DNA of 64,000 nt from Macrostomum lignano (lineage: Eukaryota). A model generated the notes under the pieces. That model was given only the letters and a program-made list of their open reading frames with translations, ran no database searches and was not told the origin of the DNA. Below, in pieces: positions 1 through 64,000 of this stretch (positions within the stretch are counted from its first letter, which is position 1; every line of letters begins with the position of its first letter). The DNA lies in assembly GCA_002269645.1 (NCBI GenBank), contig NIVC01000114.1:744001-808000 (forward strand), written 5' to 3'. Made by a program: the position numbers and the translations under genes.

Positions 1-401
1 ATAATAAGTAAAGACTAACAATTTCAGGATCTTATCTGATAAAACGGCCCTTCTAGTGTGGAACACCAAATTGTACTATATTATCTAACGTTGCAGCCCC
101 TCAAAAGTAACGCAAAAAATTACGTTTTTTTTTCTCAAAAACCTAAATAAAAAGCAATCAAACTTCATGATTTGGTTACAGAAGTTACAGAAGCTCAACT
201 TTTGCCAGCTCTTGGACGTGGCATCCACTGACCTAGTACTCGTAGACATGGTAAGGAGCGCCCTCCTAGGAGTCAGGGGCACCCACATAGGAGATGCTAA
301 GCGATTATCATGTACTGACACAATGCTGAAACTTTCCTCTAAATTTACGATTTTGTATGCTGAATACAGTTAAACAAAAAGTCCTGTCAAAAATTACTAA
401 C

Positions 402-3400
402 CAACAGCAATGCCAGCGGCGACAACAACTCCAGCAACGATTCTAATTATCGCTCCCACCGAAAGCACCGGAGCGGCAGCAGAGCACGTGGGCCCGGAGA
501 ACCCATCATTGCAATCGCAGAAATACTTGTTCCACATGTCGATGCAACGACCGGAGTTCTGACAGACACCCGCTTTACATACTACGTCTCCATGGCAACC
601 AGGCGTTGGTGAGATGGTTGAATCCGCGTCAGTTGCAGACCAGGAAAATCCCGGCGTGTCAGAGGGGAGCGACCGGTTCACTAGCGGGACCAAGTAGCCG
701 TTGAGTCGCACGTTGCCAAGGCAACCCTTGAAGCCGCTGTCGCCAAGAACTACCACAGCCGCAGAGTCGAGAATCAGCGGTGCAAAGTCATGAGATTCGC
801 TGAAAGTCGTAGCAGCGTCGGTGCCATCGAACTTCGCACTGAGTTCTAAGCGCCGTTCGGTGAAAAACCTGACGCCAAACGTAAATGGGATGCTGGTTGC
901 TATGGAGAAATCGGACATCACGTGCTTGTTGTCAAGGGACACTCGCAGATGGCCGGACTTGGCCTCGACAAACAGCTGGCGACCGTCGCGGTTGGTCATC
1001 GACAGCAGACGGAAGTTCAGCTCGCGGGTGCGGGCCCAGCCAGTGAGGCTAGTCAATGCTTCATTGAAGCGGCTGGCCGATAATCTCAGCTTTGTGGAGG
1101 ATTGGAATGTGGCGGCTGTGCGACCTGGCGAGTTTGGTGGATGGACAAGCATAAAATGCAGTCATTTCGTCGCCATTCATAGATATATTAAGAAGTATAT
1201 ATTCAGCTAAGAAACTGGGCGTCTGTATGAGTGCAAGCCTGAGTACAGTAGGTGCTCATGAGTCAGCGATATGGATAGAATTGCTTCAGGTTGAATGCTG
1301 CTGAAAGCGTTGCATCAGGGGTGTCACAAACCTCCTGTGAGTTTGACGCTGCAGTTTTTGCCTCCGAACTCAGCGGGGCAGCCGGTGCAGGCATAATCCG
1401 CTACCAGGTCCTTGCAGACGGCTCCGTTCTGACACGGCTGTCCGAACCGCTCGCACTCGTTGATGTCGACTGAGCAGGTCGGGCCTTCGTAGCCGGGCAG
1501 GCAGTGGCAGGTGAATGAGGCCAGGCCGTCCGTGCAGCTCGACGCGTGAGCGCACACGCTGCGGTTGGTGTCCGGATCCAGACAGTCGTTCGGGTGGATC
1601 TCGCACGTGTCTCCGAAGGTACCTATATGAGTGAAATGTGTTTAACAAAACTTGTTTGCGTTGGAAGCATTGTTTGACTGATGTTAACAATGTCGTGTCT
1701 CCGTCTACGTGTCACGCATGAATGCGTTTGATAAGAGCTAAACACCACACCCCAAGGGAAGGGAAGGCGGACGCGAGTGTTTGCGAGTATCGAGTACAGT
1801 GCGAGTGGATACGACGTTCCAAAATCCGAAAAATGATGGGGAAAATAGTGAAAGAAAAAAAACGGGGGGCACGCAGGATTCAAGCAAGCAATGCTTGCAA
1901 GGCTTGCAAGGCTTGCAAGCAAAAATAAATAAACAGTCATTAAAACAGCACTTAATCAATAAAACAACAGTCATCATTGCAAAAAAAGATAAAATACGAA
2001 ATAAGAATCATGCACGAGTTGAAAAGAAAAAATCGGAGCATTTGAGTCAAGCCAAAGGAAAAAGAAAGCAGACAGCACACCAGCTTCTACCCAGAGCAGG
2101 CAAACGAAAAATTATAGGCATTGAGACAGTTTGAGAACAGCCACCAGCTGGAGGTCGAAGCCCTTCTCCAGCCCCAAGTACACTTCAATCGCCGAGCTCC
2201 GCCAGTCGACCAGGGCCTTGACGACCGGCAGCGGCACACCGGCGCGGAACGCCAGCGAGGAACCGCCGCGTCGAAGGCTGTGCGGAGACAGAGACCGGTC
2301 TGCCAGGCCGGCACGGTGGACGACGTGCTGAAACAGGCGACAGAACCCGGTGCCGGTCAGAGGCGTCAGGCCGCCGCTGCTTCGGTAGGCGAAGAGGTAG
2401 GCAGCAGCAGAGGTGGTCAGGCTGGTTGATGCGCAGGTGGTGAAGCAGCGCCGCCACCGGGCAGAGCGGGTGCTGAGCCGCGTGCCGGAGGCGCGGCAGG
2501 ACAACGCGTTGCACTCGCTGGCGGAACTGGTTCGTCTTGGAGCGCCGAATGTGCAGGATGGCCAGGTCCGGTGATAATTGCAGGTCGCCACATGTGACCG
2601 CCTCGCCAGCTGGTGGGAACGGTTTCGAGCAGCACAGATTGGCCCCGCCAAGGAGGCCCCAGAATCCGACCAGGACCGCCGCCCAGAAGGCTGCATCTTG
2701 AGGCTGCTGCAGGCGCAGGGTTCCTCGCAGTTTGAGGAGGTCACCCGGAGTGATGGGCGCCTTGCGCGCCGGCGGCTTGGCGAGTTTGCGCTGCACACCG
2801 CGGAGGAGCAGGTCGATGCGGGGGTCGCGAGGAAGGCCGCGGCCGGTCGTGAGCTTGCAGTGCAGGTCTGCGGCGTTAATGTACGCACCGACGCTGGCAT
2901 GCAAGGAGAGGCGGTCGGACAGTGCGATGATGTAGTGCGCGACCTGCTGCAGAGACGGTCTGGTGCTGTCGATGCGCATCTGCTTGCAGAACCGCTTTCA
3001 GGAGTCGATCTGGCAGCGGTAAGAGCGCGCGGTTGTCTCAGCGAAGGCCAAGTGGCAAAGGTCGCGGTAGCGCTTGCTGAAGTTCGCGCTCGGGACTTGA
3101 GGCGGGCGATCTGTAGGGCGAGAAATTTGCAGGTGGCTGGCGAGAGGGTGTGCTCTCTAAGGTTGCTAAGGTCAACGTGAATAGAGCCAAAGAGCTGGAA
3201 CAGGAAGTTTGTCAGCTCGCTGATGTCATCGGCTCGGCTGCCACTATCAGCGAAGATCTGGAATGTCCCGGGGACGTGGAAGGCCTGGACGGAGAGGTCG
3301 CGGTGCGCAGCGAGAAGCATCAGCTGTTGCAGAGCCGAGTTGACGACCCGATTTGGCGACGAGCCCTTGTTGATGGTGCCGACTGCGGCGGTGCTGTCAG

Positions 3401-6400
3401 AGTAGATCACAAGCTGGCTGCCCGGTTGCAGCTGCTGCTGGAAATGCAGGGCCGTAAGCCCTGGCGCGAGACTTTCCTTGAAGTTTGATGTGCAGCGGCT
3501 CGATCTCGGTTGAGTCGCGGTGCCAGTCCATGATGAGCCAGCTGGTGATGTCTGGGCGCGGATGATGCCGCAGCCGCCCCAGTTGGACGCGTCGGACTCG
3601 ATGGCCCAGCTGGGCCCGTGGGAACGCCAGATTTGCAGCTGGGGGAGGCGGCCAGGCAGGCGTCCCACCAGCTAAGGATCTCGCGGAGATCATTTTGCAC
3701 GCGCAGTTTGTGCCGCTGCTGCTTCAGGTCGCTGAGCTCGAGCAGGAGTGGTCTCAGGAAGCACCTCCCGATGCGGACCACCTGGCAGACCCAGTTGATG
3801 CGGCCACAGAGCGATTAGAGTTGGCGCTTGGTGATGCGCTTGCGAGAGAGCGCGGACTGCAGCTGAGACTTGGTGGCGTCGAGCTTGTCCTTCGGAAGCT
3901 CCAGTAGGCCGCTAACGGTGTCGATGAGGACGCCCAGATAGACCAGTCTGGTGCACGGCGCCACCACCTTGCTCCAGTTGATGGAGAAGCCAAGCTTCCG
4001 CAGCAGATTGAGCAGGGTGCTCGAGAGCGAGCGAGCTAGCAGTCGTCCTTGCTGGGGCTGCTATGGCGAAGTCGTCGAGATAGCTGCCGATATCGTTGAA
4101 GCCCCGTCTCTGCATCATGCGCTTGACGGCCTGGCTCAAGCGGTGGACAACTTCCACGGAGGCGGCAGCGCCAAAGGGGAGCCGCATGTCGCAGATGTAC
4201 GAATCGCTGCGCTGGTCGCTGAATTTTCACTTCAAGCCGGTGAGCCGAAAATCGTGCGGGCTGATGCCGACACTCCGGTAGGCATTGACGAGGTTGACTT
4301 TGGCCATGAACCAACTGGGTTGCAGTTAGGCGGTGAAGTGACTAACGGTCTCGAACTTGATTCGGTAGTCGGAAGAAAATCGGCTGTTTAAGGAGAGACC
4401 CGGAGGGTTAGAGCAGTCGTGGATGAGTCGAATCTTGTTGTTGCTCTTCGGAATGGCGTCAAGGGCGCTGATGACCTCCGGTTTGTCACTGACTTGAACG
4501 TAGCGGCCATTAAGGATTTCCTCTCGCACCTGCTGCTCGACCAGCTGCCGGTAACTGTTGACTGATACGTACATGTAGTTCTGGATTTCTGACTAGTTGA
4601 GGCTCTTTCTGACGGGTCAGGGCAGGTGAGTTGGAAGCCGTTGCGGATGCCATTCAGCAGGAATTCGCGGTCAGGATCGTCAGTCAGCTCAGTTTCCCAG
4701 GCGGCTGTGGCGAGGTCGGATGAGAAAGCAACAGGGGTTCGACTTTGGCTTCCGCCGGGGCAGCTGCACTGCCAGTTGAGCCCCCCGGCCGGCCGCGATC
4801 TAGTTTTTTGAAGTGCAGAACTGGCGCGGGTGCGCCTTGTAGCAGGCGGAGCAGACGTGCCTGAACTTGCAGTCGCGCCGTAGGCAGCCGTTGCGGTTGA
4901 ACAGCTCCCGCCCCTCAGGATCGATCGGGCCGACGAAGCCGGACAGCTGCTGCTTTGGCCAATGGGCTTGAAGTTGGTGCGCTGAGGGATCGCGTTGCCG
5001 GCCTGACTTGACTTTGGTGCCAGAATGTGCTTGGATAGCAGCTGCAGCGACTCCCTGAGGATTGCAGATTGAGGTTGCAGGATCCTGAAGTCTTCATCGT
5101 AACAGTTGAGGGCGGCCTGACTGAAACCCTTGGTGCGTAAATGCGTAAACTCGCCGAACTGCACACAGTAGCGAATGTAGGCTTTCAGCTGTTCAAGATC
5201 CACCGCGCCATCCTTAACGGTGAGCTGGGAACCCTCGTCGAGGAGTTTCAGCAGGATTCGGTTGCTGCCTGCTACCCACTGAACCTCCGAGATCTGCTCA
5301 GTCCGGACTCTGGACTTCTCGCCAGAGGCGCGCTCCTCGCCATCACGGTTGATAAAGTCCTTCGCCAGAAGGGGCTTTGACGGTCCCGACGGCCTGGCAG
5401 AAGTGCTGTAGAGGCCTTGATGGCCCAGGTCTGGCAGTCCCAGCTCCGGCTCATAGGCAGCAGGGGACCGGTCAATCGGCAAGGGGCTCCGCAACTTACG
5501 GCTCTGTTGACAAGGCTTGTTCTCCAGCTCAGCCTCGATCTCAGCAGTCTGGCGTTGAAGAGTCCTCAGCCGAAGCAGCTTCTCCTGACGGGCGATCCTC
5601 TGGTCCAAATCGTCGGTGCCCTGTGGGGCGCCAGCCTCGTCCAGGGTCGCTACCTCATCGTCGTCGCTGCTGCTGGTGCTGACTCGGTCGATTTCGCTCG
5701 AGTGAGTGGCTGTTGGCCGTCCACGTCGCTTGGCTTGATTTGAGAAACTGGCTTGTTCCAGTCTGACTTGCAACTTTCGCTTGCGACCGCCCCTGGGCAG
5801 TCCCAGTTGGCGCAGACGGTCTCTAAGCTGCCTTGCAGTCATTTGGTCAATTGAAATCTCGGCCATTGCAGTTGCAGCCTAGGCAGCACTCACGCCACTC
5901 CGTACGATAAAAAAGTTCATGCAGCGCGAGAAAGGTGAGGCAGGCTGAGTAAAAGCTAGGTGATATAAACCTCACGGCGGAGGGGTGCAGCGCAGAGGGG
6001 GGGTTGACTTGGGGTAGGTGTTTACAACCAATCAGAAAACGCCGATTGGACATTTTAATTTAAGCTTAAAGCCTATTCAACAAGCCGACGGTCAGTCTAA
6101 CTTTAATTAAAAATAAAACACAGCCAGTAAAAGGGACAGATGAAAAGAAAATTCAAAACAATAGGAAACAGACACCAGCTGCAGACATCAATTAACTGAC
6201 CGCCAGAGGAAAACCCATGAGAAGGCATAATTTGCGAGCTCATTAGATATCCCAGCGGAAAAAGAATCCCGTCATCAAAGAAGATCGGCCGAAGAGTTGG
6301 CTCTGCACACCGCCCTAGGGGCTTGGAGGCTTACCAAGTGAGAAGCGACTCCTCACTACGAGAACAACAACGAAGCCCGATGGCTTGAAAACCGAGGATT

Positions 6401-9400
6401 GCAGAGACAACATTTGAACTGCTCAACTGACAGGTGAGAGAGCCAGAAAAGTTACTCAGATTAAATCAGGCCTGTGGCCGGATACCAATCTATTGCCAAT
6501 ACGATCAAAACGAGCAGAGCTTTTTCAAGAGAACAACTCAGCTGAAATAATTAGACGATCGAGTAAGTTTTCTGAAAATTCTCCGAAGGCCTTTTAGGTA
6601 GTGAGAAGAACCGATAGAACCTTTAAACCGCTAGACTGTTCATATGTGGACCTCCTTACCATTTTTGCAGAAGCAGACGAACCCGGCAGCCAGCGCGTAG
6701 CTGAAGCTGTCGTTGAACGGCGCTGGCAGCGACGAGTTTCCATACAGAGCCGGGTTGCTGCGCTCCAGACAGGCGCCACCGAACCGGCACGGATTCGGCG
6801 AGCAGTCCGGCACGTCAACGGAGCAGTTTTTTCCCGAGTAGCCGCTGAAGCAGCTGCAGCTGAAGTCTCTGAGCTCGTCAGTGCAGGTGGCGTTGTGGCT
6901 GCACGGGTTGCTGGCGCAGTCGTCAATGCAGCTCTGGCAGTTCGGTCCGTAGAAGTCGGTGGCAGAGCAGTCGCAGGTGAACCTGAAAAGACGAAGTTTG
7001 GTTTGTCCCGCATTTTTTGACTTTTTAATATCTGAATTGTACACAATTGGCAACAATTTAAGTTTTCGATTAGGTTTTGATTCTTGTTAGCGCAACTTTT
7101 TTTTAACAAATGCACTTTTAAATTCGCATACTGAAGAAAAATATGGCCGGTCGGGGTTGAATCCTTGTAAAACTTCTGTCAGTCTTGAGAGCCTTTTGAG
7201 CGAAATTCAATAAACTAAACTAGGCTGTGTACTTAAAAAAGCGTTTCTTTTTTATAAGAATAAGGACAATCCACTCGGAAGGTGTGACCAGCGTTGGCTT
7301 AAATCAATACTTAGGTATTACAGCTTGAATATTTCCAAACATACGCATGGTGTGTTGAATTTTATCAATCTGACCGAGAATTTATTGGAGCAGGGTAGTG
7401 CACCAAAGCACATGATGCAATTCAGAGTTTAAATCACTTTGAGCAATCGACAGCTTGCAGCTGAGGCAAAAATGCAAGCATCTTTCAGAGCCATGCTGCA
7501 TGGCAGCTGATTCTCTGGTGACGGCTTTGTGACAACTCAAAATAACGCCCACAAAACGCTTAAAATCTAACTTCCAGCTCCAAGAATACCGATAACTAAT
7601 TATATGTAATGTTAGAAGCGAACCTAACCTAATGTACGTCAGGCACTGAGAACCCAACAACTGAAAACCCTGCTTCGAGCACCCAGCATCAAGCACCAAA
7701 CTACAACCCAACCCGAAAAACCCAACTAAAACCAAACCCCAAGCACCAAACTACAACCCAACCCTAAAACCCAACTAAAACCAAACCCAAAGCACCCAAC
7801 CCCAAGCACCCAAACCCAAGCACCCAACCCCAAACACCAAAACCCAAGCACCCAATCCCAAGCACACATAAACCCAAAGCACCTGCAGCGAGAACTCAAC
7901 TCCAAGCACCTAGACCACAACCGAAAACCAAAAACAATCCAACCTGAAACACCCAATCCCAACAAAGCCCCAAGCACCCGATCACAATAATTAGCAACCT
8001 GAAGCACCCAATACAGCCTATCCTAAAGCATTCAAGGCCAAGCACCTAAGAACATTCCAACCATTAACTCCCAACCACAACTAACATCTCAGCAGATACA
8101 ACTTCAGCACGATTCAGAACTGCAAATATTATCCCAAGGAATTAAGAACTCAATCAGCTTTGAGCCACTCACGTTGAGTTTCCGTCACTGCAGACGCCGC
8201 CATTCTGACAGGGCCCTGACAGGCAGTAGTCAGTGTCCACTGAGCAGTTCCTGCCCTCCCAGCCTGTGAAGCAGCTGCAGCTGTAGTTTTTCACCAGATC
8301 CGTGCACAGGCCGTTGGGGCAGGGCTTGCTGGCGCAGTCATCAATGTTGTTTTGGCACCTGTGACCTGCGAATCCCGTGTCTGTGCAGTCGCAGGTGAAT
8401 CTGAAAAATAAGCAGAAAACTGGGCTCTAATAGCAACAGACATGCTCCAAGTATTTCTATTGACGGCTTCTGGTGATAAATTTTATTCACTGTTGCAAAC
8501 GACGGTTATGAAACTCAAAGTAAGGTTTTATAGTTTCTGAATTCCAACTACAATGAAGTCAGCTGAAATATCAGCAGAAACCGACTAAGATCGCAAATTT
8601 GCTAAAGGCATGGGTGGTAACCGTGGCCCATTCAAGCCAGCGAGCACTTCATCTGTGAATGTCCCGCTTATACTCAGGACAGGCTCGTCAACCGCGGCCC
8701 AAACTCGGACCTTTTCAGGAAAACGACGACGCTGAGGACACCACAGCACCAAAGGATAACACAGCACCAGCTGCCCGTGATCGTCTAGGGTTGGTGGAAT
8801 GGGTGGCGACGCCTTCCCACCGTATCTGGAGGCCCGGAGCCCCCCTGCAGCTGAGTGAAGTCAAGAGGGTAAACTCACGTTCCGTTGCCATCAATGCACC
8901 TGCCGCCATTGAGGCATGCGCTCACTGAACAGTCGTTGTGGTTGATGCTGCAGTTCCTGCCCTCCCAGCCTGTGAAGCAGCTGCAGCTGTAGTCATTCAC
9001 CAAGTCTGAGCACAGGCCGCTGGCACAGGGATTGCTGGCGCAGTCATCAATGTCGATCTCGCAGTCGGTGCCTGCAGCAGATTAAAAATTCGAAAGGGAG
9101 GAAAACAATCAAAGCATTCAGTTTAACTGCTGCTGCGCGAATGCCGTCGTGGCTGGCTTTTGTGGTGACTCCAACCGGGCAGTTAACAACTAATATTTTA
9201 CAAAGGTGAGAATTGACTTTTTACGATCGTAGCTTTTCCGTATTTTAATTTTAAAGCGATGGCTTGGATTACGGAGAGGGAAAATGAAAACAAATCGTCA
9301 GAGCTGGAGGAATTCTGAGACTTGATTGATGACGCATCTAAGAGGATGGAATGGTCTTGTGAGTTGGTGGATGAGCTCTGTGTAAGATGATGGATGGATT

Positions 9401-10036
9401 CTGTGAGATGATGGATGGGATCTGTGAGATGGTGGATGAGATCAGTGAGGTGGCTGATTGTATGGAATGACATTGGTTTTCTGAGGCAGACAATCAGATA
9501 AGATTTGGCCATTTTTCCGAAGCGATTTTTAGCTTTGGTACAAGCCTACTCGTATTATGTTTTTTTGATATATATTTTGATTAAATTTCACGAAAAAAAA
9601 TTATTTTAGTTAAAATAATTTTAGACAGCCTTTACTGTTTAATTACGAGCCGTAAGTTAAGCTGTTTCAATTTTACAAAGCTATTTTGATATTACTAGGT
9701 TTTTTAATTTTTAAAGTTTTTCATTTTGATTTACAGCGGGTCACCCACCTGTGTAGCCGGAAACGCAGCTGCAGTGATACCAGGGGCTCGCGTCTGTGTT
9801 GCTGCAGGTGCCTCCGTTTTGGCAGGGATTGCTTGATGAAGTGCTGCCATCGGAGGTTGTAGCACAAAAGTTTATTCTAACAGTGCAATAAGTACCAGTG
9901 TACGCCTCAGTGCACAGACACGGAGGAGTGCTTGACGTCACAGCACCCGGCCAGCAAATCCCTCCATTCTTGCAGTCGCCTTTGCTGCAGGCGGCTCGCC
10001 TCGTCCGCGCCAATTCGTTGGCGTCCTCGTCAGAAC
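402..10036 (-). CDS. Crumbs-like paralog A (EGF x~11, single LamG, TM); first exon not found, internally deleted, continues past the left edge; may be a pseudogene
   Basis: Hand-spliced exons 9749-10036, 8879-9071, 8173-8400, 6660-6982, 1332-1622 (putative cryptic donor) and 402-1124, with GT/AG ends and consistent phases. Encodes Ca-binding-type EGF repeats, the Crumbs-signature EGF (CLERSNPALYG..FSYALAAGFVC), LamG3-EGF and a TM start (AIIRIVAGVVVAAGIAV). Near-identical to gene B exons. Confidence 0.75.
2112..3110 (-). pseudogene. Tyrosine recombinase (YR) of the DIRS element, disrupted
   Basis: RKAPIT, LHIRRSKTNQF, LCPVAAL, HSLRRGG and W..SAIEVY motifs. Frameshift near 2400, in-frame stop near 3000, and GLLGGAN where the first catalytic Arg (GLLR) is expected. 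Confidence 0.85.
3180..4760 (-). pseudogene. Reverse transcriptase / RNase H of the DIRS element, disrupted
   Basis: DREFLLNGIRNGF, IPKSNNKIRLIHDCS, LPFG, YLDD, VYLGVLID; RNase H motifs ESDAS..KE..YSDS..ADSGSR. Spread over several frames with internal stops. Confidence 0.88.
4800..5866 (-). pseudogene. gag-like ORF1 of the DIRS element with an N-terminal SAP-like motif and a C-terminal zinc finger (frameshifted)
   Basis: N-terminus DQMTARQLRDRLRQLGLPRGGRKRKLQVRLEQ resembles SAP. A second frame at about 4800-4905 reads LFNRNGCLRRDCKFRHVCSACYKAHPRQFC. Confidence 0.75.
6100..6600. repeat. Diverged intronic sequence shared with 20170-20530 (paralogous intron; possibly an old retroelement relic)
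   Basis: Visible similarity, e.g. gcagacatcaattaactgaccgccagaggaaaacccatgagaaggca vs gcagacgccaatacctgactgccaaaggtaaacccaggagaaggca. Confidence 0.45.
7680..8060. repeat. Degenerate C/A-rich minisatellite (caagcacccaacc core)
   Basis: Same core as the arrays at 23240-24130 and 25620-25870 in the paralogous introns of gene B. Confidence 0.75.
8610..8865 (+). mobile_element. 3' fragment of a CCHC-ending LINE (same family as 43820-45910)
   Basis: gagcacttcatctgtgaatgtcccgc (EHFICEC) and the 3' UTR cagctgcccgtg...ccccctgcagctgagt match the reverse complement of 45560-45615 and 43820-43930. Confidence 0.75.
9370..9460. repeat. Short 21-bp minisatellite (gatggatgggatctgtgagat type)
   Basis: About 4 units; expanded counterpart at 26720-27430 in the equivalent intron of gene B. 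Confidence 0.7.
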
Positions 10037-11093
10037 CTTCATATTGAAAATCAGTGGTGGAAAAATTATATTCATAAAGCTAAAGTTATTAACAGGCATT
10101 TAAGCGTGAGAAGAATAATTACTATTGGCAACAGAATTTTCATGAATTCATAACACCTAAATATCATAACATCATTCCATAACATTTAAATTTCATAACG
10201 TCTAAACTTCAACTGTGTTGGGAATCGTTAATGAAAATCCTAATCTCCTGTAACGGCAAGTTCATTGGCGGTAAAATGAAAAAAACTTTTCTTCATGCGA
10301 ACTTCGCTTACCTGAACCTCCTATCGCTTCATTTACACACAAAATTGACGATAAACCAATCATAATTAGCATCCTTATGATTTTTTGCCTCGGATTAACC
10401 CGTTGATGAAGCAATCAAGATGTCATCCTGCAAGCCTTAGAGGTGAAAAAGTAGCTGTCTTAGATAGTTAAACAGCAATCTTCATCGAATGTACTCATAA
10501 GTGTACAAACGCAGTGAATAATTTCAAGCGATATATAAATATAAATTTAAATGTACTCGTATCTATAAATTGGAGTGGGGTCGATTCTCAGGAAACTATT
10601 GAGTGCAGCCTTTAAACCTTCAGTGTAAATGGTTCAAAATGTAATCCATGTGCTCAAGATAGGCTTAAATTTAAAACAATTCAAAGCGCAAACACTCACT
10701 AGTTTTGTTGCTAATATGTTGCAAATATTGCTGATGAATCACCTGCCACTGATAAATCACGGATATTGTTGGGCTTTCAGATTAGATAATAGTGAAGTGA
10801 TAGGTCGCATAGTCTTGAAGAGAGCTTCCACCTGAATCTTGTATTTATGGAGTTTATATGGAATTTACACTAAGGTGAACTTCGCTTATTTCACACTAGA
10901 CATAAATAACTACATGAAGAATTACTCATTACATTTGCATTCCTTATCTACTTATAAAACTTTATTTCTATATACACTGTAAAATCTATGCTTTCATTCC
11001 GTAGCTAAATTAAGCAACAAGTCTCGCATCAAGCTAAATGCAAGCCTAAATTGCCTGTTATTTAGGTGTTCTATTTTTAGAAAAAAAGCAAGA

Positions 11094-11249
11094 TGTAAGT
11101 TCCCGGCGGGAAATTCTAGGGCTGTGTGAGCACTCTGTGTGATCTTGTGTGAGCGTGTGTGTCATTCACGCGATATGATTCATGCCGTAACTTTCTGTGT
11201 GCGATTAGAAAGCTCACACGGCCCTCAAATTTCCCAGCGGGAATTTACA
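11094..11249. mobile_element. Small MITE / foldback element with about 38-bp inverted repeats
   Basis: tgtaagttcccggcgggaaattctagggctgtgtgagc ... gctcacacggccctcaaatttcccagcgggaatttaca. No TSD seen. Confidence 0.65.
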
Positions 11250-11454
11250 CTCCTATTCAGAAAAGAGGAACACAGTTTTAACAAATAATATTTTCATTGA
11301 GCTTAGCAGCAAAGCTGCAATCGATAACGTCCCAGGAATTTGAGCAATCGCAATCGATTCCACGGACCTCATATAGATGCCAGAGCTGGTGAAGTATTCT
11401 GGGGTGCTCCACCATTTGAGCACACCTAACAGCAACCCAAATGCATCTAAGGCG

Positions 11455-11615
11455 CCAAAACGAGTGAGTGTCTGCGGCGCCAATATGAGTGTCTGCGGCG
11501 CCAAAATTAATGTATGCGGCGCCTAAATGAGTGTCTGCGGCGCCAAAATGAATGTATGCGGCGCCAAAATGAGTGTCTGCGGCGCCAAAATGAGTGTATG
11601 CGGCATCAAAATGAG
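11455..11615. repeat. 21-bp minisatellite (atgagtgtctgcggcgccaaa)
   Basis: About 7 units; same unit family as 46110-46410. Confidence 0.85.
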
Positions 11616-11789
11616 TTTCGACACCACTGGATTAAAAGATGTACACTCGAACGGAGACATTTTTGAAACATTTTTAATACTTTGATAATTGGTAAACTAA
11701 AAGCGCAACGCCGATACAGACGGGAGGAGCAGGCGGCTACGGCCTGGGGCTGAGACCCAGCGCCTGCAAGTCAGCCACAAAACAGTCAG

Positions 11790-12660
11790 TCAGCGTCACC
11801 GTTCTTCTTCGGCCATAGCGCTTCTGTTCTGGTGGCTGATGCTAGGAGGGCCAGTGCTAACGGGACTTGGTCGCCGCGGCGGTGACTCCCAAGACAGTGG
11901 CCCAGCACCATCAGGCGGCGCCGGCGCAGTGTGACGCTCACGTCTGGAACGCCGGCGTAGTGCGTTGTCCGCTAGCAACCAGGAGGCGTTTTGTCCCTGG
12001 GTCATCAGAAATTCGGCATCTCTGGTGGAAGTGGTCGCTTTGCTGGAAGGTCGAAGCTACCCGGACGCGCAGCTGACGACCAGAGACCGGTTCAGCAGGC
12101 GTCGCACCACGCGAGTTGGATGAATTTCGATGGTGGAGAAGGACTTTCTGCAGAAAAGCGGTGAAATCGGAGTGGGTTAGTCGCGGGGTTCAAGCTTGCA
12201 AAGCCTTTTTACAGTCTGAACGGCTCTTTCAGCTGTGCCATTCGACTGCGGCGAGTAAGGGGCTGTTTCCATTTTTGCGCTCCAATAGTCCGACGCCCGG
12301 ATAGCAGGGTTTCAGATGTGAACTCTTGACCCCATTGTTAGAAACGACGAGCTCTGGTACACCAAACCGAGTGAAAACTGTTCTCAAGATTTCACTAAAT
12401 TGGCTGCGGACCTGTCCGGTGAAGGAAACGCTTCGATCCAACCCGAGAATGCGTCAACCACAATTAGTAGATTTATTGCTTCTTGTACGAATACCCAGTC
12501 AATGTGGACCCTCTGCAATGGTCTTTTGTTGCGGGTGGCCAGTGATTCCTCATTTTCAATAGGTCACGTGGCTGCAGGCAGTCGATTGCAGACGGAACAC
12601 TGGTGCACAAACTGCTCGACGTCCCTCTGTAGGCCGGCGTTACTGGACGGCAGCCTCTCG
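11790..12660 (-). mobile_element. Gypsy/Ty3 integrase remnant
   Basis: LRTVFTRFGVPELVVSNNG (rve core motif, cf. LRxIFARFGLPExIVSDNG) and DVEQFVHQCSVC zinc-binding remnant; fragmented frames. Confidence 0.7.
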
Positions 12661-12679
12661 GGGTTGTACATGCCCGGGG

Positions 12680-12960
12680 CGTAGCGCAGCAGGGACATGT
12701 AGCCCGCGCGTCCAGGGCTCGCTCTCGCGTGTCGGTCATCGGCACCGCTTTCATGCCATACAAGAGGATTGGCTCCAAGGCCGCGCTGAAGAGGCGCACC
12801 TTCAGGGCCGTTCCTCGCAGCTGAATTTACGAGCTAAAAACGTTCCTGAGCAGGTGCGCCGCTTGCCAGACCTGATTGCTCCTGTCAAAGACGATGGAGT
12901 CCGGGCTCGCTGCTAGCAAATCGAGGTAACCGGATGTCCTCGAACACGGCGTTGGTGCGT
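12680..12960 (-). mobile_element. RTE-like LINE reverse transcriptase C-terminal remnant
   Basis: QVWQAAHLLRNVF...LKVRLFSAALEPILLYG, typical of the post-RT region of non-LTR elements. Confidence 0.65.
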
Positions 12961-14324
12961 CCGCTGAGTCGTTAAAATAATTTTTGTTATTTAATTGAGT
13001 TGCCACAAAGCTAAATAATGATTAACATATTTTCATTGGTTTTAAATATTTTCAGGCTCTTCCAAGCTGTTAAGAGCGTCATAACCACCAGGTTGTTGTG
13101 CCAGCAACAATTCTCTGCACCGTCCTGCTCCATCTGGCTGGTGCTTCAACTAGATGGTCACGTGATCTGGGCGGTGCGTCGTAGGACGGTTTTTTCCAAC
13201 CTTTCAAGGACGTCCTGTCAAGACTAACAAGATACATGCAATAACAGTAATATTTATGATGCGCAGAGCTATGGGCTGCCCAATGTGGCGAGCATCTTGC
13301 GATTTTTGAATGACGATATTCATCTATTCTCTTTCATCTATTTAAAAGGAAGCTAAAATCTTTGTTTTGCTCAGATTAATAAAATATCACTAAAACCAAT
13401 GCCCGTATAACACTTCGTTCGTACTTTGAAAAGCCAAGACAAAAGAATCGTTAGTACGAGCGTAATATATGTAATAATGTGTAACAGCGATTGTATTTTT
13501 TCAGATCGAAAAAATTCACTTCATCTAAAAAGAAACAGGTAAACTGAAGGAATGCAATTTTTAAAAAGTTAAAAAACGGTCAAAGCTTAAAACTAAAAAA
13601 AAATTGAAAAGGGCACACACCGTAGCTTAATAACATTTCATGGTCTGGAACAGCTGTATATAAAATTAGATAAAAATAGCAATGACCACAGTGATTGCAG
13701 CCCCTTGCTGTTGAAAGTATGTTGAACCTCTACTTGTAAAAAAAGAAGAACGGTACTTCAGTTGAAAAAAAACACAGATTGGAATGTTCTGTACAATGTC
13801 TGTTATGACGAATTCGGTTAAAATTTCTAAACAAAAGAAGAAAAATATACATCTGATTTCATAAGAAAGGCACCTTATGCATTTTTTTTTAAAATATCAA
13901 GATGAACCAAACTCAATTTGCAGCCTGGAAATGAAAATCGACAATTTCGTTCTGGGCGTTTTCTTAGTAAATATTTCACCGGCGGATAGAGTGGCAATCA
14001 TAATACCGGTATTTTATTGTCTGCGAAGGCTTAATAAAATGATATGATGATGATTATGGGTATTAGCTGCATATATATATGTAATTTACAGCGTATCTAT
14101 ACGCACATAAGAATTTGAGTTTACCGATGTGATAAAAACCAAGACACTGTACGTACGTGCCAATAGAAAAAATACTGGATTTACAAAAAACAATAGCCTC
14201 TTTGTTGTAATACCTTCACTGGAGTAACAATATTGTCCTAAATATTTGAACAAAAAAGTTTATAAACAGACACAATAGTTAAATATCAAGAGGCCTGTTA
14301 CCATGTGTGCACAAGTATAACAGC

Positions 14325-30023
<15,699 letters not shown>

Positions 30024-30537
30024 TCCGGACGAGCTCAGAGCTGAGGCTTATCTAGTTTGAAACTTGCACAACTTTGAGCAGCTGAAAATCAAATTGAAGC
30101 AAATTTGAATCAATTGAAATAGAAGAAATTAGCATAGCTGTGCTGAATATGCTACTTATGAGATAATGAGTATTGAAATAAGAATCAGATTTGCCATACT
30201 AGTTAATAAAAAATAAAAGTAATTAAAATCAGTCGCAGGTATATTTTCATTTCAAGCAGCTGACTGGGGCTCAAGCAAAATACAACTTTTTCGACGCTAA
30301 AAACATCAAATTATTTTTATAACTACTCAAAAAAATGCACATTGAAAAAGCTTTGCATTTTGTTAGTTCAGATCAGATGTTCTAAGCTGAACTTTTCTAA
30401 TTTAAGGGTCGAAAATCTTTTAAAACAATTTTGAACTTAGGCTACTAGTTACAGAGCTTGTGAGTAGTCAGGTAAGGCTTTTACAAGTATAAAGTTTTTT
30501 AGTTAAGAAAAAGTCTGGATTATATGTTTTTTAGAAA

Positions 30538-33500
30538 CTAAAAATATTCCAATTCTGAGTTTGGTCTCCTAGACTTGCAGCAGCACGGCAGTTGACCCTG
30601 AAAATGCAGAAAAAAAGCTAAAACGTTAGTTTAGTAGAGCTTTATTGATTTTAACAAGCAAAATCTAATGCTTAATGATACAGTGAGCACTTCGTTTTAG
30701 GTTTCCGAATGTCTAAAAGTTCAAGCATTTACTTTATTACACCTACACTTTACACGACCTAAACTTCATATCACCTGAACATAATAACACCTGAACTTCA
30801 TAACATCTGAACTTCATAACACGCGAACTTCATAACACGTGAACTTCATAACACGTGAACTTCATAACACGTAAGCTTCATAACACGTGAACTTCATAAC
30901 ACGTAAGCTTCATAACACGTGAACTTCATAACACGTGAACTTCATAACAACTGAACTTCATAACACCTGAACTTCATAATTCACCTGAAATTCATAACAC
31001 GTGAACTTCATAACACCTAAATTTCATAACACCTAAAAATGAACTAAATTTTATAACACCTACGTTGCAAAAACACTTAAACGTCATAACACCTAAACTT
31101 CATAACAACTAAACTTTATAACACATTAAACTTCATGACAGCTAAACATCAAAGCACCTAAATTTCACAATGCCTAAACTTCACCAGTCAGTGCTGAGAC
31201 TTGTAAATAAAAATGACTAACTTCCTTTAACGACAAAAGCATTCGCGTTAAATTAACACAAGTCTTTTAAACATTGAAAAATTTAGGCTTTGTGAAAGCA
31301 CTCAGAAAAATAGGCATCAATGCGCATTCTTCTCACAGTTCGATAGACCGCAGTGAAGACGGCAGGCGCCACAACCGACAGCACCAATATGAGCAGTGCT
31401 CCAAGAGCGACACCAAGCACAATGGTGACAGCGCTAGAGATGCCTGTGTCAGAGTCTGGCGGTTTGATCTCGGGGTACCGGCGAATGTCTGACACAAGTG
31501 CAGTTGATTTGTGAAATTGAGAACTCATCGTAGCTGTTTATTTTATTATTTTGTAAGTACATGCATGAATAACATGTCCAATCAGTGACTTGTACGGTGA
31601 TAAACACATAAATTACTTTTTTTGAAGTTCTTTGACAACCTGACATAACAATATGATACCCTGACACTTAGAGGGCGTCCAATATGACACTCTGACATCA
31701 TGTTCAACCCTTTGTTAAACATTTCAACACCTCTATATCTAATTAGACACTCCGATACCCAATGAGACACTCCAATACCCAAATAGACACTCCGATACCC
31801 AATTAGACACTCCGATACCCAGTTAGACACTCCAATACCCGATTAGACACCCTGATACCCAATTAGACACCTCGATACCCAATTAGACATCCCGATACCC
31901 AGTTAGACACCCCGATACCCAGTTAGACACTCCAATACCCAATTAGACACCCTGATACCCAATTAGACACCCCGATACCCAATTAGACACCCCTAAACAG
32001 AATTAGACACCCCGATACCCAGTTAGACACTCCAATACCCAATTAGACACCCCAATACCCAATTAGACACCCCGATACCCAGTTAGACACACCCTGATAC
32101 CCAATTAGACACCCCGATACCCAATTAGACACCCCTATACAGAATTAGACACCCCGATACCCAGTTAGACACTCCAATACCCAATTAGACACCCCAATAC
32201 CCAATTAGACACCCCGATACCCAGTTAGACACTCCAATACCCAGTTACACACTCCAATACCCAACTAGCCACCCCGATACCCAATTAGACACCCCAGTAC
32301 CTAATAAGACGCTCTGACACCTCTGACACCCAAGCTGACACCTTTCTCTATTTAAAAGGTGATTTCTTTCTTTCGCTATTTAAAAGCCTGTCACTGAGTG
32401 ACACTGGATGGAATCTCGACAGCTGATATCAAACCCTGCCGCCCAAGTTGGCACAATGCATTCACTATAGGGATATCATATATTTTTGGTTACCCCTCTC
32501 AGAAAATACAGAATAAACTACGCTATTATATATCGAATTTTTGCACTGTGGCAGTTTACCAGTCTTAAATTTATTTCTGAACATTGATAGAAATTCAAAA
32601 CATAGGTTTGCCAAAAATGGACAGGGGAACATCCTGCTCCCCATGGTGTAGTGAACATTAGCAATGTTATCTGACGGTCAATCTAACCTAAAAATGATAG
32701 CTACATATTATTCCCACTTATCATTCCTACATATCACTCTAGCCCTTGAAGCCCCTGATGCTGGCGCCCCTGGTGCTGGCGCCTCTGGTGCTAAAGCCCC
32801 TGGTGCTAAAGCCCCTGGTGCTGGCGCCCATGGTGCTAAAGCCCCTGGTGCTGGCGCCCATGGTGCTAAAGCCCCTGGTGCTAAAGCCCCTGGTGCTAAA
32901 GCCCCTGGTGCTGGCGCCCCTGGTGCTAAAGCCCCTGGTGCTAAAGCCCCTGGTGCTAAAGCCCCTGGTGCTAAAGCCCCTGGTGCTAAAGCCCCTGGTG
33001 CTAAAGCCCCTGGTGTTAAAGCCCCTGGTGCTAAAGCCCCTGGTGCTAAAGCCCCTGGTGCTAAAGCCCATGGTGCTAAAGCCCCTGGTGCTAAAGCCCC
33101 TGGTGCTAAAGCCCCTGGTGCTAAAGCCCCTGGTGCTAAAGCCCCTGGTGATGAAACCCTAATGAAAGATCCTGGTAAAGTCCCTGTCCCTGGTAGAATG
33201 AAGAAAAGACTGAGTGATCCAAGGCCATTTAAGTGCTACAGACAAGCAGAACAAAATTTTCCTAACCATCCGAGCAAGCCTTGTCACCAGTCGGACACCA
33301 GCAGACAAATCCGGAAGCCACAGAATAACTGAAAGTCTCATTGAAAGGCCACGGCAGATCGGACCTGCCGTACAGAGTCCGGTTGCTCCGCTCCAGACAG
33401 AGCGCTCCTTGGCCTCCCTTGGTGCAAGGATTTGGCGAGCAGTCGGCAACATCCAGTTCGCAGCGTTGGCCTAAAAATTGTCGATGGGCGAATTAGTTGA

Positions 33501-34262
33501 TTCTTACATGTATGAATTGAAATTACATTATTCGAAGCAATAACGAATATATGGTTACCATAGTAACCAGCATGACAGTTGCATTTGGTTGCGGCAGAGG
33601 TGGGACACTGGCCACCGTTTTCACACTTGCAACCTGTGAAAAAGTGTGTGTTTTTTAAATAACGTGAATAAAAATTTAGTTTTTGTTGAAGGTTCTATTT
33701 GTGTACCACTTAGATAGCTCGTAAAAGGAGAAAATTAATATAAAAAAATTGTTATAGACTCTTATTACACCTGTCCTAATGGGCAGATGTGCAACCGACA
33801 GCTCAGCCGCAGCTATTGCGCGGTGCATCTGAAGGCTGCTAACGGCTGTTCAGTCCAAGGACTGGGTGATCGCCACACACCCTTAATTACCCCAGCTAAT
33901 GCTGGCACCCATTTTACAGCTGGGTGAACTGAAGAAATGCAGAGTTAAGTGTCTTGCTCAAGGACACAAGATGTTCCTAGTAGGTCGAGAATCGAACCCC
34001 AGACCTCGCAAGTCGTGAGTCTGACTCTCTAACTACTAGTCTAAAAGCCTTATTTACCTCCTAAAAGTACCCCTTGAAAAATTCTACAAATTACCTTAGT
34101 ATAAATATCCAATAACCAAAAAATACGTAAAATCTGAATAAAGTAAAATAGTTTTCTTTTGTACGCATTAAAACAAAGCTTAAGACGCTTACCTCCAGTC
34201 GTCTTTGCAGCGGAAGAACCCAACGCAAGCAACGCAGTTGATAAAACCACCAGGTACCACAT
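30538..34262 (-). CDS. Mini Crumbs-related membrane protein F (signal peptide, EGF, Crumbs-signature EGF, stalk, TM, short CCC tail), about 186 aa
   Basis: Exons 34193-34262 (MWYLVVLSTALLALGSSAAKTTG), 33559-33633 (GCKCENGGQC..CNCHAGYY), 33267-33470 (CLERSNRTLYG..FSYSVASGFVCWC), 31337-31488 (TM) and 30538-30597 (GQLPCCCKSRRPNSELEYF*); 561 nt in frame. The TM exon could alternatively read through to a stop at 31283. Confidence 0.8.
30770..31190. repeat. 16-bp minisatellite (ttcataacacgtgaac)
   Basis: About 25 units; degenerate counterpart at 10150-10210. Confidence 0.9.
31725..32330. repeat. 20-bp minisatellite (tagacactccgatacccaat)
   Basis: About 30 units in intron 3 of gene F. Confidence 0.9.
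32739..33150. repeat. 15-bp minisatellite (ggtgctaaagcccct / ggtgctggcgcccct)
   Basis: About 27 units; same family, opposite orientation, at 37790-38575. Confidence 0.92.
33765..34050 (-). mobile_element. tRNA-derived SINE with a CORE-like central domain
   Basis: A-box-like tagactagtagttag and B box ggttcgattc, then tgtgtccttgagcaagacacttaac...cagctgtaaaatggg, resembling the CORE (MIR-type) domain. Confidence 0.65.
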
Positions 34263-35348
34263 GCTGTTTAAATACAAAAATGGGTCTCTTTAACTTTATA
34301 TGACCCTTTTCATTGGCTTGACGGCTTGTCTCTGCTCACATCATATCAGGAATAATTAGGAAATTCGCCTTAGAGCACTAAACTTCTGATAAAGACTTTC
34401 ATGATAAAATTAATGAGGCTAATCTGATAAGTAGTATTAGAAGCGCAACACTAATAATTCTAATCTAAAAAATAAGATCTAGTATAAGTATAACAACAAT
34501 TTAACAAATAGCACTCAAAAAATAACAAGGCTTAAAATACAAGGTATTCAAAGTATTCCAACGAAAATTTAAATATTTCATTAAAAATATGCAATATACA
34601 AATAATGTTAGGTATCTAAAGAATACACATTTATATGAAAAGCAGAAGGGTTTAAATCCGCTTCAAAACAAGTAATTTTTTGTTTCAGCACAAACAATTC
34701 TTCGATATGTACTTGTATGCGTCACGTGACTAAGTGACACTATGACTACGTTCGGTTGAAGAAGATAAAATAGATAAAATATCACAGATAAACAAGTAAG
34801 TAAATTTACCTAAAATCGCATTGATTTCGTTCATCTATTGTATAATATTTCTCGTTGTTCAAAAAGTTCTGTGTATTGAAGCATAGCTTGGCATAGCTAC
34901 TCAAGTCATTTTCTGTCTGTGCAATAAAGACTTTCCAACAACACCCATGGCTGACTTCAAATTGCACCACAAGGCAATTTTTCAAGACACAAACATCAAG
35001 TCATGGGTTCGGGAATTCTTCCGCATCGGGGACCATATTCCTGGACTTCGGGCCATGCAGGGGTCCATGCAAGGCCAGCGCTTCGGCATCGGGGAGGAGG
35101 TGAACTGGGTAGAAGTGCGTGGAGGGCTGGGGGTGCATAGCTACTAAATATGCAAAATAATAAGTTTGTGAAGTTTTGTGTTTTTTGCTGTTTATCGTTT
35201 TAAACTACTGAACTTGTTAAAGGAGATTGTTCTGATAGCCAAGTCAGGGTAATTCTGTACATTATGTCTCGACTCTCGAATCTCGATTAAAAATGCACAG
35301 TCAACTTTCGCATAATCGTACATGTATTATCACGTCTAGAAGTCTTTG

Positions 35349-38300
35349 TTAAAATTTTTCAAGTTTAGCGAAACTGTTGACATCAATCTTGGTAGGCAAT
35401 GCAGCGTTGGCTTGTTGCTGCTGTCCCAGCGGCTGCTGCTGTTGGACTGGCACTGAGCTGTCATTCTCAATGGTGTCATATACAGTCTCTGACTCTTCAC
35501 TTGTGTCAGGCGACTGGAATTCAAAGAATTGTGAAAACGCCTTACTATTAAAATTGATAAATACACTTTTCTGTAGAATAAACGTGCAATAAACTGATTA
35601 TATAAATATATAATAGTAAGTTCATAACTTAAATACTTACAGTAGTCTGCAGTGGTTTTTTGTTTCGAATTGGCAAAGCCGGCGGTTGTTGTTGCTGCTT
35701 TTTCTTCGACCCCGGCTTTGGCGGCTTTGCTGGCGCCTTTTTCTGAGAATTGCGTAATAGAAAGTCGGTACGCAATCAGCTTAGGCCATCTTCAGATCCA
35801 CGAAATACTTGAAGACACAAACTGAGACACTCACACAGACACAGACTGGGACACACACTCAGACACAAACTGGGACACCCACTCAGACACAAACTGAGAC
35901 ACTCACACAGACAAAAACAAACTGAGACACTCACACAGACACAAACTGAGACACTCACACAGACACAAACTGAGACACACTCACACAGACACAAACTGAG
36001 ACACACTCACACGGACAGAAACTGAGACACTCACACAGACACAAACTGAGACACTCACACAGACACAAACTGAGACACTCACACAGACACAAACTGAGAC
36101 ACTCACACAGACACAAACTGATCAGACACTCACACAGACACAAACTGAGACACTCACACAGACACGACTGAGACACTCACAGTCGCAATCTCTAACACTC
36201 AGAATACAGTGTTCAGCTTACATTGGACTCAGCTCGTCTGAGATTCATTTGATCAATATTAGACGGCCCCGCACCGGATGCCAGACACGGTAACGAACCC
36301 GCGGCACCAGCTGTGTTCTCCAGAACTGCTTTGGTCTTCACTTCAGAGGTAGAATTCGTTTTTTCTAATTTTTCAGTTCTTCCATTTTCAGGCCCATGCA
36401 AAGGGACATCAGCCACCATATAAACTTCGTTTGTATCGTCAGGTTCTGCGTCCTCTTGAACGGCTTCAAGTGCGATGGATCTCTGCTGCTTTAAAAAAAA
36501 GAATTTCTATTTTGCGATGGAATCTTCAAGCATAATTACTTAATAGCAGACACTTTCACTAACTAACCTGAACTGCAAAGGGTTCTATTTGTTCAGGTGT
36601 AGCCTGTTGGGTATTTGCATTTGGTGCTTCGTAGGTTTCATCGTGATCGGCCTGCATGATCACAAAGTTAAGATTGAGACAGAGTTGAAAATGCATAAAT
36701 ACGATTGCAAGCGACCCCAGAAATAACGTTCATACATACCGAATTTCCAACATCAGCAGCAGCTACGTCCGGAGCGACGTAGATCGACTGGAAAAAGTTC
36801 AAATACGAATTTCGACCTTTATCACGTGATTTTAACAAAAAATTAATGGATTATTTCTTCTCAAACAAGAGAGTTACAGTCTAGACTTCTACTAATAGCT
36901 ACTACAAAATGCTTTTTAAAACGAAGCGAATTCACTATGCTAAGTTATAACCCCGCCATACTATCAACCAACGAATGCTGATTTCAAATAATTAAGCCAG
37001 CAACGATCCAATCGCTGAATTGAATTTTGTTTTGCATAAAAACAAAAAAACTCTCCTAGGTGAATATCGATACTTCAATACTTTTTTGATAAAGAAATTA
37101 AAGAAAACTACATTTCTATTTGGGATTCAGAGGACATTTGTTGATTTGTTTAAATTCAAAAAATTATAGCTGTTTTTAGGAGCTTATATATCGAACGAAT
37201 TAAGAGGTTATAACCACAGACACTAAATACCCATAAAATTAAAAGGTATTTAGTACCTGTGGTTACAACTCTACAAGGAAGCTTTTCAAGCTAAACTGTT
37301 TGGCCAATATATACCTGGCTTGGTTTGAGTACCTGGTCCGGCACAATGTTGAGTTAACTACACGCATGGCAGTTGGCATCAATGTTATCAGGTACGAGTA
37401 TGTTCCTAACATTAATAATCATACAAAGTAGGTCTGTCCGTTGTAAATACCTAACTACTTTGTTAAAAAAACTAACTACAAGTAACAAAAAACTGCTTAC
37501 AGACTCTCGAGTTTCCTCAGACGCATTGACATTCTGACTTGACCCCGTATACCGAGGGTTCTGAGTCATGTCCACATAAGTGCACCGACTGTCAGTAGAG
37601 ACTGCATTACCGTTGCGGTGGCCGGATGCGCCTGTGACGGAAGAACTTCCAGTCGGCTTGGGCTGATTATTCCGGTCTCCAGCCGCATTTTGATCTTGTA
37701 AAGCCTACATAAAAATGCGGTGAAAATACGATATCGAAAATTCTAAGCAATATAAAATAAAACGGCTTAAAATTGCAATAGGTTTGTGGAGCTTTAGCAC
37801 CAGGGGCTTTAGCACCAGGGGCTTTAGCACCAGGGGCTTTAGCACCAGGGGCTTTAGCACCAGGGGCTTTAGCACCAGGGGCTTTAGCACCAGGGGCTTT
37901 AGCACCAGGGGCTTTAGCACCAGGGGCTTTAGCACCAGGGGCTTTAGCACCAGGGGCGCCAGCACCAGGGGCTTTAGCACCAGGGGCTTTAGCACCAGGG
38001 GCTTTAGCACCAGGGGCGCCAGCACCAGGGGCTTTAGCACCAGGGGCGCCAGCACCAGGGGCGCCAGCACCAGGGGGCGCCAGCACCAGGGGCGCCAGCA
38101 CCAGGGGCGCCAGCACCAGGGGCGCCAGCACCAGGGGGCGCCAGCACCAGGGGCGCCAGCACCAGGGGCGCCAGCACCAGGAGCGCCAGCACCAGCGCCA
38201 GCATACAATATCGCACCAGGGGCGCCAGCACCAGGGGCGCCAGCACCAGGGGCGCCAGCACCAGGGGCGCCAGCACCAGGGGCGCCAGCACCAGGGGCTT

Positions 38301-41300
38301 TAGCACCAGGGGCTTTAGCACCAGGGGCGCCAGCACCAGGGGCGCCAGCACCAGGGGCGCCAGCACCAGGGGCGCCAGCACCAGGGGCGCCAGCACCAGG
38401 GGCGCCAGCACCAGGGGCGCCAGCACCAGGGGCGCCAGCACCAGGGGCGCCAGCACCAGGGGCGCCAGCACCAGGGGCGCCAGCACCAGGGGCGCCAGCA
38501 CCAGGGGCGCCAGCACCAGGGGCGCCAGCACCAGGGGCGCCAGCACCAGGGGCGCCAGCACCAGGGGCGCCAGCACGGCCAATTTCGGTGCCGAAGCCTC
38601 AAATAAATATATCCGAGTATGGAATCGAACTAGGGATTGTGGGTGGCCGGCTTCACTGCTCATTCAAAACGGTGCTCACCTCATCAATGTAGTCAGCATC
38701 ACGTCGGCTAAAACAACCAAGAGAAATCATTTTCTAAAATTAAGAAATTAGAAATGTCAATATTGGAATTCATATGAACACTTTCAGAACATAAAATATG
38801 ATTGTTGGTCAGTGTTTAGAATTTATACTCACGTGTTTGTAAGCACCGAGCACTGCAAGAATGATTATGACGGCTAGCAGTGCACAGGCAGCAAATCCAG
38901 CCGCTGCTCCAATGCCAATTCCCATGTGTCTCTCTTTTAGCAGTTCTACAATCAATGATAAGTGCATGTAAGTTGATTGGTTATTGATGGTTTAGGATGG
39001 CGTAGCCCTGAAGTGAGGCGCTTGAAAAACTAGCTAATTGTCTCAAAGGTGATTTAATAAATGAGCTGGTTACAAGCTTTACTAATGTCTTTATTTAGCT
39101 ATATATTATTTTTACTGATTTCTCAGGCAATATAAATAAAATGAGCAATTGCTCAAACTCAACGAAACTATCAATTCAATAAGAATATAGTAAGACTGCT
39201 TGCATCTTGGCGAATGAGCTCTGTGATTGATTATAAAGACTCGCATCAGTATAGAATAAACTCTGGTCATAGACAATTTTTTTAAAGCATTTGCTCGTAT
39301 TTTCTTGAGCAAAGCAAAGCAAAGGAATTTTTAAACCATTTTATGTCTATGGTTTTATGCGACTGAACAACTGATCGGTTGGTTGAGAGTTCGCTCCAAG
39401 TTTGAGATAAATATTTATTGAAAAGATATTTGAGCGGTTGCTCAAACTCAGAGCTATTTCTTAGTTTGTAAGCGATTAGAAGCGAAGTAGAATTAGACTA
39501 AACCTTTGGGGATCCTACCTAAAGCATAATTACTGGTTAAGCCTGCTACAATCAGTTTTTACCTGAGACAGGGACGCCTAGACTAGAGAGGGTGAGGTCT
39601 AAACAAGAGAGAGAAGGGAGTGGTATAAGGAAACGATGGGCTGAGGGCCGCCTTCTGGACCTGTCTATGGCTAAGAGGTGAAAAAAACGTTCTTCATATT
39701 TACCTTGAGCAACTGGACGAACTCAGACCTCGTGATTTATTGCTCAATATGAGTCTTGGCTTTTTACGCTAAGCAAAGACAATCTTTAGTCATTTTATTC
39801 ATTTAGCGACAAAACATTTAATAACTTATTGCGCAAGTACATTATGCTCATAGCCTTACATTTGTTTTAAAACAGTATTTTCTGACCATGTAAAAATCAA
39901 GAACTTCATCATAAAAATACTCCTATCTTTTAGCATAGGCATTTCAATGTTAGCCTGTTATAAAAAAGTATCGAGTAGCTTATATTCTCATATGCTCACA
40001 GGGGTGTGTAGCGGCCCTGATTTTCTAATTGTCAGGCATTCACAGTCTGCCCCTTGGTGGCAGTGGTGGATTTCAGGGGGGGGGGGAGGCGCCGCCCCAT
40101 TATGGCTGGCAATGATGGGGTCCCATTTCCTTTGAACTATAAAAGGTCCTCATTGCTCCACGTTTTCTCAGTATGGCGCCACTCTAGTGTATAGTATGGC
40201 GCCACTCTATTGTATATTATGGCGCCACTCTAGTGTATATTATGGCGCCACTCTAGTGTATATTATGGCGCCCCCACTCTAGTGTATATTATGGCGCCCC
40301 CACTCTAGTGTATATTATGGCGCCCCTCTAGTGTGTATTATGGCGCCACTCTAGTGTATATTATGGCGCCACTCTAGTGTATATTATGGCGCCACTCTAG
40401 TGTATATTATGGCGCCACTCTAGTGTATATTATGGCGCCACTCTAGTGTATAGTATGGCGCCCCTCTAGTGTATATTATGGCGCCACTCTAGTGTATATT
40501 ATGGCGCCACTCTAGTGTATATTATGGCGCCACTCTAGTGTATATTATGGCGCCACTCTAGTGTATATTATGGCGCCACTCTAGTGTATAATATGGCGCC
40601 CCTCTAGTGTATATTATGGCGCCCCTCTAGTGTATATTATGGCGCCACTCTAGTGTATATTATGGCGCCACTCTAGTGTATATTATGGCGCCACTCTAGT
40701 GTATATTATGGCGCCACTCTAGTGTACATTATGGCGCCACTCTAGTGTATAGTATGGCGCCACTCTAGTGTATATTATGGCGCCACTCTAGTGTATAGTA
40801 TGGCGCCACTCTAGTGTATAGTATGGCGCCACTCTACTGTTTACTATGGTGCCCCTCTTGTGTATATTATGGCGTCTCTCTAGTGTATATTATGGCGCCC
40901 CCCACTCTTTTGGTTAAAATCCGCCTCCCCCAGTTTATATTTCTGAATCCGCCTCTGCTTGGTTTAGCAGCGGTACCCAGCACTCACCGCTGCCGTACCC
41001 CTTGTCGCACACGTATCCAGCCGCCAGGGAGTATCGAAACTGGCCATTGAACGGAGCTGGCAAAGACGGAATGCCGTACAGACTTCGATTGCTTCGCTCG
41101 AGGCAGGCTGAATTCGAGGGGCACGGGTTCGGAATGCAGTCGGGATGATCGATGGAGCAATTTCTGCCGGAGTAGCCTGCCAGGCATTGACAGGTGAAAT
41201 TTCTAAGGCCGTCAACGCAGGTGCCGTTGTTCATGCAGGGATTCGGCAGGCAGTCGTTAATTGGATTGGTGCAGTTGGGGCCAGAGAAGTCCGTTTTGGA

Positions 41301-42028
41301 GCAGTTACATGTGTACCTACAGTTTAATTAAAAATAAATTACATGAAAATTAGAGCCGCCCTTGTCATTTTACCAAAGTGAGAACAGTGATTGTTCAATA
41401 TGCAGTTTCGATGCATTATGAAATTTGAAAAATATGGAAAACGAGGAATTGAACAAACTGCCTTTCATTTTTTTGACCAAATAACCAGCTTATTTGTTCA
41501 TTAGAGGCAGAGGCTGTGGGCCCCCTATCGCACTTTAAGCAACATTGTCACACAACCGGCAAGAGGCAATTACTGCCCATTCCGTCAACTCCCCTGAGCA
41601 GGAACACGCACACAGACGCACTCACACAGGGCCTTCGGAGTTGGCATTCAAGACCGTTAATTGCACGAGCAGAGCCAAGCCGAGATTCCAATTTAGCCCC
41701 GAATTAATTTGGCTGCACTTGGAATCAAGCCTGGGTCGCTGGCACATCAAAGCGCCGCGCTAGACCGCTACGCCCCCGTACGTACCAAATGACCTGGAAT
41801 TTGACTCACGTTGAGTTTCCATCGATGCATTCGCCTCCATTCTTGCACAGCCCAGTTTGGCAGTCATTGACATTTGTAGCACAAGAAGCGCCAGTCCATC
41901 CTGCAAAGCAGCTGCAGTTTTTGCCGCTACTTGTTCCCACACAAAGTCCATTGCTGCACGGTTTCCGAATGGAGCAGGCCTCAAATAGTTCGCATCGAAT
42001 GCCTGGAAAGTTTTCAACATCAATGTGT

Positions 42029-42064
<36 letters not shown>

Positions 42065-42645
42065 TGCTTAAGAAAATTACTGCAACGGATGAAAACGAAG
42101 TTTTTACCTGTGTAGTTGATGCTGCAGCTGCAATTAAAGAAAGGCTCTGTCTCTATGGGACTGCATAATCCGCCGTTTAAACAGACTGGCAACGAGTCGA
42201 TACCCATATCCGGTTGCAGCTTGCTGCAGTAGTCATCTGTGACGCTGCAGTTGTCTCCTGAGTAGGGCTTCGGGCAGGAGCAAACCGGCTCGCTGCTGTT
42301 GCAGATGCCACCGTTGAGGCATTCCAAAGAATCACAGGTTTCCCTGCGCTGTCGATTTAGCAAGGAAAAGTCATCGACTCCTGGGTATTTAATGAGGCGA
42401 TTGCAGCTGAAAAAATGCTACATTACTACTTAAAAGGTAAACAAACGAATTTTACTCAGTAAATAAAAAATGAGCTAAAATGAGTTTATTTCGATAAATG
42501 GATACCATCTATGCATACCATCAGGATCAAGCTGCTGTATCGTATCCTTTGCCGATCCAGCAGCCGAAAGCAGGCAGAAGCAATAACTGAAGCCAATTAC
42601 GATTGCTGATAGATTTGACAGGTAGCTCCGGTGTCGTGAAGACAT
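35349..42645 (-). CDS. Crumbs-related receptor E (signal peptide, RQRR, 5 EGF + truncated Crumbs-signature EGF, TM, ~290-aa tyrosine-motif tail), about 636 aa
   Basis: Exons 42519-42645, 42108-42380, 41810-42002, 40988-41316, 38833-38945 (TM), 38680-38733, 37501-37704, 36568-36651, 36222-36488, 35641-35742, 35349-35513; 1911 nt in frame. Tail motifs DYIDE, TYVDM, TYEAP, VYMVA, PPALPIR, TVYDTI. Confidence 0.8.
35810..36180. repeat. 24-bp minisatellite (acacaaactgagacactcacacag)
   Basis: About 15 units in an intron of gene E. Confidence 0.9.
37790..38575. repeat. 15-bp minisatellite (caccaggggctttag / caccaggggcgccag)
   Basis: About 50 units in two variant blocks, inside an intron of gene E. 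Confidence 0.92.
40061..40957. mobile_element. hAT-like non-autonomous element carrying a 23-bp minisatellite (tattatggcgccactctagtgta)
   Basis: Termini cagtggtggatttcag / ctgaatccgcctctg are inverted repeats; flanks cttggtgg / cttggttt (6 of 8 match); about 30 internal units. Confidence 0.65.
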
Positions 42646-43819
42646 TGTGCGCGGTCTGAGGTTTTGAAATTACACTACATGTAAGAAGATAAGCATGTAA
42701 GCATGTCATATAAGCTATAATAAATCGAACTAGGTTGTAAAATAAAATATATCTGCTTACCTGAGTTATCGATATGGGATGGATACTAGACTTATTTAGA
42801 AACTCTACAGAAAAATGTGTAGATATCTGTAACAAGGATTCTTGGACCGGCTCAACACTAAAAAAGCTTTATTATACTGGATTCCTTGGGGTGAGGCACA
42901 AATTAAATAGAAGCGCATATCCGGCAGTCTATTCGCTTCTATTTGTCATGCAATAGAGAGATATATAGAGCATATATATTTAGATGCATACACACAGAAA
43001 GAGAACTCTCTGAGCCAGTATGAAAACAACAAAAACACAAGAAAAAATCTCTTACCCCCGCTGCACCTACGCGACAATGCTCATAGATGAGCATGGTTGA
43101 GAAGAAACACGACTTATTTAGCATCTTTCTAGCTTACTGTCTTTCCCTTATCTCTCGTGTTCATTTATCACTACAGCCTTAAATATAATTACGGATTCTA
43201 TTTGAACAATGAACCCTTAGATGCGTTCATATTGGGTCGAAAAGACTTCTATAGAGTAGATAATACATATGACTAATGTACAGTTAGATAAACTAGCTTT
43301 TGCCAGTCAGTCTTAGGGTTTGGCATGCTTTTGTTTTCAGCACGGTCCTTGTTAGACCGAACTATACCCTTTTGACACTGAGCCCAAAGTGGATCTTCAG
43401 TTTTTTTGTAAAAAAAATTCGAAAATGCAACCGCGAGTAACGAGTACTTAAGCGAAAAAATACGTACCCTAGCTTAGGGCATCTTAAGACCTAATATTAA
43501 AGATTAAGCAACGTCCAAAACATGAATAGTTCTACCTGGTAGAGATAAAGAGCTATACTTTATTTACTCTCTAGATAATTTATTTGCTTATTTTATCAAC
43601 TCGTTGATTCAGACTTGCAGTTTTACAAATATATACATTGCTTATGGGGCACCCTGGCGTAACGTGTTCGACGACATCGTCCTTATGCCAGTGGCGAGAA
43701 AATTCTCCGCATTCCGCCGACTCCTGGGCATACGGCCATGACGGTTGAGAACTTGCACCAAAGTTCAGGGAGTTTCAGCATTCAGGGATGGGATTCCATC
43801 TCTCTTTTCACTTTGTATC

Positions 43820-45910
43820 TTACTTAGCTGCAGGGGGCTCCGTGCGTCCGGAAACAGCGAGGAGGCGTTGCCGCCCATTTCGCTAACCCCTGGCGACCAC
43901 GGGCAGCTGGTGCTGTGGTGCCGCGCAGGGAGTTCCGGTAGTGCCGGTGTTATGGTTTAGGATCTCCGGGGGTCCGGTCAGTTTAGGGTGTCCGGGGCGG
44001 AGACCCCAAACGGTTTAGGATCTCCGCCCGGAGACCCTAAACCGTCCAGGATCTCCCCTGGAGACTTCTAACGGTTATGGGTCTCCGGGGTAGGAGATCT
44101 GAAACCGTTTAAGGGTCTCCGGGGCATTTTCAGGTCTCCGCACCCGGAGATCTTAAACCAGTTTCTGATCTCCCCATAGGAGACTCTAAACCAGTTTCAG
44201 CTCTCCGTCAGGGCCGCAAAAACAAAGTCTTGGTTTAGGATCTCCGGTTTCCGATCTCCCCCCATTTGTGTAAAACCAATGGTCATGGTATTGAACGCGT
44301 ACATGTATAAGAAGTGGAAAGGCATTTTTATCATCAACGTAGCATTAGTTTTATATATATATGCTCGCACAACTGTGTATTTAAATGGAAAACTGTTTAC
44401 TGTTAAAGTAATGAAGTAAATGTCCGCTTAGTGAAAAACCGGTGATGCACTTTCAGCCCGGTGCTTGGAGGAAGCATCTCTTGAGGTGTTTCCTATTGAC
44501 ACACATGGTTAGTCCTCCTAGCCTGTACACGTTTTGACCAAGACACCTGGTCACGATGTAGACTTGCTGACTCCAAGTGTATCGCATCTTACCACCCTTC
44601 CGATCGTCCCTGCGAAGATTGCGAAGCCTAACTCTGTCCCCTCGCTTCAGATCCTGAACCCCAGCTGCTCCCACGGTGTGACCAGCTCGCACCTGCCACA
44701 AGACTCGACCACTGCCATGGCAATCGGTGTGACGGGAATGTCAGCATAGTATCGTGCAGTAAAAAGGCTCACTGTGCTGTTGACACCCACGTGACTTCCT
44801 TTCGAGTGAAGGCTGCGGATCTTATCCCGTACCTCTTCCTCTGTGAAAAGTACTCTGCGATGGTCTTCAGGCCGCATTCGCTGACTGTCGTCCTTATTAG
44901 TCACCCTGTAGTAAAGCGCTCCGTCATGGATGGAGAAACGCTTGCTCTTTTCTCTAATACGTCTTTTTAAGTTGGCCTTATCTTTGGCGTCCAATCTGGC
45001 TGGTACCTGCGTATATTCATTGTTTAGGACGTAGAAAATATTTGATTGAGCGAAGCCATCAAGCTTTGAAATGCAGAAATCGACGAAAATCACACAGCAC
45101 AAACCTTTCTTATCATCTGCCCAATATAAATGTTTACAGCGCTTCCCGCCACCCATAAAATATGAGTATAAAGCTGATCTCCAAAATGTGCAAAGCCTAT
45201 TGAAAGTTACGCAAGACTGCTCACACTTTGGGGTGCCAATCTCGATGTACATAGAAGTAGCTATAATTTTCATATAGAAAAGAACCGCGGAGATCCTAAC
45301 ACGGCGGAGACCTGTAACTCTATCTTATGTTATGGTTTCCGATCTCCGTGTGGGCGATCTTAAAATGACACAATTTTCAGTTTGTGATCTCCGGGCCGGA
45401 GACCCTAAAACGCGGAGATCATAAACTCTAACACCGGTGTCCCCAGCGCGGTCCCCCCGGAGAGCCCAGTGGATTGTCGCTCGCCCGGTAGCCCTTAGGT
45501 AGCGGTCGAGCTGGCAGAGATTCTCGGGCCTGAAAACGTCGGAGAGGTCCTGGTTTGGGCCAAGGTAGGTGAGCCTGTCCTGAGTAAAGGCGGGGCATTC
45601 ACAGATGAAGTGCTCCGCATTTTCGACACCGGAGAGGCAGAATGGGCATTCCTCACTGCGGATTTTCCCCTGGAGGTGACGATGCCTGGCAAAACAGCCA
45701 TGACCCGAGAGGGCCTGGTTACCGCCCTGATGTCCCTGCGGTTGAGTCCAAGCAGGGCCCTGCGCAGGGCGGAGGAAGGACAGGGGACAGCCGCGCGAGA
45801 TTGCCGGCAGTCGGGGGCGTTAGCCCACCTCTCCCTGTGCTTAGAAGCCACCCACTGGTTGATCCGAGTGGTATTGCCTAGGTGTAAGTAAGTAACTCCG
45901 ATGCTCAAAA
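43820..45910 (-). mobile_element. 5'-truncated LINE (I/R1/Loa-like C-terminal CCHC region and 3' UTR), split by a Ginger-type insertion
   Basis: [42 protein letters not shown] at about 45570-45720 with one frameshift. The 3' UTR continues at 43820-43947 beyond the inserted element. Confidence 0.8.
43948..45433 (-). mobile_element. Internally deleted Ginger-type DNA transposon (Gypsy-integrase-like transposase lacking its DDE core)
   Basis: TIRs tgttatggtttaggatctccg / cggagatcataaactctaaca (18 of 21 match), TGT...ACA ends, perfect CCGG TSD (43944-43947, 45434-45437), many subterminal gatctccg/cggagac repeats. ORF pieces give an HHCC zinc domain (LHSKGSHVG..CGRC) and a C-terminal GDRVRLRN..GGKMRYTW..VYRL..VNRKHLK domain. 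Confidence 0.82.
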
Positions 45911-46046
45911 TTCACAGGGTTTAGCGGAGCAGCAGAAATTTTTTCACAATCTGCACCTAAGATCACCTAGGCAGACAGTTCAGGTTAAGTAGAAAGTGTT
46001 TAGTATAAGCATTATTTTTTACTTAATGTTGATGTACACTTGGTAC

Positions 46047-46549
46047 CAGGGGTGTCGCCACTGAGAGGAGCTAAAATGAAGGACCTGTGGCAGTAAAATG
46101 AGTGTATGCAACGCTCAAAAAAGAGTGTCTGCGGTGCCAAGATGAGTGTCTGCGGTGCCAAGATGAGTGTCTGCGGTGCCAAGATGAGTGTCTGCGGTGC
46201 CAAGATGAGTGTCTGCGGTGCCAAGATGAGTGTCTGCGGTGCCAAGATGAGTATCTGCGGTGCCAAGATGAGTGTCTGCAGTGCCAAGATGAGTGTCTGC
46301 GGTACCAAGATGAGTGTCTGCGGTACCAAGATGAGTGTCTGCGGTACCAAGATGAGTGTCTGCGGTACCAAGATGAGTGTCTGCGGCGCCAAGATGAGTG
46401 TCTGCGGCGCTAAAATGAGTGCCTACGACGCCGAGAAATCAGTACTAGCAAAATACCAATTTCCTAAACAATTTAGGACTTATTTGTTCGGGAATTTCGC
46501 TTTGCCCCCCGCCCCTCGCCAAACCATAAAATCCGTGGCGACAGATCTG
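46047..46549. mobile_element. hAT-like non-autonomous element carrying a 21-bp minisatellite (gatgagtgtctgcggtgccaa)
   Basis: Termini caggggtgtcgccac / gtggcgacagatctg; flanks cttggtac / cttgatgc (6 of 8 match); about 14 internal units. Confidence 0.6.
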
Positions 46550-48301
46550 CTTGATGCTCAACTGTGAGATACGTGTAGTAGACAGAAGGCATCAGTGGAT
46601 TAAAAAGTGCACACAGGAACTGAGAAAGTACTAAAAAGAAATAATTAAATAACTTATTAGTTTCACTTTTTACTTTGTATCACTATTTGATAAGAAAAAC
46701 AAACAATTAAAACAAACTGCAGCCCAAAACAAGTAAAATTCGTATTAATAGTGAAACAAATTATTGTTTTTATATTAAAACTCACAGCAGCAGTCATTCC
46801 TGGTTAATGTATTCACTGAGATAAATTCCTTTGTTTCATAATATATGAGACATGGCCGTGTCTTCGGAGGAGACAACTCCATCTTTTGATTTTGACTTTT
46901 AATCATCTTCTCTGTCACGAAGTAACAAGTTGTGAGTATATAATCATATAGCTGACCGAAAGCCACGTAATTTCATGTAAGCTGAAGAAACAATATATAA
47001 TACCGATATTAGATTCTTGCAATCAAAAAGGAATATTTTACAAATCAATACTGCAGATACTATACAAACATCTACGTCTTTTACTAACAAAAAGTTTCAA
47101 ACTGAAGACTATAAACAATTTGAATAAACGCGTTGTGATTTCATATTCCATGTTTTATTGAGACGCCAACAACACTGCACCGTAGCAGAGACACTCATTA
47201 TGCGTAGAAAAAAAACATTTTTATGCTTTCGTACGGACTTTAAAGATAGCAAAAACAGCCTCTCAAACAATTTCATGTATCATCCGGGGCGCAAACACTT
47301 GTTTACAATTATCTTAAATCTGTGTTTTAAATCATTTAGCTATTTAAAATTAGCTAAATTTAGCTCACTTAACCTTAAAATTAATTTGCTAGATGAGTTC
47401 AGATTTCAACAGAAAATTTCTTGCTGAAAAGCCAAGCTGGAGCACCTCTTCAGCAGCCTCAACGCCATTCCTGCATTACGAACAAGCAACACTGTGCCAG
47501 AATGTCGTAATTAAAGGAACTGATTTTCGCACTCCTGTGCCTTCGTGCCAAAGTGCTGTACAGGTGCACGCTCATAAACAGCGCTTGAACGTCAAGAGGA
47601 ATTCGAAACAAGTAATTTATAGAAAAAAAAACGATTTTAGAAGCCGCTAATTCTTAATGACATAATGAAAGCTTAGATTTCCTCAGGTTTAAAATGGGCG
47701 CGAGAGTTAATAGTGCAGGAAATGAGTTCTACTCTATATTACATGAATACTCAGAAAAAACGATGATTAACTAATAAAATACGCTGGATTCCAGATGCTC
47801 GAACATAGAACTTGCTTTGAATTTCACAAAAAAGCAATTAATGCACCAGGACCCCACGTACTTATCTTTGTTACATTTAAATATAACTGAGTGAAACTTG
47901 CTTGCAGAAAAGAATGTAGCATGAATAGCACAAAATGAGACGCTTGTTAGCTAATAAAAAGCGCAAAATGAATAATGGTGGAACTTTAAGATGAGAAAGT
48001 AATGTTTGCCGCAATCAAATCCGAACCATCTAGGTATTAGATAACGTTCGGTGAAAATTAATGTGCATAAGAAGCAAAATTAAATAGAAATATTAGAGCA
48101 CCGAGCACTAGCAAAGACTGCTTAAAAAATAATATTCCACTCACTGGATATGCGTCACATATAGGTAAATACGGAATTAATCGTGTTAAAACAACGAAAC
48201 TATTATATTGTAGCTCGCACGAGCGTACCGATATCATAAATTATATTGTATTACAGTGTGATATTAAATATTTGAAATAGTCGAAATTTTTAGCAGTTTT
48301 T

Positions 48302-51300
48302 TTAGAAACGAGCGATTTTACTTGAATCGACTCTGGCCGGTAAATCTATTTTTGCTGCTTGCGGTTGCTGCTGTCCACCAGAAGAATCCGGCAAACTGGT
48401 CGGGTGATTATCGAGCTCATCATAGACATTTCCGGGGTCTTCCAGATTAGCGGCTGACTCTTCAGCGGTCTGAAAAAATACAATTATTATATGTATGTAC
48501 GATACCTGTGTAGAAATAATCTGATTATATAATAAACTCCCATACTGCTGGTTGTAAACCGGAAGTTGCGGGATCATCAAAAGCCCGAAGAAATTTTCTA
48601 TATGGTCAGTGCGTTATCGGGCCCTGAATAATGACTGCATCAGCATCTGGCTCTGGGCTGGCAAAACTGCGCAACAAAAACTGTAAACGTTGGCATAAGC
48701 GCGTAGCAAAAGTAGCAAATATTCAAAATTGTCAAAATTGTAAATCGGCACTTTGAACATCAGTCACGCGATTTGATGGCTTATTTGATGGCGGTGTGAA
48801 CAATAGCTATGAGAATTTGTGACTTTGGATGTTATACTGCAGGGCTCGGCAAAATCCGGCCCGCGGGCCACACACATGTGGCCCCTTCTATCCTCTCCTA
48901 TTCTCTTTCCTTTCTTCTCGCATTTCATCAATTCTCTTCTCTCTCCTCTCTCCTCTCACCTATCCTCTCTTCTCTCTTCTCGCCTATCATCTATACTCTC
49001 CTCTCTACTCTCTCCTCTCTCCCCTCCTCTCCTCTTTCCGCTCTCCAGTCTCCCCTCTCCTCTCCTCTCTCCTCTCTCCTCTCTCCTCTCTCCTCTTTAC
49101 TCTCTCTTATCTCCTCTCCTCTCTCTTATCCTCCTATCTGGCCCTAAGATAAAAATGTTTGTCGACTCCTGTTTTGCACGAACAAATCCTGCTCTCATCT
49201 CAGTCGGACACTAGATACCACTGGTTTATAAAAGCAGTAGACATTACCCATGAACCTTTTGCACAAATTTTCACTTCGTATTATGATAAAATGTAAATAC
49301 AGGTAAAAATAAAAAATCGAGACGATTGAAAGCTACTAAAGTTACCATATTGACTTGTCCTTAACTTCATTTCTAACATAATTAAGATCTTACCAACAGC
49401 TGATTCTGAGTTCTCATTGCGTGCCGCTCTGGAAGAGGGGGCGGCACGCTTGACTGCTGCCGCTGCTGCTGCTTCTGCGGTTTCTGCAGGTGCCTCGGCT
49501 TCGGGTTCGGTTTTGGCTTTGAACCACCACTGGTTGGCGGCTTAGATGGGGGCTGATCCGGTGGCTGAGTTGCCTGACTCGATGACTGGTCAAGCGGATT
49601 GTCCGGACAGGCGTAGAATTCGTCCAACTCAACGGGCTGCAGAAGTGAGTTCAAGAAACGATTGTAATTAATCACTAATTTGTTAGAATTTGTTCTATTT
49701 TGAAAATTAAATCAAAGCTAGATCTATTGGGCTGATATTTTGATTTCTTTTCAGCTGTTAAAACGAATTTTATTGTAAATGACGCAAGTTTCTCAATGGT
49801 ATTATGGATTTTACTGACGATATAGATGGCAAAGCAAGACAAAAACAATTTCTATAAGCGCAAATATGAAATATTTATCGTCAATTTGATGTTTTTTTAA
49901 TCATTTTTCTAAAAGCGTAAAAAAAGTTTTTCTCGAGGGGGGGCTCTCAGCTCTACGGTACTAAAAGTAGTCTGATGCGAACTTGAATTTTATGAAACTC
50001 AACTTCAAACTGTACTTCATAAAAATTGAATTTTATGAAGTACAAAATCACAATTTTTCATTGAAAAAATCTAATCATAATTCATTGTAAAGCGGAAATA
50101 AGAATATTTACCGACTACCACCCACTGTACGCCCCACTTAGTTGTCCCACAGGGTATGAGACGAAAAAAATTTGCTGAACGAGAAAAAATCGACATCATT
50201 ATTTTTCTACTTACGTTAGAAGCAGTTGTGTTTTCTGACAGCTGCTGCTCTGCAACTGGTTCCGGAGTCTGGTGTGCATCCGGTGCAACGTAAACGTCAT
50301 CAGCTGATTCACCACCATCGGCAACTAGGTCTGAATCCGGTGTCTGATTTGCATCCGGTGCGCAGTAGAAATCATCACCTGAGTTGCCGCCAAAATCCGC
50401 TGCTTGGTTTTCTTCCTGCAGTTTTTTTTAAATTAATTGACCAAGTGTAGAGAAAAGCGGAGATTAAAATTCAAGCGTTGAGTATTGATAGGTGAGTGAT
50501 TCTTTTGATGAAGACACAGCTATAGTAGAACCATGGACTCTAAAACTATATATGATACGCTCATACTCCTAAAAATATATTTAAAAGATTTGTTCAGCCC
50601 AAGAGTCGAATAGTTCATACGAGGTTCAGAAGCTTTAACAGTCAATCAAGTCTGATGTACATGAGAATATCAAACATTTATAACTGGATGTTCATTAAAC
50701 CCGCTTAGGATGGCTATAAACAGCTATTTCCCTAGAGCCTTAAAAACAAATGCAGAATTTACCTGATCTTCTCCAGTTGCATTCGGATCAGCTTCCTCAA
50801 CCGTATTTTTGAGGCCAGAAGTGCCAGCCTGAGAGGCTGACTGACCGGCTGCAGCTGGGGTTGTCTTCAATAGCTTGCGTAGCTTGGAGCTGGTCTTGCT
50901 TATTAAGCTCATTTTAGCGCTCGATTTAGGATTTTCCTCTTTGGATCGCTTTTTTGATTTATTGTCTTCTTTGTCATCTGCTGCCGCTTGCTGCTCATGC
51001 TGCTCAGTAGATTGGTCTATGTCATTCGGAACAATGTACACTCCACCAGACAGATCATCGGATGCATGAGGTGTTTCTTGAACTTCATTTCGGACAGGTG
51101 TCTCCTGAACAGTAACACGCAGGTATCATTATAAAATCTCAAACTCCTTTCCCGAGGATAACACTTAAAAGTCTGTTTTTTATCTGCATGAAACGCAACC
51201 AGCTTTACCTACTCGTAACTTGCAGACAATGTCCTAAGCCAATTATTTAAAGCAATAGGCATTGACATTGACTAACATTTCACTTTCTTTTCCAAAAAAC

Positions 51301-52843
51301 TGTCACAGTGAGGTTTAAAGCAGCCTTTCTGAAAGACTATAGCGCAAGCAGTGTGTAACAGGTGTTCTAATCCTGCTGCTGTAAGGGCATGAGTGAGTTT
51401 TCAGTCTTTGTTCAGTAAATAATAGTTCACTTTTTTGTTCGCGAATTAATATCTTCCGCTGTCACGCAGGCCAGACTCACTTACCTCGGGCTAAACACAC
51501 CAATTACCGAATCGAGCAAACTCGAATATATAAACCAGCTCATGCGAAACTGGGGGGACCTCCCTGGACGGCGCCAACACTCTATCCTTCCGGAATGGGC
51601 GCCCGGGCCTTTCCGCTGTGTCCCACTTGGAGCTGTCCTGCAGCTAAGTCAAGATAAGTTCCTAGTTTATAGAATCAAAATATACATTAATTGATAGTTA
51701 AACTTGCTTTTTAAAAAAATATTTTAATGTCAAAATTAATCCGTAGCTACTTATTTCAGAGGTGATACACGCATGGGCACTATCACAGATCGGAGTTGAA
51801 CACACCCAGTAAGACGCACTTTTAGGGTAGAGTCAATTACCACAGTTAGATATATGAACCCGATATAATCTGCAAGCATCTTCGAGACAAAAATAAAACA
51901 AAGATAAAAATAACTTACATGAACCGATTCGATTTGCTGCTCAGCAACAACAACGGAGCTCGCATTAGTGCCGCTCATGTCACCCAATTCTTCATCGCCG
52001 GTATTAATTCCTGCGTTTAAATATGCAGTCGCGTCAATATAATGATGTCCATCATTCAGAGCCGACTCGGTACTATCTGGCCTTTTGTTTCGTTCGGCAA
52101 CGTCAGGCTGCCGACATATCAGTTTGCCCTAAAAGTGTTAATTTCGGTTTGCCATATTTTAGTAAGATTTTTATTAAAGGGACTGCCATATTTTGTAAAC
52201 AAATAATATATACAATGGTACCTTTCTAAGCAGCACGACGAATAGAACGACAAGTGCGATTAAGATAATCCAGCCCAGTAATCCGACAATTCCAACTGCG
52301 ATAGCTACGTCTTTTAAATTTTGTCCGCCTGGAACTTTAAATTTTTTCAACTTTGTTAGAAAAAATAATAAGAAAAATAGTTATTATTTAACCACGTAGC
52401 AAAGCATGTCTACTGAACAATTCTTTGCGTAATTAATAACTGACTTATGGAAGCTAGAGTTAAAAAAGCAATTACGAGAATTGATACCCATCACAGGCAA
52501 CACTTCAGTGTGGTCATCAGTGATGTTGCACGCGTCCCCAGAGTAAGGCCATGGGCAGGAACAGAACGAGTCGTTACCAGTGTCGTTGCAGACTTCACCA
52601 TTGATGCACTCGAAACTGCCGCAGGGCGTTGTACTCGGTTTCGAATCTAAATAGATAATAAAGGCATAAACTTCGGCTAGTCAATGTCTCCAATTCAAAG
52701 CTTACGACCTAAAATTTACACAGATTAAATCTAGATAGACTAGCTTTGTACTAACCAGCATGTTGCCCAACAACAGAAGCCGCTGCTATAATCAACAACA
52801 GACAAAGAAACTCTTGATTGTTCGCTGGTAGAAGTTGCCTCAT
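48302..52843 (-). CDS. Single-EGF transmembrane adaptor-like protein D with a ~390-aa YxxP/PxxPxR tail, about 507 aa
   Basis: Exons 52756-52843 (signal peptide), 52488-52646 (EGF), 52222-52334 (TM), 51919-52128, 50763-51104, 50215-50415, 49394-49636, 48302-48469; 1524 nt in frame. Tail motifs HYID, VYIVP, FYCAP, VYVAP, FYACP, PPPLPER, NVYDEL. Confidence 0.8.
48840..49171. mobile_element. hAT-like MITE with a CT-rich interior
   Basis: cagggctcggcaaa...cggcccgcgggcc start and tttgtcgactcctg end (11 of 14 inverted match); no TSD recognised. Confidence 0.5.
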
Positions 52844-54904
52844 AGCGCCAATATCGAAAACTCGATCTGTCTGATAGAACAGGGACATGTTTTTGTTTCT
52901 CATATTAAAATTTGGCGACTTTAGGTAATGATTCATATAATAATGAAAATATTATAATATCCACTAAAATATTTCAGGCAATGGTTTTTAAACCACGTAG
53001 CGTGGACGATTTTTACTTACTTTGCTGTTCTGAAGAGACTTCACGCAAAGTTGCTTATGTTTTTTTAAGTATAGGGAGCTAAATCCACTGGTCAATATGC
53101 AGCAAATCCAGTAATAATTTTATTATGTACTTAGACAATTCTTGTGAATATTTATATGCATTGCAACCTAACTTTCCTGCCAAACATGTCGAAACAAAAA
53201 TACAAAAATAATCTCACTAACAAGGAAACAAGTTAGTCTGAGTTAAACTGCAAGGATACGAGCTCTAAAAACGTACATGTATCATTACGATAGAAATGTT
53301 AATGTACGTCATTGTACTAAATGTACTCGCGTACACGCTATAGTACTCGTAGTATCATATATACTGCGCTGCTCGAGGAAAAGCTAGAAAAAATGTATTG
53401 GGCGTTGAGCGCAATTATGTTTTTTACCCTGAGCTCAATCTTAGCATCAACAATGATAAAACAAAAGACGGGGGGTAAAGACGGTGCGGCATTTGCACAG
53501 ACAACTAGGCTGTAGAGGGCGCGGACGCTGAGAATATTTGAGCGAATCGCGTCTCAGATTGTTAACTTGCTACGACCCTCTGTCCCTCCCCCTGAAAAAC
53601 ACGCGTGTCTTGTCTAGTTTTTTAATGAAGATGTTTACCTATTCTGCTAAAAATAGTCACTGGGTAACGCATTCTCACGCCGACAGGCTACTTGCTGTCT
53701 GGAGAAAGATTGAATACGGATCTGCAAATTAGAGAAAAAAAATTAGAAGATCAGAAGAAAAATAAAATTATATAGTCAAGGAAGTAACCCGGTTTCCACC
53801 CAGAACACTTTTCACCAATCTGATTTTTTGATATTCGACAATATTAATTGAAGTATTTAGTTAAGCAGGAATCACTCTTATTTTCCCTCTATCCATCCTC
53901 TATCTCTCCTCGCTCATCCGTAGGATGAATACCGCTTGACGCCTAACATCAGATCCTAAGATTCCCCTAAGATTATCGCCTTCATTAAACACCAGATCGA
54001 ATCGAAAAGAAGCATTACCTATACGTAAAACGTCACCACTGACTCAGTCATCCAGGCAACACAGCAAATACCGATAATGACAGTCTGCTTATTATTCAAC
54101 AAACATGTGTGAACTGAGTACCATCCTTAAGCTGAATTTTCCATCACCAAACAAGTGACAATACACAAGAAAGTTTCATCATCGCAAAAAACCAGTCAAA
54201 CAGACCCTCTATTGTCTTCTTTTGGCTCTCTGAAAATGTTTGACGATGCTAAACGAAATTGGAAGAATGGAAAATAATGCCTCCAGGTGTAAGAGTCTGG
54301 TTTAGGATTTTTGAAATTACAGATAGTCAACCGATCCAGTATCTGATTAGGAATTGGCATTTAGCTTTTTTGTAATCGTAAATCAATTATGAAGTTCAAT
54401 TATGGACGGACCTACTGTGTCATTTTGAATAGAAAATTTGAGCTGTCTGTCACATGGAAAGCAGATTATAAACTATTCATTGAGCATTTCTTTACTTGAA
54501 AGCATTAAAATGGATTAATTAAAATATCGACATTAAAGCCGATTACTATTCTATCAAGTAGGCTAATTTGGTCAAAATTGGGAATTCATAAACTAGTCTT
54601 CAATATCCATAGACTCAATCAATTAGCGAGAAAAAATGAGATGGCAAAATTTGTGTGATATGGAGCTTTGGCTTTACCTCTTAAATTTACAAGATATCGG
54701 CCTATCCATTCTAATATATAACAGTTCATTACATCGTCTAAAATAAATTAGCATGTTTTACAACGCCGAAACTTTCATAAGCTCAAAATTTTAGCAAAAC
54801 AAATAGTATGCATTAACTTTTATCAGAACGTCGAAATTTGCCCTCCCAATGGTAATTTTTATGCAAGTAACACTTAGCGCGGTGGAGCGCTGCAGACACC
54901 GGCA

Positions 54905-55025
54905 CCGCCGAATCTCCCTGATCGACATTGCAGCACTAGCTGCCCGTGGTCGCCAGGGGTTAGCAAAATGAGCGGCAACGCTTCCTCGCTGCATCCGGAT
55001 GCATTTAGTCCTTGCAGCTAAGTCA
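54905..55025 (+). mobile_element. LINE 3' UTR fragment (same family as 43820-43947)
   Basis: agctgcccgtggtcgccaggggttagc...gcagctaagtcaag. A related 3' end lies at about 51540-51660. Confidence 0.65.
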
Positions 55026-57021
55026 AGTAAATCAGCACCTTTGCCGAGTGTAATGTGTCCATGCGCCCTTCTCATATCCAATGTACCCTCCCTGTACCTC
55101 CTGTGCCCTCCCCGTACCTCTGTGCTTCCCCCATGCCCCATGCGCCCCCCATACCTCTTTGCTTCCACCATGCCCCATGCGCCCTCCCCATTCCTCTGTG
55201 CCTTTCCCATATTCTATTATGATTTCCTCTCATATTTATATACCCTCCTACGACGCCCCCGTATTCCATAGTACAACTTTGCAAAGTGACATACTTATTC
55301 TAATAAAACCATTGCTAATTAATGCGATAATAAATTAATTGTTGCGAAAACAAATGATTAGTAATCTTCCATCTTACCATTTAACCGATGTTTTGACAAA
55401 ATGCATGGCGAGTGCATCTCGCTCGATCAAATCAGATTTCGGTCAAGAACTGGTCAAGCAATAACCATATATTTGGTGCAGAAGTTCTGCAAGAGGATTC
55501 TTCTACTCCTACATTCGCCAATATCCAGAAGGTAGTAAAACTGCTGTAATTTCGTTAGTCATTTTAATCGGTTGTTAGCTGAAATGTAAAAATACGAAAA
55601 AATCGATGTAATTTTAAACTTACTAAGAGCTTAATTTCACATATCCAACAATATAGAAAAAAATGGCCCCCCCTCATGAACATTTGTTATGGTACGGACA
55701 AAGCTAGTCATAACAAAGATAATCTTTAGAATCTTTAGAACAAGCTCTTATACAATGAAATAAAAAAATAATGAAGGAAATCAATTGCAATTAAAAAGTT
55801 AAAGCTGATACGTTTCGACACAAACGGTTATCTTCAGGTCTTACACCTCGCCAAACAGCAAATCAGTATATTTAACTTGCAATCAGCGCACAAGAACGCT
55901 CCTCATGAGCTAAGGCTCAAAGCATCTCAAAGCAATACCACCATAAGCTTTGACAATTCAGCAATTTCCAGAATAAATCAGTGAATTGAAAGTGTTGTAG
56001 GTCATCTACTCTGTTTTCATCGCTTAAAAATGTAATGTACATTTACCGGCTGGACTGAAGCCGAATTTTCTACTGCCTAGTGCAGTTTTGACGTGTAAGC
56101 CCTGATGACAGCTTGTATCAAAACGCGATGGTTTTACCCTTGAATATTGGTGGTGACCTTAATTCTTTTATTTATTTGTTAAACGAGAATTTCTGCCGGA
56201 CAAAGCACGATCTTGATGGATCTTGTTAAGATGATCAGCATTGATCCAGCTAATGAGCGCATTGATCAATTAAAAAGCACACACAAGCTATTAATGATAC
56301 TACTCTTTAGGTACCAATCAACACGTCAAAATAATTGACCTTTTGTTGATTTCTAGAGTAAAAGTTTAAATACAAAACACTTATCGGGAATAAAATTTGA
56401 ATAAATTGAGTTAAAAGATAAAAAGCAAAAAAATAAAAAATATATTAAAATAAAAATCTAGATTAAAAACATTGACACGGTTAGAGCAGTCACTGGCCAA
56501 TACGATTTTTTTGGTTGGCAACGTTAAAATAATCAAAATAAAACTTTAACAACAGTTTTTGATTCGAGCTTTAAAAAAGACCCGAATAACTTTTCTAGCG
56601 AACGGATTCATATAAATACTTCCGAGCGTAGTGTGAGATGCAGTGCTTTGTATCCGTAACGTAAAAATATATATTTTTGCAGACACCGTACCACAGAAAG
56701 TGTTGAGGCAAGCCTGCTCATTCCGCTGCCTCCTGAGCACATTCATGTACAAGTGCGCCAATACTGTACGCAGGCACGCACTCGCTAACTCGCTCACACA
56801 GGGTGTAAAGCAACTCTCATGGGTATATGAATCGGATGACAAAGTATTAAATGTTACTGCGCATGGAGCCGAACTAGCTGTGGCGTTGTGGCGCAGGGGT
56901 CAATCGGCTGCCCCGCTATAGAATTAAAAACACATACTTGCATGAAAAAAATTGTTTTAAACAAAAACTAAGAGATATTTAATCAGATGTTGGTTTGTTT
57001 CATATATCACACAGTATTTTT

Positions 57022-60000
57022 TCACGCGAGCTGGATTGAACTGAACTTGGCTGAATTGTTACTCAAATTATCGTAGGTGTGGTCATCGGTCGACGTTTCA
57101 TATACACCAGCATAAGGCGATTCTGCCGCTTCAGTCGGCTGACCTCCAACACTGAGCTGCTGCAATGCAATTAGAATTCATATCCAAGTAATATTTTTAG
57201 CAATGCAGCAGAACCGCCTTATCGTTCAAAGGGAAATATCTTACATGCATCCGAATGCGGTCATAATCAGCAAAGGTGTAAGGAGTTTCGTCCTCTGTGT
57301 CAGGTTCCGGCGTGCATTTACCCTAGGAATTAACGAATCATAGAATACAAATTTAATAATAAACATAGCAGTATTAAACGATCATAACATTTATCATAAC
57401 AAAGCACTACTAAAAAAAAGAAGCTTACCTGAACAAAATCTTCTTGTGGCGGAGATGGCGCACTGCTTGTGAAGGAACCTTTACCCTGCAACTGACTCCT
57501 CTAAAATTGAAAAAAAAACTCAAGATTGTTACTCAATCTATGTGGCTCGTAGACCTACACCCGTAATTCATACCAATCAATAAACATACATGCCACTACA
57601 ACTTACCGATCGATATCGAACAATGAAAAGAACAATGCCACATGTAAAAGCCGAAGACAGTGTTACACTGACCACAACCAAGATTGAATAGAAACCAATT
57701 GAGCCGACAAAACCAGTTGAACATTCTGATGAAGCTAAAATACGATGTGCGGGCTTAAGATAAAATGAATCGTCTTAAAAACTGTACACAGGATAAACTT
57801 AGTGCGAAACCTACCATGCGATTTCAAACACAGATAACCATCAGCTGTTTCGTACTTAAATGACCCGTTAAATGGCCACGGAAGAGTTTCATGGTTATAA
57901 TTTGCCGAGTGGCTTCTCTCTAAACACACTTCGTCGCTACCGCACGGATTCGGGCTGCATTCTGAGTTGTCAATTGAGCAGTCCGTTCCAGAATAGCCGG
58001 GGTGGCACACGCAACTGAAAAACGTCTGATTGCATTCAAACTCAAGCATTATATAATAGTGCCATAAACAGCGAAAAATACTCACGAAGCCATTGACGAA
58101 GTGCACGTTCCTCCGTTTCTGCATGGCAAATATACCTCACAAATATCAAGCGACGAGCTCAAGACGACACCTGAAGACTCACTGGCTGCCATTGCTCCTG
58201 ACAGAGCAAGATAAGATGGGGAAGAACTCAAAATCAGTGGCTTTGCCTCATTCAATCTCGGATGGGAAATTATTCCCCGAAATCCAGTCACGCCTGAAGG
58301 CATCGCAGCCCAGATGCTGGCTGGAAAAACAGGCAGAGATCGCTTTGATCTGCCGCCGGTGCTTGGCGGTGATGCGCCGCTGAAGCCGCCGATGATGAGC
58401 TGGCCTGACAGCTGCGGCAGCGGACTCGCACTGCTCAGCGATGCCGACCTGACTGAAGCTGACACTGACAGCGACAGCGAGCGACCCGATATCGACACGG
58501 AGATCTTTACGGAGACGAAGCTGCCGGTGGCCACCGAGTCTGAGGACGTCAGCGCTGCGATGAGGGAGCCGTTGCTGTGCAGTAACTGGGCGGACAGACG
58601 GCCAGAGTGATCAATCTGAAAAGAATAAAACAAATACTGACTTTACCAGATCTCACTCAATCTAGAAAAAAACACTGAGGACACTCACTGTAACGAGCAG
58701 TCTCGGAGTGGTCGCCGAGTCGCTCGGGTCGCCCAGCAGCAGCAGAAACGCTCCTCGAGACAAAGTCACCAGCCTCAGCTCAATCGTCCACGAGTCTCCG
58801 CCATACACACTTGACACACCTGCTGCAGTCGCGAAGCTCGCTGATGACACGCTGCCGCCCACACCCAGTGAGAACGATGGAAGCTCAAAGGAGCAGCGCA
58901 GGCCTCCGAAGCCCGTAACGCAGTGGCACACAAAGTCGTTCCACACATCTGAGCACATCGAGCTCGTCTTTGCTTCACAAGGCGACGGGCTGCCGCACTG
59001 CACCGACCGACTGCAGACTCCCCAGGTCGCGCTGCTCGACTCCGCCGTGGTCCCCGAGGCGACCAATGTCGAGTCGTTCGACACGAGCCGCAGGTCTCTC
59101 ACGCAGCCGCGGAAGCCGCCGCCGCCGTCGATGCCGGATCCGCTCTCGCCGCCGACACGAACTGACATTCGACTGTTCGGCTTGAATGAGTCTGACAGTC
59201 CGTCGACCAGCTGTGCTCCAGGCAGCTGACTCACTCCTGACTCACTGCGACTCAATGTCACACTGCCATTGGTCAGCGAGACCGACAGCGTCAGCCAATC
59301 AGTAGAGGCCAAGCTGTGACTGATTGGCCAATCGGCTCGACCAATCACAGACGATGAGGCATTGAAGAACAACAGCACGAGACTGGAGTCGTGAGCGCCG
59401 ACTCGGATGTCTCCCCAGTGAGACGAGAGCCGGACCAGATCGAAGTGGGCGAGACTCGTGCGGAACGACAGCTCGAAGGTGCAATCAGTTGTCGTGCTCA
59501 ACTTGGAGCTGTCCAGCAAGACTCTGAAGGCCGTGCTTCCGTTGAATGACGCCAGAGTGGTATCGTTGCACTGCGGTCCAGACCAGCCAGGCTTGCAGGT
59601 GCAGCGATAGCCGTGAGCAGGTGACGGCAGCTCGCGAAGAAGCAGCGCCTCGCACTTCTCATTCATTTGGCACGGGCTGGAGTCGCAGCCAGTCAGTCTG
59701 ACGCTGCAGTTTTTGCCTCCGAACTCAGCGGGGCAGCCGGTGCAGGCATAATCCGCTATCAGGTCCTTGCAGACGGCTCCGTTCTGACACGGCTGTCCGA
59801 ACTGCTCGCACTCGTTGATGTCGACTGAGCAGGTCGGGCCCTCGTAGCCGGGCAGGCAGTGGCAGGTGAATGAGGCCAGGCCGTCCGTGCAGTTTGACGC
59901 GTGAGCGCACACGCTGCGGTTGGTGGCCGGGTCCAGACAGTCGTTCGGGTTGATCTCACATGTGTCTCCGTAGATGCCTTTGCGTTGCAGTTAAATAAAG

Positions 60001-63000
60001 GAATAATTGCTATAGATTAGAATCATTACAGTCGATACAGTCAATGCACAGGATCTCCTTACCTCTTGGGCAGAGGCAGACGAACCCGGCAGCCAGCGCA
60101 TAGCTGAAGCTGTCATTGAATGGCAAAGGCAGCGATGAGTTTCCATACAGAGCCTGGTTGCTGCGCTCCACACAGGCGGCACCGAACTGGCACGGATTCG
60201 GTGAGCAGTCCGGCTCGTCATTGGAGCAGGTCTTTCCCGAGTAGCCGCTGAAGCAGCTGCAGCTGAAGTCTCTGAGCCCGTCAGTGCAGGTGGCGTTGTG
60301 GCTGCACGGGTTGCTGGCGCAGTCGTCAATGCGGCTCTGGCAGTTCGGTCCGTTGAAGTCGGTGGCAGAGCAGTCGCAGGTGAAGCTCCTGACACCGTCG
60401 ATGCACCTGCCGCCGTGCTGGCACGGACTCGATGCGCAGTCATCGATCTTGGAGCTGCAGGTGTCGTCTTGGAAGTCGACGCGAGAGCAGTCGCAGGTGA
60501 ACCTGCATTTATTTCAGCATTTTAATGAGAGAAAATACAAAACGAAAACAGAGAAATGAAACAATTTTTTGAACTAAAAAGAATGCTTAGTTCGGGATGA
60601 ATCATCAACGATGGAAGATAATAAGTAATATTTTTTTCGCATTTTGACACATTTCTTCCTCTACTAGAAGAGAATTAGCAAGTATGATTGCTAATCAGAA
60701 GAAAATAACGCTGTCAGAATATCTAATGGTTGAAATATGATTTATCTGTCCATTAAATCTTGTTTTCAGTAGAAAAATTGAAGGAATTTATAACTTCAAT
60801 AGCATGCATATCGGGGAGGGTAGCAGATATTTTGTACTTCAAAATTCTAAGTCAGGGTTATCTAAGTATTTTTTTGTTTGTTTTAAACATGATTTAGGTA
60901 ACCCCTTCAATTTTAACCTTTCTTCTAAGTAAAATTCTCTAAAGATTTGTTTTAGAAGACTTTTGACTACTGAATCTTGGAAACATTTTGCTTCCAGCGA
61001 TAAACAAACAAAAAGAAAGCTCTTTTTCCGATCAAGGGCCTGAAGGAAAGAGAAGCTCAACTCAAAGCAGAATTCGCTGAATGGCTTCACTGCAAAGCCC
61101 AGATACTAGAATAACTAGATGGGCCACTCAGGCGCATATACTTAGTAAAACAGCCTTCTACTTCAAGTTCAGTAGAAAAGAAAAATGCAAGAGTGCATAA
61201 GCAATTTTTTTTTAAATAAAGGTAGCTGAAAGACTTTGATAAGCTTAGAAGCCCAAGCTTGCAGGTGTAAACAATTTGCTAATTGGTTCAGCAATATTGT
61301 ACTTTAGCCAGTCCACTGTAATTTACATGGCAGCTTTAGGCTGGAATTCCGAGAAAGGCAATAAAAATTGGGGCGGGGCAGGGGGTTAAAGCTGGTGGGT
61401 AAGAGCCAATAAATGAGCCTTGGCTTTAAAAGTGCATTAAAATGCTTCTTTAAATTTCTACTGAACAGAAAGTAGCTTCCACGCAAATGTGCTGAGTGGC
61501 CCATCTAGTTATTCTAGTATCTGAGCTGCAAAGCGACGTCCGCAAGACAACGAAGGGATCAGACTCCCGGTGAGTGGTAGGATTCGTTTGGCAAACGTAT
61601 TTTTGAGTGACAGAGGCCTCAGCTTCTAATGATCAGGCACTGGGATGTACTTAGAAATAGATTTTCCATTAGTGACGTAAGGGTATTGATGCCAGTATAG
61701 CTACTCTGTTGATGGGGGCAAAGCATGGGAAGTTAAGTCCTGAATCACTGCCGTTTGGCGATTTTATTTTCAGTACGAGCGTACGCGCCAGCCTTGCGAC
61801 TGCCCCACATCCCATACTGCTGTGATTGGCTGACCAGCCCGAAGCTGTCTGCAACCAGCTGTCTGCAACCAGCGGTCTGTAACCTCGTCTGACCTCTGAT
61901 TGGCTATTGTTTTGGCTATTGGTTAAAATTGGACCCAAATATAAGGAGATGTGTGAGCAGCGGGCAGGGCATTGGCCTTCGCTTCTAACCTGAAATTGGC
62001 TCCTGCATACCTGCATACTGTACTTTACAATCGTAGGTACGGACTGATAATGTCTCTCAAAGCGATCCCACGTTCGGAATTCGAAGTCAGTCAGACCAGG
62101 CTGACTGACGCCATCAAGTTCTCGTTGCTCTGAAGGTCTTGCAGAGAACTCCAGTATACGATCGATTAAACGGCTGCGTTACAACACCAGATCTAGGCTT
62201 CGATCGCACACAATTCATGCCATATGGTGACTAATGACGGCTGCTCCAGCATGATGAAGCTTGATGGAGTGCTGTTAGCGCAAAACTGAGTCTGTTGGCA
62301 ACACACTTGATGTCACCAACTAAAATGAAATGCGACGGCGTCAAAAAAAAGAATCCACAGCGGCTTTTCTCATTTAGTGCTCACAGCCGAACCCTGAAAC
62401 CCGAGCCCATGCTGACAGGGCCAACTTTAAAAAAAAACTAGCCTGATATTTTGCACAGTACTCAAAGCTTGCCATCAGGTCACCTTCCTATGTTCTACAG
62501 GTAAGCTGCCCCCAAATGACCCGAGCTTACAAGAGTTGTCGATCAGTTGGAAGAGCTGGTTGATACTGATGCTAGAGGACCCAGGGCGAGATGCTCAGTT
62601 TAAAAATGAATTACAAGCATATATTTGTCTACCTCTTGTTTGTTTTCACGCAACAATAAGTTGCTTGATGATAAGAAAGCTCTATCTAACTACGAGCTAA
62701 AATTTATAAAATTTTCAACATTACCTAAATTAAAAAAAAACAGAATCTTTGCAATGCAGTGAAATCTATGGTAAAACTTCCAGAGGCTTTGCGCATGTCA
62801 GAACGCATCTGCAGCTCTCCAACAGCTCAGAATACTCACGTGGAGTTCCCGTCGCTGCAGACGCCGCCGTTCTGACAGGGCCCTGACAGGCAGTAGTCAG
62901 TGTCCACTGAGCAGTTCCTGCCCTCCCAGCCTGTGAAGCAGCTGCAGCTGTAGTTTTTCACCAAGTCTGAGCACAGGCCGTTGGTGCAGGGCTTGCTGGC

Positions 63001-63067
63001 GCAGTCATCAATGTTGTTTTAGCACCTGTCACCTGTGAATCCCGTGTCTGTGCAGTCGCAGGTGAAT
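57022..63067 (-). CDS. Crumbs-like receptor C, 3' part (EGFs, LamG1, EGF, LamG2, EGF, second truncated Crumbs-signature EGF, TM, tyrosine-rich tail); 5' exons beyond the window
   Basis: Exons 62840-63067, 60063-60502, 58689-59977, 58086-58615, 57815-58014, 57607-57734 (TM), 57429-57500, 57245-57322, 57022-57159, all phase-compatible. Tail motifs PYTF, DYDRI, PYAGV, VYETS, TYDNL; ends IQLA*. Confidence 0.83.
61098..61525. mobile_element. Young MITE with 34-bp TIRs and a perfect 8-bp TSD
   Basis: Perfect 32-bp inverted repeat cagatactagaataactagatgggccactcag (61100-61131 / 61492-61523); TSD ctgcaaag at 61090-61097 and 61526-61533. Confidence 0.85.
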
Positions 63068-64000
63068 CTGAAATTCAAGCAGAAAACTCGGCACTATAGT
63101 TCGGCTGTTCAGCGTTTCCATCGGCAGTTATCGGTGTTAAATTTTCCCAACCATACAAACGACGGTTATAAAACTCGGAGTAGGGTTTTATAGTTTCAGA
63201 GTCGTAATTAAACGGTAGATATTAGTTTAAGTAGCCGCTACAGAAACAAAATTTAGAATCGAAACAGGAAAGTACCCTCTGTTAAATAAACCAGATAACA
63301 TCACAAGATAACTTTCGCTCAAACAAGATAACATGCCCTATTCCGGTTATGCAAAATGTTATCTTGTATGAATCCTGTTTGCGTGACGAAATCTTACGTT
63401 TCCTTGTTTCAAACAGGATTCACTGAACAGGTAACAGTCGGGTAATTCATGCGAAAAAAAGCCGGAAGGCATTGACATCAAATTTCGCAGTAAAGAAGCG
63501 TATAAAAAGTTGGTGCTTCAAGATGTTGTGAGTAGCATCTATATTTAACAGAGGGGTGTCATTTGTAAGCGCCTTATACAAACTAAACGGTAGATCAACA
63601 GGAACGGAAACTTCTGGAGAACAGTGTGGCATACGTCTGAGTTTCGGGAGTCCAGTAACGACTACTGTATTGACTTGTTCGAGGTTTTACTAGCACCCGA
63701 CAAGATTACCGACACTCGTAGTCTGTAACGACTACTCTCTTGACTTTATCTGCTCACGGCTGGTGCAACTGCAAACGCCTTAGACAAACCAATGGAGCAT
63801 GTACCGATAAAAATCGGATTAGCGTCTATCTTAATAGGAAAGCTGCTTTGCATACTGGGCCAGTTAGAGCTATTTGGAACTATGCCACAGTCTCCGTCTA
63901 GACACCCAGCTGTGCCAAACAATTATGGTTGGCTGACTCATGCTTCTAAGCGTCAAATATGACGATAGAATCATTCAGCCCGTTGACACACTAAGCAGCT

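Follow-up and report, generated by a model that had tools for sequence, protein, structure and literature searches.

A tandem array of Crumbs-derived genes with divergent cytoplasmic tails in Macrostomum lignano

The 37-aa cytoplasmic tail of Crumbs is among the most conserved polarity elements of animals, from sponges to mammals, and the ectodomain of the protein is poorly understood. CED-1/Draper/MEGF10 and PEAR1 are single-pass receptors with EGF repeats and unstructured tails, in which NPxY, YxxL/M and proline-rich motifs recruit PTB, SH2 and SH3 domains; an EGF-repeat ectodomain joined to such a tail is typical of engulfment receptors. The described signature of Crumbs proteins is the combination of RxxxGxYxPS and ERLI (PMC5968619). 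The mammalian splice isoform CRB3-CLPI, a member of the Crumbs family, is reported to have a C-terminus without ERLI and hence partners outside the polarity complex (PMC2064851).

Structure of the gene cluster

The window analysed here is a stretch of 64,000 nucleotides of M. lignano contig NIVC01000114.1 (assembly Mlig_3_7), in which the record position equals 744000 plus the window position. Six genes follow each other from 63 kb downward in the order C, D, E, F, B, A. All lie on the minus strand, which carries 24 of the 24 six-Cys EGF motifs of the window. Self-BLAST confirmed the claim of an earlier, sequence-only reading that the genes share homologous exons: the paralogous exon blocks of A, B and C are 88-96% identical at the nucleotide level. 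The same gene order is found on two further contigs, as D-E-F-B on NIVC01001242.1 and as C-D-E on NIVC01001300.1, and these copies are 90-97% identical to the window, non-coding DNA included. Redundancy is a known property of the assembly, which has 180 Mb in duplicated blocks of at least 95% (PMC5730564). A DIRS-like element is located within gene A and transposon fragments in intergenic stretches; transposon-like ORFs had zero Pfam matches in one run and only weak ones (Phage_integrase, SAP, rve) in two others. An Rfam search of the window returned no match. The cluster is real and apparently undescribed: no description of it was found in literature on M. lignano Crumbs, on the gene identifiers or on Macrostomum EGF/LamG expansions.

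Gene B (14328..30023) is the only member in which EGF repeats are interspersed with three LamG domains. Its ten exons (~30023-29927, 29859-29572, 26488-26296, 25022-24675, 22404-21965, 20025-18770, 17987-17413, 17321-17200, 15580-14858 and 14479-14328 plus stop) encode ~1398 aa with about 17 EGF modules (17 by hand count, 15 by strict regex), three LamG domains, a transmembrane segment (TM) and a 45-aa tail ending in PQEVFF. The spliced ORF is free of stop codons. For LamG1 and LamG3 the PDB contains matching neurexin LNS-EGF units, and LamG2 was found by Pfam. A homeologous GenBank gene of 1473 aa has its start at the corresponding place.

The LamG3-EGF-TM exon of B (15580-14858) ends in a phase-1 donor, G/GTTAGT (last exon base 14858), which joins acceptor CAG/C at 14479; the junction is identical in the UniProt model P0126. 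The tail exon, running from 14479 down to 14328, reads AIVLVAKFTTLFRPSASSDLQSQSKLDPTTGVRVGHLRSKSAKPVPQEVFF followed by the stop. The C-terminal motif GVRVGHLR…PQEVFF is also found in paralogue P0004. This exon was preferred as the terminal one because it extends the TM helix, the tail then opens on a basic residue, and P0126 uses it. A block of ~110 nt that is conserved 3' of the TM exon in A (290-182) and B (14740-14625) was rejected as the last exon, since indels of 2 nt and 1 nt disrupt its frame and the encoded product is implausible. Stop codons TAG TAA directly follow the TM exon in A and B, and read-through may yield a tail-less isoform. The A/B LamG3-TM exon was absent from the GenBank proteins retrieved and present only in UniProt ab initio models.

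Gene A (402..10036) contains 11 EGF, one LamG and a TM in exons ~10036-9749, 9071-8879, 8400-8173, 6982-6660, 1622-1332 and 1124-402 (LamG3-EGF-TM), which are 88-96% identical to those of B. Its first exon was not found and its tail exon lies beyond the left window edge. Relative to B, the LamG1/LamG2 block has been lost without disturbing the frame, a new donor G/GTTTGT at 1332 joining acceptor 1124 in phase 1. Gene F (31283..34262) encodes 199 aa in the present model: a signal peptide (34262-34193), a small EGF (33633-33559), the signature EGF described below (33470-33267), and a TM with a tail of ~20 aa and stop (31533-31283). Its junctions, read directly, are GT-AG and in phase 1, and a homeologous GenBank gene of 186 aa occupies the same place on NIVC01001242.1.

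Gene C spans 57025..63075 within the window, where it encodes two LamG, two signature EGFs, a TM and a 99-aa tail in exons ~63075-62837, 60502-60063, 59977-58689, 58615-58086, 58014-57815, 57734-57607 (TM), 57500-57429, 57322-57245 and 57159-57025 plus stop. Further 5' exons lie beyond the right window edge, and the gene starts at the equivalent of ~68.8 kb. GenBank divides it into a 334-aa gene and P0001 (BOX15_Mlig017317g1, partial); the latter is reproduced exactly by seven GT-AG exons of gene C, and the exons upstream of these were placed through homology to B.

Gene D (48305..52843) encodes a signal peptide (52843-52757), a single EGF (52646-52477), a TM (52334-52222, 113 nt, with an alternative 107-nt variant from 52328) and a 389-aa tail, which continues through 52128-51919, 51104-50763, 50415-50215, 49636-49394 and 48469-48305 plus stop. 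The 5' exons were read directly, and those from the TM on were obtained by projecting the exact P0121 model of another locus copy (L003); all projected exons are GT-AG and the ORF is intact. The GenBank gene over D (521 aa) spans 55380-48302. Gene E (35352..42645) was likewise modelled by projection, here of the exact GenBank model P0123 of a further copy (L002). Its 12 coding exons (42645-42519, 42380-42108, 42002-41810, 41316-40988, 38945-38833, 38733-38680, 37704-37501, 36787-36740, 36651-36568, 36485-36222, 35742-35641 and 35513-35352 plus stop) encode ~6 EGF, one of them a signature EGF, followed by a TM and a 309-aa tail. Each of the 11 introns has GT-AG borders, and the 651-aa reading frame is intact.

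Several exons recur across the array. An exon of 193 nt, bounded by AG and GT, is found in E (42002-41810), B (26488-26296) and A (9071-8879), and the 113-nt TM exon of D has a phase 1-0 counterpart in E (38945-38833); both had been proposed from the sequence. The signature EGF, a long-loop module defined as C..C..C[LV]ERS..Y....G[FY].C and sought by regex on both strands, occurs exactly six times on the minus strand and never on the plus strand: twice in C (60207-60076 and 57959-57828) and once each in E (41138-41007), F (33441-33301), B (22109-21978) and A (6804-6673), matching the earlier assignment. The scan detected none in D. The range of ectodomains also stands as first described, from one EGF in D to ~17 EGF and three LamG in B; A has one LamG, C has two, and D, E and F have none. 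TM segments and signal peptides were read by eye from the sequence. Hydrophobic N-termini and one TM, as in type I single-pass proteins with a signal peptide, were seen in B, D, E and F; in A and C, which are incomplete at the 5' end, a TM was seen as well.

Relation to Crumbs and the cytoplasmic tails

Descent of these genes from Crumbs, claimed by the sequence-only reading, is well supported by the signature EGF, the LamG/EGF architecture and best outside matches to Crumbs proteins ending in ERLI. At least 11 proteins of other animals have the signature EGF together with an ERLI tail. The A/B LamG3-EGF-TM exon is closest to canonical M. lignano Crumbs (BOX15_Mlig013136g1; P0273/P0127; GTYGPS…PPEERLI) at 49% identity, followed by M. 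lignano P0276 (Mlig011649g2; ERLI) at 40% and the Crumbs of other animals at ~22-27%. Exon identity with the canonical gene is mosaic, the LamG1 and LamG2 exons of B and C being 94-97% identical to it at the nucleotide level. The canonical gene shares a contig with a second cluster copy, ~75-100 kb away. The ectodomain of E is colinear with ERLI Crumbs of other phyla (34-39% identity), D has E as its best match, and F matches the signature-EGF region.

The visible tails lack what defines Crumbs inside the cell. After the TM they measure ~20 aa in F, 45 in B, 99 in C, 309 in E and 389 in D, a spread close to that first reported; C, D and E exceed the short cytoplasmic domain (<40 aa) of Crumbs, and those of B and F are short. 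In six frames of the window, no ERLI or E[RK][LI][IL]-stop was found, nor any G[TS]YxP in a Crumbs-tail context, which bears out the earlier statement that the five visible tails (C, D, E, F, B) have neither GTYSPS nor ERLI. The FERM-binding motif RxxxGxYxPS is absent next to the membrane in these five, and in place of a PDZ-binding ERLI-type end (E/D-R/K-L/I-I/L) they have SIQLA (C), KIARF (D), KLEKF (E), FHKA (F) and QEVFF (B). The EVFF of B retains only the E-x-hydrophobic-hydrophobic pattern, and its tail (…KPVPQEVFF) looks like a degenerate version of that of Crumbs (…RPPPEERLI). Judging by this likeness, the B tail may be a decayed Crumbs tail rather than a replaced one. The proposal that tails had been replaced holds for C, D and E, which carry new ones, but perhaps not for B. 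Likewise, "tyrosine-rich" describes only C (6.1% Tyr), not E (2.6%) or D (1.8%).

The C, D and E tails are long, low-complexity and disordered-looking, without any Pfam domain, and in bulk unalignable between paralogues. The tails of D and E are colinear at 25% identity, with conserved islands Y.AP[DN], PxxPxR and VYDx[LI]. Overall, the islands comprise tyrosines in acidic context ([DE]x[FVI]Y.AP[DN] and YDx[LI]) as well as PxxPxR and YxxP. Individual motifs are YTFADYDRI, YAGVYETS and YDNL in C, YIVP, YCAP, YVAP, YACP, PPLPER and YDEL in D, and NPRY, YVDM, YDTI and PxxPxR in E; all are short, and some are internal repeats and not independent. The C tail is unalignable with that of the older paralogue P0003 except for YxxAxYDxI. 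Homology searches with the D and E tails matched M. lignano only, which argues against their being conserved orthologues of a described family, an outcome that the earlier reading had named as one that would count against it.

Transcription, selection and competing explanations

GenBank gene models of M. lignano are based on RNA-seq (PMC5730564). Three of them (P0001, P0121 and P0123) join EGF/TM exons to the new tails, and so support the exon joining suggested for C, D and E. Transcription and splicing are documented for C in the window and for D and E on near-identical copies elsewhere; as there are three near-identical cluster copies, assignment of RNA-seq to the window copy is uncertain.

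On balance the whole is probably best explained as a paralogue array of the Crumbs locus, with tails devoid of Crumbs motifs and islands in C, D and E that would dock adaptors. The window would be part of an extended Crumbs locus, canonical Crumbs (…GTYGPS…PPEERLI) having been kept elsewhere. The array would have arisen from that gene in the flatworm lineage through tandem duplication and through duplication or loss of internal EGF exons, B gaining EGF pairs, A losing LamG1/2 in frame, and E, F and D retaining only N-terminal EGF exons; 3' exons would have been replaced or have decayed. The six products are predicted to be single-pass type I membrane proteins, with a signal peptide of their own in B, D, E and F. 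None would be able to engage Crumbs partners which need the FERM-binding RxxxGxYxPS or the PDZ-binding ERLI. The islands in C, D and E might instead dock SH2, PTB or SH3 adaptors, or sorting adaptors, and contacts of the EGF/LamG ectodomain would then be coupled to an intracellular output other than apical polarity. Tyrosine phosphorylation, adaptor docking and any biological role are inferences; phosphotyrosine signalling in particular is suggested only by short motifs. Tentatively, a wider possibility may be raised: a new class of receptors linking adhesion to signalling, in Macrostomum or in flatworms more broadly, in which Crumbs ectodomain modules sit on long, phosphorylated, disordered tails recruiting Crk/Nck-type SH2, PTB and SH3 adaptors, assembled by exon shuffling in an extended Crumbs locus, with ectodomain exons kept Crumbs-like by gene conversion. 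If true, the derived receptors could bind the extracellular partners of Crumbs yet signal differently inside.

The duplicates could also be mostly evolutionary debris, young truncated or rearranged copies in a neopolyploid genome which drift to pseudogenes, their tails being unselected read-through of once non-coding DNA. We find this account doubtful. The large duplicated fraction of Mlig_3_7, the DIRS-like element in A with the transposon fragments between genes, the lack of A/B 3' exons in the GenBank proteins retrieved and tails without homologues outside the species all fit it. So does omega between paralogues (~0.6 for A/B and B/C, not significantly below 1). Between copies of D there are 9 non-synonymous differences to 2 synonymous ones, and one copy carries two frameshifting 1-nt deletions; with a 3' half that does not differ between copies even in its introns, the selection test for D has little power. 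However, six reading frames remain intact over up to 12 GT-AG exons, the deletion in A is in frame, the D and E tails retain colinear islands, and transcripts exist. Moreover, purifying selection acts on C and E. For E, omega between the window and the L002 copy is 0.24 (p=6e-8), with 0.145 in the ectodomain and 0.45 in the tail (p=0.044); since silent sites of E diverge more than introns (7.4% against 2.3%), exon gene conversion may distort these estimates. Copies of C give 0.25 (p=7.5e-4) and 0.27 in the ectodomain. The tail exons of C differ at 3 of 285 nt; introns diverge by 4.8% and the 3' flank by 8.6%, which makes these exons ~5-8 times less diverged than the surrounding non-coding DNA.

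Somewhat less probable still is that these are functional EGF receptors for endocytosis, scavenging or engulfment, comparable to CED-1/Draper/MEGF10 or LRP, whose tyrosine motifs serve as YxxPhi (AP-2) or NPxY (PTB) trafficking signals rather than SH2 docking sites. YDEL (D), YDTI, YVDM and NPRY (E) and YDRI and YDNL (C) fit one or the other, whereas the most conserved and repeated island, Y-x-A-P-[DN] in acidic context, is not YxxPhi and better fits pYxxP, the binding preference of Crk/Nck/Abl-type proteins. An EMI domain and homology to the CED-1 family are also lacking.

The analogy with paired immune-type or self/non-self receptor clusters, put forward in the earlier reading, found no support. 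A tandem array with varied ectodomain lengths and tails, very short ones included (F, B), would suit activating, inhibitory and decoy members, but no tail has ITAM spacing (YxxL/I-x6-12-YxxL/I), ITIM/ITSM-like matches are occasional (only TVYDTI of E is ITSM-like) and the TM segments carry no charged residue. The low ectodomain omega of E and C between locus copies is purifying, not diversifying, and the ectodomain exons, rather than having diversified, are homogenised with those of canonical Crumbs. Such a cluster is very improbable, and decoy forms among the members are speculation. That collapsed or mis-joined haplotypes mimic a tandem cluster can be dismissed even in a redundant assembly, as the gene order was found independently on three contigs and the six genes differ in architecture rather than being near-identical copies.

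Significance and comparison with known systems

The finding stands as descriptive evolutionary genomics, in a genome known for rampant duplication. One genome holds canonical Crumbs and graded variants of it: B combines a full ectodomain and a degenerate tail, A and C have lost parts of the ectodomain, D and E are minimal EGF stubs bearing long new tails, and F is nearly tail-less. These amount to a natural dissection of the Crumbs ectodomain uncoupled from Pals1/PATJ and FERM proteins. Transgenesis and RNAi are established in M. lignano, so the variants are testable. The array is also an exon-resolution record of how a receptor family is assembled, by tandem duplication, exon loss, 3'-exon capture and ongoing exon exchange with the parent gene.

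Among known systems, the amphioxus LamG-EGF receptor tyrosine kinase (P0204, XP_035688087 family) independently combines a Crumbs-like ectodomain of three LamG and EGF with a TM and phosphotyrosine-signalling hardware, and it groups with an ERLI Crumbs in a LamG3 tree. It contains a catalytic tyrosine-kinase domain, whereas the flatworm tails have neither a kinase nor another Pfam domain; no protein-kinase match was obtained by Pfam in C, D, E or F. CED-1/Draper/MEGF10 and PEAR1 serve as a working analogy only, through NPRY, YVDM, YDTI and PxxPxR in the E tail. NPxY and YxxL-type motifs occur together in E (NPRY, YDTI), while YDEL, YDNL and YDRI of D and C come without NPxY, and such short motifs can be due to chance. 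Unlike that family, the flatworm genes have no EMI domain, laminin-type EGF array or sequence homology to it; Pfam detects EGF/hEGF-type modules only, and the ectodomain descends from Crumbs.

With the Crumbs family (Drosophila Crb, vertebrate CRB1/CRB2 and M. lignano's own) the array shares the type I layout, EGF repeats with LamG and the long-loop CLERSN…Y…G[FY]xC EGF, B having the full layout of EGF and three LamG. It differs in that the five visible tails are without RxxxGxYxPS and ERLI, those of C, D and E being 99-389 aa long instead of <40 aa, and in that D, E and F are without LamG, D being reduced to a single EGF that is not the signature type. CRB3-CLPI is likewise a Crumbs-family member whose C-terminus is without ERLI. 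However, it is the product of an alternative last exon of one gene, with a short tail, whereas the flatworm forms are separate genes with long novel tails and remodelled ectodomains.

Gene order and anatomy of the cluster

A regular-expression search of the whole window found all 24 six-cysteine EGF motifs on the minus strand, so the genes follow one another from 63 kb down as C, D, E, F, B and A. The signature EGF, a long-loop EGF used as a Crumbs marker, occurs six times, twice in C, once each in E, F, B and A, and never in D or on the plus strand, in agreement with the count made from the sequence alone. In a self-BLAST, A, B and C share exon-sized blocks of 88-96% identity; the introns between these blocks do not align.

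For E (35352..42645) the GenBank protein P0123 (651 aa, other contig) was rebuilt exactly from 12 GT-AG exons and then projected onto the window, which gave an intact 651-aa ORF with GT-AG boundaries at 11/11 introns. The minus-strand exons measure 127, 273, 193, 329, 113, 54, 204, 48, 84, 264, 102 and 162 nt. The third exon of 193 nt and the phase 1-0 transmembrane (TM) exon of 113 nt are exactly those proposed in the sequence-only reading, and homologous AG…GT-bounded exons of 193 nt on the minus strand of B (26488-26296) and A (9071-8879) bear out that the former is common to A, B and E. In D (48305..52843) the signal peptide, the single EGF and the TM segment have one exon each and the tail has five, all intact and on the minus strand. 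The TM exon length proposed for both D and E holds for E; in D it is 113 nt or, with an alternative acceptor, 107 nt. The GenBank D gene (521 aa) begins at 55380, ~2.5 kb upstream of the ATG at 52843 used here (509-511 aa). F (31283..34262) has four minus-strand exons encoding 199 aa: a signal peptide, a small EGF, the signature EGF, the TM segment and a ~20-aa tail. In C (57025..63075) the 3' 747 aa were rebuilt exactly from seven exons, and the 5' exons lie past the right window edge.

B (14328..30023) is an uninterrupted ORF of ~1398 aa across 10 exons. Its ectodomain contains 17 EGF-like modules when counted by hand (15 by strict regular expression) and three LamG regions, of which LamG2 was found by Pfam and LamG1 and LamG3 match neurexin LNS-EGF units in the PDB. 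The predicted ectodomain range, from one EGF in D to 17 EGF and three LamG in B, therefore holds on the hand count. The minus-strand ORF at 18755-20095 (446 aa) matches M. lignano proteins at 86-92% identity, and its best named match outside the genus covering the LamG region is Xenopus Crumbs 2. A (402..10036) is B-like, except that the start of the B-type big exon is spliced in frame, through a new donor G|GTTTGT with last exon base 1332, to the LamG3 exon acceptor at 1124, which removes LamG1 and LamG2. The last introns of A and B contain a ~110-nt minus-strand block (290-182 and 14740-14625), ~88% conserved, with a 2-nt and a 1-nt indel, unalignable flanking intron and no other copy in the window; it may be regulatory or serve as an alternative exon.

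Mobile and repetitive sequences are also present. The ~5-kb A intron contains a GC-rich (58-62%) DIRS-like retroelement on the minus strand (2112-5866), with a reverse transcriptase box SYLDDFAI (ORF 3912-4187), a weak tyrosine-recombinase (Phage_integrase) match (ORF 2112-3668) and a SAP-domain ORF (4388-5866). Transposon-like ORFs lie on the minus strand between B and A (11900-12830, with a weak rve integrase match at 12387-12563) and between D and E (43300-45900); the latter have been taken up in P0122 and P0124, which are fused UniProt ab initio models. Arrays of a 15-nt minisatellite in an F intron (32749-33150) and an E intron (37796-38576) are mutually inverted copies with ~93% identity. 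Further intronic minisatellites are found at 21029-21448, 23270-24129, 27055-27429, 28636-29127, 30731-31183, 31741-32310, 35813-36201, 40172-40899 and 46123-46421.

Copies on other contigs and transcript models

Contig NIVC01001242.1 is colinear with window positions 52400-25576 and NIVC01001300.1 with 58644-38396, at 90-97% identity, non-coding DNA included. GenBank genes follow the window order on both: a D-type gene, E (651 aa), F (186 aa) and B (1473 aa) on the former, and D (414 aa, partial) and the start of E on the latter. In the D copy on NIVC01001242.1 (locus L002), two single-base deletions fall in homopolymer runs of tail exons (L002 2012-2211 and 2789-3030), either a real frameshift or a long-read (PacBio) indel error, and the GenBank product is shorter (388 aa). 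An older, more diverged paralogous cluster (L004, NIVC01000038.1:172875-196742) has 74-96% identity in exons and encodes a 1313-aa isoform and P0003, a C-type protein with another tail (YEMAPYDVI, SAYDVIPDL); the window thus shows only part of the family. In the Mlig_3_7 assembly, blocks duplicated at ≥95% amount to 180 Mb, in line with the karyotype (PMC5730564).

The locus of P0001 (BOX15_Mlig017317g1), the C model, on NIVC01000114.1 of GCA_002269645.1 is 100% identical to window positions 64000-47022. The GenBank annotation was built on a genome-guided RNA-seq transcriptome assembled with StringTie/TACO, with experimentally defined transcript ends (PMC5730564), so P0001 (C), P0121 (D) and P0123 (E) count as transcript evidence that the EGF/TM exons of C, D and E are joined to the new tails, as the sequence-only reading had it, with read assignment uncertain among near-identical copies. 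The A/B LamG3-TM exon was seen only in UniProt ab initio models.

Descent from Crumbs and probable exon exchange

Four lines of sequence evidence identify the window genes as derivatives of Crumbs, as had been proposed. Among the proteins retrieved, the long-loop EGF is present in at least 11 ending in …PPEERLI, which makes it a good empirical Crumbs marker. With the A/B LamG3-EGF-TM exon as query, most proteins recovered by an exhaustive HMMER search end in GTYSPS…ERLI. The two nearest relatives of this exon are M. lignano proteins with tails ending …RRKESGTYGPSKAE…PPEERLI (P0127/P0273, BOX15_Mlig013136g1) and …GQYRPSKEE…PTEERLI (P0276, Mlig011649g2). In a trimmed alignment, A/B identity is 49% to P0127, 40% to P0276 and 22-27% to Crumbs of other phyla; A/B group with the M. 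lignano proteins in a neighbour-joining tree without bootstrap support. Finally, at 34-39% identity, the E ectodomain is colinear over ~250 aa with Xenopus Crb2 and with Crumbs proteins that carry ERLI, from a nemertean among others. The best match of D is E, signal-peptide region included, and F matches the signature-EGF region. By sequence, a canonical Crumbs persists in M. lignano, with the window genes as its lineage-restricted paralogues.

P0273 is encoded at 4193-9463 on the plus strand of NIVC01001242.1 and the second cluster copy at 84266-110937 on the minus strand, which places the canonical gene ~75-100 kb from that copy. At least one further EGF gene lies between them, near the canonical gene. 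The canonical LamG1 exon is 94.4% identical in nucleotides to the B big exon (canonical region L006 2548-3813 vs window 20002-18754) and the start of the LamG2 exon 96.8% identical to C (L006 4073-4320 vs window 58621-58374), but the LamG3-EGF-TM part has only ~49% protein identity to A/B. A mosaic of this kind points to gene conversion or exon exchange within the gene family. Between the window and L002, silent-site divergence of E is 7.4% (0.074) and intron divergence 2.3% (0.023), a threefold difference unexpected under simple neutrality, which ectopic conversion of E exons by paralogues may explain.

Remodelled tails, selection and possible function

No ERLI-type C-terminus or GTYxP in tail context was found in any frame of the window, which upholds the observation that the visible tails lack GTYSPS and ERLI. 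In B, a phase-1 donor G|GTTAGT (last exon base 14858) joins exon 14479-14328 and completes the TM helix (…AAGIIVAIVLVA), followed by the tail KFTTLFRPSASSDLQSQSKLDPTTGVRVGHLRSKSAKPVPQEVFF and a stop. The family conserves this C-terminus, as the paralogue P0004 shows with its similar ending (…GVRVGHLRPDGMPPCPQEVFF). BLASTP aligned …KPV–PQE of B opposite …PPVRPPPEE of the canonical tail. From its length and its ending in PxE-x-hydrophobic-hydrophobic, the B tail is tentatively read not as foreign but as a degenerate Crumbs tail in which the FERM-binding tyrosine and the ERLI consensus have been lost.

The tails of C, D and E are 99, 389 and 309 aa long. No Pfam domain was found in them, and among 5.8 billion proteins a word-indexed search gave just four matches, all from M. 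lignano. Their description as tyrosine-rich is true of C only (6.1% tyrosine, vs 1.8% in D and 2.6% in E). The D and E tails are colinear at 25% identity (pairwise E=0.03) and share islands: PPPLPER/PPALPIR closing a K/P/Q-rich stretch, VYDELDN/VYDTIEN, the last residues and further island residues. C has a …TYDNLSNN-type motif in common with these islands, and the P0003 and C tails have YxxAxYDxI alone in common. Conserved short islands in otherwise diverged sequence are typical of disordered tails working by linear motifs, which suggests that the D and E tails are of this type. YxxP, YxxM, NPxY and PxxPxR are classical preferences of Crk/Nck/Abl SH2, p85 SH2, PTB and SH3 domains, and YxxP occurs at four of D's seven tail tyrosines. 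Some tail motifs are products of an internal repeat and hence not independent. It is plausible from these motifs that C, D and E signal via phosphotyrosine/SH3-type docking; a role in trafficking is a live alternative, as several motifs also match YxxΦ sorting signals.

Nei-Gojobori counts between locus copies gave omega values of 0.24 for the whole E gene (window vs L002, p=6e-8), 0.145 for its ectodomain (p=9e-6) and 0.45 for its tail (p=0.044), and 0.25 for C (window vs L003, a further copy; p=7.5e-4). In the C tail exons 3/285 nt differ (introns 4.8%, 3' flank 8.6%). By these purifying values C and E look like maintained genes. D differs from L003 by 2 synonymous and 9 non-synonymous changes, with the 3' half identical, introns too, so the D comparison has little power. 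Omega is ~0.66 for the B vs C big exon and ~0.61 for the A vs B LamG3 exon, neither significantly below 1, and partial decay of some cluster members is also a live alternative. These counts detected no diversifying selection in the ectodomains tested. The suggested analogy with immune or self-recognition receptor clusters has no support. The tails lack an ITAM and the TM segments a charged residue; the ectodomains show purifying selection, and their exons have been homogenised with those of the canonical gene.

What the evidence supports best is an extended Crumbs locus, with genes for type I membrane proteins arrayed in tandem. The canonical polarity gene would have given rise to tandem duplicates, whose ectodomains would have been reshaped by duplication or loss of EGF exons and whose 3' exons would have been replaced or decayed, with exon exchange with the parent gene probably still going on. 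As Crumbs function is defined by FERM- and PDZ-binding motifs (PMC5968619), absent in the window, these are Crumbs-derived genes, not functional Crumbs. The cluster is an anatomically well documented case in which a highly conserved polarity receptor has been remodelled in one lineage, and the organism is testable; the setting is a genome notorious for duplication, and paralogue function is a matter of sequence inference. The literature search found no paper on Crumbs paralogues in Macrostomum or on these gene identifiers. In amphioxus, P0204 (Branchiostoma floridae XP_035688087 family) combines three LamG, EGF, TM and a tyrosine-kinase domain. Its LamG-EGF region falls in a group with a Crumbs that ends in ERLI, and the protein gives an independent precedent for a Crumbs-like ectodomain fused to tyrosine signalling. 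Compared with the remodelling seen here, known deviations from the ERLI ending, among them the CRB3-CLPI isoform (PMC2064851), are much smaller.

Follow-up and report, generated by a model that had tools for sequence, protein, structure and literature searches.

A possible lineage-restricted type I receptor-scaffold in Macrostomum lignano, with a single EGF module and a disordered YxxP-bearing tail

Gene D of the flatworm Macrostomum lignano, a real and transcribed gene on contig NIVC01000114.1 (sequence identity confirmed), may encode a lineage-restricted type I receptor-scaffold, found so far only in this species. This reading is plausible but unproven, and its probability can be put at about 0.4. 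The protein would be an N-glycosylated, single-pass molecule exposing one Notch/Jagged-type EGF on a short stalk, while its acidic, disordered tail would most likely form a docking scaffold made of phosphotyrosine and proline motifs. A more specific version, in which a recent flatworm-specific receptor-scaffold was assembled from a shuffled Notch-type EGF exon, a transmembrane (TM) segment and a tail devoid of ancestry, whose convergent array of Abl/Src-substrate and Crk/Nck/Grb2-docking motifs arose via internal duplication, is rather unlikely.

The gene lies on the minus strand of the window (the whole 64,000-nt stretch of DNA that was analysed), is annotated as BOX15_Mlig018087g1 (Mlig018087.g1), and its product P0004 (PAA90325.1, 521 aa) derives from genomic copy L002, whose gene range corresponds to window positions 55380-48302. 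The annotation is complete and RNA-seq-derived, Mlig018087 having been built from RNA-seq transcriptional units and TransDecoder according to the method described for the M. lignano genome (PMC5730564). Nine GT-AG exons reproduce P0004 residue for residue (Table 1), and P0001 and P0003, the products of two other genomic copies, chain the exons independently, joining TM to tail and signal to EGF to TM to tail; transcripts were assembled from at least three loci. All the strings quoted in the preliminary description were found between 52843 and 48302 (minus strand), where eight GT-AG exons form a single open frame. That description had allowed for the signal, EGF and TM exons not being spliced to those of the tail, an objection refuted by the annotated transcript model, which joins them all. 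The model differs at two points from a first, hand-built version (EGF-exon donor G/gtatca, start ATG at 52843), which was dropped since P0004 has four additional residues, GINS, and an upstream ATG exon. The EGF exon indeed ends 12 nt further 3' (52476, donor C/gtaatt), inserting GINS between EGF and TM, and the annotated start ATG belongs to the 5' exon (55380-55378), 10 residues ahead of the MRQLL start, which is the second in-frame ATG, in the signal-peptide exon.

Table 1. Exons and main features of gene D, in window coordinates and P0004 numbering.
Feature	Window position	Strand	P0004 residues	Remark
Start codon, last 3 nt of a mostly untranslated 5' exon	55378..55380	-		donor ATG/gtaaga; in-frame TAA precedes
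Signal-peptide exon, TDRVFDIGA-MRQLLPANNQEFLCLLLIIAAASVVGQHA	52756..52870	-	h-region 22-35	rebuilt model; ends in phase 1
EGF exon, 171 nt, symmetric phase 1-1, six Cys, sequons NDT and NIT	52476..52646	-	C1-C6 48-79	rebuilt model
Transmembrane exon, …LPGGQNLKD-VAIAVGIVGLLGWIILIALVVLFVVLL-RK	52222..52334	-	TM 106-132	Kyte-Doolittle, AF2
Tail exon 1, GKLIC (juxtamembrane Cys139), YIDA, YLNA	51919..52128	-	RKGKLIC 133-139; YLNA 170-173	rebuilt model
Tail exon 2, repeat R0 GGVYIVPND, basic stretch KSKKRSK…KLRKLLK	50763..51104	-	Y227; basic stretch 253-284	
Tail exon 3, tandem 25-aa repeats R1 (GDDFYCAPDANQTP) and R2 (ADDVYVAPDAHQTP)	50215..50415	-	Y335 (R1); Y360 (R2)	
Tail exon 4, R3 LDEFYACPDNP, Pro/Lys-rich stretch, VPPPLPER	49394..49636	-	Y393; VPPPLPER 449-456	
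Tail exon 5, NVYDEL (YxxL), C-terminus …KIARF, stop TAA	48302..48469	-	NVYDEL 480-485	
Whole tail			133-521 (389 residues)	
CT-rich microsatellite in last intron	48885..49133	.		noncoding

Several other gene structures were considered and set aside. A trans-spliced leader as the source of the N-terminal Met of P0004 was ruled out by the cis-spliced 5' exon at 55380. Gene D might also have supplied the TM and tail that the upstream EGF/LamG gene C lacks at its 3' side, but this is unsupported, since gene D possesses a 5' exon, an ATG and a signal peptide of its own, and the annotated coding sequence of gene C ends at 57022. P0002 was rejected as a TM-less isoform, being an aberrant model that incorporates intronic ORFs, a transposon fragment and gene E. 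The UniProt model A0A1I8JB73, for its part, merges gene D, a transposon fragment and the gene that comes next, and is unfit for use.

The topology initially proposed (signal, one EGF, TM, long tail) is upheld by the annotation, hydropathy and AF2. The h-region of the signal is hydrophobic and falls within an AF2 helix (residues 19-37), and the membrane segment is marked both by Kyte-Doolittle values that exceed 1.6 in windows beginning at residues 102-122 and by an AF2 helix at 102-133 (pLDDT of about 90), with RKGKLIC present right after it, as had been noted. The ectodomain, of about 65 residues behind a cleavable signal, carries two N-glycosylation sequons and a six-Cys module (CGSFECINGEVCNDTGNDSFCSCPWPYSGDAC) with the spacing C-x4-C-x5-C-x8-C-x-C-x8-C and an aromatic-x-G before C6; AF2 predicts beta-hairpins at 45-69. 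The Pfam EGF profile (PF00008 / hEGF type) gives 12.3 bits vs a cut-off of 21.5. Searched against the PDB with phmmer, the EGF scored best against a Jagged-1 EGF (E = 8.2e-5), with factor IX, DLL1 and Notch1 as the next matches, and judged from these the module is of the Notch/Jagged type. EGF, TGF-alpha and neuregulin were matched at E = 0.1-0.9 only, and EGFR ligands (Spitz/TGF-alpha/neuregulin) have a longer C1-C2 loop, as compared to four residues in gene D.

Where does such a protein come from? Gene D sits inside a tandem cluster of EGF/LamG genes, surrounded by truncated or duplicated EGF/LamG genes, transposon fragments and microsatellites, and the preliminary description had derived it from a Crumbs-cluster gene. 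This holds for the EGF exon, whose best match in the window is, as had been claimed, EGF1 of gene E (45% over 58 aa, E = 1.4e-8; all remaining EGFs in the window E > 0.02), but not for the TM and tail, for which no similarity was found to gene E, to Crumbs-like paralogs or elsewhere in the window. The EGF module is the only sequence link between gene D and the neighbouring cluster, and probably stems from the neighbouring multi-EGF gene E, whose phase 1-1 EGF1 exon would have been duplicated or shuffled. Apart from this nearest relative and its location, gene D has little in common with Crumbs, which alternates many EGF repeats with LamG domains (one EGF and zero LamG in gene D) and ends in a tail of about 37 aa that bears both a FERM-binding motif and, at its C-terminus, the PDZ-binding motif ERLI, in contrast to the 389-residue tail of gene D ending in KIARF. 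No exon of the Crumbs ERLI kind (E[RKH][LI][IVL]-stop) was detected in the window, which gave no match in Rfam and tRNA scans either.

Outside M. lignano, no relative of the TM and tail was found, either among 1.84e9 representative proteins (exhaustive phmmer) or among 5.8e9 clusters (word-indexed search), and PDB and Pfam gave no match; no ortholog of gene D is present in these collections. The literature and supplements searched contained no mention of Mlig018087 or Mlig022268, nor any expression pattern or phenotype.

The roughly 390 disordered intracellular residues announced from the sequence correspond to 389, acidic (net charge -29), with 69% disorder-promoting residues and a composition on the disordered side of the charge-hydropathy boundary; AF2 agrees, with pLDDT below 50, no secondary structure after about residue 147, and helix limited to three residues beyond residue 133. 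Seven tyrosines occur in this tail, comprising one YxN, one YxxL and the four YxxP repeats that had been reported, all of the form ΦYxxP[D/N] and three of them [DE][DE]ΦYxxPD. Proline is found at +3 of four of the seven (shuffle P = 0.0017) and [DE][DE]xYxxP occurs three times, vs 0/200,000 shuffles, the motif copies being internal repeats and hence not independent in these statistics. PPPLPER, NVYDEL and the basic KLRKLLK were also recovered as described, the first as part of VPPPLPER, a class II PxxPxR SH3-type motif, and the last within a basic stretch of an otherwise acidic tail. Cys139, seven residues past the TM, is the single juxtamembrane cysteine, and neither CxxC nor, in a motif scan, NPxY was present. 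The Grb2-type YxN motif YLNA had been overlooked in the preliminary description.

The repeat structure of the tail is visible down to the DNA, R1 and R2 being 79% identical over 47 nt (50336-50382 vs 50261-50307). Within their core DDΦYxAPDAxQTP, most codons are identical and 3/13 residues are changed, all at Φ or x positions, vs 9/12 residues in the flanks (Fisher P = 0.017, with a core defined post hoc). The older repeats R0 and R3 have diverged throughout except at ΦYxxP[D/N], the best-kept part of the internal repeats. Such units resemble the preference of c-Abl for an aliphatic residue at -1, Ala at +1 and, strongly, Pro at +3 (PMC10065799) and the pYxxP consensus of the Crk SH2 domain (PMC5043372), a match at the level of sequence preferences, and the Src, Abl, Csk, FAK and Syk families are all present in flatworm kinomes (PMC12837073).

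As to phosphorylation, binding partners, EGF ligand and biological function, we infer a receptor-scaffold whose Y227, Y335, Y360 and Y393 units, once phosphorylated by an Abl- or Src-family kinase, would serve as docking sites for pYxxP-class SH2 domains (Crk, Nck, RasGAP, Abl). A Grb2/Drk-type SH2 would recognise YLNA and an SH3 domain VPPPLPER, NVYDEL may represent either an SH2 site or a YxxΦ endocytic signal, and Cys139 is possibly palmitoylated.

Known adaptors and receptors share some of these features. In LAT/PAG-type adaptors, the ectodomain is a few residues long, a cleaved signal is usually absent, and a CxxC lies directly at the membrane. Gene D, with its signal, its folded EGF, its ectodomain of about 65 residues and no CxxC, does not fit the LAT/PAG type first proposed for it, which should be regarded as a loose analogy rather than a family membership. 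LAT, PAG/Cbp, NTAL, LIME and SCIMP are, as gene D, single-pass proteins that combine a juxtamembrane Cys with a long disordered tail, in which nothing is recognisable beyond several Tyr docking motifs and a proline motif. The likeness (multiple SH2-type Tyr motifs in a disordered tail) stays at the motif level; their motifs are mainly YxN or YxxL/V instead of YxxP, and no sequence homology was detected (Pfam, exhaustive phmmer, PDB). The comparison with Cas is valid for the acid-preceded ΦYxxP motif in a disordered region, as found in the substrate domain of p130Cas/BCAR1 and in Dok-type arrays, and which constitutes an Src/Abl substrate and Crk SH2 docking grammar (PMC5043372), but not for the domains, neither SH3 (Pfam) nor FAT-like (Pfam, AF2) being found. 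Cas proteins (BCAR1/NEDD9/EFS) carry an N-terminal SH3, where gene D shows no Pfam SH3 but a signal peptide and then the EGF, a C-terminal FAT-like helical domain, for which gene D shows neither a family match nor an AF2 helical domain, and about 15 YxxP, as compared to four in the same acidic/aliphatic context; gene D is moreover membrane-anchored, and is not a Cas-family member. Draper/CED-1/MEGF10/PEAR1 are EGF-bearing type I receptors that signal via tail tyrosines, but with EMI or NIM domains, many EGF repeats, and NPxY and YxxL/ITAM motifs, unlike gene D with its one EGF, no NPxY and no Pfam family match. The closest architectural precedent is found in choanoflagellates, where S. rosetta PTSG_05573, PTSG_12435 and PTSG_12436 and M. 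brevicollis A9VAL3 and A9V449 are TM proteins with cytosolic YxxP repeats, and PTSG_05573 phosphopeptides bind Crk-type SH2 (PMC5043372). They share with gene D the order of extracellular module, TM and cytosolic YxxP repeats, but their ectodomains are DUF5011, TSP1 or growth-factor-receptor-like, some contain SH2-like domains, their motif is of the YDVP type, and homology to gene D is undetectable by exhaustive phmmer.

Does the tail have a selected function at all? Gene D could be a young chimeric orphan of little or no selected function, made by joining a duplicate of an EGF exon from the adjacent multi-EGF gene to a TM and a recent low-complexity tail, transcribed and drifting near-neutrally in a rapidly duplicating, transposon-rich cluster, with Tyr motifs due to recent internal duplication and not to selection. 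The setting among gene remnants, transposon fragments and microsatellites and the absence of tail homologs from all collections searched would be in line with this, as would the mostly identical R1/R2 codons, consistent with recency. The three genomic copies of gene D, 97–99% identical, point the same way, with pN/pS of 0.89, 0.50 and 0.81 (for only 5-7 synonymous changes) and exons only slightly less divergent than introns (1.0-1.7% vs 1.5-2.5%), although divergence is too low to decide, and the comparison reveals no clear purifying selection. Exons 6-8, where three of the four YxxP units lie, give no evolutionary information since they belong to a tract near-identical among copies, introns included. 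In favour of the docking scaffold, copy L001 carries one substitution on each side of Y227 (G to E at -2, N to D at +4) and keeps YIVP. In copy L003, exons 6 and 7 have each lost 1 nt, frameshifts by which the repeats would disappear, but single-base deletions are typical of PacBio assemblies, and the 521-codon frame, spread over nine canonical exons, remains open in two copies and, except for these deletions, in the third. Transcripts from several loci, a proper signal peptide, all six EGF Cys, a TM, and the divergence of R0 and R3 everywhere except at ΦYxxP[D/N], which suggests motif retention, also speak against an orphan without function, making it a possible but doubtful alternative.

Could the EGF instead be the working part? 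A functional type I surface protein acting in adhesion, as a ligand or as a co-receptor, with a tail devoted to trafficking or other non-phosphotyrosine roles through a YxxΦ endocytic signal (YDEL), acidic clusters and a polybasic lipid-binding stretch, would account for a bona fide Notch/Jagged-type EGF with two sequons, for YDEL and for the basic stretch 253-284, and the order signal-EGF-TM-tail is also seen in membrane-anchored EGF-family ligands. This is nevertheless unlikely, given the C1-C2 spacing of 4, PDB matches led by Notch/Jagged/factor IX rather than EGFR ligands, a tail long for pure sorting, and a most repeated and best-kept tail element, ΦYxxP[D/N], that to our knowledge is no sorting signal (+3 Pro is not Φ). 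Regulated proteolysis, with shedding, intramembrane cleavage and transport of the tail to the nucleus via KKRSK / KLRKLLK, would fit the K-K/R-x-K/R-like basic cluster and the EGF kinship with Notch-pathway proteins, but appears very improbable for a strongly acidic tail in which cleavage-site features, a transcription-related domain and homology were not found (Pfam, phmmer, PDB).

If the tail is a phosphotyrosine docking platform, gene D would show how such scaffolds arise, by borrowing an extracellular exon, adding a membrane anchor and multiplying one short kinase/SH2 motif in a disordered tail. The membrane-anchored Tyr-motif scaffolds cited here for comparison (YxxP arrays, LAT/PAG-type) are choanoflagellate and vertebrate only, and the recent-scaffold version would, if true, offer a natural and datable case of convergent phosphotyrosine-scaffold birth in a regenerating animal. 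M. lignano is amenable to RNAi and transgenesis, and the docking-platform idea is thus directly testable. If gene D is a drifting orphan, it becomes a cautionary case of how readily acidic, proline-rich disordered sequence, in which short linear motifs are easily over-read, mimics signalling motifs. The plus-strand ORFs over the CT-rich microsatellite are artefacts.

The window bears introns and is eukaryotic; its part 64000-38302 is 100% identical to locus L002 of contig NIVC01000114.1 (assembly GCA_002269645.1, Mlig_3_7), which places the window on this contig. Gene D already has a public annotation as a hypothetical protein (BOX15_Mlig018087g1), whose complete 521-aa product PAA90325.1 (hereafter P0004) bears the UniRef name 'EGF-like domain-containing protein', and a literature search found no publication on it. 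Its annotation source is RNA-seq; for the M. lignano models, transcriptional units were defined with the genome as guide, split at trans-splice and poly(A) sites mapped by experiment, and given ORFs by TransDecoder (PMC5730564). Between 52900 and 48250, the minus strand translated in three frames shows eight open segments with canonical GT-AG joins, and the hand model, corrected by alignment with P0004, comprises nine exons that rebuild this protein exactly. The preliminary description of the gene is borne out with small coordinate corrections; its span of 52843-48302 starts at the second ATG in frame and ends with the stop. It had the signal peptide, EGF and TM exons spliced to the tail, and all of these are joined in a single complete transcript-derived model; two partial models from other genomic copies, P0001 (from the TM through to the stop) and P0003 (which begins in the 5'UTR and reaches tail exon 3), agree with this splicing. 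Both ends of the EGF exon are in phase 1 (symmetric, 1-1), and every tail intron is in phase 0. Another public model, P0002 (UniProt A0A1I8JB73, 762 aa, from an older assembly), was rejected as a mis-annotation: it is an aberrant fusion of the gene D EGF and tail exons without the TM exon, intronic ORFs, the transposon-derived ORF and the start of gene E.

Features of gene D and of its neighbourhood (nucleotide positions in the window; residues in P0004 numbering)
Feature	Position	Strand	Remarks
Exon 1	55380-55378	-	ATG only, at end of 5' exon
Exon 2	52870-52756	-	signal peptide
Exon 3	52646-52476	-	EGF
Exon 4	52334-52222	-	TM
Exon 5	52128-51919	-	tail
Exon 6	51104-50763	-	tail
Exon 7	50415-50215	-	tail
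Exon 8	49636-49394	-	tail
Exon 9	48469-48302	-	tail, stop
Signal peptide h-region	residues 22-35		
EGF	C48-C79		Cys spacing x4/x5/x8/x1/x8
TM helix	residues 106-132		AF2 pLDDT ~90; followed by RKGKLIC
Tail	residues 133-521		389 aa
Tail tyrosines (n=7)	164, 170, 227, 335, 360, 393, 482		YIDA, YLNA (YxN), YIVP, YCAP, YVAP, YACP, YDEL
VPPPLPER	residues 449-456		matches PxxPxR
Basic island in tail	residues 253-284		
Gene C	beyond 64000 to 57022	-	EGF + LamG
Transposon-derived ORF	45273-44647	-	
Gene E	from 42645 downward	-	multi-EGF
Fuller EGF/LamG/TM copy	~29956-14853	-	
Fuller EGF/LamG/TM copy	10058 to below 400	-	

The ectodomain has ~65 mature residues, with a single EGF and the sequons NDT and NIT. 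This EGF scores 12.3 bits in Pfam, below threshold; in a PDB sequence comparison it matches modules of Jagged-1, factor IX, DLL1 and Notch1 (best E = 8e-5), and the EGFs of EGFR ligands only at E = 0.1-0.9, so that it is of Notch/Jagged type and not of the growth-factor type. The tail had been described as ~390 disordered residues, in agreement with its net charge of -29, its 69% of disorder-promoting residues, its position in charge-hydropathy space, on the disordered side of the boundary, and a single-sequence AF2 model with pLDDT <50 and no secondary structure beyond about residue 147.

Four of the seven tail tyrosines have Pro at +3 (shuffle P = 0.0017), and [DE][DE]xYxxP occurs three times, a count reached in 0/200,000 shuffles, the YxxP units being repeats and therefore not independent events for such statistics. 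Two of these units, R1 (…GGNSGDDFYCAPDANQTPD…) and R2 (…GGESADDVYVAPDAHQTPE…), form a 25-aa tandem duplication also visible in the DNA (79% identity over 47 nt), while R3 (LDEFYACPDNP, next exon) and R0 (GGVYIVPND, previous exon) have only ΦYxxP[D/N] in common. Between R1 and R2, 3/13 residues differ in the core DDΦYxAPDAxQTP, precisely at the Φ and x positions, against 9/12 in the flanks (Fisher P = 0.017, with a core defined post hoc). ΦYxxP[D/N] alone thus survives successive duplications, and this counts as internal evidence, of modest weight, for the motif being what matters.

The reading that we rank first, with a probability of about 40%, is that gene D encodes a type I receptor-scaffold: its EGF would point outward, and ΦYxxP sites in the disordered tail would be phosphorylated by Abl- or Src-family kinases and then recruit SH2 proteins reading pYxxP, with YLNA as a possible Grb2-type site and VPPPLPER as a candidate SH3 site. 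We infer the phosphorylation, the partners, the palmitoylation of Cys139 and any ligand of the EGF; the case is built on short motifs within a disordered orphan tail. Three published results speak for the motif grammar. c-Abl prefers an aliphatic residue at -1, Ala at +1 and, strongly, Pro at +3, with consensus peptides such as …PIYAVPP… and …VIYATPG… (PMC10065799), to which DDVYVAPD and DEFYACPD of gene D are comparable. The SH2 consensus of Crk/CrkL is pYxxP, and choanoflagellate TM proteins that are unrelated to gene D but have YxxP arrays on the cytosolic side bind a Crk-type SH2 (PMC5043372); Src, Abl, Csk, FAK and Syk families are all present in flatworm kinomes (PMC12837073). It is unlikely that gene D is instead a surface protein with a tail that acts in trafficking or in some other role, and very improbable that the tail is freed by proteolysis and acts in the nucleus.

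A doubtful reading, although the closest competitor of the receptor-scaffold, is that gene D is a young chimeric orphan evolving nearly neutrally. A protein search with the first spliced model gave two matches, both from the free-living flatworm M. lignano, and a cluster look-up two more; phmmer, run exhaustively on 1.84 billion representative proteins, found no relative of the TM and tail outside M. lignano, and a word-indexed search of 5.8 billion clusters, PDB and Pfam returned nothing further. Three genomic copies of gene D (the window's own, L001, and L003 on NIVC01001242.1) are 97.2-97.4% identical over ~8.4 kb, with a divergence of 1.0-1.7% in exons and 1.5-2.5% in introns. Their pairwise pN/pS values are 0.89, 0.50 and 0.81 (5-7 synonymous changes each), which gives no clear sign of purifying selection, at low power. 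A tract of ~2.76 kb (50984-48221), from mid tail exon 2 to 80 nt beyond the stop, holds 2-3 differences among the copies, introns included, with flanks 3-4% apart; it points to recent gene conversion or assembly homogenisation, which leaves three YxxP units out of four without comparative information. In L003, tail exons 3 and 4 each lack 1 nt (window 50391 and 49441) and are otherwise identical; the two deletions shift the frame right ahead of the YxxP repeats, and P0003 terminates in the shifted frame. PacBio indel errors would explain them, as would decay of this copy into a pseudogene.

If the receptor-scaffold reading is true, gene D is, in kind, a membrane-anchored tyrosine-motif scaffold. 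In function it would resemble vertebrate transmembrane adaptors and the Cas substrate domain, and the choanoflagellate TM-YxxP proteins are its nearest architecture, but it has no homology to any of these and belongs to none, with a folded ectodomain and neither CxxC, SH3 nor FAT-like domain. Of the LAT/Cas-like scaffold previously proposed, the architecture, splicing and motif grammar hold, but not the family analogies, the origin given for the tail or the function, and the interpretation as a whole is partly supported. Nor is gene D a Crumbs protein, as both LamG and a FERM/PDZ tail are absent from it, or an EGFR ligand.

The minus strand around gene D carries a tandem cluster, an array of partly decayed paralogs. 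The EGF of gene D (CSCPWPYSGDACNITDD) is nearest to EGF1 of gene E, as first noted (45% over 58 aa, E = 1.4e-8), all other EGFs of the window giving E > 0.02; the two have no DNA-level similarity, and the copy is therefore not very recent. A symmetric phase 1-1 exon is the classic exon-shuffling arrangement for extracellular modules. The EGF1 exon of gene E (~42400) is likewise entered in phase 1. Origin from a Crumbs-cluster gene thus stands for the EGF but not for the TM and tail, which have no look-alike elsewhere in the window. Across the whole window, on both strands, no exon ends in a Crumbs-type E[RKH][LI][IVL]-stop (…ERLI), so that 'Crumbs-like' fits only the EGF/LamG ectodomains of the neighbours, which may lack canonical Crumbs tails or have unrecognisable tail exons.

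Gene C (64000-57022) lacks an equivalent of the terminal LamG-EGF-TM exon that the two other copies have at 15512-14856 and 1056-400, and may be a truncated duplicate. On the minus strand, 3' of the EGF exons of gene E, an ORF at 38991-38812 with a strong hydrophobic segment is possibly its TM exon; gene E would then be a single-pass protein with EGFs only. The first EGF/LamG copy contains a GC-rich (~60%) insertion (2112-5866, minus strand), whose long ORFs match the SAP domain and, at a sub-threshold 23 bits, the tyrosine recombinase domain Phage_integrase, and which looks like a DIRS/Ngaro-type retroelement. Mini- and microsatellite arrays (23196-24118, 27070-27456, 28627-29130, 32664-33332, 37667-38692 and 46012-46567) are open in frame on both strands (GAPGAK, CLSV, PLVLK and similar), and likely seed false gene predictions.
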